In this document: piece after piece, positions 1 through 64,000 of the stretch
How the letters are laid out: every line of letters begins with the position of its first letter
Position numbering within the stretch: position 1 is the stretch's first letter
NCBI GenBank assembly: GCA_016699405.1
Contig: CP064972.1
Location: forward strand, 2,696,165 to 2,760,164
Reading direction: 5' to 3'
DNA from: Holophagales bacterium
Lineage (GTDB): Bacteria > Acidobacteriota > Thermoanaerobaculia > Multivoradales > JAGPDF01
DNA: 64,000 nucleotides
The notes under the pieces: generated by a model
Databases searched by the model: none
What the model was told of the DNA's origin: nothing
The model's input: the letters and a program-made list of their open reading frames with translations, nothing else
Position numbers and translations under genes: made by a program

Positions 1-6
1 GCGGCG

Positions 7-708
7 ATGTTCTGCCTGCTCTTCGGCGCCGGCTGCCAGTTCTTCGCCGGGCTGCTCAACCTGGTGAACCGCAACCTCTACGGCGGCACGCTCTTCCTGA
101 CCTTCGCCTTCAACTGGATCTACAACTGGTGGGGCTTGCACTCGCTCGCCCAGGGGAAGGTCGCCGACGGGACGATCGTCTTCGCCACCGAGGTGACGTT
201 CCTGGTGATCTTCGTCCTGATCACCTGGGGGTTCGGTCACTTCAGCTCGCTGCTCTTCCTGTTCCTGCTCGACATCGACCTGCTCTACCTGTTCAAGGTG
301 GCGGGACACCTGCTCGAGACGCAAGCCTTCGCCTTGCCGATCGCCCTGCTGACGGTCGGGCTGGTGGCGATCTCGCTGTGGATCGCCTTCGCGCTGCTGC
401 TCAACCCGGTCACCGGCCGCCGCGTCTTCGCCATGGGCGGGCCGCTCTTCGCCAGCCGGGCGGTGCCGCTGCTCGACCTCGCGCCGCGTCGCGCGGTGCT
501 CGGCCAGCTCTACGCGCGCTGGCAGAGCGGCGGCGAGGAGAGCATGGCGGTCGACGCGTTCGTCGCCTCGCTCGCGGCCTTTCCCGAGCGACGGATCGCC
601 GCCGAGATCTCCTACCTCGCCGCGCAGGGGTTGATCGAGCGATCCCAGGGCGGGGTGCGAATCGCCGCGCCGGGCATCGAGCGCTGGGAAGAGCTGCTCG
701 CCGGCTGA
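7..708 (+). CDS. Polytopic membrane protein with a C-terminal soluble winged-helix-like domain. The 5' end may be truncated by the window edge.
   Basis: The ORF runs from the window start. The N-terminal 140 aa are hydrophobic (FLTFAFNWIYNWWG, LLFLFLLDIDLLYLF, LLTVGLVAISLWIAFALLL). The C-terminal 90 aa are charged and helical (AQGLIERSQGGVRIAAPGIERWEELL). No enzyme motif was recognised. Confidence 0.4.
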   Translation: MFCLLFGAGCQFFAGLLNLVNRNLYGGTLFLTFAFNWIYNWWGLHSLAQGKVADGTIVFATEVTFLVIFVLITWGFGHFSSLLFLFLLDIDLLYLFKVAGHLLETQAFALPIALLTVGLVAISLWIAFALLLNPVTGRRVFAMGGPLFASRAVPLLDLAPRRAVLGQLYARWQSGGEESMAVDAFVASLAAFPERRIAAEISYLAAQGLIERSQGGVRIAAPGIERWEELLAG

Positions 709-743
709 GTCTCTCCGCTGGTGCGGTCGCGGTGGGCTGGCCC

Positions 744-1412
744 TCAGCGCCGCGCCCGGCGAGGGCGCAGCAGCAGGAGCAGCGGTGCGCCGGCGAGGAA
801 GCCCCCGAGGTGGGCCCACCAGGCGATGCCTCCGGCATCCGGCCGGGCAAGCAGCGCCGAGACGAGCTGCAGCAGCGCCCAGAACGGCAGGTAGAGCCAG
901 GCCGGCGTGCGCGACCACCAGGCGAAGAAGCCGAGCATGCTGACGCCCGAGATGCGGGCCCGCGGGTAGAGCACCAGGTAGGCCGCGAGCAGCCCGGCGA
1001 TCGCTCCGCTCGCGCCGACCATCGGCAGCCCCGACCGCGGGCTCATCGCCAGGTGCGCGGCCGCTGCGGCGAGACCGGAGAGAAAGTAGAGCGCGAGATG
1101 GCGACGCGCCCCGAGCGCGCCCTCGACCGGGCCGCCGAACACCCAGAGAAAGAGCAGGTTGCCGCCGAGGTGCAGCCAGCCGGCGTGAAGGAACATCGAG
1201 ACCGCCGTCGCGGCGAGCAGCCGGAACGGTCCGACGCCGAGCGGATCGGGGCCGAGGACACGCGCGGGGACGAGGGCGTGCTCGGCGAGCAGCGCGGGCA
1301 GGCGGGCGCCGAGGCGGAGCTCGACGGCGAAGGCGGCGAGGCAGAGCAGGACGAGGGCCGCCGTGGCGGCGGGGAAGCGGCGCGTCCGCGCCTCGCTGCG
1401 CAGCGGCAGCAT
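744..1412 (-). CDS. Rhomboid-family intramembrane serine protease
   Basis: GASGAIAGLLAAY (GxSG catalytic Ser) in TM4 and AHLGGFLAG (catalytic His) in TM6. HLGGNLLFLWVFG is the rhomboid L1/TM2 signature. Six predicted TM helices. Confidence 0.75.
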   Translation of the reverse strand: MLPLRSEARTRRFPAATAALVLLCLAAFAVELRLGARLPALLAEHALVPARVLGPDPLGVGPFRLLAATAVSMFLHAGWLHLGGNLLFLWVFGGPVEGALGARRHLALYFLSGLAAAAAHLAMSPRSGLPMVGASGAIAGLLAAYLVLYPRARISGVSMLGFFAWWSRTPAWLYLPFWALLQLVSALLARPDAGGIAWWAHLGGFLAGAPLLLLLRPRRARR

Positions 1413-1435
1413 CGTCGCTCGGGACGGCTCGTCGT

Positions 1436-2977
1436 TCAGCCGGTGCGGCCGGCGTCGCGCCGGGTCGGGCGGCGAACGGGCCGGGGGCGAACGACGTGGA
1501 TGCGCACCATGTTGGTCAGCGGGCGGTCGCGCATCGGGGCTCCCATGAGGAGCACCAACGCCTCGCCCGGCGCCACCAGGCGGCGGCGCAGCAGGTCACT
1601 CTCGATCTGGGCGATCAGCTCTTCGGTGCGCGCCGCGAGCCCCGCCGAAGGCGGCTCGACCTGGAGCGGCCGGACCCCCCAAAGCAACTGCATGCGCCGC
1701 GCCACGCGGGAGTCGGTGGAGTAGACGATCGCCGGGCTGGTCGGGCGATAGCGCGCCACTCGCCGCGCGGTGAAACCGCCCTGGCTGAAGGCGACGATCC
1801 GGCTGCCCGGCAGGCGGCGTGCCGCATGCACCGCCGCGGCGGCGACGACGTCGGCCACCGCGAGGGCGCTTGCCTGGGCGCCGCGCTCCGGTCCGGAGGT
1901 CGGCACGTCGAGGTGCCTCTCGCCGGAGGCGGCGGAGTCCTCTGCGGCGGCCGCCTGGCGATAGGCCTCGGCGCGCCCGATGATCCGCGCCATCGTGCGG
2001 ACCGCCTCGACCGGAAAGCGCCCGGCGGCGGTCTCCCCCGAGAGCATCAGGGCGTCGGCGCCGTCAAAGACGGCGTTAGCCACGTCCGAGGCCTCGGCGC
2101 GGGTCGGACGGGGTCGTTCCATCATCGACTCGAGCATCTGCGTGGCGACGATCACCGGCTTGCCGGCGCGGCGTCCGGCGGCGACGATCTCCTTCTGCAG
2201 CACCGGCACGCGAGCGAGCTCCACCTCGACCCCGAGATCGCCGCGGGCGACCATCACCGCGTCGGCGGCCTCGACGAGCTCGGCGATGCGGTCGTGCCGG
2301 TCGGAGCGGGAGACCGCGGCGGCGCGCTCGAGCTTGGCGATCAGCGGGATCTCGTCGCCGAGCTCGCGCAGCGCCTGCCGCAGGGCATGCAGATCGCTCG
2401 CCGCGGCGACGTAGCTCGCCGCGATGAAGTCGGCGCGCTCTTCGACCGCCATCGCCAGGTCGGCGCGGTCCTTGGGGGAGATCGAGAAGGGGATCGAGGT
2501 GTCCGGCAGGTTGATCCCCTTGCGCGTCGAGACGGCCCCGCCGAAGAGCACGCGCGCGTGGACCATGCGCCCGCGCTTGGATTCGACCTCGAGCTCGACG
2601 AGCCCGTTGTCGATCAGCACCCGCTCGCCGCGGCGCAGGTGGCGGAGGAACTCCGGATCGTCGATCGGCAGCTCGACCCCGGCGCTCGCCGGACCGAGGG
2701 CGACGCGCTCGCCGCGCCGCAGCATCCGCGGCCCGCCGGCGAGCTCGGCGAGGCGGAAGCGCGGTCCCATCAGGTCGAGGAGGATCGGCACCTCCTTGCC
2801 GATCGCCCCGGCGGCCTCCCGGACGGCGGCGATCGTCCGGCGGTGGATCTCCGGCGCCCCGTGGGAGAGGTTGAGCCGCACCACGTCGACGCCGGCGCGC
2901 AGCAGCGCCCGGAGGATCCGCGGCTCGGCACTGGCCGGGCCGACGGTGGCGACGATCTTGGCGCGACGTTCGCTCAC
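1436..2977 (-). CDS. pyk: Pyruvate kinase
   Basis: MSERRAKIVATVGPAS start, NLSHG, MVARGDLGVE, ATQMLESM and the C-terminal regulatory domain are all present and collinear with the PK family. Confidence 0.92.
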   Translation of the reverse strand: MSERRAKIVATVGPASAEPRILRALLRAGVDVVRLNLSHGAPEIHRRTIAAVREAAGAIGKEVPILLDLMGPRFRLAELAGGPRMLRRGERVALGPASAGVELPIDDPEFLRHLRRGERVLIDNGLVELEVESKRGRMVHARVLFGGAVSTRKGINLPDTSIPFSISPKDRADLAMAVEERADFIAASYVAAASDLHALRQALRELGDEIPLIAKLERAAAVSRSDRHDRIAELVEAADAVMVARGDLGVEVELARVPVLQKEIVAAGRRAGKPVIVATQMLESMMERPRPTRAEASDVANAVFDGADALMLSGETAAGRFPVEAVRTMARIIGRAEAYRQAAAAEDSAASGERHLDVPTSGPERGAQASALAVADVVAAAAVHAARRLPGSRIVAFSQGGFTARRVARYRPTSPAIVYSTDSRVARRMQLLWGVRPLQVEPPSAGLAARTEELIAQIESDLLRRRLVAPGEALVLLMGAPMRDRPLTNMVRIHVVRPRPVRRPTRRDAGRTG

Positions 2978-3051
2978 AGGGGGCGGAAGTATAGCGCGGG
3001 GGTCTGCTATCCTCGCCGGCCCGGGCGTCCGCCCGAGGACCGAGGGCTCCC

Positions 3052-4380
3052 ATGTTCGACGGCTTGCAGACCAAATTCCAGGATGTCTTCCGCCGCCTGC
3101 GCGGCGAGGGGCGAGTCACCGAGGACCACCTCCGGGCGGCGCTGCGCGAGATCCGCCTGGCGTTGCTCGAGGCGGACGTCCATTTCCGCGTGGTCAAGGC
3201 GTTCCTCGAGAAGGTCGAGCGGCAGGCGCTCGGCGAGGAGGTCTTGCAGAGCCTCTCGCCCGACCAGCAGGTCCTGCGCATCGTGCGCGACGAGCTCGTC
3301 GCCCTGCTCGGCGAGGACGGCAAGGAGCTGCAGCTCTCCGGCACGCCAGCGGTCGTCCTGCTCTGCGGCCTCCAGGGCTCCGGCAAGACGACCACCGCCG
3401 GCAAGCTCGCCAAGCGGCTGGCGGGGCGGCGGCGCTATCCGCTGCTCGTCGCCGGTGACCTGCAGCGCGCCGCAGCGGTCGAGCAGCTCGTCCAGGTCGG
3501 CGCCAAGGTCGAGGTCCCGGTGCTGGTGCCGCAGCCGGGCGAAGGGGTGCTGGCGCTCGCCGAGCGCTCGCTCAAGTACGCCCGCGACCGCGGCTACGAC
3601 GTGATCCTCTTCGACACCGCCGGCCGGCTGCACGTCGACGAGGCGCTGATGGCCGAGCTCAAGGGCGTCTCGGCTCGCCTGAAGCCGTGCGAGACGATCT
3701 TCGTCGCCGACTCGATGACCGGCCAGGACGCGGTCCGCTCGGCCGAAGAGTTCGCCCGCGCCCTGCCGGTGACCGGCGTGCTGCTCACCAAGCTCGACGG
3801 CGATGCCCGCGGCGGTGCGGCGCTCTCGGTGCGCTCGGTCACCGGCCTGCCGATCCGTTTCGTCGGCACCGGCGAGAAGGTCGAGGACCTCGAGCTCTTC
3901 CAGGGGGGGCGGCTCGCCTCGCGCATCCTCGGGATGGGCGACATCCTCACCCTGATCGAGCGGGCCGAAAAACAGGTCGACGTCGCCGACGCCCAGCGCC
4001 TGGCCGAGCGGATGGCGCGCCAGGAGTTCACCCTCGAGGACCTGCGCGACCAGCTCCGCCAGTTCCGCAAGCTCGGGCCGCTCTCGTCCGTCCTCGATCT
4101 CCTCCCGAAGATGGGCGGGATGCGCAACCTCGAGATCGGCGACGCCGAGGAGAAGCGGCTCAAGCGGGTCGAGGCGATCATCGGCTCGATGACCCCCACC
4201 GAGCGCCGCAACCCGAGCATCCTCAACGCCAACCGCAAGAAGCGCGTCGCTCGCGGCTCCGGCACCTCGGTGCAGGACATCAACCAACTGCTCAAGCAGT
4301 ACCTCGAGATGCGCAAGATGATGAAAGCCGCCCAATCCAAGGGCGGCTGGCTGCGCAAGGCCCTGGCGCGGAAGCGCTGA
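3052..4380 (+). CDS. ffh: Signal recognition particle protein Ffh
   Basis: N-domain, G-domain with GLQGSGKTTT P-loop, DTAGR, TKLDGDARGG, and a Met-rich M-domain (KMGGMRNL...MRKMMK). Confidence 0.95.
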   Translation: MFDGLQTKFQDVFRRLRGEGRVTEDHLRAALREIRLALLEADVHFRVVKAFLEKVERQALGEEVLQSLSPDQQVLRIVRDELVALLGEDGKELQLSGTPAVVLLCGLQGSGKTTTAGKLAKRLAGRRRYPLLVAGDLQRAAAVEQLVQVGAKVEVPVLVPQPGEGVLALAERSLKYARDRGYDVILFDTAGRLHVDEALMAELKGVSARLKPCETIFVADSMTGQDAVRSAEEFARALPVTGVLLTKLDGDARGGAALSVRSVTGLPIRFVGTGEKVEDLELFQGGRLASRILGMGDILTLIERAEKQVDVADAQRLAERMARQEFTLEDLRDQLRQFRKLGPLSSVLDLLPKMGGMRNLEIGDAEEKRLKRVEAIIGSMTPTERRNPSILNANRKKRVARGSGTSVQDINQLLKQYLEMRKMMKAAQSKGGWLRKALARKR

Positions 4381-4415
4381 GGCGAGGTCGCCGGCCGGCG
4401 CGGCGGCCCGGCCGG

Positions 4416-6407
4416 TCAGCGAGCGTTCGCCCGGGACACCGGCAAGGCGCCGACCTCCTGGACCGGGGGAAACGGCCTGCCGAGGGGGTTCGACATGCTC
4501 CAGGTCGTCCCGCTCGCCACGTCTTCGACCTCGAGCTCGACGGCGACATTGGTGAGGCCGGTGGCATAGACCCAGGCGTGTCCGTTGACGGCATCGCCGT
4601 CGAGCACTTTGACGACGAGCTCGAGGTTCTCGTCGTCGAAGAAGGAAAACAGGGCGCTCTGGTCGCCGAGCCGGCAGCCGCGTGCGCCGCCTCGTCGGCC
4701 CTGGAAGTCCTGCCAGCTCGCGCGCACGCGGAACCTCCCGCCGCCGAGCAGCACCGGCTCGCCCGACGCCGCACAGCTCCAGTCCGGTGGCTCGACGGGG
4801 CCGCCACCGACCAGAGGGTCCGCGGCGCAGGTGGAGAAGAGACCGAGCTCCTGCACCGGAGAGAAGGGGACCCCGCCCGGGGAGTAGAAGGAGCGCACGA
4901 TGCCGGTCGACAGGTCGGTGACCACGAGCTGGACCTCGCGGTCGGTGAGCCCGGCGGCATACGCCCAGAAGTTGCCGTTGACCCCGCAGCCGTCGAGCAC
5001 CTTGACGAGCAGCTCGAGGTTGTCGGGCGCGAAGAGCCAGAAGGCACCCGACTCGCGCGTCAGCGGGATCGCGTGTGCGCTCTCGCCGCCGGTCTCGGCG
5101 AGGCGCGTGAAGGCGCGCACCTGGAACCTCCCGTCGTGGAGGCAGAGCGTCGTCCCGTCCGCCTCGCAGGGCAGCGCGAAGCGCCGCGCCAGGACGTCCA
5201 TGTTGCCTTGGTAGCCGTTCCACCACTCGTAAGCGACGGTGAAGACGCCCGCGTCGGAGATCGCCACGCGGGGCGACGTTTCCTCGAGAGCGTCGGGCCA
5301 GTCGTCGACCGGCAGTTCCGCCCCGTAGGGAGTCCCGTCGGCGCGATAGGCGCGCAGGAAGACCTGCTCCCAGGCGCTCGTCCAGGTGACGACGAAACGC
5401 CCCGCCGAGTCCATCGCTACCTTCGCGTCGTAGCCGAGCGTCGGGCCGGTCGAGACCTGGAATTCGGTGCCGACTTTCCTTCCGAGAAGGTCGAAGCGTT
5501 GCCCGAACACGCGATAGCCGGGGCCGGTCTGACCGAGACTCTCCCAGACCACCACGGAGCCCGACTGCCCGGCGCTGACCGAAGGGTAGTGCTGCGTACC
5601 TTCGGTGAAGGTGTTGACATCGATCTCGTCTCCCTCGGGAACGCCTTCAGGACTGAACACGCGAGCCCGCACGCCCTCGCCGGAGGCGTCGCCATCCGGG
5701 CTGGACCAGGCGTGAACGAACCTCCCGCCGGGAAGCGCGGCGACCTCGGAGCTTTGAAATCCGCCGCCGATTCCCTCGCGGATCACCGGCGTCAACGGCA
5801 AGCCACCGGAGGTGAAGCGTTGAACGGAGGCTGCGGACGGCTCCCCAAGCACCACGGTCTGCTGATTCGACAATGCGATCGTTGCGTCCGGCCAAGCGGT
5901 AACGGAGTCGACCCCGTCCAGGCCGCTTGCTGAATCCACCCAGGCGAAGCTCGGGCCCCAGGCTCCTTGGGTCGAATCGAGCGCCCTTCCCTGGCGGTCC
6001 GAGGTCCGCCGAGCCGGATCGATTTGGTACCAGGCTACGGCACCGCGGCCGTTGCGAGCGAGCGCGAGGACCGGTGCGAAGGACTGTGCGGCGATCGGAC
6101 TCAAGAGTCCGATGTCGGAAGAGGATCCGGCTTCGTCGAAGAACCTCGCGATGACCGTGATCTGGCTGGGCGTCGGGATCGGTCGTAGCTGCCGGGTGTC
6201 CTCGAACACGATCACGGTTCGACCGGAGTAGTCCATTCCTACAGATGGTTGTGCCTGACGCTCGGTCTGGTCCTCTTGCACCGGCACCGGACCGGAGACC
6301 GGCCATTGGGAGTTGCCCGCCGAGGCGACAAGCGCGGCCAGTCCGCAAGCGAGACGGAGCCCAGCCGTGGCTCGGTGGCGCGGGGAGGCTCGACGATGGG
6401 GGCTCAC
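4416..6407 (-). CDS. Secreted protein of unknown function with two tandem ~100-aa C-terminal repeat domains
   Basis: The long ORF 4416..6668 has a GTG at about 6407 followed by a signal-peptide-like ATAGLRLACGLAALVASA. Starts at 6668 would run into the rpsP promoter. The C terminus carries two copies of RFxVRA..(x40)..NLELxVKVLDGxxVNGxxWxYAxGLT..(x20)..PFxPVQExG. No catalytic motif was recognised. Confidence 0.55.
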   Translation of the reverse strand: MSPHRRASPRHRATAGLRLACGLAALVASAGNSQWPVSGPVPVQEDQTERQAQPSVGMDYSGRTVIVFEDTRQLRPIPTPSQITVIARFFDEAGSSSDIGLLSPIAAQSFAPVLALARNGRGAVAWYQIDPARRTSDRQGRALDSTQGAWGPSFAWVDSASGLDGVDSVTAWPDATIALSNQQTVVLGEPSAASVQRFTSGGLPLTPVIREGIGGGFQSSEVAALPGGRFVHAWSSPDGDASGEGVRARVFSPEGVPEGDEIDVNTFTEGTQHYPSVSAGQSGSVVVWESLGQTGPGYRVFGQRFDLLGRKVGTEFQVSTGPTLGYDAKVAMDSAGRFVVTWTSAWEQVFLRAYRADGTPYGAELPVDDWPDALEETSPRVAISDAGVFTVAYEWWNGYQGNMDVLARRFALPCEADGTTLCLHDGRFQVRAFTRLAETGGESAHAIPLTRESGAFWLFAPDNLELLVKVLDGCGVNGNFWAYAAGLTDREVQLVVTDLSTGIVRSFYSPGGVPFSPVQELGLFSTCAADPLVGGGPVEPPDWSCAASGEPVLLGGGRFRVRASWQDFQGRRGGARGCRLGDQSALFSFFDDENLELVVKVLDGDAVNGHAWVYATGLTNVAVELEVEDVASGTTWSMSNPLGRPFPPVQEVGALPVSRANAR

Positions 6408-6534
6408 CAGCGATCGTCCTGGGCGAGTGGGGTGCCAGTGAGCATTGTCCCAGTCGGCGGCAGCGCTGTCGATGCACGAAGGAGTGGGATCGGCCTTTCC
6501 TGGCCGTGCGGGTCGGCGCCGGATCGCGGCGGGG

Positions 6535-6563
6535 TTGGCTCGGGGAACGGGGCAGGGTATGAT
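6535..6563 (+). promoter_or_regulatory. Sigma70-like promoter of the rpsP operon (TTGGCT-N17-TATGAT)
   Basis: TTGGCT at about 6535, a 17-nt spacer, then TATGAT at about 6558, roughly 70 nt upstream of the rpsP ATG. A GGAGGAAGG RBS lies 9 nt before the ATG. Confidence 0.5.
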
Positions 6564-6630
6564 CCTCGTTCCGTCCGCTCTCCGGGTCCCGGAGCCGCGG
6601 TCGCTTCTCACGCTGGAGGAAGGAAACGAG

Positions 6631-6873
6631 ATGGTCAAGATCCGTCTGCGCCGGATGGGCGCGACCAATGCGCCGTACTACCGCATCGTCGTCTCGGACT
6701 CGCGCAAGGTGCCGATGAGCGCGGCGATCGAGGAGATCGGCTACTACGACCCGCGTTCGAAGCCGGCCAAGGCTCACGTCGACGCGACCCGCCTCGACTA
6801 CTGGGTGGCCCGTGGCGCCCAGTGCTCCGACACGGTCAAGAAGCTGGTCGCCCGGCAGAAGGTGTCGGCCTGA
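6631..6873 (+). CDS. rpsP: 30S ribosomal protein S16
   Basis: MVKIRLRRMGATNAPYYRIVVSDSRKVPMSAAIEEIGYYDP is a canonical S16 sequence. Confidence 0.95.
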   Translation: MVKIRLRRMGATNAPYYRIVVSDSRKVPMSAAIEEIGYYDPRSKPAKAHVDATRLDYWVARGAQCSDTVKKLVARQKVSA

Positions 6874-6887
6874 GCGAGGAGCCGTCC

Positions 6888-7127
6888 TTGGGCGCTCGCG
6901 AGGATCTCGTCGCCGTCGTTTCCCGGTTGGTCGATCGACCCGACCGGGTGAGGGTGCACGAGAGCGAGCGGGACGGCGTGGTCGAGCTGGTCATCGACAC
7001 CGCCCCCGAGGACCGTGGCAAGGTGATCGGGCGTCAGGGACGCACGATCAACGCCCTCCGGTCGCTGCTCGCCGTCCGCGATGCCCGTCTGGGCGAACGC
7101 CATGTCCTCGACACGGGAGATGACTGA
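6888..7127 (+). CDS. KH-domain RNA-binding protein (UPF0109/YlqC family)
   Basis: ELVIDTAPEDRGKVIGRQGRTINALRSLL contains the KH GxxG loop. It sits in the conserved position between rpsP and rimM. The start (TTG at about 6888) is uncertain. Confidence 0.7.
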   Translation: MGAREDLVAVVSRLVDRPDRVRVHESERDGVVELVIDTAPEDRGKVIGRQGRTINALRSLLAVRDARLGERHVLDTGDD

Positions 7128-7656
7128 GCCGCCCGATCGCGTGCTGGTCGGCCGCGTCCTGCGTCCCCACGGTCTGCGCGGCGCCGTCCTGGTCGAGAGC
7201 CTTTCCGACAACAGTTCACGCTATCAACCCGGGGCCGAGCTGCTGCTCCGGCGTGAAGGGCGCCCCGCCGTCGCCATGCGGGTCGCCGAGCGTCGCGCCA
7301 ACCCGCACGGACTGGTCGTCCGGTTCGACGGCGTCGAGTCGTGCGAGGCGGCTGAAGCGCTGCGCGGCGCCTGGCTCGAAGTCGACCGGAGCGAGGTGCC
7401 GCCACCGCCGGCCGGGAGCTACTGGATCTTCGACCTGCTGGGGAGCCGCTGCGTCGATTCGCGGCACGGCGAGCTCGGCACGCTTGCCGACCTCGTCGAG
7501 GACGGCGGCGGCACCGTGCTGAGGATCGTGCGGCCGGGGGCCGAATTGCTGGTGCCGTTCGTCGATCGCTTCGTCGTGGCGGTCGACGCGGCCGCGCGCG
7601 AGGTGCGGCTGGAGCTGCCCGAAGGGCTGGTGGAAGCGTGCACGTCGACGTCCTGA
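7120..7656 (+). CDS. rimM: 16S rRNA processing protein RimM
   Basis: VLVGRVLRPHGLRGAVLVESLSD is the RimM N-terminal signature, followed by a PRC barrel. The ATG overlaps the KH gene stop (ATGACTGA). Confidence 0.85.
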   Translation: MTEPPDRVLVGRVLRPHGLRGAVLVESLSDNSSRYQPGAELLLRREGRPAVAMRVAERRANPHGLVVRFDGVESCEAAEALRGAWLEVDRSEVPPPPAGSYWIFDLLGSRCVDSRHGELGTLADLVEDGGGTVLRIVRPGAELLVPFVDRFVVAVDAAAREVRLELPEGLVEACTSTS

Positions 7657-8405
7657 CGATCTTCCCGGAGCTCTTCGGTCCGTTCCTCGCGACCTCGCTC
7701 ATCGGCCGGGCGCGTCAGCGCGGCCTGCTCGAGGTCGAGGTGCACGACCTGCGGAGCTGGGGCGAGGGGCGCCATCGGACCGTCGACGACGTCCCCTACG
7801 GCGGGGGGGGTGGGATGGTGATGACCGCGCCGCCGTGGATTCGCGCGGTGCGGGCCGTTTCGGGCGAGCGCCGTCCCTGGCGGGTGTTGCTTTCGCCGCA
7901 GGGTGCACCGCTCGACGAGGCGAAGGTGCGGGAGCTGGCCGGCCGCGGGGCGCTCGTGCTGCTCTGCGGCCGCTACGAAGGGATCGACGAGCGGGTGCGG
8001 GAGACGGTGGTCGACGAAGAGGTGTCGATCGGCGACTTCGTGCTGTCCGGCGGGGAGCTGCCGGCGATGGTGCTGATCGAGGCGGTGTCGCGGCAGGTGC
8101 CCGGGGTGGTCCAACTCGCCGAGTCGGTCGAGCGGGACAGTTTCCGCGCCGGGCTCCTCGACCACCCCCACTACACCCGTCCGCCGGTGGTCGAGGGGCT
8201 GGCGGTCCCCGAGGTGCTGCTCTCGGGCAACCACGCCGAAATCGAGCGCTGGCGGGAGGCCGCCGCCCGCGCCGCCACGCTCCGCAAGCGGCCCGATTTG
8301 CTCGACCGAGTGCGCGTCTGCGAGAATCAGCGGCGCGAGCTCGGGCGGCAGGACCGGGAGGTCCGGCCGCCGGGGGTTGCAGTGTCGCCGGAGCATCGAG
8401 AATAA
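7638..8405 (+). CDS. trmD: tRNA (guanine37-N1)-methyltransferase TrmD
   Basis: MHVDVLTIFPELF, PYGGGGGMV, LLCGRYEGIDERV and LSIGDFVLSGGELPAMVLIEAVSR are TrmD SPOUT motifs. GTG start overlaps the rimM end. Confidence 0.92.
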   Translation: MHVDVLTIFPELFGPFLATSLIGRARQRGLLEVEVHDLRSWGEGRHRTVDDVPYGGGGGMVMTAPPWIRAVRAVSGERRPWRVLLSPQGAPLDEAKVRELAGRGALVLLCGRYEGIDERVRETVVDEEVSIGDFVLSGGELPAMVLIEAVSRQVPGVVQLAESVERDSFRAGLLDHPHYTRPPVVEGLAVPEVLLSGNHAEIERWREAAARAATLRKRPDLLDRVRVCENQRRELGRQDREVRPPGVAVSPEHRE

Positions 8406-8453
8406 TCGCGAGTTCACGTCGCGATGGACAGGGAAGATCGAGGACGCATCATC

Positions 8454-8828
8454 ATGAATGAGTTGACGCGAGTCGAAGGCGCTTACCTGCGGGAGGGCAT
8501 CCCATCCTTCCGTCCCGGCGACACCGTGCGGGTGCAGGTGCGAGTGGTCGAAGGGGACAAGGAGCGCTTGCAGGCGTTCCAGGGGGTGGTCATCTCCCGC
8601 AAGGGCGGCGGCACCCGCGAGATGTTCACCGTGCGCAAGATCTCCGGCGGCACCGGGGTGGAGCGGATCTTCCCCCTCCACTCGCCGAACGTCGACCGGA
8701 TCGAAGTGCTGCGCCGCGGGCGCGTGCGCCGGGCGAAGCTGTACTACCTGCGCAATCTGCGCGGCAAGGCGGCGCGCATCGAGGAACGGCGCGACGAGCC
8801 GGGCAAGGCTGCAGCGAACGCGGGCTGA
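8454..8828 (+). CDS. rplS: 50S ribosomal protein L19
   Basis: [46 protein letters not shown] is a canonical L19 sequence. GAGGA RBS upstream of the ATG at 8454. Confidence 0.92.
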
Positions 8829-8874
8829 CGCGCGGAGCCGGCGCGCAAGATCTGCCGGCGGGCAAGGAGGTCGG

Positions 8875-9531
8875 TTGTCGACCTGGATTCGTCTCGTGGC
8901 CGAGACCTGCCGTCTGCGCCGGGTGCGGGCGATCGAGGAGCAGCTCGCCCTGGCCGGCTACGGTCGGGTCGCGGGCGTGGACGAGGCCGGCCGCGGTGCC
9001 CTGGCCGGTCCGGTGGTCGCCGCCGCGGTGATTCCCGACCCGTCCCGGCCGATTCCCGGCGTCGACGACAGCAAGGCCCTTTCGCCCGAGAAGCGCGAAG
9101 CGCTCGCTCCCTGGATCGAGCGCAGCGCGCTCGCCTGGGCGGTCGTCGCGGTCGACGCGGCGACGATCGATTCCATCGACATCCTCCAGGCGACCCGGCT
9201 GGCGATGCGCCGCGCGCTCGCCGCGCTCGCCGTGCGCCCTGACGCGGTGATCACCGACGCCATGCCCTTCGACGACCTCGGCGTGCCCTGCCTCGCGGTC
9301 ATTCACGGCGACGCCCTCTGCCACGCCGTGGGCTGTGCCTCGATCCTCGCCAAGGTGGGCCGCGACCGCATGCTGCGCGACCTCGATCGCGCTCATCCGG
9401 GCTACGGCCTGGCCGAGCACAAGGGTTACGGTGCCGCATCCCACCTCGCGGCGCTCGAGGCGCTCGGGCCGAGCCCGAGCCACCGGCTGACCTTCGGACG
9501 GGTGCTGCCGCGCCTGCGGGAGGCGGCCTGA
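8875..9531 (+). CDS. rnhB: Ribonuclease HII
   Basis: [19 protein letters not shown] carries the DEAGRG catalytic motif, followed by [12 protein letters not shown] and GYGxxxH. TTG start with an AAGGAGG RBS. Confidence 0.85.
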
Positions 9532-12335
9532 TGGCGCTGAACCGGGCCAAGGTAGTGCAGGAGGCCGAGCGCTTCGTCGCTCGGGGTCGCATCGGCTCGG
9601 CGATCAAGGAGTACCGGCGCCTGCTCGCCGAGAACCCCGACGACGTCTCGACGCTCAACCGCGTCGGCGATCTCTACGTCCAGAACGACCAGACCGAGGA
9701 CGCGATCCGCCTCTTCTCGGACGTGGCCGAGCGCTACACGCGCGACGGCTTCCACACCCGGGCGATCGCCATCTTCAAGAAGATCATCCGCACCGATCCG
9801 ACGCGGCTCGACGCTTACGAGCGCCTGGCCGAGCTCTATGCCCACGAGCGCCTGGTCAACGACGCGCTGCAGCAGTACCAGGTGCTCGTCGAGTACTACC
9901 TCAAGCACGCGAATCCGGCGTCGGCCTCGAAGATCCTGCAGAAGATGGCGGCGGTGCAGCCGGACGATCCGACGCTGCTGCTGCGCCTCGCCGAGCTCTA
10001 TGAGCGACAGAAGCTGCACGACAAGGCGCTTGCCGAGTACCGCAAGATCGCCGAGCTGATGCTGCGCCACGGCAAGGCCGAGGAGGCGCACAAGGTCTTC
10101 GCGCGCGCCCTCGAGCTGGCGCCGCAGGACCTGAGCTTCGTCACCGACATGGTGCTCGGCCTCAAGGACGCCGGCCACCTCGGCCTCGCCGCTCGTCTTC
10201 TGACGCGCGCCGTCGAGCTCAACCCGCTGGCGGAGCGGATCGCCAAGCTCGCCGGCGGGCTCGGCCGAACGACTCAGGCCGTCCCGGTCGTCGCGCCTCC
10301 GCCGGCCGCCGATCCGGTCTGGGAGCTCGCACCCGCCGAGCCCGACCCGCTGCCTTCCGCTCCGCCGGTCTCGTCCCCCTTCGCGCCGCCGGCGGCGACC
10401 GAGTGGAATCCCGAGCCGCTCGGAGAAGAGGACCTGGTCATCGACCTGGATCTCGACAGCGCTGCGCCGCTCGCCGGTCTCGACGTCATCGGACCGGTGC
10501 CGGCGATGCCGGCGCCGTCGCGCCAGGACACGGCGCCGCCGGTCTTTTCTGCCGACGAGATCGAGATCGAGCTGGAGCTCGACGACGACGCGCATCCCTC
10601 GACCTGGGTCGAGCCGCCCTCGGACATGCTGGCGTCGCCCGTCCGGCAGGCGTTCGAGGCGCCGGGGCCGGCGCCCCAGGCGTTCTCGCTCGATCTCGGA
10701 CCGGACGAGGGAGAGTCGTTCGCCGGCGAGGTCGTCCCGTCGGCCGACCTGCCGCCGGACATCGACTGGAACTTCGAAGATGCCGCGCTCGACCTCGACG
10801 TGGAGCTGCCGGAGATCTCGCTGGACGCCTCCGATCCCCACCTCTCGCTTTCGGCTTCGCCGGCGATGCCGGAGGTCGGATCGGGTGCCAACGGCCTGAC
10901 GACGGTGCCGCTCGACACCGCGGCGCTCGAGCGCTCGGTGCAGGAGATCCAGCGCAAGCCGCCGCCGCGCGAAGCCGAGTTGCTCGCCGAGGCGGAGGTC
11001 TTTGCCAAGTACGAGCTGATGGAGAAGGCGCTCGACCGCGTGCGCGAAGTGCTCCAGATGAGCCCCAAGCACCTCGGCGCGCTCGCGCTCGCCGTCCAGC
11101 TCCACATGAAGGAAGGCAAGCCCGAGCGCGCGCTGTCGCGGGCCCAGCAGCTCGCTCGAGCGGCGACCGAAGCCGGCAAGCCGGAGGCCTGGAGCTCCGT
11201 CCGGCAGAAGCTGATTCACGCCGGGCTCGATCTTTCGGGGGCCGAGTTCGCCATCGCCTCGCACGAGGATGGGTTGTCCCAGCTGGTCGATTCGCTGGTG
11301 CCGCATCCGCCGCGCCGGCCGAGTGCGCCGGCAGCGGCGGCCAAGCCCACCCGGCCGGCCAAGCCCGCTAAACAGATCGAGGCCGAGCTCGATCTCCTGG
11401 CCTCGCAGGTGCTGACCAAGCCGGTGAAGGGCAAGCCGAAGGCCGCCCCGCCGCGGGCGGTCGCCGCGGAGGCTCCTCCGACCGCTTCGGCGCCGCCGGT
11501 CCCGCCGGCGATCCCCGAGATCCCGGCGCCGCGCGCCGCTACCCCGACGCCGCGGGCGGACGAACGGCTCGAGCTGCCGCCGCCGGCGTTCTCGTCCGGT
11601 CCGGGGTTCGGCGCCGCCGACCACGACGGCCTCGGCGCGGTCGACGAGGACGAGTTGCCAGGGATCCGCATTCCGATGAAGCCGGCAACGGCCAGGCCGG
11701 CGCCCGCGCCCGCGCGGCAGGCCGCCTCGCCCGACGAGCTCGACTGGCTGGACGACGCGCTCGCCAAGGCCCCGGCGGCGCAGCAGGCCGACGAGAAGCT
11801 CTTCGACGACGAAGAGGGGTTCTTCGATCTCGCCGCCGAGCTCGAGCAGGAGCTGTCGAAGGACGACCTCTTCGACGGCGGCGACCTGCTGCCGATGCCC
11901 AAAGAGCCGTCGCTCGAGGAGATCGTCGAAGGGTTCAAGAAGGGCGTCGCCGAGAGCCTCTCGCCCGAGGACGTCGACACGCACTACAACCTCGGCATCG
12001 CCTACCGTGAGATGGGCCTGCTCGACGACGCCATCGGCGAGTTCCAGGTCGCCGCCAAGGACCCGCGCTACCTCGTCGAGTGCTCGTCGATGCTGGGCAT
12101 CTGTTTCCTCGACAAGGGGTTGCCCGAGCTCGCGGTGAAGTGGTACCGGCGGGCGCTCGATTCCCCGGGGCTCAACGAGGAGACGTCGCTCGGCCTGCTC
12201 TACGATCTGGGCAACGCCCAGATGGCCGCCGGCGACAAGGCCGCCGCGCGCGAGACCTTCGGCGAGGTCTACGGCGCCAACGCGAACTTCCGCGACATCG
12301 CCGCGGTCCTCGCCGAGCTCGGCGCCGACGCCTGA
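9531..12335 (+). CDS. TPR-repeat protein with a long Pro/Ala/Asp/Glu-rich low-complexity linker
   Basis: The N-terminal 250 aa and C-terminal 150 aa are TPR-like (for example YNLGIAYREMGLLDDAIGEFQVAAKDP). The central ~500 aa are acidic and proline-rich (PAPAPARQAASPDELDWLDD). The ATG overlaps the rnhB stop. Confidence 0.8.
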   Translation: MALNRAKVVQEAERFVARGRIGSAIKEYRRLLAENPDDVSTLNRVGDLYVQNDQTEDAIRLFSDVAERYTRDGFHTRAIAIFKKIIRTDPTRLDAYERLAELYAHERLVNDALQQYQVLVEYYLKHANPASASKILQKMAAVQPDDPTLLLRLAELYERQKLHDKALAEYRKIAELMLRHGKAEEAHKVFARALELAPQDLSFVTDMVLGLKDAGHLGLAARLLTRAVELNPLAERIAKLAGGLGRTTQAVPVVAPPPAADPVWELAPAEPDPLPSAPPVSSPFAPPAATEWNPEPLGEEDLVIDLDLDSAAPLAGLDVIGPVPAMPAPSRQDTAPPVFSADEIEIELELDDDAHPSTWVEPPSDMLASPVRQAFEAPGPAPQAFSLDLGPDEGESFAGEVVPSADLPPDIDWNFEDAALDLDVELPEISLDASDPHLSLSASPAMPEVGSGANGLTTVPLDTAALERSVQEIQRKPPPREAELLAEAEVFAKYELMEKALDRVREVLQMSPKHLGALALAVQLHMKEGKPERALSRAQQLARAATEAGKPEAWSSVRQKLIHAGLDLSGAEFAIASHEDGLSQLVDSLVPHPPRRPSAPAAAAKPTRPAKPAKQIEAELDLLASQVLTKPVKGKPKAAPPRAVAAEAPPTASAPPVPPAIPEIPAPRAATPTPRADERLELPPPAFSSGPGFGAADHDGLGAVDEDELPGIRIPMKPATARPAPAPARQAASPDELDWLDDALAKAPAAQQADEKLFDDEEGFFDLAAELEQELSKDDLFDGGDLLPMPKEPSLEEIVEGFKKGVAESLSPEDVDTHYNLGIAYREMGLLDDAIGEFQVAAKDPRYLVECSSMLGICFLDKGLPELAVKWYRRALDSPGLNEETSLGLLYDLGNAQMAAGDKAAARETFGEVYGANANFRDIAAVLAELGADA

Positions 12336-12351
12336 CCGGGCTCGCCGGCCC

Positions 12352-13335
12352 TCACCAACCCAGCAGGTAGGCGAAGACGAGCGGCGCGACGATCGTCGCG
12401 TCGGACTCGATGATGTGCTTGGGCGTCGGCACGTCGAGCTTGCCCCAGGTGATCTTCTCGTTCGGCACGGCCCCGGAATAGGAGCCGTAGCTGGTGGTCG
12501 AGTCGCTGATCTGGCAGAAATAGCCCCAGAACGGGATGTCGTGGATGCCCATGTCCTGATAGAGCATCGGCACGACGCAGATCGGGAAGTCGCCGGCGAT
12601 GCCGCCGCCGATCTGGAAGAAGCCGATCGACGACTTGGCGCTCTCGGCGCGGTACCACTCGGCGAGGAAGGTCATGTACTCGATGCCGGTGCGCACCGTG
12701 TGGACGTTCTTGATGTTCCCCTTGAGGACGTGGCCGGCGTACATGTTGCCGAGCGTGGCGTCTTCCCAGCCGGGGACGATCATCGGCAGGTTCTTCTCCG
12801 CCGCGGCCATCAGCCAGGAGTCCTTCGGGTCGATCTGATAGCTGCCGGCGAGCTTGCCGGAGAGCAGGATGCGATACATGAACTGGTGCGGGAAGAGCCG
12901 TTCGCCGCGCGCGTCGGCGGCCTGCCACTCCTCGAGCACCGCCCGCTCGATGCGGCGCATCGCCTCCTCTTCGGGGATGCAGGTGTCGGTGACCCGATTG
13001 AGGTGCCGGTCGAGCAGGTCGCGCTCCTCTCCGGGGGTCAGGTCGCGATAGTTCGGCACCATGACGTAGTGGTCGTGCGCCACCAGGTTGAAGACGTCCT
13101 CTTCGAGGTTCGCCCCGGTGCAGCTGATGACGTGGACCATGTCGCGGCGGATCATCTCGGCGAGCGAGAGCCCGAGCTCGGCGGTCGACATCGCCCCGGC
13201 GAGCGTCACCATCATCTTGCCGCCGCCGGCCAGGTGCTTCTCGTAGTCGGCCGCTGCCCGCACCAGGGCCGCCGCGTTGAAGTGCCGATAGTGGTGCTCG
13301 ATGAACGAACGAATCGGGGTGCTGGCCACGTCCAC
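12352..13335 (-). CDS. Deoxyhypusine synthase-like protein (DHS family; bacterial homospermidine-synthase-like)
   Basis: Collinear with the DHS fold: NAD-binding MVTLAGAMSTAELG, ISCTGANLEEDVF, and the C-terminal GYFCQISDSTTSYGSYSGAVPNEKITWGK region. Confidence 0.8.
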   Translation of the reverse strand: MDVASTPIRSFIEHHYRHFNAAALVRAAADYEKHLAGGGKMMVTLAGAMSTAELGLSLAEMIRRDMVHVISCTGANLEEDVFNLVAHDHYVMVPNYRDLTPGEERDLLDRHLNRVTDTCIPEEEAMRRIERAVLEEWQAADARGERLFPHQFMYRILLSGKLAGSYQIDPKDSWLMAAAEKNLPMIVPGWEDATLGNMYAGHVLKGNIKNVHTVRTGIEYMTFLAEWYRAESAKSSIGFFQIGGGIAGDFPICVVPMLYQDMGIHDIPFWGYFCQISDSTTSYGSYSGAVPNEKITWGKLDVPTPKHIIESDATIVAPLVFAYLLGW

Positions 13336-13553
13336 TCCTCCTTGCCGGGCCCGGGCCGGGAGGGCGCGGGCGGGCCGAGCGGTGATTCTCTAACAATTGC
13401 CGGCCTGCCGGGGGAGAAGCGAAGGGCGTCTCCCGCCACCCATCGCGGCTAGAATCCGTGGCCTGCGGGAGACCCGTCCCGCTCCGGTCGCCGCGGCGGC
13501 CTCTTCAACCACCGGCCGGACGAGCTCGTCCGAGCTCGACGAAAGGAAGTCCC

Positions 13554-14561
13554 ATGACCCGCACCGTGGTTCTGCTCCCCGGCGACGGCATCGGCCCCGA
13601 GGTCACGGCCGCCACCGTCCGCGTGCTCGAGGCCGCCGGCGCTCGATTCGACTGGGAGACGCACTCGGCCGGCGCCGAGGCGCTGGCGAGACTCGGCGAT
13701 CCGCTCCCCGCCGACGTGCTCGACTCGATCCGCCGCCACGGCATCGCCCTCAAGGGTCCGGTGACGACGCCGGTCGGTACCGGGTTCCAGTCGGTCAACG
13801 TGCGACTGCGCAAGGAGCTCGACCTCTACGCCAACCTGCGGCCGGTGCGGACGCTCGAGGGGATCCCGGGGCGCTACACCGGCATCGACCTGGTGATCGT
13901 GCGCGAGAACACCGAGGACCTCTACAGCGGGCTCGAGCACATCGTGGTTCCCGGCGTGGTGGAGAGCCTGAAGATCATCACCGAGCGCGCCTCGACGCGC
14001 ATCGCCCGCTTCGCCTTCGAGCACGCCCGCAAGATCGGCCGCAAGCGCGTCACCGCGGTGCACAAGGCCAACATCATGAAGCTCTCCGACGGGCTCTTCC
14101 TCGACTGCTTCCGCCAGGTGGCCAAGGAGTACCCGGAGATCCAGGCCGACGACCGGATCATCGACAACCTCTGCATGCAGCTGGTGATGCGCCCCGAGAC
14201 CTTCGACGTGCTGCTGATGGAGAACCTCTACGGCGACATCGTCTCCGACCTCGCCGCCGGGCTGGTGGGCGGCCTCGGCGTCGTCCCCGGAGCCAACCTC
14301 GGCGAGAAGGTGGCGGTGTTCGAGGCGGTACACGGCAGCGCCCCGGACATCGCCGGGCGCAACCTCGCCAACCCCCTCGCCATGATGCGCTCGGGTGTCC
14401 AGATGCTGCTCTACCTCGAGATGACCGAGGAGGTCGAGCGCCTGCGCGCCGCACTCCGCCGCACCGTGGTCGAGCGCCGCGTGATGACCCGCGACCTCGG
14501 CGGCACGGCGACGACCACCGAGTTCACCGAGGCGGTGGTGCGCGAGATCGAGCAGGGATAG
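13554..14561 (+). CDS. Isocitrate/isopropylmalate dehydrogenase family protein (NAD-IDH-like, ~335 aa)
   Basis: LLPGDGIGPEV, NLRPV, IVRENTEDLYSG, HKANIMKLSDGLF and NLYGDIVSDLAAGLVGGLG are beta-decarboxylating dehydrogenase motifs. AAAGGAAG RBS. Confidence 0.8.
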   Translation: MTRTVVLLPGDGIGPEVTAATVRVLEAAGARFDWETHSAGAEALARLGDPLPADVLDSIRRHGIALKGPVTTPVGTGFQSVNVRLRKELDLYANLRPVRTLEGIPGRYTGIDLVIVRENTEDLYSGLEHIVVPGVVESLKIITERASTRIARFAFEHARKIGRKRVTAVHKANIMKLSDGLFLDCFRQVAKEYPEIQADDRIIDNLCMQLVMRPETFDVLLMENLYGDIVSDLAAGLVGGLGVVPGANLGEKVAVFEAVHGSAPDIAGRNLANPLAMMRSGVQMLLYLEMTEEVERLRAALRRTVVERRVMTRDLGGTATTTEFTEAVVREIEQG

Positions 14562-14570
14562 GCGGGACGG

Positions 14571-15317
14571 TCAGTCCGCGGAAGCGATCCGCGGACGGGC
14601 GGCGATCCAGCTGAGCAGGAGTTCGCCGTCGGTGCGCCAGCCGCCGGAGAGCGGGTCGAGGCCGGCGGTCGCCAGGGAGAGCGGGCGCCAGCCGTCGAGT
14701 GCCGCGGTGGCCGCGCGTGCCCGGTCGAGGTCGACCTCGACGGCGCGCGTGTCGAGGCGCAAGCCGGCGCGCAGCGCCTTGAGGGCGCATTCCTTGCCGC
14801 TCCAGGCGAGGTTTGCACCCAGCGCCTGGTCCGCCACCGGCCACCTCGCCAGGGCGTCCTGCTCGCCGGGTGTCAGGTAGTCGCGCACGAAAGCGTCGCT
14901 TCGTGGCTCGATCCACTCGAGGTCGCAGCCGAGCGCCAGCCGGCCGGCGCCGACGGCGGCGAGCCCCCAGCCGTTGCGGTGACTGAGCGTCAGCGTGAGC
15001 TCGCCGGGGGAGCCGTCGAGGAAGAGCTCCGGCGCGCCGTCGGGCGCCGCGACGACGGCGAGCGCGGCCGGCTCGGGAAGGCGCTCGCCGGGGCGGAGGC
15101 GAGACGATCGCGCGAGGTAAGCCTGGCGGGCCGTCCAGCGGCCGAGACGCCAATCGGCTCGCCGTGCCGGCAGACGAAGTGCGCCGAGCGTCTGGCGCTC
15201 GCCGTCGCTCAGCCAGTCCTCGCCTTCCGGCAGCTCCGCCGCCGCGACGAGCGCGAGGTCGATCTCCGCCGCACTCTCCGGCGGCACGGGAGCGATGGGC
15301 ACGACCCAGTGCTTCAC
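14571..15317 (-). CDS. Sfp-type 4'-phosphopantetheinyl transferase
   Basis: GCDLEWIEP matches the GxDxE motif and WSGKECALKALRAG matches W(S/T)xKE(A/S)xxKA. It is ~248 aa from a GTG start and lies 17 nt downstream of the ACC-like gene. The long ORF extension to 16040 is an antisense artefact. Confidence 0.75.
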   Translation of the reverse strand: MKHWVVPIAPVPPESAAEIDLALVAAAELPEGEDWLSDGERQTLGALRLPARRADWRLGRWTARQAYLARSSRLRPGERLPEPAALAVVAAPDGAPELFLDGSPGELTLTLSHRNGWGLAAVGAGRLALGCDLEWIEPRSDAFVRDYLTPGEQDALARWPVADQALGANLAWSGKECALKALRAGLRLDTRAVEVDLDRARAATAALDGWRPLSLATAGLDPLSGGWRTDGELLLSWIAARPRIASAD

Positions 15318-15334
15318 CCGCGCTCCCGTCGCCT

Positions 15335-28872
<13,538 letters not shown>

Positions 28873-28903
28873 GAAAGCCTCGGGGCCTGGAGTCGAATGG
28901 TGA

Positions 28904-30589
28904 TCAGACGGCAGCGCCGTCGCGGTTGCGTCCGTAAAGTGCGTCGGCGGCGAGGTCGAGATCGTCGAGCAGCCCGGCCTGGGCTGCCAGGATCCTGGGA
29001 AGGCCGAGCGCGTGAGCGAAGGCCGGCACCTCGTCACCGCCGACGCCGCCGGCACCGACGGACCAGCGCAGCCCCTCGGAGACCACCTTGAGTGCCGCCT
29101 CGCGGGCGAAGGCGCGGGCCAGGGCGGCGAGGGGAGCGGCGCCGAGGCGCCGGTCGCCCTTTTCGGCGAGCGTCCCCGCGGCGGCGCGCGCGGCGCGCCG
29201 GGCGAAGGCCGCGGCGGACTCGGCCCAGGCGGTGAGCTCGCCGACGCGGAAGAGGACGTGCTGGTGGCGAGTCAGACGGGCGACACGCGCGCGCTCGTAC
29301 AATTCGGCGAGCGCGTGCAGGGCGAGCGCGGCGGTCGCTGCCCCGACCTCGGGGTGACGCGATGCCAGCTCTTCGGCGCGACGCGCCTCGGCGTGGAAGT
29401 AGTCGCCCCGTGTCTTGAGGTGGAGCTGCCAGCGGTCGCGCGCGATGGTCATCTCGAGGATCTCCGAGGTGCCCTCGTAGATCGTCGTGATGCGCACGTC
29501 GCGCTTGATCTTCTCGACCAGGTACTCCCGCGTGTAGCCGTAGCCGCCGAGCGCCTGGATGGCGGCTTCGGCGGCGGCGTTTCCGGCCTCGCTCGCCATG
29601 TACTTGGCGATCGCTCCCTCGGTGTTGAGCGTCCCCTCGCCGAGGTCGATCCGCTCGGCGGTCTCCTCGATGTAGGCGCGGGCGGCCTCGAGCCGTGCGG
29701 CGTGCGGCACGATCAGCTTGTGGGTGTAGCCCTGCTTCTCGGAGAGCGGCGCGCCGCCCTGGATGCGTTCGACCGAGTAGGGGATCGCCTTGTCGAGCGC
29801 CGCCCACCCGGCGCCGAGCCCGAAGGCGGCGACCATCAAGCGGGTATAGCCGAAGACCACCTGCGCCTGCAGCAGACCCTGGCCCTCGTCGCCGCCAACG
29901 AGGCGGTCGGCCTCGACGACCACGCCGTCGAGCATCACCGCCGCGGTGTTGCTGGCGCGGATGCCGTGCTTGTCCTCGGGCTTGCCGTGCGAAAGACCCG
30001 GTGTGCCCTTGTCGACGACGAACCAGGTGGGACCGCCGGGGGTCTGGGCGAGGATGCTGTAGAGGTCGGCGTAGCCGCCGTTGCTGATCCACTGCTTCGC
30101 GCCGTCGATCCGGTAGGCGACGATCCGGCCGTCCTGCTCGATCCGTTGCGCGGTGGTGCGCAAGGCGCCGAGGTCGCTGCCGGCCTCGGGCTCGGTGGCG
30201 CCGTAGGCCATCAGCAGGCCGTGTTCGGCGATGGCGCCGAGGAAGCGCTGCTTCTGCTCCTCGGTGCCGCCGAAGTGGATCGGGTCGCTGCCGAGGAAGG
30301 TGGCGAGCACGCCGGTGGCGACGCCGAGATCGATCCGTGCCAGCGTCTCGCAGACGCGGTAGACGTCGAAAGCGCCGCCGCCCATGCCGCCGTAGGCTTC
30401 GGGAATGAACAGCAGCGAGATCCCGAGCTCGCCGCACATGCGACGCACGATCGGTTCGGGAAACTCGTCGCGGGCGTCGAGGTCGAGGAGCGCCGCGTCG
30501 GGAAGCTCCTCGCGCGCGAAGTCGCGCAGCGCTTCGAGGGTGAGATCGAGCGTTTCACGGTCGAGTCCGGCTGGCTGGGCGGCGGGCAT
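28904..30589 (-). CDS. Acyl-CoA dehydrogenase with a C-terminal extension (FadE-like, ~560 aa)
   Basis: ACAD N, middle and C domains: [61 protein letters not shown]. About 170 extra C-terminal residues. First gene of the PKS operon. Confidence 0.85.
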
Positions 30590-30719
30590 GTCGTCGTCTC
30601 CGGTCGGAAGAGTGGACTCACGGCGGCGCGGCTTGCCCGAGCGGGGTGCGAGCGGCGACCTGGAACGCGAGTCGTTCGGCAGCGAGGCTATCGGGGGCGC
30701 TGGTGCGTCACGACCCCCC

Positions 30720-30782
30720 CGAGGGTGGCGAACGCCCCACCCTCACGGTATCTCGCGACAGGCCACCCCTTGGGGTGGGGCA
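30720..30782. promoter_or_regulatory. Clustered short inverted repeats (GAGGGTGG/CCACCCTC and CCACCCC/GGGGTGG) in the divergent ACAD-rarA intergenic region; candidate operator or promoter region
   Basis: cgagggtggcgaacgccccaccctcacgg ... ccaccccttggggtggggc, about 90-140 bp upstream of the rarA ATG and about 130-190 bp upstream of the ACAD start. No -10/-35 could be assigned with confidence. Confidence 0.25.
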
Positions 30783-30864
30783 GCGTGTCGTCGCTCGCGG
30801 CGAAGGTTCGCTCGGCGTCGCCCTGCGGCGAACGCGGAAGATCGTGGAAAGATCGCCGACGGAG

Positions 30865-32229
30865 ATGCTCATGCGACCGACCCTCTTCGACGACCCGAGC
30901 TCGCCTCGACATGACGCAGTGCGGCGCGACGCGCCGCTCGCCGAGCGGATGCGGCCGCGCACGCTCGACGAGGTGGTCGGCCAACAGGCGCTCGTCGGAC
31001 CGGATGGGTTTCTGCGGCGCGCGATCGCCGAGGATCGTGTGCCGTCGATCGTCTTCTGGGGGCCGCCGGGGTGCGGCAAGACGACGCTGGCTCGACTCAT
31101 CGCCGAGACGACCCGGGCCGAATTCGTGCCGTTCTCGGCGGTGACCTCGGGGATCAAGGAGATCCGCGAGGTGATGACCGAGGCGGCGCGGCGGCATCGC
31201 GCGCACGGTGCGCGAACCCTGCTCTTCGTCGACGAGATCCACCGGTTCAACCGGGCGCAACAGGATGCCTTCCTGCCGTTCGTCGAGCGTGGCGAGATCG
31301 TGCTGGTGGGGGCGACGACGGAAAACCCCTCCTTCGAGCTCAACGCGGCGCTGCTCTCGCGCTGCCGGGTCGTGGTGCTCGAGCCGCTCGACGCCGAAGC
31401 GCTCGCCGAGCTCGTGCGGCGGTCGCTCGTCGACGGCGAACGCGGCGTCGCCGTCCAGGGTCTCGAGCTGAGTGAGGAGGCGATCGCGGCGATCGTCCAG
31501 CTCGCCTCGGGCGATGCGCGCAAGGCGCTCAATCTGCTCGAGCTGCTCGCCGCGGAGAGACGGCCCGAAGGGGCGGCGCGCATTACCGAGGTCGACGTGC
31601 AGGCGGTGGCGCAGCGCAAGGTGCTGCTCTACGACAAGGCGGGAGAGGAACATTTCAACCTCATCTCGGCGCTGCACAAGTCGTTGCGTGAGAGCGATCC
31701 GGACGCGGCGCTCTACTGGCTGGCGCGGATGCTCGAGGCGGGCGAGGAGCCGCTTTACGTGACCCGCCGGCTGGTGCGCTTCGCGGCGGAGGACGTGGGA
31801 CTTGCCGACCCGCGGGCGCTCACGCTGGCCGTGACCGCGTGGGACGTCTACGAGCGGCTGGGTTCGCCCGAGGGGGAGCTGGCGATCGCCGAGCTGGCGG
31901 TCTACCTGGCGCTTGCGCCGAAGAGCGTGTCGGTCTATCGCGCCTGGGGAGAGGTGCGACGAGCGGTGGCCGAACGCCCCGCCGAGCCGGTGCCGTTGGC
32001 GATCCGCAATGCGCCGACACGGCTGATGAAGGAGGTCGGCTACGGGCGCGGATACGTCTATGCACCGGACACCGAGGGGGGGATCGCGGGGTTGGAGTGC
32101 CTGCCGGAGGCGCTGCGGGGGGCGCGGTTCTACGTGCCGTCGGGCAAGGGCGAGGAGGAGCGGCTCGGTCGCCGGCTGGAGGAGTTCGCGCGGCGGCGGG
32201 AGGAGGCGCGGCAGCGCGGGAACGACTGA
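30865..32229 (+). CDS. rarA: Replication-associated recombination protein A (AAA+ ATPase RarA/MgsA)
   Basis: GPPGCGKTTLARLIA (Walker A), LFVDEIHRFNRAQQDAFLP (Walker B/sensor), and the MgsA C-terminal helical domain (ALHKSLRESDPDAALYWLARML). Confidence 0.9.
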   Translation: MLMRPTLFDDPSSPRHDAVRRDAPLAERMRPRTLDEVVGQQALVGPDGFLRRAIAEDRVPSIVFWGPPGCGKTTLARLIAETTRAEFVPFSAVTSGIKEIREVMTEAARRHRAHGARTLLFVDEIHRFNRAQQDAFLPFVERGEIVLVGATTENPSFELNAALLSRCRVVVLEPLDAEALAELVRRSLVDGERGVAVQGLELSEEAIAAIVQLASGDARKALNLLELLAAERRPEGAARITEVDVQAVAQRKVLLYDKAGEEHFNLISALHKSLRESDPDAALYWLARMLEAGEEPLYVTRRLVRFAAEDVGLADPRALTLAVTAWDVYERLGSPEGELAIAELAVYLALAPKSVSVYRAWGEVRRAVAERPAEPVPLAIRNAPTRLMKEVGYGRGYVYAPDTEGGIAGLECLPEALRGARFYVPSGKGEEERLGRRLEEFARRREEARQRGND

Positions 32230-32237
32230 CTCTCCCG

Positions 32238-33519
32238 GAGGTGCCAGCGACTTGTCGTGAGGGAAGGTCGGGTGGTCGTTTCCGAGACCTCGAATGCGGC
32301 AGAGCAGACCAGATTTGGTTGGCTTCCGAGGTCCCATGTCGGGCAGACGGCCGCGGCAAGGGACGAGACCTCGCTCCAGCGCTCGACGATCGGTGGGTGG
32401 ACGACGGACTCTCGCTGTCTCGAGCTCGGCCTCGAGCGGTTTCGCGCGATTGTGGAGTGGAGCTATTTACTTGCCGACGGGCAGCGGGGGAGGAAAGGCT
32501 CGGTCCGGGAAGATCACGAGCCGGTCGCCCATTCGGAGTCGGTCGGCGGCGATTCGGTAGGCGCCGACAAAGGCGCGATAGGCGTCGACGAATGCGAGTC
32601 GAACGATCCGGTGTGCCGCGTGTATGAGGGGCGCTGGCGAGCGCTTCGTCGTCGAGGGTCGTTGGTGTGGGTGCTGCCGCTGAATGCGCTCAAGTCCGAG
32701 CGGGTCTCCTTGCTCGCGGCGTCGCTGGAGCCCTTCGGACTCGACCTGACAGACGAGCTCGTCGAGGCGAAGGCGATAGGCCGCGTCGGTCAGGTGGCCC
32801 CAACAGGGAAGCCGAGTGAGGACGATCGTCTCCGTACAACGACAAGCGGACCCATCGACCGGAGTCTGCCGCTGGCGAAGTCGGTACTCCTGCGTGCGGT
32901 CGACCCAGACGCCGGTCAAAGGGGAGCCCTCGACGAGGGCTGGCAGGGCATTCGGCCCGGGCCAGTCGCGGGGGTGATCCACGAGCCCTTCCTTCACGCC
33001 ATGACGCAGGAGGTAGAGCAGTCGAGCAACCTGGGCTTCCTGTTCTCCGGAAACCACGATCAGCTGGTACCGACGCGCCCAGAAGGGACCCTGCCAGGCA
33101 TGAAGTCGCCCGGCTTCCTTGGCGAGGTTGGCCTCGACGAACGCCATGAACAGCGCGAGCTGCTGAGGCGTGTCCGGGGAGAGCAGTAGATGGATGTGGT
33201 TGGAGAGAACGACGAAGTAGTGCACCGTCATGCGGTACCGCGCCTGGGCTCGCCCGAGGATCCCGAGCACCAGGTCGTTGAGTTGCGGCGAGGGGCGCAA
33301 CAGTAGCCTTCCCTGCACGGTTCGGCAGGTAACCTCGACCATCGAGCCCTCAGGAATGTAGCGAAGCCGGCGTCCCATCGACCCCAATGACGCAATTCCT
33401 GAGGCGAATCTGCCGCTTCTCCGCCTGAGCTCGACCACCAGCCCGGCGCCTCCAGGTGCCAGCGACATGTCGTGGGCTGTCACCAGGTGCCGGCGACTTG
33501 TTGTGGCGACTTGTTGTGG
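32238..33519 (-). mobile_element. IS200/IS605-superfamily-like element: large Y1 (HuH) transposase gene flanked by 21-24-bp direct repeats (aggtgccagcgacWtgtcgtg)
   Basis: Left copy at about 32238-32261 (gaggtgccagcgacttgtcgtgag). Right copy at about 33454-33477 (caggtgccagcgacatgtcgtggg), followed by degenerate partial copies caccaggtgccggcgacttgttgtgg and cgacttgttgtgg up to about 33519. Confidence 0.5.
32467..33378 (-). CDS. IS200-like / REP-associated-type tyrosine (Y1, HuH) transposase, large form
   Basis: RYIPEGSMVEVTCRTVQGRLLL resembles the conserved IS200-like N-terminus (PGAxYHVxxRG). The HuH motif is YFVVLSNHIHLLL. The start is taken at internal Met 36, though the ORF is open to 33483. 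Confidence 0.65.
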   Translation of the reverse strand: MGRRLRYIPEGSMVEVTCRTVQGRLLLRPSPQLNDLVLGILGRAQARYRMTVHYFVVLSNHIHLLLSPDTPQQLALFMAFVEANLAKEAGRLHAWQGPFWARRYQLIVVSGEQEAQVARLLYLLRHGVKEGLVDHPRDWPGPNALPALVEGSPLTGVWVDRTQEYRLRQRQTPVDGSACRCTETIVLTRLPCWGHLTDAAYRLRLDELVCQVESEGLQRRREQGDPLGLERIQRQHPHQRPSTTKRSPAPLIHAAHRIVRLAFVDAYRAFVGAYRIAADRLRMGDRLVIFPDRAFPPPLPVGK

Positions 33520-33658
33520 AGCGCCTTGTGGTGGCTCGGCAGGGACCTGCGTGGGCCGGCATCGGCGCGAGATCGCCGGGAGAATCCGGTGGGCTCGCCT
33601 CCTGGTTTGCAGCTAAGATACGGAGGTTCATCCCCTGCGACCGATCTCCGGAGGCCCC

Positions 33659-36367
33659 ATGCGCCCTGTCTGCTCTGCGGTTCTCGCCCTCGCCCTGGCT
33701 GCCGCGCCCGTTGCGGCGTTGGCCAAGATCTCGCCTGCGCTCGAGCGGGTCTTCGCGGACGCCCCCGGCGGCCGCGCCGAGATGCTGGTGGTGATGACCG
33801 AGCAGGCCGACCTTTCGGCGGCGCACGAGCTGTCGAGCAAGCTTGCGAAGGGGCGCTACGTCTACGAGAAGCTCACGGCGACCGCCAAACGCGCCCAGGC
33901 GCCGCTGCTCGCCGAGCTCGAGCGTCGCGGCATCGTCCACCGTTCGTTCTGGGCGGCGAATTTCCTCTGGGTCGAGGGCGACCTCGCGCTGGCGCAGGAG
34001 CTCGCCGCGCGTCCCGACGTGGCGCGCCTCGATACCAATCCGAAGCTGGTGATGGAGCAGCCGGTCGTCGACCTCGCCGAGCAGAACCGCAGCGACGCTC
34101 CGCTCGCGGTCGAATGGAACATCACCAAGGTGAACGCACCCTCGGTCTGGGCCTTGGGCTACACCGGGCAGGGCGCGGTCATCGGCGGACAGGACACCGG
34201 CTACCAGTGGGATCATCCGGCGCTCAAGAGCAAGTACCGCGGCTGGAACGGTGCGAGCGCGGATCACAACTACAACTGGCACGATGCGGTCCATTCCGGC
34301 GGTGGCACCTGCGGCCCAGACTCGGTCGTCCCGTGCGACGACGACCAGCACGGAACTCACACGATGGGCACGATGGTCGGCGACGACGGTGGATCCAACC
34401 AGATCGGCATGGCTCCCGGGGCGCGCTGGATCGGGTGCCGCAACATGAACGTCGGCGTCGGCACCCCGACGAGCTACATCGAGTGCTTCCAGTGGTTCAT
34501 CGCGCCGACGAATCTCGCTGGCCAGAACCCCGACCCCGCCAAGTCCCCCGACGTGATCAACAACTCCTGGGGCTGCCCGACCTCGGAGGGGTGCAGCGCC
34601 GCGAACTTCGGTGTCATGCAGACGGTGGTGGAGAACGTCCGGGCGGCGGGCATTTTCGTGGCGGTCTCGGCCGGCAACGACGGGTCGGCCTGCTCGACAG
34701 TCAACACGCCGGCAGCGATCTATGACGCCGCGTTCTCGGTCGGCTCGACGACCTCGACCGACGCGGTCTCGAGCTTCTCGAGCCGCGGTCCGGTGACGGT
34801 GGACGGCTCGAACCGCATGAAGCCCGACATCGCCGCCCCCGGCTCGAACATCCGCTCGAGCATTCCCGGCAGCTCCTATGCCGGCGGCTGGAGCGGCACC
34901 TCGATGGCCGGACCGCACGTGGCCGGGCTCGTGGGACTGATGGTCTCGGCGGTTCCGGCGGCAGCCGGCGACGTCACCCGCCTCGAAGACCTCATCCGTC
35001 AGTCCGCGGTGCACCCGACCTTCGGCGGGGAGTGCAGCGTCGCGGCAGGGATCTTTCCGAACAACACCTTCGGGGCTGGCCGCATCGACGCACTCGCGGC
35101 GGTGAACCTGCTGCTCTCGCAGGCTGACTTCCAAGTGAACGCGACGCCGGCGAGCCGGACGGTCTGCGCGCCGGCCAGCGCCACGTTCGACATCGCCGTC
35201 GGGCAGTTGGGGAGCTTCGCCGAGCCGGTGACGCTCGCGGCCTCCGGAAATCCGGTCGGCTCGACGGTGGGCTTCGCCGCGAATCCGGTGAGTCCGGGCG
35301 GTGGCACGACGATGAACGTGACCACCGTGGGCGTGGCCGCCGGCAGCTCGACGATCACCGTCTCCGGTACGGCGAGCCCGAGTGGCACCTTGCGTTCCGA
35401 CACGGTCGATCTCGCCGTCTTCACCGGCTCGGCCGCAGCGCCGGCGCTCACCGCGCCGGCGAACGGGGCGATCAACGTCGCACCGCGCCCCGCCTTCTCC
35501 TGGGGCGCTGCTGCCGGGGCGGCCGACTACCTGCTCGAGGTCGACGACAGTGCCGGGTTCGGCAGCCCCGTCTACACCGCGACGGTCGCCGGGACCAGCC
35601 ACACGCCGACCGTCGACCTGCCGTCGAACACCCATCTCTACTGGCGGGTGACCGCCAACAACCCGTGCGGCTCGGCGGTCTCGCCGGCCTTCTCGTTCAC
35701 CACCCAGGCGCTTCCTGGGGATTGCGCCACCGGATCGGTACCCCATCTCGTCTACGACTTCGGGTTCGAGACCGGTCTCGGCGGTTGGGCTTCGAGCGGC
35801 ACCGGCAACACCTGGGCGATCACGACGAGCGCCGCCTACGTCCATGCCGGGACGCAGGCGATGCACGCCACCGACCCGACCGCCGTCGCCGACCAGCGGC
35901 TGGTTTCGCCGGCGCTTGCGCTGCCGGCCGGCGAGAACCCGGTGGTGCTCGTCTACTGGAACTCGCAGTCGTTCGAGAAGTCGACCAGTGGGTGCTACGA
36001 CGGCGGGATTCTCGAGATCTCGACCGACGGTGGCACGTCCTGGATCCAGCTGACGAACGCGACGCTGCTCACCGATCCCTACGACGGCACGGTCTCGACC
36101 TCCTTCTCCAACCCGATCGGGGGAGCCTCGGCCTGGTGCGGCGATCCGCAGGCGTGGACGCGCTCGGTCGTCGACGTGAGCGCCTACGCCGGCCAGACGG
36201 TGCAGTTCCGTTTCCGGATCGGCTCGGACACCTCCTCCGGACGCACCGACGGCTGGAACCTCGACGAGATCAAGGTGCAGAGCTGTGCCCTCGGTGCGGT
36301 CTTCGCCGGCGATTTCGAGAGCGGTTCGATGGCGCAGTGGAGCGCAACCTACCCGGCCGTTCCCTGA
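33659..36367 (+). CDS. Secreted subtilisin-family (S8) serine protease with C-terminal beta-sandwich domains
   Basis: Signal peptide MRPVCSAVLALALAAAPVAALA. Asp/His/Ser triad contexts: VIGGQDTGYQWDHPAL, HGTHTMGTMVG, GTSMAGPHVAG. Inhibitor_I9-like propeptide. C-terminal FN3/MAM-like domains ending in GDFESGSMAQWSATYPAVP. Confidence 0.88.
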   Translation: MRPVCSAVLALALAAAPVAALAKISPALERVFADAPGGRAEMLVVMTEQADLSAAHELSSKLAKGRYVYEKLTATAKRAQAPLLAELERRGIVHRSFWAANFLWVEGDLALAQELAARPDVARLDTNPKLVMEQPVVDLAEQNRSDAPLAVEWNITKVNAPSVWALGYTGQGAVIGGQDTGYQWDHPALKSKYRGWNGASADHNYNWHDAVHSGGGTCGPDSVVPCDDDQHGTHTMGTMVGDDGGSNQIGMAPGARWIGCRNMNVGVGTPTSYIECFQWFIAPTNLAGQNPDPAKSPDVINNSWGCPTSEGCSAANFGVMQTVVENVRAAGIFVAVSAGNDGSACSTVNTPAAIYDAAFSVGSTTSTDAVSSFSSRGPVTVDGSNRMKPDIAAPGSNIRSSIPGSSYAGGWSGTSMAGPHVAGLVGLMVSAVPAAAGDVTRLEDLIRQSAVHPTFGGECSVAAGIFPNNTFGAGRIDALAAVNLLLSQADFQVNATPASRTVCAPASATFDIAVGQLGSFAEPVTLAASGNPVGSTVGFAANPVSPGGGTTMNVTTVGVAAGSSTITVSGTASPSGTLRSDTVDLAVFTGSAAAPALTAPANGAINVAPRPAFSWGAAAGAADYLLEVDDSAGFGSPVYTATVAGTSHTPTVDLPSNTHLYWRVTANNPCGSAVSPAFSFTTQALPGDCATGSVPHLVYDFGFETGLGGWASSGTGNTWAITTSAAYVHAGTQAMHATDPTAVADQRLVSPALALPAGENPVVLVYWNSQSFEKSTSGCYDGGILEISTDGGTSWIQLTNATLLTDPYDGTVSTSFSNPIGGASAWCGDPQAWTRSVVDVSAYAGQTVQFRFRIGSDTSSGRTDGWNLDEIKVQSCALGAVFAGDFESGSMAQWSATYPAVP

Positions 36368-36419
36368 AGTCTTCGCCCGAGAGCGTCACCCCTCAGCGGA
36401 TTTGACCGGGAGATCGGCC

Positions 36420-38489
36420 ATGGAAGAGAAGCGTTCGGAGCCGTTCGTCAGCGCCGCGACCGAGATGCGCGAAGCCACGCCGCGTGCGCTGCTACTCGGC
36501 GTCGCGATGGCCGTCTTCATGGCCGCCGCCAATGCCTATCTCGGTCTGAAGGCCGGCATGACGATCGCCGCGACCTACACCACGGCGGTGATCGGCATGG
36601 CGGTGATCAAGGCGCTCGGCGGGACGATTCTCGAGGAGAACTGCGCGCGCACCGTCGGTTCGATCGGCGGCAACGTCGCGGCGGGAGCGATCTTCACCCT
36701 GCCGGCGTTCTTCATCGCCGGGATCTGGCCGACCTTTTTCACCCCGGCCCACTACGTGGTCTCGACGATCATCCTGGTCGCCGGCGGCCTGCTCGGCATC
36801 ATGTTCGTGACGATCACGCGCCGCGTGCTGGTGAACAACGCCGAGCTGCCCTTCCCGGAGGCGGTGGCGGCCTCGGAGATCCACAAGGCGGGGCAACGAG
36901 GGCAGGGCGGGTCGCGCCACCTTCTCGCCGGGATGGGGATGGGCGCGTTCTTCGCCCTGCTCGCCGAGCTCAAGGTGCTCGCGGCGAAGTGGCAGACCAG
37001 CCTCACGGTCGGCAGGGGGGCGCTCGTGGTGCGCGGGCCGGAGGCGAGCCCGGCGTTTCTCGGCGTGGGTTACATCATCGGGCCGCGCCTCGCCGGGATC
37101 AACTTCAGCGGCGGCGTGCTTGCCTGGGGTCTGCTCGCCCCGGCGATCGCCTTCTTCATGCACTGGCACGACGCGACGCCGGTGGCCAACTGGGCCACCG
37201 AGATCGCGCTCGTCTGGCGCAACACCGTGCGCCTGATCGCCATCGGCGGGATGCTGGTCGGAGCCTTCTACACGCTCTACAAGATGCGAGCGAGCCTCGT
37301 CGAGGGGATCGCTCGCTCGGTCGGCAATCTCACGCGACGTCGCGGCGCGGGCGAGCCGCAGGCGATCCGCACAGATCGCGACATCCCGATCCAGTGGGCG
37401 CTCGTCGGCATCGCCGCGGTGCTTGCGGTGATGGTCTTCGTCTTCCAGTGGTTCGCCGGCAGCCTCCTCGCCGCGACGGTCGCCGCGGCGGTGATGCTGG
37501 TGCTCGGGTTCATCTTCGCCGCCGTCTCCGGCTACCTCGTCGGCATCATCGGCGTGTCGTCGAATCCGACGAGCGGGCTCACCGTCACGGTGCTGATCGC
37601 CGTCGCTTTCCTGATGGTCGTGCTCGGCCTCGAGGGGGCGACGGGGATCGCCGCGGTGCTCGGCGTGGCCGCCTTCACTTGTGTCTCGGTGTCGGTGGCA
37701 GGCGAGATGATGCAGGACCTGAAGGCCGGCCATCTGCTCGGGTGCACCCCCTGGCGGATGCAGGTCGGCGACATCCTCGGCGTCACCGCCGCCTCGCTCG
37801 CCATGTTCCTCGTGCTCTCCGTGCTCCACCTCGGCGACATCAAGAGCGCCGTCGCGCAGAAGCTCGGCGAGCTCGAGAGCGCCGGCGCGGCGAGCGTCGA
37901 GTACGCCGGCGAGAGCTCGGCGCTCGCCCACCGGGCCTACAGCCTCACCGAGGTGCGAGCCCTCGCCCCGGAGTTGCAGAACGAGCTGCTGGCCACCAAC
38001 GCCGGCTTCGGCGGTGCGCGGATCGCCGCGCCGCAGGCCAGCCTGATGGCCGTCGTCTCGCGCAGCATCATGGAGCGCAAGACCGAGTGGATCCTCATCC
38101 TGGTCGGCGTCTTCATGGGGCTCGCGTTCATCTTGATGCAGGTCAAGAGCCCGATGCTGGTGGCGGTGGGAATGTATCTGCCGATCGAGACCTCGTTCGC
38201 CATCTTCGTCGGCGGTCTGTTCAAGGGGATGCTCGACCGGGCAGCGGAGCGCGAGAAGTGGGAGAAGGAGCCGAAGGAGCGCGCCGAGAACGCCGGCACG
38301 CTCCTCGCCTCGGGGCTGATCGCCGGCGAGGCGATCATCGGCATCCTCTTCGCGGCGCTGAAGTTCGCCGAAGTCCGACTGCCCGAGCTGCTGGAGCACC
38401 CGTCCTACCTGACGAGTCTCGTCGGCGTGGCGATCCTGGGGACGATCCTGATCGTCGTGCCGCGCCGGCAGGCGCGCGCCGAGCGATGA
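36420..38489 (+). CDS. OPT-family oligopeptide transporter
   Basis: About 690 aa with 14-16 TM segments. The N-terminus LLLGVAMAVFMAAANAYLGLKAGMTIAATYTTAVIGMAV is typical of the bacterial OPT superfamily. Confidence 0.8.
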   Translation: MEEKRSEPFVSAATEMREATPRALLLGVAMAVFMAAANAYLGLKAGMTIAATYTTAVIGMAVIKALGGTILEENCARTVGSIGGNVAAGAIFTLPAFFIAGIWPTFFTPAHYVVSTIILVAGGLLGIMFVTITRRVLVNNAELPFPEAVAASEIHKAGQRGQGGSRHLLAGMGMGAFFALLAELKVLAAKWQTSLTVGRGALVVRGPEASPAFLGVGYIIGPRLAGINFSGGVLAWGLLAPAIAFFMHWHDATPVANWATEIALVWRNTVRLIAIGGMLVGAFYTLYKMRASLVEGIARSVGNLTRRRGAGEPQAIRTDRDIPIQWALVGIAAVLAVMVFVFQWFAGSLLAATVAAAVMLVLGFIFAAVSGYLVGIIGVSSNPTSGLTVTVLIAVAFLMVVLGLEGATGIAAVLGVAAFTCVSVSVAGEMMQDLKAGHLLGCTPWRMQVGDILGVTAASLAMFLVLSVLHLGDIKSAVAQKLGELESAGAASVEYAGESSALAHRAYSLTEVRALAPELQNELLATNAGFGGARIAAPQASLMAVVSRSIMERKTEWILILVGVFMGLAFILMQVKSPMLVAVGMYLPIETSFAIFVGGLFKGMLDRAAEREKWEKEPKERAENAGTLLASGLIAGEAIIGILFAALKFAEVRLPELLEHPSYLTSLVGVAILGTILIVVPRRQARAER

Positions 38490-38644
38490 CCGCGCAAGCG
38501 GCACCCGAGCGCGCCGGGCGCTCTCGGTCCCCGGACGAAACCCGAGCGAGTGAGCCGACGTAAGGTCGGGAAAGGCCCGACGTGTCGTCGCAGGTCTTGC
38601 TGCGGTCGCTGGACGCCGGAAGGCGATCCGGCAAGGAGGGTGCG

Positions 38645-40030
38645 ATGAGGTTGCGATCCGGAGGGCGGAGTTGGGCCCTGGCACTGCTGTTGTCGGTCGC
38701 TTCGGCCGCCGGGGTCTGGAGTCTCGAGGAAGCACCACGGAACCCGACCTCGCCTGGGGGTGCCGGCGCGCCTGCGGCGGCGACGCCTGGAGCCAGCTCC
38801 ACCGCGTTCGATCCCCAGAAGGCGACCGAGGCCTACCTCGCGCGGATGCCCGCCGCGGAGCGCGCCAAGTCCGACGCCTATTTCGAGGGCGGCTACTGGC
38901 TGCAGCTCTGGGGCTTCCTCTACGGCCTGGCGGTGGCTTGGCTCCTCCTCGGGACGGGGCTCTCGGCGCGACTGCGCGATCTGGCGAACCGGATCACCCG
39001 GAGAAGGTCGCTCGCCGCCTCGCTCTACTTCGCCATGTACCTGCCGTTGGTCTCGCTGCTCTCCTTCCCGTTGACGGTCTACTCGGACTACTTCCGCGAG
39101 CATCGGTACGGCCTCGCGACCCAGAGCTTCGGTCTCTGGCTCGGCGACCAGGCCAAGGAGCTGCTCATCGGCCTGCTGCTGGGCGCTGCGTTCGTGCCGC
39201 TGCTCTACGCCGTGCTCCGCCGCAAGCCGCGCACCTGGGCGCTGTGGGGGGCTCTCCTCGGACTCGGCTTCCTCGTCTTCGGGGCGGTGATCGGGCCGGT
39301 CTTCATCAATCCGCTGTTCAACGAGTACAAGAAGCTCGAGGATCCGAAGGTGCTCGCGCCGATTCTCGCGCTCGCCCGGGCGAACGGCATTCCCGCCCAC
39401 GACGTCTGGGAGATGGACGCCTCGCGGCAGACGACGCGGATCTCGGCCAACGTCAGCGGTCTTCTCGGTACGGAGCGCATCACCCTCAACGACAACCTGC
39501 TCAAGCGCTGCAGCCTGCCCGAGATCGAGTCGGTGATGGCGCACGAGATGGGGCACTATGTTCTCAACCACGTCTACGAGAGCGTCCTCGAGCTCGGCCT
39601 GCTGATCGTCGCCGCCTTCGCCTTCGTGCGCTGGGGCATGGAGAAGGCTTTGGCCCGGTGGGGGGCGGCCTGGCGGCTCGACGGGGTCTCCGACGTGGCG
39701 ACGTTGCCGCTGCTGGTCGCCATCTTCTCGGTCTTCTTCTTCGTTGCGACCCCGGTGACGAACACGATCATCCGCGTCAACGAGGTCGAGGCCGACATCT
39801 TCGGCCTCAACGCGGCCAGACAGCCGGACGGTTTCGCCGAGACGGCGCTCAAGCTCGGCGAGTACCGCAAGCTCGCGCCGTCGCCGCTCGAGGAGATCCT
39901 CTTCTTCGATCATCCGAGCGGCCGGAACCGGATTCTCATGGCGATGACCTGGAAGGCCGAGCACCTCGACGACCCGAAGGTCGCGACCGGCGGGGCTGCC
40001 GCAGGAGCGAATCCGGCGGCGACGCAGTAG
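38645..40030 (+). CDS. M48-family zinc metalloprotease (Ste24/HtpX-like)
   Basis: HEMGH zinc-binding motif, downstream NEVEADIFG (third ligand Glu), and multiple TM helices. Start at MRLRSGGRSW with an AAGGAGGG RBS. Confidence 0.8.
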   Translation: MRLRSGGRSWALALLLSVASAAGVWSLEEAPRNPTSPGGAGAPAAATPGASSTAFDPQKATEAYLARMPAAERAKSDAYFEGGYWLQLWGFLYGLAVAWLLLGTGLSARLRDLANRITRRRSLAASLYFAMYLPLVSLLSFPLTVYSDYFREHRYGLATQSFGLWLGDQAKELLIGLLLGAAFVPLLYAVLRRKPRTWALWGALLGLGFLVFGAVIGPVFINPLFNEYKKLEDPKVLAPILALARANGIPAHDVWEMDASRQTTRISANVSGLLGTERITLNDNLLKRCSLPEIESVMAHEMGHYVLNHVYESVLELGLLIVAAFAFVRWGMEKALARWGAAWRLDGVSDVATLPLLVAIFSVFFFVATPVTNTIIRVNEVEADIFGLNAARQPDGFAETALKLGEYRKLAPSPLEEILFFDHPSGRNRILMAMTWKAEHLDDPKVATGGAAAGANPAATQ

Positions 40031-40088
40031 TCTTCCCGGCACGCAAGGGGGAGAGACGGGTTCCTGTCCCCGCTCTCCCGGCACGGGA

Positions 40089-41516
40089 ATGACACTCTCG
40101 GTCTTCGACCTCTTCAAGATTGGCATCGGTCCGAGCAGCTCGCACACGCTCGGGCCGATGAACGCGGCGCGGCACTTCGCCGAAGGGCTGGCCCAGGGCG
40201 GGGCGCTCGATCGCACCGCCGGGCTGACCGTCGAGCTCTTCGGCTCGCTTGCCGCCACGGCGAGAGGCCACGCGACCGACAAGGCGGTCGTCCTCGGGCT
40301 GCTCGGCGAACGGCCGGAGCTCCTCGATCCCGACCAGGTCGATCCGCTCGTGGCGAGCGTGCGCCGTGACGGCCGGCTGCCGATTCTCGGTTGGCGAGCG
40401 GTTCCCTATGTCGAGGCCGAGCACTTGCGCCTCGAGCTTCGGCCGTTGCCGTTCCACCCGAATGCGGTGCGCTTCACGGCGCGCGACGCCGGCGGTGCGG
40501 TCGTCGGACAGCGGACCTTCTACTCGGTGGGCGGCGGCTTCGTCGTCGAAGAGGGCGAGTCGGTCGGATCGGGGCGCGGCGACGGGAAGGAGGTGCCGCA
40601 TCGTTTCCACTCGGCCGCCGAGCTCCTGGCGCTCTGTCGGGAGCTCGGGCTCTCGATCTCGGGGATCGTGCGGGCCAACGAGCTGGCGATGCGCCGCGCG
40701 ACCGATCTCGAGTCCGGACTGCAGCGGCTGTGGGAGACGATGCAGACCTGCGTCCGGCGCGGCTGTCGTGCCGACGGCGTGCTGCCGGGCGGACTCGAGG
40801 TGCGGCGCCGCGCTCCCGCCCTCTACCGGCAACTCGCCGAGAACCCGGAGTCGGGGCTCGCCGACCCGCTCACCGCCCTCGACTGGGTCGGGCTCTACGC
40901 GCTCGCGGTGAACGAAGAGAACGCCGCCGGCGGGCGGGTGGTGACCGCGCCGACCAACGGCGCCGCCGGAATCGTGCCGGCGGTGCTGCACTACTACCGA
41001 CGATTCGTCCACGGTGCGAGCGACGAGGGCGTGCGGCGCATGTTGCTCACCGCGACGGCGATCGGCACGCTCTTCAAGGAGAACGCCTCGATCAGCGGTG
41101 CGGAGGTCGGCTGCCAGGGGGAGGTCGGCAGTGCCTGTTCGATGGCGGCCGGCGCGCTCTGCGAGCTCCTCGGCGGGACGCCCGCGCAGGTGGCGGTGGC
41201 CGCCGAAATCGCCATGGAGCACAACCTCGGGCTGACCTGCGATCCGGTCGGCGGGCTGGTCCAGGTGCCGTGCATCGAGCGCAACGCCGTCGCGGCGGTG
41301 AAGGCGATCCAGGCGGCCCGCTTGGCGCTGCGCGGGGATGGCGAGTCCTTCGTCAGTCTCGACGACGTCATCCACACCCTGGCGGCAACCGGGCGGGACA
41401 TGCGGAGCAAGTACAAGGAGACGGCGCGCGGCGGTCTCGCGCTGCGCCTCCGCCCCATCGAGCCCGGCGCGGGGTCGCCCGAGCCCGAGGTCAGCGTCGG
41501 CTTGCCGGACTGCTGA
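40089..41516 (+). CDS. sdaA: L-serine ammonia-lyase (iron-sulfur dependent, single chain)
   Basis: [24 protein letters not shown] is the canonical SdaA N-terminus. The alpha-type domain has [19 protein letters not shown]. Confidence 0.9.
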
Positions 41517-41540
41517 CTCCCTTGACGCGGAGGGGCGGAA

Positions 41541-41566
41541 GGCGATCTGCTTCGAAGCAGATTCGC
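41541..41566 (+). terminator. Near-perfect palindrome downstream of sdaA (ggcgatctgcttcGAAgcagattcgcc); candidate terminator
   Basis: A 12-bp stem with one mismatch, followed by gactccgtttcgg. The T-tract is weak. Confidence 0.35.
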
Positions 41567-41605
41567 CGACTCCGTTTCGGGCCGGACTCTTCCTTCCAGG
41601 TCGCC

Positions 41606-44065
41606 ATGATTCGACACCTGTGCCGTCTTTCGCTGCCGATCGCTCTTGCGCTCCTGCTGGCGCTCGTCGCTCCGCCGCTCCACGCTGGCGTCGACGTCGC
41701 CGATCCGTTCACCGGTGACGGCCCCTGGATGGTGCGGGCCTTCTTCGTCCCCGACGCCGACCGCCAGGAGGTCGGGCGCCGCTTCGATCACTTCTCGGTG
41801 GACCGCAAGAGCGGCGCGCTGCGTCTCTTCGCGGCCGACGCAAGCGACCTCGAGTGGCTGCGTGCCCGCGGCTACTGGCTCGAGCTCGACGAGGCGACCA
41901 CGGCCGCGATGCGCGAGGCGCAGCGCCGCGCCGCCACGGAGCAGACCCTCGCCGGCATTCCGGGATACTCCTGCTATCGGACGGTCGAGGAGAGCTACGC
42001 CACGGCGGACGCCATCGTCGCCGCCCATCCCCAGCTTGCGTCGATCGTCGACATCGGCGACAGCTGGGAGAAGGTCACCGCCGGCGGCAACCCCGGTTAC
42101 GACCTGCGCGTGCTCCGGCTCACCAACTCGGCCGTGCCGGGGCCGAAGCCGCGCTTTCTCCTGCACGGCGCCATCCACGCTCGCGAGTACACCACCGCCG
42201 AGCTGGCGCTCCGCTTCGCCGAACAGCTCGTCGACGGCTACGGCAGCGACGCCGACGCGACGTGGATCCTCGACCACCACGAGGTCCACCTGCTGCTGCA
42301 GGCCAACCCGGACGGCCGCAAGAAGGCCGAAGCCGGCTCGTCGTGGCGGAAGAACACGAACGAGGCGTACTGCGGCGCGACCTCGACCTCCCGTGGCGCC
42401 GACCTCAACCGGAATTTTCCGTTCCAATGGGGCTGCTGCGGCGGGTCGAGCGGTTACCCCGCTACCTGCGCAACGGATTTCCGAGGCGACTCACCGGCCT
42501 CCGAGCCGGAGGTCCAGGCGATCCGCAACTACCTCCTGGCGATCTTCCCGGATCAGCGCGGTCCGGAGCTGACCGATCCGGCGCCGCCCGACGCCAGCGG
42601 GCTCTACCTCGACCTTCACAGCTTCAGCGAGCTGGTGCTCTGGCCGTGGGGGTTCACCTCGACCGTGGCGCCGAACGGCACGGCGTTCGCCACGCTCGGG
42701 CGCAAGTTCGCGTACTTCAACGGCTACATGCCGGAGCAGTCGATCGGTCTTTACCCCACCGACGGCACGACCGACGATTTCGGCTACGGCGAGCTCGGCG
42801 TGGCCTCCTACGCCTGGGAGCTCGGGACCAACTTCTTCGAAGACTGCGTGACCTTCACCTCGACGATCCTGCCCGACAACCTCGCGGCGCTGCGCTACGC
42901 CGCCAAGGTCGCGCGCACGCCCTACCGCACCCCCGCCGGTCCGGACGCCCTGTCGGTCACGCCGAGTGTGAGCGTGGTGGCGCCCGGCGATCCGCTCGCG
43001 GTCACCGCGACCCTCGACGACACGCGCTATTCGAGCGCCGGCGGCGTCGAGCCGAGCCAGCCGATCGCCCAGGCCGAGCTGACGCTCGACACCCCGCCGT
43101 GGGCGGCCGGAGCGGCGCCGATCGCCATGAGCGCCGTCGACGGGGCGTTCGACGAGACGGTGGAGCCGGCGACGGTGGCGGTTCCCACGGCAGGGATCTC
43201 GGAGGGTCGCCACCTCGCCTTCGTGCGCGGGCGCGACAGCGCCGGCAACTGGGGGGCCGTCTCGGCAACCTACCTCACGGTGATGGATCCGCTGACCGCG
43301 CCGACCGTTTACGGAGTCGTTCGCGACGCGACGAGCGGCTCGCCGCTCGCGGCGACGGTGTCTGTCGGGCCGTTCTCGACGACCTCCGACGCCGGTAGCG
43401 GGGCCTATTCGATTCAGGTGCCGACCGGCACGTACGCGCTCGCCGCCTCGGCGCTCGACCACGCCTCGGCCAACGTGGCGGCGGTCACACTCTCCTCCGG
43501 CGATTCGCGCCTCCAGGACTTCTCGCTGGTGCCGTACACGGCGGCGCTCGCGGACGACGTCGAAGGGGGGAACCTCGGCTGGGCGGCCGCGAGCCCGTGG
43601 GCGATCACCAACCTGCAAGCGCATAGCCCATCGCACTCCTGGACCGATTCCCCGGGGGCTGGCGTCGTCTACGGCAACAACGTCGACACCTCGCTGGTCT
43701 CCGCGATCCAAGACCTCTCGCAGGCGAGCGGCGTCCATGTCTCCTTCTGGCAGCGCTACGAAACCGAGCCGACCTTCGACTTCTGCCACGTCGAAGTCTC
43801 GGGCGACGACGGAGCGACCTGGACCGAGCTGGCGAGCTACGACGGGACGCAGTCGACCTGGACCCAAGTGACGCTCGCCGCGCCGCAGCTCGACGGAAAG
43901 GCTCAGGCGCGGATCCGCTTCCGTCTCTCGACCGACGTCTCGGTACAGCGCGACGGCTGCTACGTCGACGATGTCGTGCTGCGCGCGGCGATGGCCCCGA
44001 TTCTTTCCTTTGCCGACGGCTTCGAGAGCGGCACGCTGTCGAATTGGGATGCTTTCGGACTCTGA
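41606..44065 (+). CDS. Secreted M14 zinc carboxypeptidase with carboxypeptidase-regulatory-like and C-terminal MAM-like domains
   Basis: Signal peptide MIRHLCRLSLPIALALLLALVAPPLHA. Zn ligand and catalytic contexts: HGAIHAREYTT (HxxE), NPDGRKKAE, HSFSELVLWPWG. CarboxypepD_reg-like GVVRDATSGSPLAATVSVG. Ends in FADGFESGTLSNWDAFGL. Confidence 0.85.
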   Translation: MIRHLCRLSLPIALALLLALVAPPLHAGVDVADPFTGDGPWMVRAFFVPDADRQEVGRRFDHFSVDRKSGALRLFAADASDLEWLRARGYWLELDEATTAAMREAQRRAATEQTLAGIPGYSCYRTVEESYATADAIVAAHPQLASIVDIGDSWEKVTAGGNPGYDLRVLRLTNSAVPGPKPRFLLHGAIHAREYTTAELALRFAEQLVDGYGSDADATWILDHHEVHLLLQANPDGRKKAEAGSSWRKNTNEAYCGATSTSRGADLNRNFPFQWGCCGGSSGYPATCATDFRGDSPASEPEVQAIRNYLLAIFPDQRGPELTDPAPPDASGLYLDLHSFSELVLWPWGFTSTVAPNGTAFATLGRKFAYFNGYMPEQSIGLYPTDGTTDDFGYGELGVASYAWELGTNFFEDCVTFTSTILPDNLAALRYAAKVARTPYRTPAGPDALSVTPSVSVVAPGDPLAVTATLDDTRYSSAGGVEPSQPIAQAELTLDTPPWAAGAAPIAMSAVDGAFDETVEPATVAVPTAGISEGRHLAFVRGRDSAGNWGAVSATYLTVMDPLTAPTVYGVVRDATSGSPLAATVSVGPFSTTSDAGSGAYSIQVPTGTYALAASALDHASANVAAVTLSSGDSRLQDFSLVPYTAALADDVEGGNLGWAAASPWAITNLQAHSPSHSWTDSPGAGVVYGNNVDTSLVSAIQDLSQASGVHVSFWQRYETEPTFDFCHVEVSGDDGATWTELASYDGTQSTWTQVTLAAPQLDGKAQARIRFRLSTDVSVQRDGCYVDDVVLRAAMAPILSFADGFESGTLSNWDAFGL

Positions 44066-44125
44066 TCGCGGTCTCGGTGGAGCGCTTTCCCCGTAGACTC
44101 CGACGGGCCAACGGAGGAGCGGACC

Positions 44126-45790
44126 ATGGAGAGCCCCACGGGATCGGCGATGAATCGGCGTCAATTGCTCGGCGGCGCCGGGCTGGCGGCGATCGGCGTG
44201 GCCGGAGGCGCGGCGATCGGCGCGCGGCCAGGCGCGGCGGCGAGTGAAGCGAATCCCAACGACCCTCCGTTCGAGCTCGCGGAGATCACGGTGACCGACC
44301 TCGCGACCGGCATGGCGGCCGGGAAGTGGACCTCCCGCCGCCTGACGGAGCTCTATCTCGAGCGCATCGCGACCCTCGATCGCGGCCCGCAGGGGCCGAA
44401 CGCGGTCGCCGAGACGAATCCGGACGCGCTCGCCATCGCCGCGGAGCTCGACGCCGAGCGCCGCGCCGGGAAGCTCCGCGGACCGCTGCACGGGATCCCC
44501 GTGCTGATCAAGGACAACATCGACAGCGGCGACCGGATGTGGACGACCGCCGGTTCGCTCGCTCTCGCCGGCTCGCGAGCGGCGCGGGATGCCTTCCTCG
44601 TCGAGCGGCTGCGTGCCGCCGGCGCCGTGTTGCTCGGCAAGACGAACCTCTCGGAGTGGGCCAACATCCGCTCGCCGCGTTCGACCTCGGGCTGGAGCGG
44701 GCGCGGCGGCCAGGTGCGCAACCCCTATGCGCTCGACCGCAACCCCTGCGGCTCGTCGAGCGGCACCGGGGCGGCGATCTCCGCGAACCTCGCCCCCCTC
44801 GGCGTCGGCACGGAGACCGACGGTTCGATCATCTGCCCGTCGTCGATGTGCGGCCTCGTCGGCCTGAAGCCGACCGTCGGTCTCGTCTCGCGCAGCGGCG
44901 TGATTCCGATCTCCGCCACCCAGGACACCGCCGGACCGATGACCCGGACGGTGGCCGACGCCGCCCTGCTGCTCGCCGCGCTCGCCGGCAACGGGAGCGC
45001 CGACCCGCGTGATCCGGCGACGGCACGCGCCGCCGGGCAGGTTGCCGACTTCGCCGCCGCCCTCGACCCGCGCGGGCTCGCCGGCGCCCGCCTCGGCCTG
45101 GTGCGGGCGTTCTTCGGTTGGCACCCCGAGATCGAAGACCAGATGAAGGGGCTGTTCGCGGTGCTCGAGGGCGCCGGGGCGGTGCTCGTCGACCCGGTCG
45201 AGATCCCTCATCTCGCCGACCTCGATCCGCTCGAGGGCGAGGTCCTGCACTACGAGTTCAAGGCGGGGGTGAACGCCTATCTCGCCGGCCTGCCGGTCGA
45301 CGGCGGCCACCCACGCAACCTCGCCGAGCTGATCGACTTCAACCGGCGGCACGCGGCGGAGGAGATGCCCTGGTTCGGCCAGGAGACGTTCGAGAAGTGC
45401 GAGGCGAAGGGGCCGCTCACCGACGAGCCCTACACCCGGGCGGTGAGAGAGGCGGCGCGCCTGTCGCGTGCCGAGGGGATCGATGCGGTCCTCGGCAAGC
45501 ATCGGCTCGACGCCCTGGTCTGTCCGTCGATGGGGCCGGCCTACCTCACCGACTGGGTCAACGGCGACCACTACACGGGGGCGGCGACGAGCCCCTGTGC
45601 CGTGGCCGGCTATCCTCACTTGACCGTTCCGGCGGGCTTCGTCCACGGACTCCCCTGGGGGCTCTCGTTCATGGGGCCGGCGTGGAGCGAGGCCCGACTG
45701 CTGCGCCTCGGCTACGCCTTCGAGCAGGCGACGAAGGTGCGCCGCGCCCCGCGTTTCGCCCCGACGGTCGACGTCGGCCGGCGCGCCTGA
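44126..45790 (+). CDS. Amidase-signature family amidase, Tat-exported
   Basis: Twin-arginine signal MNRRQLLGGAGLAAIGVAGG. The AS signature GGSSSGTGAAISANLAPLGVGTETDGSIICPSSMCGLVGLKPTVG contains the Ser-cisSer-Lys triad region. Confidence 0.85.
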   Translation: MESPTGSAMNRRQLLGGAGLAAIGVAGGAAIGARPGAAASEANPNDPPFELAEITVTDLATGMAAGKWTSRRLTELYLERIATLDRGPQGPNAVAETNPDALAIAAELDAERRAGKLRGPLHGIPVLIKDNIDSGDRMWTTAGSLALAGSRAARDAFLVERLRAAGAVLLGKTNLSEWANIRSPRSTSGWSGRGGQVRNPYALDRNPCGSSSGTGAAISANLAPLGVGTETDGSIICPSSMCGLVGLKPTVGLVSRSGVIPISATQDTAGPMTRTVADAALLLAALAGNGSADPRDPATARAAGQVADFAAALDPRGLAGARLGLVRAFFGWHPEIEDQMKGLFAVLEGAGAVLVDPVEIPHLADLDPLEGEVLHYEFKAGVNAYLAGLPVDGGHPRNLAELIDFNRRHAAEEMPWFGQETFEKCEAKGPLTDEPYTRAVREAARLSRAEGIDAVLGKHRLDALVCPSMGPAYLTDWVNGDHYTGAATSPCAVAGYPHLTVPAGFVHGLPWGLSFMGPAWSEARLLRLGYAFEQATKVRRAPRFAPTVDVGRRA

Positions 45791-45864
45791 AGGCGACGGA
45801 CGGGACGATCCCGGCGCGAAGCGCGCCACAGTCGAGCGACGAGGGGAAGCGGCAGAATCGGGGC

Positions 45865-47454
45865 GTGCTCCCTCTCGCCGCCAGGCGCCGCTCGCCCCGA
45901 CTCCGGCTGACCCTGCTCGCTCTCGGCCTCGGGATCGTCTCGCTCGCCGTCGCCCGGGAGGGTGGGGCCGCCTGCCTGCCCGCGGCGCTGCCCGCGACGA
46001 GCGCCACCTGGACCACCCTCGGCAACGGGACACCGGGCAGCGTGACGCCGGCGTCGCTGCAGGCGGCCGTCACGGCCGGCGGGTTCGTCCGCTTCGATCT
46101 CGGCGCCGCACCGGTGACGCTCACCCTCACCGCCGAGCTGCAGGTGACCCGCGCCGTGACGATCGACGGTGGCGGTCGGGTGACGCTCTCGGGTGGCGGG
46201 ACGACGCGCCTGATGCGGATCACCAACCCGCAGAACGCGACCTTCACCGTGACCCTGCAGCACCTGACGCTTGCCGACGGGGCGGCGCCGGCGGGCGATG
46301 GCGCGGCGATCGACAAGGCGACCGGCGGCCCCTGGCAGGCGGTGAGCCTGACGCTCGTCGACTGCATCGTCCGCGACAACACGGCGATCGCCAGTGCCCA
46401 GGACGGCGGCGGCGGGGGGATCTACGCGACCGGGATGGACGTGGTCCGGATCCACGGCTGTCGCTTCGAGAACAACCGGGGAAGCAACGGCGGAGCGATC
46501 TACTCGCTCGGCAGCCGGCGCCTGCACGTCACCGATTCGCTCTTCCTCGCCAACCGCGCCACCGGAAGCGGCGGAAATCCGGGCAACGGCGGCAACGGCG
46601 GTGCGATCGGCGTCGACGGTGCGAGCCGCGAGGTGGAGATGTGCGGCGTCCGCTTCTACGGCAATCAGGGCAACGCCTATGGGGCGGCCTTCTTTTCCGT
46701 CGCGTACGACACGGCGAGCCCCACCGACTTCCGCTTCTGCACCTTCGACAGCAACTTCAATCCGACCGCGCAGGGCTTCGCCGGCGCGGTCTACCTCCAG
46801 GGCGGGCCGTTCTCCCTCCGGCAGTCGGTGTTCCGCGACAACGAGGCGAACGGCGTTGGGGCGCTCTTCCTCGGCCCCGGCGCGAGCGGCACGGTCGAGA
46901 ACTGCACCTTCACCGGCAACGTGGCGCGGCAGAGCCTGGCCGGGGCGATCTCGATCGGCACGACGGCGCCGGTGACGATCGCCAGCTCGACGATCGCCGG
47001 CAACTCCGCCCCCGGCGAGGTGGCCTTCGCCGCCGGCATCCGGGTCGACGCGGGCAACGACCTGACGTTGCGCGACACCCTGCTCGTCGGCAACACCGGC
47101 GGCAACGTCTGGAACCCCTGGAACATCCTCAACCCCGCGGCGCACGACGGCGGCGGCAACCTGCAGTGGCCGCGCTTCCGGCCGAACGGCCAGGAGGAGG
47201 TGCGCGCCACGCCGACCGCGCTCTGGGCCGACCCGCAGCTCGGCGCGCCGTGGGGCCACGGTGGCCCGACCGAGACGATGGCGCTCGCGCCGGCCTCGCC
47301 GGCGCGCGGCGCGGCGGCCGGCACGCTCGCCGAGGACCAGCGCGGCGCCGCGCGCGCGGCGCCCTTCGACAGCGGCGCCTGCGAGTCCGCGCCGCTCTTC
47401 TTCGACGGCTTCGAATGGGGCGGCGTCGCCGCCTGGGGCCCGGCGCTGCCGTGA
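45865..47454 (+). CDS. Secreted right-handed parallel beta-helix repeat protein (pectate-lyase-fold, Pmp/adhesin-like)
   Basis: GTG start with GAGGGGAAG upstream, then signal peptide LRLTLLALGLGIVSLAVA. Repeated GGAIY, NGGAI, GNxA and NTGGN beta-helix rungs. Ends in FFDGFEWGGVAAWGPALP. Confidence 0.7.
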   Translation: MLPLAARRRSPRLRLTLLALGLGIVSLAVAREGGAACLPAALPATSATWTTLGNGTPGSVTPASLQAAVTAGGFVRFDLGAAPVTLTLTAELQVTRAVTIDGGGRVTLSGGGTTRLMRITNPQNATFTVTLQHLTLADGAAPAGDGAAIDKATGGPWQAVSLTLVDCIVRDNTAIASAQDGGGGGIYATGMDVVRIHGCRFENNRGSNGGAIYSLGSRRLHVTDSLFLANRATGSGGNPGNGGNGGAIGVDGASREVEMCGVRFYGNQGNAYGAAFFSVAYDTASPTDFRFCTFDSNFNPTAQGFAGAVYLQGGPFSLRQSVFRDNEANGVGALFLGPGASGTVENCTFTGNVARQSLAGAISIGTTAPVTIASSTIAGNSAPGEVAFAAGIRVDAGNDLTLRDTLLVGNTGGNVWNPWNILNPAAHDGGGNLQWPRFRPNGQEEVRATPTALWADPQLGAPWGHGGPTETMALAPASPARGAAAGTLAEDQRGAARAAPFDSGACESAPLFFDGFEWGGVAAWGPALP

Positions 47455-47464
47455 GGCGCGGCCG

Positions 47465-48340
47465 CTAGAGCGTCACCAACACGATGCCGGCGACCGCCAG
47501 CGCCGAGGCGAGGAGCTTGCGGCGGGTGAACGGCTCGCCGAGGAAGAGGGCGGCGAGGAGCAGGATGTAGATCGTGCTCGACTGGTTGAGGATCGCGGCG
47601 ACCCCGACCTTGCTGTGCTTCATCCCGGCGATCCAGAGGATGAGCGAAAGGTAGGAGCCGAGGATCGCCCCGGGGAGGGTGAAGCGCCAGGCGCGCGCCG
47701 GGCGGAAGACGGCGAGCGTCTCCCGCCGTCGGCGCGACAGCAGGGCGAACGGGGCCATCGCGGCGAGGCAGCCGATCTGGCGCACCGCGGTCGCCCAGAG
47801 CACCGGGGCGTGATCGAGCGCCGGCTTGGCGATCACGATCCCGAGGGCGAGCGCGGCCATCGCCACGACGCCGAGCGCTGCGCCGAGCACGATCTGGCGC
47901 GGCGGCACGCCGTGCGGCGCCTCGTGCCGCGCCGCGGTCAGCACGCCGGCGAGCACCAGGCCCATGCCGACGAGCTGCTGCGCCGAGAGCCGCTCGTCGA
48001 GCAGCACGCGGGCGAAGAGCACCGTGAAGGGCGGATAGAGGCAGTCGACGATCGACGAGATGCCGGCGCCGCAGAGGTTGAGGCTGCGGTGGAAGAGGGT
48101 GTCGGCGATGGCGATCGCCACGATGCCGCTCGCCACCAGCAGCAAGACGTCGCGACCGGTCCAGCCGTCCCACGAGGCCTGGCCGGCGAGGACCACCGTC
48201 GGCACCAGCAGCGCGGTCGACACCACGACCCGGAAGAGGTTGAGGGCGAACGGCGGGACGGTCTCCCCCGAGCGCTTGAGCAGGATGACCGCTCCCGCCC
48301 AGACGAGGGCGGTGAGCAGCGCGTAGACGTTTCCCATGGG
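47465..48340 (-). CDS. EamA/DMT-family transporter
   Basis: Ten TM helices in two EamA halves (ALLTALVWAGAVILLKR..., AILGSYLSLILWIAGMK...). Confidence 0.75.
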   Translation of the reverse strand, partial: PMGNVYALLTALVWAGAVILLKRSGETVPPFALNLFRVVVSTALLVPTVVLAGQASWDGWTGRDVLLLVASGIVAIAIADTLFHRSLNLCGAGISSIVDCLYPPFTVLFARVLLDERLSAQQLVGMGLVLAGVLTAARHEAPHGVPPRQIVLGAALGVVAMAALALGIVIAKPALDHAPVLWATAVRQIGCLAAMAPFALLSRRRRETLAVFRPARAWRFTLPGAILGSYLSLILWIAGMKHSKVGVAAILNQSSTIYILLLAALFLGEPFTRRKLLASALAVAGIVLVTL

Positions 48341-48480
48341 CGGCGGGCCGGCCTCGCGGCGGAGCGCCCGGTCGGGCCGTCCCCCTGCTTCCGGCCGGTC
48401 GAGGATAATCGACCCCGACGCGATTGCCCACACCGTCGCCGGAGGCGGCGCCAGTGTAACGAGAGCCAGGAGAGCCGAGC

Positions 48481-48753
48481 ATGTGCCGGAGCATCAGGAC
48501 CCTCCACAACTTCGCGCCGCCGGCGAGCGAGGAGGAGATCGCCGCCGCGGCGCGCCAGTTCGTGCGCAAGCTCTGCGGCTTCACCCGTCCGTCGCGGGCC
48601 AACGCGGCGGTCTTCGAGCGGGCGGTGGAGGAGATCGCGGGGGCGGCGCGCACGCTGCTCGGCGATCTCGTCACCCAGGCTCCGCCGCGCGACCGCGAGG
48701 TCGAGGCGGCGCGAGCCCGCCTGCGGCGAGCCTCCCGCGCCGTGCGGCCATGA
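48481..48753 (+). CDS. DUF2277-family small protein
   Basis: MCRSIRTLHNFAPPASEEEIAAAARQFVRKLCGFTRPSRANAAVFERAVEEI matches the conserved DUF2277 N-terminus (MCRNIxxLxNFxPPAT..EI). Confidence 0.65.
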   Translation: MCRSIRTLHNFAPPASEEEIAAAARQFVRKLCGFTRPSRANAAVFERAVEEIAGAARTLLGDLVTQAPPRDREVEAARARLRRASRAVRP

Positions 48754-50171
48754 GAGGCAGCGGCGCAGGCCGGGCGGGGTGGTTGCTCGCGCTCGCCGGC
48801 GGCCTGGCGCTCTTCTGGGCGCTCGCGGCGCCGGGCGAGAAGCCGGTGCTCACCGACGACGAGCAGGCCAACGCCCAGGCGGCGATCCACCTGGCGCGCC
48901 ACGGGGTCTTCTCGCACGCTCCGGGCGTGAACGCTCCCGCGCCCGACGCCTTCCGCGAGCCGGGCTACGCGGCGTTCGTCGCGACGGTCTGGCACCTCGC
49001 CGGCAGCGAGGTGCCGATGCGGCCCGCGGGGCTCGCGGCGGGCGACGCGCGGGCGCGCGACGCGGTGCGCCCGGTGCAGCGCGCGCAGCGGCTGCTGCTC
49101 GCCCTCGCCGCGCTCGGCGCGGCGGCGGCGGTGGGGTGGGCGGGAGGCCGGTCCGGTCCGACGGTCGCGGCGGTCGCCGCCTTCGCCCTCGTCGCGCTGA
49201 GCCCGGCGCTCGCGCGCAGCGCCGATCTCTTCGCCAGCGAGGCGTTGGCCGCGCCGCTCGCCACGGCCCTGGCCTGCGGCCTGGCGGCGCTCGTCGAACG
49301 CCCGTCGAACCTCCGCGCGCTCGTCGCCGGCCTCGTGGCGGGCGCGCTGGCGCTGGTCAAGGCGGCCTTCCTGCCGCTCGCCGTGGCCCTGGCTCTGTGC
49401 CTCCCGCTGCTGCTCGGAGGCCACCGGGGGCGACACCGGGTGGCGTTCGCGGGGGTCTTCCTGGCCGCGGCGCTCCTCCTCCCCGGGCTGTGGATCGCGC
49501 GCAACGCCGCCACCCTGGGGCACGCCACGCTCGCCGACCGCGGCGGCGTCGTCCTGCTGACGCGGGCCGAGCTCGGCGTCGACGTCGAGCGCGAGGGGAC
49601 CGGCGCGGCGCTCGCGGTCTGGACGCCCTGGCCGCTCGGCGCCACGGCGGCGGACGGCGAGAGCCGCCTCGAGCGCTGGAGCTGGCGGGGGGAGGGCGGG
49701 GCGGCGAGCCCGTTCGTCCGCGCCATGGCGCGGCGCGACGCGTTGATCCGGGAGACCGGCGATCCGCTCGCCGCCGACGCGCGCCTGCGACGCGAGGCGC
49801 TCGCTGCCCTCGGCGCTGCTCCCGGCCGCTGGCTGCGCGCCACCGTGCCGGTCGCCTGGCGGAGCCTCTTCGCCGAGCGCTCGCCCGCATGGCTCCGCCC
49901 GTTCGACGCCGCGCTGCCGATCGGACTGCTCCTCGCGCTCGGCGCCTTTCTCGCTCTCATCCACGCGCTGCGCGGCGCGGACCGGCCGGCGCTCGCCCTG
50001 CTCCTTCCGGTCACCGCCGCCTACCTCTTCGCCGTTCTCGCCACAGAGGGCCTACCGCGCTTCCAGCAGCCGTCGCTACCGATCCTCTGGGCCACTGTTG
50101 CGGCGACGGTCGATCGGCTGGTCGCGCGCGCGGGCCGGCGGACCGCATCCAAAGACAAGACGTCTGGGTAA
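48750..50171 (+). CDS. Polytopic membrane protein, probable GT-C-type glycosyltransferase (ArnT/PMT-like)
   Basis: The ATG overlaps the DUF2277 stop (ATGA). An N-terminal TM helix is followed by a periplasmic loop (DDEQANAQAAIHLARHGVF, cf. GT39/GT83 DE-loop), then about 10 more TM helices. Confidence 0.55.
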   Translation: MRGSGAGRAGWLLALAGGLALFWALAAPGEKPVLTDDEQANAQAAIHLARHGVFSHAPGVNAPAPDAFREPGYAAFVATVWHLAGSEVPMRPAGLAAGDARARDAVRPVQRAQRLLLALAALGAAAAVGWAGGRSGPTVAAVAAFALVALSPALARSADLFASEALAAPLATALACGLAALVERPSNLRALVAGLVAGALALVKAAFLPLAVALALCLPLLLGGHRGRHRVAFAGVFLAAALLLPGLWIARNAATLGHATLADRGGVVLLTRAELGVDVEREGTGAALAVWTPWPLGATAADGESRLERWSWRGEGGAASPFVRAMARRDALIRETGDPLAADARLRREALAALGAAPGRWLRATVPVAWRSLFAERSPAWLRPFDAALPIGLLLALGAFLALIHALRGADRPALALLLPVTAAYLFAVLATEGLPRFQQPSLPILWATVAATVDRLVARAGRRTASKDKTSG

Positions 50172-50292
50172 GGAACCTCGGAGGAACGAGCCTCGCGCGT
50201 CGGGCCGCGGCGCGCTCGGGAACGGACTGGAAGGGTCGGCCGCGCGACGCCTGCGGCTCCGCCTCTTCTTCTTACCCAGACGTCTTTGTCTT
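50151..50292. repeat. 22-bp inverted repeat (aaagacaagacgtctgggtaag / cttacccagacgtctttgtctt) with a ~100-bp spacer spanning the GT gene stop
   Basis: Arm 1 at about 50151-50172 includes the TAA stop. Arm 2 at about 50271-50292. One indel between arms. The arms are AT-richer than their surroundings. Confidence 0.6.
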
Positions 50293-50355
50293 GGCGGCTT
50301 GGAGCGAGATGGGCCGAACCGGGGCGCCCACTCGGAAACGGTCCGGAGGAGGGGC

Positions 50356-50384
50356 TTGACGGGAGCGGCGAGTCGAAATATCCT
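50356..50384 (+). promoter_or_regulatory. Candidate sigma70 promoter (TTGACG-N17-TATCCT) for the ArsR-MT/ahcY operon
   Basis: cTTGACGggagcggcgagtcgaaaTATCCTttcacc, about 18 nt upstream of the ATG at 50402. Confidence 0.4.
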
Positions 50385-50401
50385 TTCACCCGGATAGAGC
50401 G

Positions 50402-51438
50402 ATGGAAGCCCTGGCCCCCACCTCCGCGCCGGACCTGCTGATCGAGCGCCTGTCGGCGCTCGCCGAGCCGGCGCGCCTGCGGCTGCTGGCGCTACTCGAG
50501 CGCGACGAGCTGGGGGTGAGCGAGCTCGCCGAGGTGGTGCGGATGCCGCAGTCGTCGGTGTCGCGCCACCTCAAGCAGCTCGCCGACGGTGGTTGGGTGG
50601 CGTCGCGCAGCCAGCGCACGGCCAACCTCTACCGCATGCGGACCGACGAGCTCGAGCCCGGCGCCCGCCAGCTCTGGGAGCTGGCGCGGGAGGAGGCCGC
50701 CGCCTGGCCGGCGCTGGCGCAGGACCGCCTGCGCCTCCGCCGCCACCTCGAGCGCAAGCGCGAGCGGGGGAGCGAGTTCTTCGCCGGCGCGGCCGGCGAC
50801 TGGGACCGCCTGCGGCGCGAGCTCTACGGCGACGTCTTCACCCACACCGCGCTGCACGCCCTCCTGCCGCGCGACTGGGTGGTGGCCGACCTCGCCTGCG
50901 GCACGGGGGTGTTGGCCGCAGAGCTCGCGCCCTGCGTCGCCCGCGTCGTCGCCGTCGACCAGTCCGCGGCGATGCTCGCCGCGGCGCGCGAGCGGCTCGC
51001 CGGCGCGTCGAACGTCGAGCTCCGCCTCGGCGACCTCGAGGCGCTGCCGCTCCCCGCGGCGAGCTGTGACGCGGCGCTGCTGCTGCTCGCCCTGACCCAC
51101 GTCGCCGAGCCGCCGCTGGCGCTCGCCGAGCTGCGCCGGGTGCTCAAGCCCGGCGGCCGCGCGGTGGTCGTCGATCTGCTGCGCCACGACCGCGACGAGC
51201 TGCGCCGCGAGATGGGCCAGCTGCGCCCCGGCTTCGAGCGCGAGGAGCTCGCCGGTCTGCTCGCCGCCGCCGGCCTCGCCGGCGTCGCCTGCCGCGGCCT
51301 GCCGCCCGAGCCGGCGGCCAAGGGCCCGGCGCTGCTGCTCGCCACCGCCGAGCGCCCGCTCACCGATCCGTCCGTTCCACCCCCGTCGACGAGTTCCACG
51401 ACCCCTCGCGCCCCGCGAGGAAAGGAGAAGACCCCGCG

Positions 51439-51442
<4 letters not shown>
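50402..51442 (+). CDS. ArsR/SmtB-family HTH regulator fused to a class I SAM-dependent methyltransferase
   Basis: N-terminal ArsR wHTH ([41 protein letters not shown]). C-terminal MTase motif I ([17 protein letters not shown]) and post-I/II motifs ([18 protein letters not shown]). Confidence 0.8.
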
Positions 51443-52908
<1,466 letters not shown>

Positions 52909-52933
52909 GCCGCGACCGCGTCCACGCAGCGGG

Positions 52934-52976
52934 ACGAAGGGCGAGGTCCGCGAGGGCCTCGCCCTTTCGTTTTGGT
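52934..52976 (+). terminator. Rho-independent terminator downstream of ahcY
   Basis: GC-rich hairpin aagggcgagg-tccgcgagg-gcctcgccctt followed by TCGTTTT. Confidence 0.6.
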
Positions 52977-53068
52977 GCTCTGGAAGCCACCCGGCCGACC
53001 CCGAGCCCGAGCTTTTGCGGCCCGGTGTCGATGGCACTGCGCGCCGACGAGCACGGCACGTGGGCGGC

Positions 53069-53710
53069 TCAGGTCAACCGCCGCCACCCTTCGAGCGCCG
53101 AGAACAGCGCCACGACGAGCAGCAGCAAGCCGACGCCGCGTCCGGCCAGGGCGAGTGCGTGCGGCCGTTCGGTGAGCCAGCGACGCGCGCGCGTCGCGGC
53201 GAGGACGACCACGCCGTAGACGACGAGCTGCGTCGCCACGATCACCCCGCCGAGCGCCGCGGCCTGGAGCGGCACCGCCCCCCATTCAGCGCGCACGAAC
53301 TGCGGAAAGACCGCCAGCATGAAGACGTAGGCCTTCGGATTGAGCAGGTTCGTCAACACGCCACGGCGATAGGCCGTCGGCAGAGCGACCGCCGCCGCGC
53401 TCGTGCCGCGGGTGTCGAACAGCGCCCCGTGGCGCACCATGGCCATCCCGATCCAGGCGACGTAGGCCGCGCCACCGACGAGCAGCGCGTTGAACAACCC
53501 CGGCAGGACGAGGAGGATGGCGGCGATCCCCATCCCCCCGATCGCGACGTGAGCCATCGCCGCCGTCACGATGCCGCCGAGCGACGCGAGCCCGGCGCGC
53601 CTCCCGCCTCCCAGCGTGCACGCCAGGACGCAGGCCATGTCGAGCCCGGGAAGGAGAACGATGCCGAAGACCAAGAGGAAGAAGACCCAGAGGTGCGCCG
53701 CGGGGACCAT
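53069..53710 (-). CDS. LysE/RhtB-family amino-acid exporter
   Basis: About 213 aa from MVPAAHLWVFFLLVFGIVLLPGLDMA (the LysE N-terminal PGxD motif), with six TM helices. Confidence 0.75.
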   Translation of the reverse strand: MVPAAHLWVFFLLVFGIVLLPGLDMACVLACTLGGGRRAGLASLGGIVTAAMAHVAIGGMGIAAILLVLPGLFNALLVGGAAYVAWIGMAMVRHGALFDTRGTSAAAVALPTAYRRGVLTNLLNPKAYVFMLAVFPQFVRAEWGAVPLQAAALGGVIVATQLVVYGVVVLAATRARRWLTERPHALALAGRGVGLLLLVVALFSALEGWRRLT

Positions 53711-53723
53711 CGGTGCGCTCCGC

Positions 53724-54302
53724 TCAACGGGCTCGCCGAGCCCAATCCATGACCCAGTTTTCTTTCCAGGTCTTGCCGTCGTCGGACGAGGTGGCCTGAT
53801 ACCAGCGGCACGAGATCGGCGTGATCCGGTCCCAGCAGCCGCGAACGAGGATCGGCTTGCCGTTGGCGTCGGTGTCGTCGCCATCCCAGGTCCCGACCCC
53901 ATCGGTGAAGCTGCCCCAGGCCGGCTCGGCGCCGAGGACGCCGCTGCGGCGGTTCACCCAGTAGTCGCCCCAGAGCTTCCGCTGGACATCGAGCAGGCGA
54001 AGGCCCATGCCGCTGAAGTCGCGCTCGGGAATCCGCAGCTCCTCGACGCTCGCCATGCCGCCGAGCAGCCCGATGACGGTCGCCTCGCCGCGAAAGCGGT
54101 CCCAGCGGCCGTCCTTCCATTGACGATGTTCGATCGTCCACTCGCCGGTGAGGAAGTCGAAGTCGCCGGGCTTGCCGGAGGCGGCCGGCGGAACGGCGGC
54201 CTCCCGGGCGGTGGTCGTCATGCCGAGCGTGCCGGCGACCGTCAGGCCAGCGGCGATCTGCAGGAGGCTCCTGCGCGCGAGCTCCGAAACGTCGATTCCC
54301 AT
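53724..54302 (-). CDS. Tat-signal secreted protein of unknown function (DUF1579-like size and composition)
   Basis: RRSLLQIAAGLTVAG twin-arginine motif. Trp-rich mature domain (GEWTIEHRQWKDGRWDRFRG...WYQATSSDDGKTWKENWVMDW). Confidence 0.55.
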   Translation of the reverse strand: MGIDVSELARRSLLQIAAGLTVAGTLGMTTTAREAAVPPAASGKPGDFDFLTGEWTIEHRQWKDGRWDRFRGEATVIGLLGGMASVEELRIPERDFSGMGLRLLDVQRKLWGDYWVNRRSGVLGAEPAWGSFTDGVGTWDGDDTDANGKPILVRGCWDRITPISCRWYQATSSDDGKTWKENWVMDWARRAR

Positions 54303-54413
54303 GGGTTCTCCCGTTGCGTGGTCATCGCGGGTCGATTCCCGCCGACGCCTTCTGGGGAGACGCTAGGGCCGCTAGCGGACGTTTTCCGCCCTAATCGTTG
54401 ATACCCTCGCGGC

Positions 54414-55391
54414 ATGAGCTCGTCGACTCGCCGAACGCTCGCGGTGCTCGAGCTGCTGCAAGCGCACGGGCTACTGTCGGGCAGAGAGATCGCCCGCCGC
54501 CTCGGCGTCGATCCCCGCTCGGTGCGGCGCTACGTCGTCGCGCTCGAGGAGATGGGGATCCCGGTCACCGCCGAGCGCGGCGCCGGGGGCGGCTACGCGC
54601 TGGTGGCCGGCTTCAAGCTCCCGCCGATGCTCTTCACCGACGACGAAGCGCTGGCGCTCTCGCTGGGTCTCCTCGCGGCGAGCGCTCTCGGTCTCGGAGC
54701 CGCGGCGGCCGGCCTTGCCAGCGCTCGCGCGAAGCTCGAGCGGGTGATGCCGGCCGACCTGAAGCGCCGGCTGCGCGCCGCCGACGAGACGATGCAACTC
54801 GATCTGCCGGCAGGGGGCCCACCGGCGGCGGGCCATGTCCTGGCGACGCTCTCCGCCGCCGCCCAGGCGCAGCGGACGGTGCGCCTGGTCTACACCGCGG
54901 CCGATCGGAGTCGCACCGCACGCGATCTCGATCCCTACGGCCTCGCCTTCCGCGGTGGCTGCTGGTACGTCGTCGGCCACTGCCATCTGCGCCGGGCGAG
55001 TCGCACCTTCCGCGTCGACCGCATCGCCACCGTCACCCGCACCGCGCGCACCTTCGAACGCCCGAGAGAGTTCGACACTCTCAAGGCGATCTCCACCGCC
55101 ATCGCCACGCTGCCGCGAGCGCACCGTGCGGAGGTCCTCCTCGAGACCGATCTTGCGACCGCGAGAGCGCAGATCGCCGCGACGCTCGGCACCCTCGAGC
55201 CGGTCGAAGGCGGCGTGCTCCTCTCCTCGCAGACCGACGACCTCGCCTGGCTCGCCCGCGAGCTCGCCCGGCTGCCCTTCACCTTCCGACCCAAGGCCCC
55301 GCCCGAGCTCCGCGCCGTGCTGCTGCGCCACCTTCGCGCCATCCGGCGCGCGGTGCTCGCCGAAGAGGCGGAGTCTCCCTCCGCGTCGTAG
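54414..55391 (+). CDS. YafY-family transcriptional regulator (HTH, WYL and WCX domains)
   Basis: N-terminal HTH (RTLAVLELLQAHGLLSGREIARRLGVDPRSVRRYV). WYL core (LDPYGLAFRGGCWYVVGHCHLRRASRTFRVDRI). Confidence 0.8.
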   Translation: MSSSTRRTLAVLELLQAHGLLSGREIARRLGVDPRSVRRYVVALEEMGIPVTAERGAGGGYALVAGFKLPPMLFTDDEALALSLGLLAASALGLGAAAAGLASARAKLERVMPADLKRRLRAADETMQLDLPAGGPPAAGHVLATLSAAAQAQRTVRLVYTAADRSRTARDLDPYGLAFRGGCWYVVGHCHLRRASRTFRVDRIATVTRTARTFERPREFDTLKAISTAIATLPRAHRAEVLLETDLATARAQIAATLGTLEPVEGGVLLSSQTDDLAWLARELARLPFTFRPKAPPELRAVLLRHLRAIRRAVLAEEAESPSAS

Positions 55392-55689
55392 CGATCTGCT
55401 CGCTGCCGTATCGGGCGTGCATGGAGTCGATGTCGTCGGCGTCGCTAGTGGTGAGGCCGAGGTCGCGCTCGTGGCCGGTGAACCTGGCCCGGACGTCGTC
55501 CTGGTTGAGGGAGGTGGCCTCCTTGCCGGTGACGAGGCCGCTGCGGACGGGTGTTTCTCGCCGGTAGGCGATCCGTGACAGGTCCTTGTTCGGTTTGAGC
55601 CTCGAACGGTAGCGAGTGAGAAGAGGGGCGGCGGGAATGGCCGGCGACCCGGACCTACCTGATCGGGTGTTTTGCTGATCCCCGTCCAC
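55392..55689 (-). pseudogene. Truncated tyrosine-recombinase (phage-integrase/XerC-like) N-terminal fragment
   Basis: LSRIAYRRETPVRSGLVTGKEATSLNQDDVRARF resembles the Xer/integrase core-binding domain (LSxNTLxAYRRDL...DDL). The reading frame runs into the 3' end of yafY without a catalytic domain. Local GC is lower. Confidence 0.25.
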
Positions 55690-55741
55690 GGCAGTACAGT
55701 TCGAGTCACGACCTGTCTCCTTCAGCCGAGGAGGAGCGCGT

Positions 55742-58700
55742 ATGGATCATGCGTCCGCACCGCCGGCGAGGGTTCTCGCCGCCTTTTCACTCGCCTTCCT
55801 TGCCGTCGTCGCGCCGGGATCGCCCGTGGCTCTTGCCGAGGCCGTCCCGTCGGGCTCGACCGCCTTGGCTGCTGGGCCTGCCCCGGAGAGCGAACCGCCG
55901 GCCGGAGCCTCGGGCGAGGCCGTGGCCCTGCGGCAACAGATCACCGACCTGCGCCGGGAGCTCTGGCAGCTCGAGGAGACGCTGGCATTGACGCCGTTCG
56001 AGGTGGGGGAGACGGTGACCGGCGCCGAGTCGCGGCGAGCGGAGATCGGGCGGGTGCTGGAGAGCCTGAGGGCTCGGGTGGGAACGGTTCAAGGAGCCGC
56101 TCCCGACGCCGTGATGGAGGAGCTCCTGCGGGCGAGTGGAGAGAGCGAGTCGTTGCGGGCACGGATCGAGCGGCGGACGGCGCGGCGCAACGCGGTCGGA
56201 CCGCAGTTGCCGTACTCCCCGCAGCGTGAGCCGGGTGATCTCGAGATCGTCCCGACCTCGACGCACACCACCTGCGAGACCGCGCTCGAGCCCGGCTCGA
56301 CCCGTGTGCGGGGGATCGTGCGGCCGGAGGTCTGGTTCCGGGTGCCGGTACCAAGAGCGATGAGGGTGACGTTCCGGTCCGAAGCGCTGGCCGGGGAATT
56401 GGCTCTCTCGTTGCATGATCGCTGCGGAACGGAGCCGCGCTTGGCCTCGGGCGCGCCGCGTCGCTCCGCGTTCCTCACGACGGCCGTCGTGAAGGGTGAC
56501 ATCTGGGTTCGTGTCAAAGGACGGTCGACGACCGATCGTCGGCACGAGACGTTCTCGTTCGAGGTCGTTTTCGCATCGGGAGCGATCTCGGGTCGAGTGA
56601 CCCGCGCCGACGATGGTTCGGGTGTGCAGGTTCGGGTGGTTGCGGTGCCGGTCGACAGCTCGAGCCAGCGTGTCGCTCTCACGACGGAGAATGGCGAGTT
56701 CCTGATCTCCGGCCTCGCGCCCGGGTCGTACCTGCTGTCTCTCCGCGACACCGGCGTCCTGGTTCCGGAGCTGTGGAACGACCATCCCTGCGCCGGCGGA
56801 CCGCCGGTCGGATGTTCGCTGAGCGCCGCGAATCCGGTCGTTGTCAATGACTCTGCGACCACGATGGGCGTCGACTTCCAACTCGAGGTGGGTGGGAGGA
56901 TCGGCGGGCGGGTGTTGCTCCGACCCGAAGCGACGCCACCCACGTCTTCGGCCCTCGTGAAAGTGATGAGCTCGGCGGGGCAACTGGTCGGCTCCGCGGC
57001 GACGGATTCGTTCGGGCGCTATCAACTCTCCGGTCTGCAGGGTGACTACCGCGTGGTGGCTTCGGCTTCCGGCCGGGAGACGCAGATCTTCGATCACGGG
57101 ACCTGCGCCGGGACCTGCATCCCGTCGAGCGGCGCTCCGGTCGTGGTCGGGCCGGGTGTCGACCGAAGCGATGTCGACTTCGACCTGAGCCCCCTCGGTT
57201 CGATTGCCGGCAAGCTCACGAGCACGACGGGTGAGCCGATCGCCAACGGCTACGTCTCCGCGAAGATGATGGGTGATCCGAACAACTCGAGGTACACGAA
57301 CTCGGACGCCAATGGCCGGTACGTGGTCACTCAGTTGCAGCCCGGGAACTATGTGGTCTCGGCGAGTCCCAGCTACTACGAGGCGAAAGTGTGGGGCGGT
57401 GACACCTGCACTTACACGGCCGACTGCTTCACGCAGTGCAACGATGCTTCCGCAACTCCGGTGACCGCGGCGGTCGGTGTGACGACTTCGGGAATCGACT
57501 TCACGCTGCGGCCATTCCCCTCGATCAGCGGCCTGGTGACGAAGGAGGAAGACGGGGCGCCGCTGCCGGGAGTCATCGTACGCAACACCATCCCCGGATT
57601 CTGTCTTTCGACGTGGGACGAGTCGGACGGGGCCGGAACCTACCGACTCGAATCGGCCCAGCCGCGGGAGCACAGGCTCTTTTCCTCCAACGCCCTCGGG
57701 CGCATCGACGAGGTCTACGACGGGTTCTCGTGCGGAATCGATGGCTGCTCGTGGTATTCCGGCCCCTACACGCCGGTGCCAGTCACGCTCGACGGGCCGA
57801 TCGATGGAATCAACTTTGCCCTCTCTCGAGGTGCCTCGATCCAGGGCGTCGTTCGCGACGTTCAGGGGCAAGGAGCAGTTCTCTGTCCGAACGGTGGCGT
57901 TGAGCTCTATTCGGGCACCGGAATGTGGCTCCGGGGAACCTGTCCAGCCGCGGACGGTAGCTATCACTGGGACGGTCTCCCCGCGGGGACCTACTTCGTC
58001 GAGGCCTCGGGCACCGCTTTCGTCGATGAACGGTTTGACGGCGTCCCCTGCGAGGGCGGTTGCGACGGGGGAACCCCGCTCGAGCTCGCCCTCGGCGAGC
58101 AGAGGGGCGGCATCGACTTGACGCTCGACCGCTACGGCCGCATCTTCGGCACCGTACAAGTGCAGGCCGAGCCGAATACGCTCTGTGAGGGACCGACTGC
58201 GGAAGTCGATCTGTGGGACAGCGGCGGGAATCTGCTGCAGACGGTGAACACGGACGGTTTGGGTCGCTATGACCTCAGGGTTCCGACCTCCTTTCCCGTG
58301 CATGTGACGGCACTTGCCTCCCACTGCGAGCGAAGCCTGTACCCGGGCATCAACTGCCCGGGGCAAGTCGGAGTCGATTGCCTTCTTTCGCCGGGGTCTC
58401 GGCTCACGGCGAAGCTGAACGTCGACCTGACAGGGGTCGATTTCACACTGCGACCGGCACCGGGCCTGCGCGGGCGGGTTCTCTCCGATCCCGATGGAGC
58501 TCCGTTGCCCGGTGTCGTCGTCGACCTCTTCGACGCCACCAGCCACGCGCACGTATGGGCCAAGCAGAGCGAAGCCGACGGGAGCTTCCGCATGGACTTC
58601 CTCTGGTCAGGGAGAACGTTCCACCTCGCCACCGACAATGGAGCAGGTGCCGTCGACGAGCTCTGGCAGGACATCCCGTGCCCGAACGGCCCAGCACGGC

Positions 58701-58855
58701 TCGGCCTTTGTGATCTCGGCCTCGCGACGCCGATTCGGCTCCGGGAGTACGAGATCGTCGAAGGCCTCGACTTCGTCCTCTCCCCCTGGCCGGTGTTCAA
58801 GAACGGATTCGAGACCGGGTCGTTTGTCGGCTGGGGTGGGATCAGATCGAACTGA
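55742..58855 (+). CDS. Giant secreted multi-repeat protein (signal peptide, coiled coil, conserved Cys module, ~8 carboxypeptidase-regulatory/Cna-B-like beta-sandwich repeats, C-terminal GFE tag)
   Basis: Signal peptide VLAAFSLAFLAVVAPGSPVALA. Coiled coil LRQQITDLRRELWQLEETLALTP. Module TSTHTTCETALEPGSTRVRGIVRPEVWFRV. Repeats of the GxVxxxxDGAPLPGVxV type. Ends in WPVFKNGFETGSFVGWGGIRSN. GAGGAGGA RBS. Confidence 0.8.
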   Translation: MDHASAPPARVLAAFSLAFLAVVAPGSPVALAEAVPSGSTALAAGPAPESEPPAGASGEAVALRQQITDLRRELWQLEETLALTPFEVGETVTGAESRRAEIGRVLESLRARVGTVQGAAPDAVMEELLRASGESESLRARIERRTARRNAVGPQLPYSPQREPGDLEIVPTSTHTTCETALEPGSTRVRGIVRPEVWFRVPVPRAMRVTFRSEALAGELALSLHDRCGTEPRLASGAPRRSAFLTTAVVKGDIWVRVKGRSTTDRRHETFSFEVVFASGAISGRVTRADDGSGVQVRVVAVPVDSSSQRVALTTENGEFLISGLAPGSYLLSLRDTGVLVPELWNDHPCAGGPPVGCSLSAANPVVVNDSATTMGVDFQLEVGGRIGGRVLLRPEATPPTSSALVKVMSSAGQLVGSAATDSFGRYQLSGLQGDYRVVASASGRETQIFDHGTCAGTCIPSSGAPVVVGPGVDRSDVDFDLSPLGSIAGKLTSTTGEPIANGYVSAKMMGDPNNSRYTNSDANGRYVVTQLQPGNYVVSASPSYYEAKVWGGDTCTYTADCFTQCNDASATPVTAAVGVTTSGIDFTLRPFPSISGLVTKEEDGAPLPGVIVRNTIPGFCLSTWDESDGAGTYRLESAQPREHRLFSSNALGRIDEVYDGFSCGIDGCSWYSGPYTPVPVTLDGPIDGINFALSRGASIQGVVRDVQGQGAVLCPNGGVELYSGTGMWLRGTCPAADGSYHWDGLPAGTYFVEASGTAFVDERFDGVPCEGGCDGGTPLELALGEQRGGIDLTLDRYGRIFGTVQVQAEPNTLCEGPTAEVDLWDSGGNLLQTVNTDGLGRYDLRVPTSFPVHVTALASHCERSLYPGINCPGQVGVDCLLSPGSRLTAKLNVDLTGVDFTLRPAPGLRGRVLSDPDGAPLPGVVVDLFDATSHAHVWAKQSEADGSFRMDFLWSGRTFHLATDNGAGAVDELWQDIPCPNGPARLGLCDLGLATPIRLREYEIVEGLDFVLSPWPVFKNGFETGSFVGWGGIRSN

Positions 58856-58884
58856 GTGCAGACGCGAGCGAGATTCCTCTGGAG

Positions 58885-61800
58885 ATGGACATGAACCCTC
58901 GCCCACACTTCCTGCGACGACTCCTTCGAGTGGTCGTCTGCTGGGCCGGTCTCGTTTCGAGTGCCGGCATGTCCTCGGCCGTGGCCGGACCTGCAGCGCC
59001 GAGCGTGGCCGAGCGCGAGAGCCTGCGTCAGCAAACAACCGAGCTGCGCCGGGAGCTCTGGCACCTCGAGGAGATGCTGGCGCTGACACCGCTCGAGGTG
59101 GGGGAGGCGATCACCGGCGCGGAAGCGCGGCGCGCCGAGATCGAGCGGGCGCTGCGGGGCTTGGCGACTCGCCTCGGAACGAGGTCCGGTATCGCGCCGG
59201 ATGCCGCGAGCGAGGAGCTGCTTCGCGCGCGTGGCGAGCTCGACTCGCTGCAGGCGCGAATCGAGCGGCGGGCGGCGCGGCGAAGCGAGGTCGGACCGCA
59301 GTTGCCGTCCGCTCCGACGCGCGAGCCCGGCGATCTCGAGATCGTCGCCACCTCGACGCACACCACCTGCGAGACCGCGCTCGAGCTCGGCTCGACCCGC
59401 GTCCGCGGGATCGTGCGGCCGGAGGTCTGGTTTCGAGTGAGGGTTCCGAAAGCGACGAACGTGGCGATTCGCGCCGAGGCGCTTGACGAAAGCGTGAGCG
59501 TCACCACCTTCAGCCGCTGCGGAGGAGAAGCACTCGCTTCGTCCGGGTCACCTCTCCAGAACGTACTGTTCACAACTTCAGCCGGGTATGGCGACCTGTG
59601 GATTCGGCTCGCTTCGCGGTCGCAGGGCTCGAGGCGACACAACACCTTCACGATCGATGCGGCGCTCGATGTCGGCTCGATTTCAGGTCGGGTGACGAGA
59701 GCCGACAACGGGGTCGGGGTCTCGACCCAGGTTCAGGCCTATGTCGAGGCCGGCTGGAGCTACCGGACCACCTACTCGAATGAAGATGGTCAGTATTCGA
59801 TTCCAGATTTGCCGCCGGGTTCTTACCGAGTCGTCGTCCCGTACGGGGGCGACCTCGTGGGGGAGCTCTTCGACAATCACCACTGTGCGGGCGGTCCACC
59901 GTTCGGTTGCAGCGTAGCCTCGGGTGACCCGGTCGTAGTGCAGGATTCGACGACGACGCCGGGAATCGATTTCCAACTCGTCGTCGGAGGACACATCGTC
60001 GGGCGAGTGCGGTTGGTCCCGGAAGGGACTCCGCCTGACTCCGCCACCGTGCGGATCCTCACGCCAGGTGGGCAAGACGTGGCGTACGACCTCATCGATC
60101 CGTTTGGTCGCTACGCCATCTCCGGGCTCCAGGGCGAGTACCGTGCCATCGCCGGTGCATCCGGGCGGGAAGGCCAAGTTTACGATCACGTCACTTGTGT
60201 CGGACCTTGCTCGGCTGAGCTCGGAACACCGATCGTCGTCGGTCCGGGAGATGACCGCACGGATGTCGACTTCGACCTGCCTCGGCTCGGAGCGATTGCT
60301 GGCCAGGTTCTCGACTCGTTGGGCAGCCCGATCCCAGGGGCGACTGTCGGCGCCTATGCGGTCAGCACGGGCGGATTCATCGCGTCCGCGACATCGTCAG
60401 CGGATGGTGCCTACCTCATCGAGAGCTTGCCGGCCGGCCTGTACACGGTCACGGCTCGGCCGATGCATCATGAGGCGAAGATCTGGGGAGGCGCAACCTG
60501 CACCTACTCGGAATCGTGCTTTCTCGAGTGTTCCGCAGGGACGCCCGTGTCGGTGTCTCCGCTCCTGACGACGGCGGACGTGGACTTCTCGCTGCGACCG
60601 TTCCAGTCGATCGGAGGCTCGGTTCGCCGAGAAGAGAACGGAGCGCCGCTCGCTGGCGTCATCGTCGCCAACGGGAATGGCTTCTACTGCCAGAGCACGT
60701 GGGGCGAATCGAATGTCGCGGGAGAGTATCGACTGGAGGCGGTGCCCCCGCAGGGGCATCGTTTGCGCACTTCGAACTCGCTCGGCCGCGTCGACGAGGT
60801 GTACGACGGATTCAACTGCGGCCCGAACGGCTGCAGCTCGACCGGGCTGCCGTTTACTTCCGTCCCTGTGAACCTCGACGCTCCCACGGAGGGAATCGAT
60901 TTCTCGCTGGCCCTCGGAGCCTCGATTCATGGCTTCGTCCGCGATTCTCAGGGGCAGGGCGTTTCGGTCTGTGGTCTCGGCGGAGCAGTCCGGCTGCTGT
61001 GGAACGGCGGCGCGCCCCTCGACGACACCTGCAGTGGAGCAGACGGGGCCTTCACCTTCGACACGCTTGCCGCGGGAAGTTACCTCGTCGAAGTCCATGC
61101 GCCCAGCTACAACAGCGAACGGTGGGACAATGTGCCGTGTCAGGCATTCTGTACGGGCGGAACTCCCATCTCCATCGCCCAAGGGGAAGAGCGACACGGC
61201 ATCGACGTTGCTCTCGATCACGCGGGATGGATTCGCGGCACGGCTCTCTCCGGTGACTCGGCGCGACGTTGCTGGTCCAGTGCTTCCATCGCGGCGATGG
61301 ACGCAGGAGGGGCCGTCGTTGCTAGTGGCTACGCTCGCGACGACGGGAGCTTCTTGCTCACCGTGCCGAGCGCGGCTCCGGTTTACGTAACGGCCACAGC
61401 GGGCGGCTGTGAGCGCAGTCTCTTCCCGGGTCTGAACTGTCCCGGCCAGATCGGTGTCGACTGTCTCCTCGCTAGCGGCACGCCGATCTCGGTCGGCTTG
61501 AACCAGGTGGCGGAGAATGTCAACTTCTCACTGCGAGCGGCGCCGAGTCTGAGGGGGCGAGTGCTCCAAGGCCCGGATGGACGACCTGCGCCGGGGGTCG
61601 TAGTCGACGCCTTCCTTGCAGCCGACCACACGAGCGCCGGCTCCGTTCAGTCTGGAGCAGACGGAAGCTACCTGCTCTTGGCCGGCGCTCCGGGAACGGG
61701 CCTCCTGGTCGCGACCGACAACGGCGTCGGCGCCGTCGACGAGCTCTGGCAGAACGTACCCTGTCCGAACGGTCCCGCCTGGCTCGGCCTCTGTGACCTC

Positions 61801-61938
61801 AATCTCGCGACGCCGATTCCGCTGCGGGAGTACGAGGTCGTCACCGGCATCGACTTCGTCCTCTCCGGCTGGCCGGTGTTCAAGAACGGGTTCGAGAACG
61901 GGTCGCTCGTCGGGTGGGGCGGGAGCGTCTCGAATTGA
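58885..61938 (+). CDS. Paralog of the preceding giant secreted multi-repeat protein
   Basis: Same architecture. About 70-80% identity over the N-terminal 180 aa (LRQQTTELRRELWHLEEMLALTP...TSTHTTCETALELGSTRVRGIVRPEVWFRV) and over the C-terminus (WPVFKNGFENGSLVGWGGSVSN). Confidence 0.8.
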   Translation: MDMNPRPHFLRRLLRVVVCWAGLVSSAGMSSAVAGPAAPSVAERESLRQQTTELRRELWHLEEMLALTPLEVGEAITGAEARRAEIERALRGLATRLGTRSGIAPDAASEELLRARGELDSLQARIERRAARRSEVGPQLPSAPTREPGDLEIVATSTHTTCETALELGSTRVRGIVRPEVWFRVRVPKATNVAIRAEALDESVSVTTFSRCGGEALASSGSPLQNVLFTTSAGYGDLWIRLASRSQGSRRHNTFTIDAALDVGSISGRVTRADNGVGVSTQVQAYVEAGWSYRTTYSNEDGQYSIPDLPPGSYRVVVPYGGDLVGELFDNHHCAGGPPFGCSVASGDPVVVQDSTTTPGIDFQLVVGGHIVGRVRLVPEGTPPDSATVRILTPGGQDVAYDLIDPFGRYAISGLQGEYRAIAGASGREGQVYDHVTCVGPCSAELGTPIVVGPGDDRTDVDFDLPRLGAIAGQVLDSLGSPIPGATVGAYAVSTGGFIASATSSADGAYLIESLPAGLYTVTARPMHHEAKIWGGATCTYSESCFLECSAGTPVSVSPLLTTADVDFSLRPFQSIGGSVRREENGAPLAGVIVANGNGFYCQSTWGESNVAGEYRLEAVPPQGHRLRTSNSLGRVDEVYDGFNCGPNGCSSTGLPFTSVPVNLDAPTEGIDFSLALGASIHGFVRDSQGQGVSVCGLGGAVRLLWNGGAPLDDTCSGADGAFTFDTLAAGSYLVEVHAPSYNSERWDNVPCQAFCTGGTPISIAQGEERHGIDVALDHAGWIRGTALSGDSARRCWSSASIAAMDAGGAVVASGYARDDGSFLLTVPSAAPVYVTATAGGCERSLFPGLNCPGQIGVDCLLASGTPISVGLNQVAENVNFSLRAAPSLRGRVLQGPDGRPAPGVVVDAFLAADHTSAGSVQSGADGSYLLLAGAPGTGLLVATDNGVGAVDELWQNVPCPNGPAWLGLCDLNLATPIPLREYEVVTGIDFVLSGWPVFKNGFENGSLVGWGGSVSN

Positions 61939-61993
61939 GGCGAGCGTAGGGGTGAGGCTCGGGCCGCCCGATCCGGGCGGCCCCCGGAGGCCT

Positions 61994-62602
61994 TCAGTAC
62001 TTCACACTGCAACCGTACGGCTTGGTGCTCACCGGGTCGACTGGCTTCCCGGCGGCGAGCGCGGCGAGGGCCTGCTCGACGTAGTTGACCTTCGCTCCGC
62101 CGGACTGGGCGCTGTCGATGGCGCCGGCGTAGGCGAGCTTGCCGCTCTTGTCGACGACGAACATGTGCGGGGTGGTCTTCGCGCCGTAGGCCTGGCCGGT
62201 GGCGCCGCTCGGGTCGTAGAGCGCCGGGTAGGTGATGCCGTGCTCGGCGTTGAACTTCTTGTAGGCGTCGGGCTGCAAGAAGTCGCGGTGGCTGGCGTTC
62301 GTCGAGTTGATCGCCAGGAAGACGACGTCGGGGTGCGCGGCGGCGAGGCTCACGACCGTCTTCTCCTCGGAGTGCTTGCGCGAGAACGGACAGTTCGGGT
62401 TGTTCCACTCGAGGACGACCGTCTTGCCGCGGAACTGCGCGAGGGAGACCTCCTTCCCGTCGAGGTCCTTGAGCTTGAAGTCGGGCGCCGGGTCGCCCAC
62501 GGCGACGGCGAAGAGCGGTGTGGCGGCGAGCAGCGAGGTGAGGAGCAGGGCGACGGCGAAGGTCGCGGGGGCAAGGGCACGGGCACGGGCACGGTGTCGC
62601 AT
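61994..62602 (-). CDS. Secreted thioredoxin-fold (redoxin/TlpA-like) protein with a non-canonical CPFS active-site motif
   Basis: Signal peptide ALAPATFAVALLLTSLLAATPLFA. KTVVLEWNNPNCPFSRKH sits where redoxins carry WCxxC. A second Cys lies near the C-terminus (YGCSVKY). GGAGGA RBS. Confidence 0.65.
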   Translation of the reverse strand: MRHRARARALAPATFAVALLLTSLLAATPLFAVAVGDPAPDFKLKDLDGKEVSLAQFRGKTVVLEWNNPNCPFSRKHSEEKTVVSLAAAHPDVVFLAINSTNASHRDFLQPDAYKKFNAEHGITYPALYDPSGATGQAYGAKTTPHMFVVDKSGKLAYAGAIDSAQSGGAKVNYVEQALAALAAGKPVDPVSTKPYGCSVKY

Positions 62603-62633
62603 CGGGATCCTCCGGTCGTGGGTCTTGTCTCTT

Positions 62634-63650
62634 CTACGGACGTGGCCCGCCTTTGGCTCGCGGCCAGAGCGCCCAGACGAGGCCGAGCGCCGTGGCGGCG
62701 AGCACCACGCGCCATGGCCAAGTGAGGGGCGCCGGATCGGTGGGGGTGATCGGCCCCGAAGGCTGCGTCGCGGGCGCAGACGCGGCGCCCAGCGGCACGC
62801 CCGTTCGACCGGTCCAGCCGGACTCGCCGAAGGCGAGGGTCCACTCGAGACCGAGCTCGGGTGGCGCACCCGAGGGTCGGACCTTCCAGGCGAACGGCAC
62901 GGCGAAACGGTGGCGGCGATCGCCGCGGTCGTCACCGCGCACGGCGAGGGCGACGGGACGGCCCAGCTCGACGAGCTCGTGCGGAGCGAAGAAGAGGTCG
63001 GTCGGCTCCTCGGGCAGGCCGGCGAAAGCGATCTCGAGCGTGCCGCCGGCGTCGCTCCGCTCGAGGAGCCGACCGGTCGCCGTGCCCTCCGGGGCCGGCG
63101 TGGGGACGCGCGAGCTCCAGGCGGCGAGCTGCGGCTGGGTCTCCGCGTCGGGTCGAGCCGTCTCGCCGAACGGCTGCACCAGCTCGAGGTGCGTGGTGAA
63201 CGGAATGCACTCGCCGGCGCAGACCACGTAGTCGACCGTGCCCGTCACGTCGAGCGTCGGCGTGTCGCCGAAGGTGCCCCGGAGCGTCACGGGGTAGACC
63301 ACGCGCTCGCCGTAGCCGAAGGCGACGAGCTTGCCGGGCAGATCGTAGCGGTGGGGCACGGGGAACCGGAGCTCGGCGGTGACCAGCCCCGGAGTGGCCC
63401 CGAAGTCGAGGCGGGGAGGGTAGCCGGCGTCGCCGGAGTTCAGCCAGTAGATGTGCCACCCGGGGTCGAGGGCCACCTCGAGGCCAAGCGCCAGCTCCGC
63501 GCCGCGGGGGGCGACGAGCCAGGGTGAGACGAGCCGGACGGCGACGGGGCCGTCGTCGTGCCAGGGGCCGGAGACGGCACAGGTCGGCGCCGCGAGCAAC
63601 GCCAGGGCGAGGGCCATCCGGGCCGAGCGGGAGGAGGAGGACGCGGGCAT
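62634..63650 (-). CDS. DsbD-N-terminal (alpha) domain-like protein with a C-terminal membrane anchor
   Basis: Signal peptide [17 protein letters not shown]. The [16 protein letters not shown] motif matches the DsbD alpha / 'DsbC-like' HxYW signature. C-terminal [19 protein letters not shown]. Confidence 0.55.
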
Positions 63651-63777
63651 CGGGGGGCGGATTCTACTCTCCGTGGTATTCTCCCGCGGCTTCCCGTCCC
63701 GGCCGGCCGGCTTTCCCTGCGGCTCGCGCCACCCCCGAGACCTTCCGCGAACGACCCGACTCTCCGGAGCCAGCGCA

Positions 63778-64000
<223 letters not shown>

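Follow-up and report, generated by a model that had tools for sequence, protein, structure and literature searches.

Tripartite sorting signals include LPXTG/sortase, PEP-CTERM/exosortase, GlyGly-CTERM/rhombosortase, MYXO-CTERM/myxosortase and IPTL-CTERM. They consist of a motif, a hydrophobic transmembrane (TM) helix and a basic cluster, and a cognate membrane sorting enzyme co-occurs with them. The C-terminal domain (CTD) of the type IX secretion system (T9SS) is a folded beta-sandwich of approximately 70-100 residues. Many secreted hydrolases and adhesins carry it within a single phylum-level lineage. Dockerin is a duplicated Ca-binding loop-helix module of approximately 60-70 residues. The outer-membrane beta-signal is the last strand of a beta-barrel and has an aromatic residue, as a rule Phe, at its end. 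MYXO-CTERM is described in PMC11980579 as tripartite in architecture, with dozens of carriers per genome.

The window, the whole 64 kb stretch of DNA that was analysed, encodes five proteins ending in a shared tag. Their C-termini, as read from the translations, matched the description in the initial annotation. The genes and tag copies are as follows.

33659..36367, + strand: S8 protease (subtilase) gene; signal peptide, Peptidase_S8, C-terminal MAM / choice-of-anchor-J jelly-roll at about 35708-36292, then the tag (translation, domain search, AlphaFold2)
36299..36364, + strand: tag copy 1, VFAGDFESGSMAQWSATYPAVP, C-terminus of the S8 protease; stop codon 36365-36367 (six-frame scan, tag HMM 19.0 bits)
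41597..44065, + strand: M14 carboxypeptidase gene; signal peptide, Peptidase_M14, CarboxypepD_reg, InhA-like MAM at about 43673-43990, then the tag (translation, domain search)
44006..44062, + strand: tag copy 2, SFADGFESGTLSNWDAFGL, C-terminus of the M14 carboxypeptidase; stop codon 44063-44065 (six-frame scan, tag HMM 19.3 bits)
45865..47454, + strand: right-handed beta-helix protein gene, GTG start; Arg-rich signal peptide, PF13229 Beta_helix, then the tag (translation, domain search)
47395..47451, + strand: tag copy 3, LFFDGFEWGGVAAWGPALP, C-terminus of the beta-helix protein (six-frame scan, tag HMM 9.0 bits)
55742..58855, + strand: large repeat protein 1; signal peptide, coiled-coil-like N-terminal region, at least 6 CarboxypepD_reg/SdrD_B-type repeats, then the tag (translation, domain search)
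58793..58852, + strand: tag copy 4, VFKNGFETGSFVGWGGIRSN, C-terminus of large repeat protein 1 (six-frame scan, tag HMM)
58885..61938, + strand: large repeat protein 2 (CarboxypepD_reg-repeat), paralogue of protein 1, then the tag (translation, domain search, 53% identity)
61876..61935, + strand: tag copy 5, VFKNGFENGSLVGWGGSVSN, C-terminus of large repeat protein 2 (six-frame scan)

Copy 1 is a divergent form in which G and D are swapped and eight residues follow the W. The real start of the M14 carboxypeptidase is 41597, and a tail identical to copy 2 is present on fragment P0008 of a public protein collection. Copy 3 is of canonical length, with five residues after the W and P as the last. 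The tail of copy 4 is kept on homologous fragments P0001, P0012, P0033 and P0066 from other samples. Large repeat proteins 1 and 2 are 53% identical overall and 79% identical across the tail, the latter value being at the 88th percentile among 19-residue windows of these proteins. The S8 and M14 proteins have in common a MAM / choice-of-anchor-J jelly-roll directly before the tag. Signal-peptide-like N-termini were read from the translations of all five tagged proteins, in agreement with the initial annotation. With the tag HMM the window tags scored 9-19 bits compared to 30-45 bits for canonical tags. The five are divergent versions of a stronger consensus found in other genomes and fit it poorly.

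A six-frame regular-expression scan of all 64 kb with [GD]FE.G.{4}W gave exactly five matches. All five were the tags and all were terminal, which bears out the claim that a shared motif ends five proteins of the window. Each match lay 5-8 residues before the stop codon of an ORF of approximately 800 to 1,200 codons. The number expected by chance was a mean of 0.025 matches, 0.005 terminal (200 second-order Markov simulations of the window). Codons varied among the copies (Gly GGC/GGT/GGA/GGG, Phe TTC/TTT, Ser AGC/TCG) and the DNA 3' of them was unrelated, so the similarity is at the protein level and is not that of a DNA repeat. The window tags end at real TGA codons. The next genes begin approximately 60 nt past 36367 (OPT transporter) and 44065 (amidase), which leaves no space for a lost downstream domain. 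Tagged ORFs use all three stop codons (TGA 43, TAG 22, TAA 3). Truncation and stop-codon recoding were ruled out as the origin of the tag, as three stops are used and downstream genes follow directly.

The tag consensus is approximately 19 residues, [LIV]-F-x-D-G-F-E-S-G-[STDN]-T-x-A-W-S-x-x-x-P-COOH. Between 0 and 12 residues follow the W, with a mode of 5, and these are polar or small. The modal ending, W plus five residues with a final Pro, was found in 44 of 76 tags; Pro was the last residue in 48/76 and Phe in 3/76. Nine positions are very tightly conserved across unrelated carriers. The window tails had no Pfam match and no NCBIfam match at E ≤ 0.1. Canonical tails matched no NCBIfam model even at E ≤ 10, and no Pfam model lay over the tag.

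GTDB species genomes were scanned with a pattern fixing several positions, giving at least 124 matches. Among the matches listed, the split between terminal and internal was 70 to 11 in Acidobacteriota MAGs and 2 to 35 across all other phyla, counts which ignore phylogeny. The Acidobacteriota MAGs counted were Thermoanaerobaculia, Holophagae-labelled, Sulfomarinibacteraceae and unclassified. In the other phyla the motif, among the matches listed, was nearly always internal and headed a jelly-roll-type domain. The tag thus spans a lineage, the Thermoanaerobaculia-type Acidobacteriota. It is abundant, with 11-14 further tagged ORFs in approximately 0.59 Mb of DNA flanking tagged loci. Short truncated-looking tails ending in ...LIFANGFE directly before the stop were also seen in Lysobacterales.

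The 66 tagged ORFs scanned matched 59 Pfam families, including FG-GAP, M28, S8, BNR, beta-helix, Kelch, reprolysin and DUF1501. The claim that carriers are otherwise unrelated holds across the lineage but only in part within the window, where the two large proteins are paralogous and the S8 and M14 proteins share a jelly-roll. Carriers were soluble multidomain proteins, many of them hydrolases. A crude heuristic found a signal-peptide-like segment in 49 of 54 complete tagged ORFs. The carriers appear to be diverse exported proteins.

The tag carries the opening motif h-F-x-D-G-F-E-x-G-x-h-x-x-W, with the consensus shifted at positions 10 and 14. This opening pattern is common to MAM, CBM4_9, CBM22 and ConA-like domains and to InhA-like MAM (PF20773). 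Each CBM22 module of PDB 4xup (CBM22-1, CBM22-2) is headed by the same FE.G...W motif, although the match was weak (E = 4.6). A 190-position HMM built from internal copies aligned over positions 1-187 in ORFs of Actinobacteria, Chloroflexi and archaea. It aligned to the tag over positions 1-17 only, after which the tagged ORFs end. The complete beta-sandwich of approximately 140-190 residues past the FE.G...W opening is absent from tagged ORFs, with approximately 170 residues missing. By sequence the tag corresponds to the beta1-turn-beta2 start of MAM/CBM/ConA-like jelly-rolls. The initial annotation had named the start of a known domain, cut by assembly, as a reading that would undo its proposal. 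The match to a jelly-roll start is real, but there is no truncation, given the real stops and adjoining genes.

Position 10 was hydrophobic in 150/160 domain copies compared to 45/132 tags, in which it was mostly Thr (Fisher p = 5e-29). Position 14 was Ser in 79% of tags and 33% of domain copies. The jelly-roll strand, unlike the tag, has Leu/Phe at position 10 and Thr at 14, and the x3-Pro-COOH ending is conserved in the tag and not in jelly-roll openings. The tag bears a selective signature of its own, distinct from that of the domain strand.

The last 219 residues of the S8 protein were modelled with AlphaFold2 using a 66-sequence alignment. The jelly-roll had a pLDDT of 95-99. The pLDDT was 81 at residues 191-200 and dropped to 57 and 54 across residues 201-219, where there was no beta structure. 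The model predicts that the tag is unpacked and not part of the preceding fold. The segment of the modelled jelly-roll that is homologous to the tag is the end of beta1, the turn and the start of beta2. The fold resembles InhA2 MAM-like, CBM22 and meprin MAM structures.

A conserved '...VQSC' closes the jelly-roll that the window's S8 protein has in common with its homologues, which differ after that point. They continue with the tag, with a motif, TM helix and Arg-cluster signal, with a dockerin-like repeat (identified by eye), or with further domains. The tag stands in the anchor slot after this jelly-roll. Protein L044 is 33% identical to the window's beta-helix protein (E 2e-52). Its tag comes immediately behind the signal peptide, and the protein stops where the C-terminal tag of the window protein starts; on its own the match of copy 3 to the N-terminal tag of L044 was not significant (BLASTP E = 0.23). 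In L071, L042 and L034 of Acidobacteriota, too, the tag adjoins the signal peptide, and in L034 a real ConA-like domain may come after the tag. The N-terminal cases total four or five only. Tandem tags were found in P0016, P0050, P0056 and P0090. The tag is position-independent and does not have to be C-terminal. The proposal of a C-terminal sorting or secretion tag is accordingly retained in part: the tag is conserved and terminal, and orthologues have anchoring modules at its place, but N-terminal copies exist.

Like the tripartite signals, the tag is a short C-terminal signature on many unrelated signal-peptide proteins of one lineage, and a tripartite signal (motif, TM and Arg-rich) stands at its exact position in orthologues of the last S8 domain. 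It differs in having no curated NCBIfam/TIGRFAM match and in its ability to stand at the mature N-terminus. There is no TM helix downstream, as the initial annotation had stated, and also no basic tail in the form of an Arg/Lys cluster. With 0-12 residues past the W and neither of these elements, the tag does not have the architecture of a sortase/exosortase-type signal. The T9SS CTD (Por_Secre_tail) is likewise a soluble C-terminal module without TM on many secreted proteins of one lineage. The tag, in a different host lineage, is far shorter at approximately 19 residues, as had been claimed, and is predicted to be unstructured. The T9SS CTD was ruled out by this length, by the lack of strands in the model and by the lack of a PF18962 or TIGR04183 match.

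Dockerin resembles the tag as a small non-catalytic terminal module on diverse exoenzymes for which either end is usable, and Anaerolineae-type orthologues have a dockerin-like repeat (by eye) where window-type proteins have the tag. There is no sequence similarity between the two, and we know of no cohesin-like partner for the tag. Dockerin itself was ruled out as there was no Pfam match and both length and sequence are incompatible. An outer-membrane beta-signal was ruled out as the carriers are soluble multidomain proteins and the tags end in Pro far more often than in Phe (48 and 3 of 76).

The window, and the flanks of approximately 80 loci read in stretches of 8-20 kb, yielded no processing enzyme, receptor or translocon and nothing sortase-like. 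The recurrent neighbours of tagged genes were regulators only, namely ECF sigma factors with Ser/Thr kinases, sigma-54 activators and SpoIIE phosphatases.

Most likely the tag localises or anchors proteins in a way unlike that of known sorting signals. The preferred reading, to which a probability of about 0.5 is given, makes it an autonomous terminal peptide that serves docking or localisation and is recognised in trans. The proteins would be exported by Sec via their N-terminal signal peptides. The tag would then be flexible and exposed at one mature end, in most cases the C-terminus but sometimes the new N-terminus. A lineage-specific partner would bind it in trans and retain or position its carrier on the envelope or surface of the cell. 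The tag would act like a very small dockerin and not like a sortase-type signal. Its sequence may derive from, or mimic, the beta1-turn-beta2 start of a MAM/CBM-type jelly-roll, and the conserved C-terminal Pro may shield the exposed end from carboxypeptidases. Tags at the N-terminus are easier to reconcile with docking that does not depend on position than with a classical sorting or secretion signal at the C-terminus.

In its most specific version, which is speculative, the docking model has the tag add to a partner domain as a beta-hairpin or strand. The detached beta1-beta2 hairpin would complete or edge a strand-deficient envelope receptor domain, in a natural split-domain form of donor-strand docking serving approximately 100 exoproteins per cell from either terminus. 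Some 19 residues would suffice for it, and it would have no relation to sortase-type, T9SS or cohesin-dockerin systems. This version is rather doubtful. A polar residue at position 10, Thr, would fit poorly into a canonical jelly-roll core, which weakens this version, and no strand-deficient receptor was found. Donor-strand complementation of chaperone-usher pili is alike in concept alone, a detached terminal strand completing an incomplete fold on another polypeptide, and involves an Ig-like fold class unlike the jelly-roll class of the tag. The Lysobacterales tails (...LIFANGFE-COOH) may be a minimal form of such a donor-strand tag.

The free carboxylate could instead be read by a processing or secretion machine, given that 70/81 Acidobacteriota matches listed are at the extreme C-terminus with a fixed length past the W (W+5) and a final Pro. 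The tag would then be a true C-terminal signal, an analogue of the T9SS CTD with PorU/PorV but of 19 residues, and a periplasmic or outer-membrane machine would translocate the protein and/or cleave and transfer it. The tripartite sorting signals at the same position in orthologues are in keeping with this, as are the dozens of unrelated exoproteins carrying the tag, many of them hydrolases, and its predicted flexible, unpacked state. A signal of this kind, however, should allow neither the internal and tandem copies that exist nor a tag just after the signal peptide, as borne by the homologue L044 and other proteins. No candidate machine was found in the window or around approximately 80 loci, and the reading is considered unlikely, though with some chance of being right. 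Less probable again is a self-sufficient sticky peptide, a hairpin of F, F, W, D and E binding Ca2+, LPS, exopolysaccharide or cell-wall glycan and keeping exoenzymes in the matrix. This would suit the occurrence of the tag at either terminus and in tandem, the absence of an evident partner gene in the flanks of tagged loci, and the use of the motif as the conserved opening of carbohydrate-binding jelly-rolls such as CBM22 in PDB 4xup. The first strand of a CBM has a structural role, though, and does not form the ligand site, and a 19-residue peptide predicted to be unstructured is an unlikely specific glycan binder. The nine tightly conserved positions across unrelated carriers suggest instead a stereospecific protein interface.

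It is very improbable that the tag has no sorting role and is a remnant or linker, the first strand left after loss of a C-terminal jelly-roll, or an end cap stabilising or protecting the protein in cis. Independent decay cannot give the same register, W+5 and final Pro in dozens of unrelated families, even if the tag has sequence identity with the first 17 or so positions of the 190-residue domain model. A jelly-roll lies directly upstream in the S8 and M14 proteins, but the tag also follows beta-helix, FG-GAP, Kelch and peptidase domains with no jelly-roll. The truncated-looking Lysobacterales tails would fit a remnant; the distinct tag consensus, the high tail identity of the two paralogues and a tag predicted not to pack on the preceding domain would not.

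Short terminal tags on unrelated exoproteins have repeatedly led to sorting machineries, as for sortase, exosortase, rhombosortase, T9SS and myxosortase. In a widespread, almost uncultured acidobacterial lineage, each genome appears to encode dozens of proteins with this tag. An HMM of the tag would be a cheap predictor of surface or secreted proteins in Thermoanaerobaculia metagenomes and would correct annotations which now ignore the tail. A partner, if one exists, could yield a very small natural tag-and-receptor pair, and finding it would establish by what means proteases, glycan-binding proteins and adhesins are displayed in these bacteria.

The tag, a peptide of approximately 19 residues, closes five exported proteins of the window. 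Six-frame translation of the 64 kb with the pattern [GD]FE.G.{4}W gave exactly five matches, all 5-8 residues ahead of a stop codon in ORFs of approximately 800 to 1,200 codons. In 200 second-order Markov simulations of the window the chance expectation was a mean of 0.025 matches, 0.005 of them terminal. Translation of the five ORFs returned the C-termini as reported in the initial annotation, and the signal-peptide-like N-termini noted there were present on all five. The carriers are:
S8 subtilase
M14 carboxypeptidase
Right-handed beta-helix protein, GTG start at 45865, PF13229 Beta_helix
Two paralogous CarboxypepD_reg-repeat proteins

Contrary to their description as otherwise unrelated, the two large repeat proteins are paralogues with 53% identity overall and 79% in the tail. 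No relatives were returned with a large repeat protein as genome-scan query, and the product of the second is not on record with either tested start codon. Public records also place the S8 protein on a >1 Mb contig and in a Logan assembly of SRR11674038. The window has a GC content of about 71%, and ordinary chromosomal genes surround the carriers (ffh, pyruvate kinase, rimM, L19, a PfaA-like synthase, an ACC-like carboxylase and AdoHcy hydrolase).

For a scan of GTDB species genomes, F-x-[DN]-G-F-E-x-G-[ST]-x3-W was written as a degenerate DNA pattern, which fixes several positions; taxon labels are as written in the records. At least 120 loci were found, holding 124 matches, 76 of which end 0-12 residues past the W.

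Table. Position of the motif by taxon label, among the matches listed.
Group; terminal; internal
Acidobacteriota MAGs (Thermoanaerobaculia/-ales, Holophagae, Sulfomarinibacteraceae or unclassified); 70; 11
"Uncultured bacterium" MAGs; 4; 2
All other phyla; 2; 35

The initial annotation had held that internal copies at similar frequency would speak against a tag; in Acidobacteriota terminal copies outnumbered internal ones 70 to 11 among the matches listed. Both terminal matches outside Acidobacteriota were on very short ORFs, again among the matches listed. The consensus of the matches listed was [LIV]-F-[AR]-D-G-F-E-S-G-[ST]-T-x-A-W-S-x-x-x-P-COOH with no conservation upstream; the modal length was W plus 5 residues (44/76) and the last residue was Pro in 48/76. 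With the canonical tag HMM the window tags reached low scores of 9-19 bits, and they are still hydrophobic at position 10. On the same 8 kb loci the tag HMM recovered approximately 11-14 extra tags in about 0.59 Mb, missed by the seed pattern. This points to dozens or more tags per genome, a rough estimate that may be biased if tagged genes cluster.

The five window tails, searched as a profile against 1.84 billion representative proteins, gave 127 matches at E <= 1e-3. Matches with a single aligned stretch were at the extreme C-terminus almost without exception. Those with several stretches were internal, the motif opening each repeat unit with periods of approximately 137, 190, 220 or 290 residues. 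Only 15 and 43 candidates were collected with short tail alignments against a word-indexed protein database. In cyanobacteria (loci L007, L021, L026, L036, L037, L051, L054 and L090) the DNA pattern also matched a conserved internal segment, 'KLS.DRR.ITF.DGFEAGTFK.WGTRDLHFYQLKQIKRVRVVRRADGYY', unrelated to the tag. This segment sits in multi-copy ORFs which probably encode a mobile-element protein.

The stop codons of the window tags are real TGA codons, and genes for an OPT transporter and an amidase begin approximately 60 nt downstream of two of them. Tagged ORFs among the matches listed ended in TGA (43), TAG (22) or TAA (3). Truncation by assembly, which in the initial annotation would have counted against a tag, and loss of a downstream domain were excluded by the genuine stops, the close downstream genes and the use of three stop codons across 68 tagged ORFs. 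TGA recoding or readthrough was excluded on the same grounds. Codon usage varied among the five copies and the DNA downstream of them was unrelated, so the similarity of the tags is selected at the protein level; a DNA repeat or mobile element as source of the tails was rejected.

Among the matches listed, 66 tagged ORFs matched 59 Pfam families, including FG-GAP, M28, S8, BNR, beta-helix, Kelch, reprolysin, M20, DUF1501 and Calx-beta, and a signal-peptide-like segment was present in 49 of 54 complete tagged ORFs by a crude heuristic. Cys just upstream of the tag, which could form a disulfide, was not enriched (15/71 observed, 16.5% expected). The tag is a conserved, autonomous and flexible peptide ending diverse exported proteins.

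The extreme C-terminus claimed in the initial annotation predominates, and a few Acidobacteriota proteins carry the tag at the other end, right after the predicted signal-peptide cleavage site:
L044, 3264-4994, minus strand
L071, 4587-7442, plus strand
L042, 3-1448, minus strand
L034, 5858-6784, minus strand

The L044 protein (Thermoanaerobaculia MAG) aligned to the window beta-helix protein with 33% identity (E 2e-52; window residues 59-507, L044 residues 130-576). It stops at the point where the window tag begins, and its own tag is directly behind the signal peptide. BLASTP paired the two tags at E = 0.23, which alone is not significant. No jelly-roll was detectable after the N-terminal tag of the L071 and L042 proteins. 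Tandem C-terminal pairs were present in metagenomic proteins P0016, P0050, P0056 and P0090, for example '...WASSVPDRIFADGFESGDVSRWGAP', with the internal copy retaining the x3-Pro ending.

Named relatives of the S8 C-terminal domain were labelled Thermoanaerobaculia, Holophagae/Holophagales or Acidobacteriota, among others, which makes this acidobacterial group the most likely source of the window; other named matches were Anaerolineae/Chloroflexota, Tahibacter, Dokdonella, Xanthomonadales and Methylococcales. In 119 homologues of this last domain varied modules followed the conserved '...VQSC' end. These were the tag; a motif, TM helix and Arg cluster making up a sorting signal of the classical tripartite type (Anaerolineae by label in several cases); a repeat sequence that looks dockerin-like by eye; additional domains; or short tails of '...[LI]F.[ND]GFE' plus 0-6 residues. 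The tag stands where orthologues have anchoring modules. The short-tail stops are genuine, with '...LIFANDFEM' and '...LIFANGFE' directly before the stop codon on a Dokdonella and a Lysobacterales contig, respectively. Short tails ended ORFs at L113:1-720 (Lysobacterales MAG) and L121:1-605 (Dokdonella sp.) and proteins P0156, P0168, P0170, P0181, P0191, P0206, P0210 and P0223, closing MAM-domain and DUF11-like proteins of Xanthomonadales/Lysobacterales (Dokdonella, Tahibacter). This shorter tail may represent the tag in minimal form, in a group that can be cultured.

Two further termini were observed. A 753-codon ORF of the window (4419-6677, minus strand) has no Pfam match and no tag. It shares a homologous repeat region with tagged proteins in loci L009 and L101, and at its end an unannotated domain of approximately 100 residues stands twice ('...NLELLVKVLDG...NG.FW.YAAGLT...'), a further choice-of-anchor-like swap. 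A 485 aa minus-strand ORF in the Thermoanaerobaculia locus L034 (reverse-complement coordinate 6132) ends in '...PLTVPTLSSWGLLALALAMAALAVLLLRRRRHA', by eye a classical motif, TM and Arg signal, which we take to resemble IPTL-CTERM. Tripartite signals therefore coexist with the tag in this lineage.

A 190-position HMM was built from 32 internal motif copies followed by 160-200 residues. It aligned at positions 1-187 in ORFs of Actinobacteria, Chloroflexi and archaea. In tagged acidobacterial ORFs it aligned only at 1-17, after which the ORFs stop. The possibility that the motif is the start of a known domain was thus borne out as regards the opening of the domain (HMM 1-17), though not its truncation by assembly, as the stops are real. 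Both CBM22 modules of PDB 4xup open with the same motif, a weak match (E = 4.6). When the C-terminal 219 residues of the S8 protein were modeled with AlphaFold2 (66-sequence alignment), the jelly-roll had a pLDDT of 95-99. Its own homologous segment 'VYDFGFETGLGGW' spanned the last part of beta1, a turn and the beginning of beta2. In the tail pLDDT was 81 at residues 191-200, then 57 and 54 across 201-219, which were without beta structure. Foldseek placed the S8 domain with MAM/CBM jelly-rolls (InhA2, 4yu5; CBM22, 4xup; meprin; neuropilin MAM).

The tag differs from a plain copy of the domain strand. Position 10 was hydrophobic in 150/160 domain copies compared to 45/132 tags, in which Thr predominates (Fisher p = 5e-29, kinship ignored), and position 14 was Ser in 79% of tags compared to 33% of domain copies, kinship likewise ignored.

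No Pfam or NCBIfam model matched the tag, even for canonical tails at E <= 10, which excluded the known short sorting-signal models. It differs from sortase/exosortase-type tripartite signals, having no TM helix (as the initial annotation had noted), basic tail or model match, and from the T9SS CTD, being far too short (likewise noted there), without a fold and without a model match. It also fails the defining features of dockerins, OMP beta-signals and a complete jelly-roll domain, of which only 17 of 190 HMM positions are present. A motif-string search of the open literature found no paper on the motif, and among the papers retrieved on sorting signals only TM-containing tripartite signals are described.

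No candidate machinery was found in the window or in the flanks of approximately 80 loci. When 863 ORFs of the window and the tag-bearing loci were clustered all against all, only regulators recurred beside tagged genes (ECF sigma factors with Ser/Thr kinases, sigma-54 activators and SpoIIE), so conserved neighbors were rejected as candidate machinery. Known sorting systems typically also lack linkage between machinery and tagged genes. Tagged genes in L098 (5416-7977), L100, L027, L071 and L091 have ECF sigma factor genes (PF07638) as neighbors, in many cases accompanied by a gene for a TPR Ser/Thr kinase; the tagged product is an FG-GAP protein in L098 and L100. The sigma/kinase pairs recur in 5-8 loci, which may point to regulation or just to the size of these gene families. 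Other genes noted in the window and in L122 were:
Window 15335-29271, minus strand: PfaA-like multidomain synthase of approximately 3,000 residues (KS-AT-ACP x3-KR-DH), adjoining a single-chain acetyl-CoA carboxylase-like protein of approximately 1,850 residues (biotin carboxylase, BCCP, ACC_central, carboxyltransferase)
Window 36285-40030, plus strand: OPT oligopeptide transporter and Ste24-like M48 (CAAX-protease-type) membrane peptidase, directly after the tagged S8 gene
Window 48336-50171, plus strand: high-GC3 ORF for a polytopic membrane protein, no Pfam match at E <= 0.01, GT-C/ArnT-type glycosyltransferase-like by eye
L122, 1657-5472: multihaem cytochrome gene and MtrB/PioB-type outer-membrane barrel gene, <10 kb from two tagged genes (956 kb contig, related organism)

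No second case of the OPT and M48 arrangement turned up beside other tagged genes, and no link to the tag is claimed.

Recognition of the tag in trans, which would localize or anchor the protein at the envelope in the manner of a miniature dockerin, is the function we infer, with a probability of approximately 0.5. A T9SS-like secretion or processing signal, a rather unlikely rival, would fit a tag of fixed length that ends in Pro and strongly prefers the C-terminus. Such a signal would need a free C-terminus, and occurrence of the tag at either terminus and in tandem favors docking. Less likely than this are direct binding of a glycan, LPS or Ca2+ by the tag, which is improbable, and a non-sorting remnant or cap, which is the most doubtful of these explanations.

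For docking itself, homology of the tag to beta1-beta2 suggests the most specific sub-model, in which the tag might add as a beta-hairpin or donor strand to a receptor jelly-roll that is strand-deficient. This sub-model is weakened by the polar position 10, and no receptor was found. A search of the loci with a MAM HMM found no further jelly-rolls and none lacking beta1. The tag belongs to a known kind, the short terminal tags common to many exoproteins of one lineage. Its mechanism is probably new, and recognition in trans would localize or anchor its diverse carriers at the envelope.

What the first reader, a model, noticed from the sequence alone, without database searches (positions are those of the whole stretch)
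55742..61938. Tandem duplicated ~1000-aa secreted proteins with a conserved N-terminal coiled-coil plus Cys-containing module (TSTHTTCETALE-GSTRVRGIVRPEVWFRV) and arrays of CarboxypepD_reg-like repeats
The two adjacent paralogs keep the first ~180 and last ~60 residues highly conserved. The central beta-sandwich repeat arrays have diverged, a pattern typical of surface or adhesin proteins under diversifying selection. The conserved N-terminal module with invariant Cys, His and Glu (HTTCETALE) could be a small catalytic or propeptide-like domain of unknown function. The genes sit next to an integrase fragment and a WYL regulator, so they may be part of an acquired island.
Basis: seen in the sequence. 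Interest (0 to 1): 0.65.

Follow-up and report, generated by a model that had tools for sequence, protein, structure and literature searches.

The report
Polymorphic paired surface-fibre proteins, unmodelled C-terminal tag
Two neighbouring genes of an uncultured Acidobacteriota bacterium encode long, non-enzymatic, exported "beads-on-a-string" proteins of a familiar kind; their supposedly mysterious N-terminal module is a diverged PPC-type binding domain, and the more interesting features are a swappable middle section and a short conserved C-terminal tail shared with many unrelated secreted proteins.

Summary
Two co-oriented ORFs 29 bp apart (55742-58855, 1037 aa; 58885-61938, 1017 aa) are 54% identical paralogs in a Holophagales/Thermoanaerobaculia-like MAG. 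Each has a signal peptide, three long helices, one beta-sandwich, seven ~105-aa CarboxypepD_reg units each carrying Cys residues (likely disulfide loops), and a disordered 20-aa tail.

- The "HTTCETALE" module is not catalytic. It is a diverged PPC / GBD_T9SS_assoc-type sandwich, by profile search, hhalign (98.8%) and Foldseek (top hits a collagenase PPC domain and ColG collagen-binding domains).
- The conserved ends are recombination blocks. Synonymous divergence there is half that of the centre, and the 5' block ends in the middle of the PPC domain.
- In a related strain, flanks 95-98% identical, the central 2.2 kb of gene B is replaced by an allele too diverged to align at DNA level. Pairwise dN/dS stays below about 1 where synonymous sites are not saturated.
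- No integrase or tRNA is present. The fragment beside the WYL gene is an orphan RHS toxin remnant.
- The pair lies in a variable segment between conserved core genes and has low GC3.

Most notable is the invariant tail (hydrophobic-F-x-N/D-G-F-E +/- xGxxxxW). It ends three other secreted proteins in this window, 18 of 56 array relatives and at least 82 of 120 homologs of an unrelated beta-helix family. It matches no Pfam or NCBIfam model.

The parts
55742..58855 (+). Gene A, 1037 aa: signal peptide, helical region, PPC-like sandwich, 7 CarboxypepD_reg units, C-terminal tail
   Evidence: identical to database protein P0003, which NCBI names 'carboxypeptidase regulatory-like domain-containing protein [Holophagales bacterium]'
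58885..61938 (+). Gene B, 1017 aa: paralog of A with the same architecture
   Evidence: equals P0001
55742..55837 (+). A: predicted Sec signal peptide (aa 1-32, ...VALA|EA)
   Evidence: read from the sequence; no predictor was run
55916..56197 (+). A: helical region, aa 59-152. The equivalent in B is aa 41-134 (window 59005-59286), modelled as three helices of 25-28 residues.
   Evidence: AF2 model of B: helices 41-67, 73-97, 107-134, pLDDT 65-87; no Pfam hit
56234..56578 (+). A: PPC / GBD_T9SS_assoc-like beta-sandwich (aa ~165-279), containing HTTCETALE and the only two Cys of the module (C178, C228)
59329..59673 (+). B: PPC-like beta-sandwich (aa ~149-263)
   Evidence: weak direct hit to PF23759, E 0.21
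56579..58783 (+). A: seven CarboxypepD_reg units (aa 280-1014). Each is a sandwich followed by an E-[LV]-[WFY]-D..C...C loop and a TP[IV]..(G)[IV]DF.L strand.
59674..61866 (+). B: seven CarboxypepD_reg units (aa 264-994)
   Evidence: AF2 pLDDT about 85-95; Foldseek finds TIE, SdrD-B, Cna-B and pilin stalks
58784..58855 (+). A: C-terminal tail PWPVFKNGFETGSFVGWGGIRSN plus stop codon
61867..61938 (+). B: C-terminal tail GWPVFKNGFENGSLVGWGGSVSN plus stop codon; predicted disordered (pLDDT below 50 for aa 998-1017)
55912..56393 (+). 5' conserved DNA block of A. It repeats at 59007-59488 in B (78-82% nt identity), and its 3' edge coincides with the B/B1 allele breakpoint at 59487.
58626..58856 (+). 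3' conserved DNA block of A. It repeats at 61709-61939 in B (83% nt identity), and its 5' edge coincides with the allele breakpoint at 61706.
59488..61705 (+). Variable central cassette of B. It has no nucleotide-level match in the otherwise 94-98% identical locus L001; amino-acid identity is 26-54% in 50-codon windows.
61961..61983 (.). GC-rich hairpin (GGGCCGCCC-GATCC-GGGCGGCCC) between the convergent gene B and the redoxin gene; a possible bidirectional terminator
   Evidence: sequence; not detected by the terminator scan because it lacks a T-run
55391..55689 (-). 5' remnant of an orphan RHS C-terminal toxin gene. The intact gene is L001 5809-6819 (minus strand).
54414..55391 (+). HTH-WYL-WCX regulator. 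In L001 a 3.1-kb insertion separates it from gene A, so it is not tightly linked to the pair.

Best explanation
A and B are a lineage-specific tandem duplication, probably one operon, of a gene for a Sec-exported, non-catalytic, elongated cell-envelope or surface protein.

Architecture, in order:
- a signal peptide;
- about 95 residues forming three long helices (inferred to be an oligomerisation or attachment module);
- one PPC / galactose-binding-like beta-sandwich (inferred to be a ligand-binding head or spacer);
- a rigid stalk of seven transthyretin / Cna-B-like CarboxypepD_reg domains, each with Cys residues that likely form a disulfide loop in an oxidising extracytoplasmic compartment;
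- a disordered 20-residue C-terminal tail, hydrophobic-F-x-N-G-F-E-x-G-S-x-x-G-W.

The tail is inferred to be a short linear recognition tag for sorting, retention or docking. It occupies the position where relatives carry SLH domains, type IX secretion C-terminal domains or tails with a transmembrane segment and basic residues. It also recurs at the extreme C-terminus of unrelated secreted hydrolases and beta-helix proteins.

The conserved 5' block (about 480 nt) and 3' block (about 230 nt) act as homology arms. They are kept similar between the paralogs by gene conversion, and they allow whole central cassettes (about 2.2 kb) to be exchanged between alleles or copies. This gives strain-level polymorphism of the exposed stalk.

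Shown here: the architecture, the fold assignments, the mosaic divergence, the allele replacement and the positional enrichment of the tail. Inferred: surface location, adhesin or coat function, the role of the tail, and the selective agent behind the polymorphism.
For: Architecture and folds:
- Pfam PF13620, six stretches per protein; seven positionally orthologous units.
- Full-length AF2 model, mean pLDDT 82, with the stalk at about 90.
- Foldseek of the whole model finds stalks of Gram-positive adhesins and pilins: TIE 6fwv, SdrD, Cna B 1d2p, BcpA.

PPC assignment:
- An exhaustive profile search gives 25 hits. In the checked cases (P0060, P0069, P0073) the matched stretch overlaps a PF04151 match; other hits carry PF04151 or PF23759.
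- AF2 domain model pLDDT 72. Foldseek top hits are 5sv5 (PPC domain) and ColG/ColH collagen-binding domains, E 5e-6 to 1e-4, TM up to 0.79.
- hhalign probability 98.8%.

Export:
- Signal-peptide-like N-termini.
- Cys residues in every repeat unit, spaced C-x3 to C-x9.

Recombination:
- pS is 0.29-0.36 in the end blocks and 0.64-0.67 in the centre, with non-overlapping bootstrap intervals.
- The DNA repeats D1-D3 coincide with the allele breakpoints.
- In L001 the flanks are 98.2% and 95.2% identical and gene A is 94.8% identical, but the centre of B cannot be aligned at DNA level. The B1 allele was recovered in three independent assemblies.

Tail:
- Invariant in all four family members and disordered in the AF2 model.
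- 18 of 24 motif matches in 80 proteins lie within the last 20 residues.
- Relatives with the same array end instead in SLH domains, type IX C-terminal domains or tails with a transmembrane segment and RRR.
- Three other secreted proteins in this window end in the tail (S8 protease, M14 carboxypeptidase, beta-helix protein). In the S8 and beta-helix proteins it follows a choice-of-anchor J or Q domain.
- At least 82 of the 120 best homologs of the beta-helix protein end in the tail, and many stop exactly at GFE or GFD.
- The stop codons directly after GFE are genuine.
Against: - There is no experimental localisation. No signal-peptide predictor was run, and no outer-membrane translocation route was identified in the window.
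- The tail has no transmembrane segment and resembles no characterised sorting signal. It also resembles the first strand of choice-of-anchor J / MAM-like domains: an internal copy lies exactly at such a domain start in the S8 protein. It could therefore be a structural or vestigial element.
- The helical region has no detectable homolog, and its oligomeric state is unknown.
- The PPC assignment does not reach Pfam thresholds directly. The hhalign test used segments selected by the same profile, so it is not independent.
- The polymorphism rests on two strains plus one distant single-copy relative. Pairwise dN/dS gives no positive-selection signal.
- GC3 below the genomic norm could reflect foreign origin rather than in-situ diversification.
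Confidence: 0.6

Rival explanations
1. One reading: the conserved N-terminal module, with invariant Cys, His and Glu, is a small catalytic or propeptide-like domain of unknown function, and the repeats merely present it.
For: C178, H175 and E179 are invariant in the four known family members. No Pfam model hits the region directly.
Against: - The module is a PPC/GBD-type beta-sandwich.
- CETAL aligns with the opening CxxA-type motif seen at the start of several related sandwich domains.
- The invariance comes from only four sequences whose 5' ends are homogenised by recombination (pS 0.29).
- The conserved block stops in the middle of the domain, which is not what a functional unit would show.
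- The second half of the same domain is only 35% identical between A and B.
Confidence: 0.04
2. The pair is cargo of a horizontally acquired genomic island, and its composition and polymorphism reflect recent import rather than in-situ recombination.
For: - GC3 is 0.80 and 0.76 against 0.84-0.97 for 25 other genes in the window, roughly 3-4 standard deviations below their mean.
- The segment LysE-hyp-WYL-A-B is absent between the conserved DsbD_N/redoxin and AdoHcyase genes in Thermoanaerobaculia ACID-4.
- The neighbourhood shows insertion/deletion of an RHS toxin cassette and a GT87 gene between strains.
- Only four protein clusters with the full architecture were found among 5.8 billion.
Against: - There is no integrase, transposase, tRNA or flanking direct repeat.
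- The pair is at the same locus in the related strain. A 71%-identical single-copy homolog sits next to the same redoxin gene in a more distant relative, L004. This indicates vertical descent within the clade.
- The repeat-array family is typical of Acidobacteriota/Thermoanaerobaculia.
Confidence: 0.15
3. The C-terminal tail is not a sorting or docking tag. It is a structural leftover, for example the first strand of a lost MAM / choice-of-anchor-J-type domain or a generic inter-domain linker, and A and B are simply released or periplasmic proteins.
For: - The same motif begins a choice-of-anchor J domain internally in the S8 protein (aa ~702) and precedes a further domain in P0009.
- The tail lacks the transmembrane segment typical of exosortase, sortase or rhombosortase signals.
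- No cognate machinery was identified.
Against: - There is strong positional enrichment at the very C-terminus in two unrelated families, and many proteins end exactly at GFE or GFD.
- The tail is invariant in A, B, P0002 and P0004 while neighbouring sequence varies.
- It is predicted disordered rather than packed on the last domain.
- It alternates with recognised anchors at the same position.
Confidence: 0.3
4. A and B are phage- or defence-related, for example receptor-binding fibre-like proteins or WYL-regulated defence components, rather than cellular surface proteins.
For: There is an adjacent WYL regulator. There are faint Ig_J (tip attachment protein J) similarities. The centre is hypervariable.
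Against: - There are no phage structural, replication or lysis genes in the neighbourhood.
- In L001 a 3.1-kb insertion on the other strand separates the WYL gene from A.
- Sec signal peptides and disulfide-type Cys pairs indicate export.
- PADLOC was not run.
Confidence: 0.03

Closest known systems
CarboxypepD_reg (PF13620) repeat proteins of Acidobacteriota/Thermoanaerobaculia
   Same: They share the same ~100-aa unit, a sandwich followed by a [EL]-Y-D-x-x-P-C-x3-C loop and a GTP[IV].V...GIDF.L strand. Identity over the array is 24-32%. They have an N-terminal signal peptide followed by a helical stretch, and many end in the same F-x-[DN]-G-F-E tail.
   Different: A and B have 7 units where the complete relatives have roughly 15. 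They carry an extra PPC-like domain between the helices and the array. Their helical region shows no detectable similarity to those of the relatives. Only four clusters share the full A/B architecture.
PPC, the bacterial pre-peptidase C-terminal domain (PF04151), including collagen-binding domains of clostridial collagenases (PDB 5sv5, 1nqd, 2o8o), and GBD_T9SS_assoc (PF23759)
   Same: The fold matches (Foldseek E 5e-6, TM up to 0.79). Remote sequence homology is detected. The sequence pattern is shared: C-x-x-A...(D/E)VW[FY].[FV].VP...[LV].[LV]y..CG...W[IV]R[LV]...F.
   Different: Here the domain is near the N-terminus of a non-peptidase, not at the C-terminus of a protease. It does not reach Pfam thresholds directly. 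The Ca-binding and collagen-binding residues were not examined.
B-repeat / Cna-B stalks of Gram-positive MSCRAMM adhesins and pilins (SdrD, Cna, BcpA, B. anthracis TIE)
   Same: Tandem prealbumin-like sandwich domains form an elongated stalk, which gives the best whole-model Foldseek hits. There are weak hits to PF17210 SdrD_B and PF17802 SpaA.
   Different: There is no LPXTG or sortase signal. The organism belongs to a diderm phylum. Isopeptide bonds were not assessed; the stabilising element here appears to be Cys loops. Sequence identity is only 8-12%.
Recognised C-terminal sorting or anchoring signals (PEP-CTERM, MYXO-CTERM, GlyGly-CTERM, type IX secretion C-terminal domain, SLH) that follow 'choice-of-anchor' domains
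   Same: The tail sits at the extreme C-terminus, directly after choice-of-anchor J/Q domains or after the last repeat. It alternates with those signals among homologs.
   Different: The tail is only 7-22 residues long, has no transmembrane helix or basic cluster, is predicted disordered, and matches no Pfam or NCBIfam model. Its function is untested.

Membership tests
CarboxypepD_reg (PF13620) repeat-containing protein | Significant match to PF13620 above the gathering score (32.3 bits), in repeated copies | tested here: met
   157.8 and 168.8 bits, six stretches in each protein; seven units by alignment and in the AF2 model
PPC / pre-peptidase C-terminal domain (PF04151) or GBD_T9SS_assoc (PF23759) | Direct Pfam match above the gathering score | tested here: not met
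   No hit for A. B hits PF23759 at E 0.21, 12.3 bits, against a cutoff of 27.
PPC / pre-peptidase C-terminal domain (PF04151) or GBD_T9SS_assoc (PF23759) | Remote homology and the beta-sandwich fold of PPC and collagen-binding domains | tested here: met
   Profile hits fall on PF04151/PF23759-bearing proteins, with overlap checked in P0060, P0069 and P0073. hhalign gives 98.8% but is not fully independent. Foldseek top hits are 5sv5, 2o8o and 1nqd.
PPC / pre-peptidase C-terminal domain (PF04151) | Typical context: C-terminal to a secreted peptidase and removed on maturation | tested here: not met
   The domain is near the N-terminus and no peptidase domain is present in A or B.
MSCRAMM / sortase-anchored adhesins (SdrD, Cna) | LPXTG sorting signal and a ligand-binding A region | tested here: not met
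   The C-terminus is the GFE tail, with no LPXTG or transmembrane segment. NF012181 MSCRAMM_SdrD scores only 14 bits against a cutoff of 2500.
SLH-anchored S-layer proteins / Kustd1514-type S-layer glycoprotein | SLH domains (PF00395), or a full-length match to NF052345 | tested here: not met
   There is no SLH in A or B. NF052345 scores 54 bits against a cutoff of 1400, so the similarity is at domain level only. SLH is present in relatives P0006-P0008.
Type IX secretion system cargo | C-terminal Por_Secre_tail domain (PF18962) | tested here: not met
   There is no PF18962 hit in A or B. It is present in some relatives.
PEP-CTERM / exosortase-type or rhombosortase-type cargo | C-terminal motif followed by a transmembrane helix and a basic cluster | tested here: not met
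   The last 35 residues have no long hydrophobic run followed by a basic cluster, and there is no NCBIfam sorting-signal hit.
Integrase-mediated genomic island | Integrase or recombinase gene, a tRNA or other att site, flanking direct repeats, atypical composition, and patchy distribution | tested here: inconclusive
   No integrase, no tRNA and no flanking repeats were found. However, GC3 is low, and the segment is variable between strains and absent at the syntenic site in L005.
Genes under diversifying (positive) selection | dN/dS above 1 at sites or regions | tested here: inconclusive
   Pairwise Nei-Gojobori dN/dS is 0.36 (A against B) and 0.49 (B against B1). The few windows near 1 coincide with saturated synonymous sites. 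Too few alleles are available for site models.
RHS polymorphic toxin (neighbouring remnant only) | RHS repeat-associated core domain (TIGR03696) followed by a variable C-terminal toxin and an immunity gene | tested here: met
   L001 5809-6816 (minus strand) scores 48.3 bits against a cutoff of 32.5 and contains a DPSGL motif. The window retains only the first ~100 codons, which give no hit on their own. The immunity role of the 134-aa neighbour is inferred.

The most novel reading that the evidence does not exclude
The invariant C-terminal tail, hydrophobic-[IF]-F-x-[DN]-G-F-[ED], either ending the protein there or extended by S-G-D-x-S-x-W plus 3-6 residues, is a previously unmodelled C-terminal sorting, retention or docking signal. 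It is used by many Sec-exported proteins (proteases, carboxypeptidases, beta-helix proteins, repeat fibres) in Thermoanaerobaculia and other Acidobacteriota and in Xanthomonadales-like Gammaproteobacteria, and is handled by machinery still to be identified. On this reading A and B are polymorphic cargo of that system, with conserved ends that act as recombination arms for swapping exposed cassettes.
Probability: 0.3. Interest if true: 0.75.

Novelty: new variant of a known kind. Interest (0 to 1): 0.4.

Why it matters
The pair on its own is an ordinary kind of object: a large repeat-built exported protein that NCBI already annotates generically. Two aspects have wider value.

First, the locus is a clean natural example of 'conserved arms, swappable cassette' evolution in a poorly studied phylum. 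Breakpoints can be mapped to within a few bases, and gene conversion between tandem paralogs is evident. This explains why sequence conservation here does not mark a functional module.

Second, the short C-terminal tail recurs at the exact C-terminus of hundreds of unrelated secreted proteins across two phyla. It sits where recognised sorting signals sit, yet matched no Pfam or NCBIfam model and gave no hit for the motif string in the searchable literature. If it is a sorting or attachment signal, it would define a new cargo class. It would also make an open question testable in cultured relatives such as Dokdonella, Ahniella and Marinicella: how Acidobacteria and Xanthomonadales target proteins to the cell surface or the medium.

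Tried and rejected
- Word-indexed homolog search with the N-terminal 246 aa of A returned nothing, not even the protein itself. I treat this as an unreliable negative. The exhaustive profile search was used instead.
- Scans of genome contigs and metagenome contigs with the family alignment (patterns EPGDLEIV, REPGDLEI, RPEVWFRV) found no relatives. The full architecture is therefore rare in those collections, and presence or absence across GTDB genomes could not be surveyed directly. A DsbD_N-anchored synteny search gave one informative genome, L005.
- BLASTP of A's helical region against the helical N-terminus of the relative P0006 gave no similarity. Homology of the helical regions is not claimed.
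- Literature searches for 'DGFESG', for 'DGFE' with secretion signal, for choice-of-anchor, and for Thermoanaerobaculia S-layer returned nothing relevant.
- The promoter/terminator scan gave no promoter and no more terminators than chance.
- Considered and rejected: a functional link between A/B and the adjacent DsbD_N/redoxin genes. That gene pair is conserved without A/B in L005.
- Considered and rejected: WYL as a dedicated regulator of A/B. L001 has a 3.1-kb insertion between them.
- Considered and rejected: a lipoprotein reading of B's 'VVVCWAG'. It is not a canonical lipobox, judged by my own reading of the sequence.
- Not run: PADLOC, PHROGs and signal-peptide predictors.

Full report
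OBSERVATION

Both are on the + strand, 29 bp apart, and a GAGGAG ribosome-binding-like sequence precedes A. BLASTP gives 54% identity over about 1000 residues with only 12 gaps.

Pfam finds CarboxypepD_reg (PF13620) at E 9e-47 and 3e-50, with six stretches in each protein. Alignment of the units shows seven positionally orthologous units of 100-109 aa. Unit Ai is 41-64% identical to Bi, against 18-37% between different units. The array therefore predates the gene duplication.

The database copies of these proteins (P0003 = A, P0001 = B) come from a 5.2-Mb contig of a 'MAG: Holophagales bacterium'. NCBI names them 'carboxypeptidase regulatory-like domain-containing protein'.

ARCHITECTURE

A full-length AlphaFold2 model of B (27-sequence alignment, mean pLDDT 82) gives these elements:
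- a signal-peptide helix at residues 8-21;
- three long helices at 41-67, 73-97 and 107-134 (pLDDT 65-87);
- a disordered linker;
- a beta-sandwich at about 151-260;
- seven well-predicted beta-sandwich domains at 264-995 (pLDDT about 85-95);
- a disordered tail at 998-1017 (pLDDT below 50).

Foldseek of the whole model finds the stalks of Gram-positive adhesins and pilins: B. anthracis TIE, SdrD, Cna B repeats and BcpA.

Every repeat unit carries Cys residues spaced C-x3 to C-x9, in the pattern E-[LV]-[WFY]-D..C...C. Together with the signal-peptide-like N-termini, this argues for an oxidising extracytoplasmic location. That is an inference; no predictor or experiment was available.

THE N-TERMINAL 'CYS MODULE'

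Pfam and NCBIfam do not hit this region directly. The best result is PF23759 at E 0.21, for B only.

An exhaustive HMMER search of 1.84 billion representatives, using a profile of the four known copies, found 25 proteins at E up to 1e-3, several with 3-11 matching stretches. The hits I scanned carry PPC (PF04151) or GBD_T9SS_assoc (PF23759) domains, and in P0060, P0069 and P0073 the matched stretch overlaps the PPC match. They share the pattern C-x-x-A ... (D/E)VW[FY].[FV].VP ... [LV].[LV]Y..CG ... [FY][IV]RV ... F.

An AF2 model of the module is an eight- to nine-strand sandwich (pLDDT 72). Its best PDB matches are the PPC domain of B. anthracis collagenase (5sv5) and the collagen-binding domains of ColG and ColH (E 5e-6 to 1e-4, TM up to 0.79). 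hhalign between the module and the PPC/GBD segments gives 98.8%, although those segments were selected with the same profile.

So 'HTTCETALE' aligns with the opening motif of a PPC / galactose-binding-like sandwich, not with a catalytic centre.

WHY THE ENDS ARE CONSERVED

Nei-Gojobori analysis by region gives the following proportions of synonymous differences (pS) between A and B:
- helices: 0.35;
- residues 153-205: 0.29;
- tail: 0.36;
- second half of the PPC domain: 0.60;
- repeats 1-6: 0.67.

The bootstrap intervals of the ends and the centre do not overlap. Silent sites are therefore also conserved at the ends, which indicates gene conversion or shared recent ancestry rather than protein-level constraint alone.

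At the DNA level the conserved blocks are 55912-56393 matching 59007-59488 (78-82% identity) and 58626-58856 matching 61709-61939 (83%). The 5' block ends in the middle of the PPC domain.

STRAIN COMPARISON

Protein P0004 is 51% identical to B overall but nearly identical over its first ~150 residues. It lies on a 35.6-kb metagenome contig, L001, that is syntenic with the window: AdoHcyase, LysE, hypothetical, WYL..., A', B', redoxin, DsbD_N, BipA.

Nucleotide identity to the window is as follows:
- 98.2% upstream (51980-55378);
- 94.8% across gene A;
- 92-98% for B up to 59487;
- undetectable from 59487 to 61706 (amino-acid identity 26-54% per 50-codon window);
- 95.2% from 61706 onward.

The breakpoints coincide with the edges of the paralog-conserved blocks. 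The B' allele occurs in three independent assemblies, so a chimeric assembly is unlikely. The centre of B' is about equally distant from A and from B, which implies a pool of old, divergent cassettes.

Pairwise dN/dS is 0.36 for A against B and 0.49 for B against B'. Values near 1 occur only where synonymous sites are saturated. Codon-level positive selection is therefore not shown, while cassette replacement is.

IS IT AN ISLAND?

GC3 of A and B is 0.80 and 0.76, against 0.84-0.97 for 25 other genes in the window.

L001 carries an extra 3.1 kb between WYL and A: a GT87 glycosyltransferase, an orphan RHS C-terminal toxin gene (TIGR03696, E 1e-12, with a DPSGL motif) and a 134-aa gene that is possibly its immunity partner. 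The window keeps only the 5' remnant of the RHS gene (55391-55689, minus strand).

No integrase, tRNA or flanking repeat is present.

A 71%-identical single-copy homolog, P0002, lies next to the same redoxin gene in a more distant relative, with a different upstream context. In Thermoanaerobaculia ACID-4 (DsbD_N 54% identical), the core genes BipA, DsbD_N, redoxin, AdoHcyase and ArsR-methyltransferase are conserved, but the intervening segment holds ABC-transporter and other genes instead of LysE, WYL, A and B.

The pair is thus accessory and sits in a variable segment. Within its clade it appears to be vertically inherited, with a lineage-specific duplication.

THE C-TERMINAL TAIL

The last ~20 residues, WPVFKNGFE.GS..GW plus five more, are invariant in all four family members. 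Evidence that this is more than a family quirk:
- Three other secreted proteins in this window end the same way. These are an S8 subtilase (33659-36367...VFAGDFESGSMAQWSATYPAVP), an M14 carboxypeptidase (41606-44065...SFADGFESGTLSNWDAFGL) and a beta-helix protein (45865-47454...LFFDGFEWGGVAAWGPALP).
- In the S8 and beta-helix proteins the tail follows an NCBIfam 'choice-of-anchor' J or Q domain. From my own knowledge, such domains are defined by preceding varied sorting signals.
- Among the 56 array relatives, 18 end in the motif, 7 of them exactly at GFE, RFE, RFQ or GFD. Others end in SLH domains, type IX C-terminal domains or tails with a transmembrane segment and RRR.
- In 80 proteins, 18 of 24 motif matches lie in the last 20 residues.
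- The stop codons directly after GFE are genuine, with 240-290 nt of intergenic DNA following.
- As an independent test, at least 82 of the 120 best homologs of the beta-helix protein end in the tail. The long form (...IFADGFESGDTSAWS...) appears in named Thermoanaerobaculia and Acidobacteriota hits. The short form, stopping at ...LIFADGFE or GFD, appears in named Xanthomonadales, Marinicella and Wenzhouxiangellaceae hits.
- No Pfam or NCBIfam model covers the tail, and literature searches for the motif returned nothing.

A caveat: the motif also opens a choice-of-anchor J / MAM-like domain internally in the S8 protein. A structural or vestigial origin therefore cannot be excluded.

MECHANISM

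The mechanism I commit to, with confidence about 0.6 for the class and about 0.3-0.4 for the role of the tail, is this. A and B are Sec-exported, non-catalytic fibres, whose length I estimate at tens of nanometres. They consist of a helical base (oligomerisation or attachment), a PPC-type binding domain, a stalk of seven Cys-bearing domains and a flexible C-terminal recognition tag. The conserved 5' and 3' blocks serve as homology arms for gene conversion and cassette exchange, which generates strain-level surface polymorphism.

What is shown is the architecture, the folds, the mosaic divergence, the allele replacement and the positional enrichment of the tail. What is inferred is the surface location, the adhesin or coat role, the tag function and the selective agent behind the polymorphism.

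COMPARISON WITH KNOWN FAMILIES AND VERDICT

A and B are members of the CarboxypepD_reg repeat proteins and remote members of the PPC superfamily. They work like the stalks of MSCRAMM adhesins and pilins, but they fail the defining anchor tests for MSCRAMM (LPXTG), SLH S-layer proteins, type IX cargo and PEP-CTERM cargo.

The pair is a new variant of a known kind and is moderately interesting. The N-terminal 'mystery domain' is explained. The cassette polymorphism and, above all, the unmodelled C-terminal tail are the leads worth following.

Noticed in passing
window 33659-36367 (+), 41606-44065 (+), 45865-47454 (+); also L005 minus-strand ORF with stop at 3377: Three other secreted proteins in the window (an S8 subtilase, an M14 carboxypeptidase and a beta-helix/choice-of-anchor Q protein) and a 689-aa ORF in a Thermoanaerobaculia genome end in the same tail, hydrophobic-F-x-D-G-F-E-x-G-x4-W. 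At least 82 of 120 homologs of the beta-helix protein, from Acidobacteriota and Xanthomonadales-like bacteria, also end in it, many exactly at GFE or GFD. No Pfam or NCBIfam model covers it and no literature hit was found.
   Followed up: partly
window 55391-55689 (-); L001 3704-6819: This is the remnant of an orphan RHS C-terminal toxin gene. The related strain (L001) has the intact 336-aa gene (TIGR03696 core, DPSGL motif, ~190-aa C-terminal domain of unknown type), a 134-aa putative immunity gene and a GT87 glycosyltransferase, inserted between the WYL gene and gene A. The deletion endpoint in the window abuts the WYL stop codon.
   Followed up: partly
window 35762 (aa ~702 of the S8 protease, 33659-36367): An internal copy of the GFE-x-G-x4-W motif (VYDFGFETGLGGWASSG) lies exactly at the start of the choice-of-anchor J / InhA-like MAM domain. 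The C-terminal tails therefore resemble an orphan first strand of that domain type.
   Followed up: no
window 15338-29271 (-), 28907-30742 (-): A single-chain multidomain acetyl-CoA carboxylase-like ORF (biotin carboxylase, BCCP, ACC_central, carboxyltransferase; ~1850 aa) lies next to a ~3000-aa KS-AT-ACP-KR-DH polyketide/PUFA-type synthase and an acyl-CoA dehydrogenase. This is a lipid or polyketide cluster unrelated to the finding.
   Followed up: no
window 53724-54302 (-): A 192-aa protein with a twin-arginine-like N-terminus (RRSLLQIAAG) has no Pfam or NCBIfam hit. It is conserved next to LysE and WYL in L001.
   Followed up: no
(tool behaviour): The word-indexed protein search with the N-terminal 246 aa of A returned no hit, although the identical full-length protein (P0003) is in the database. 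Negative results from that tool on short or low-complexity queries should not be trusted.
   Followed up: yes
L008 7026-8975 and L009 5277-7214: Two distant array relatives that end exactly in ...FANGFE or ...FASGFE are each followed by a secreted S15/PepX_C (CocE/NonD-type) hydrolase gene. This may be a conserved neighbourhood.
   Followed up: no
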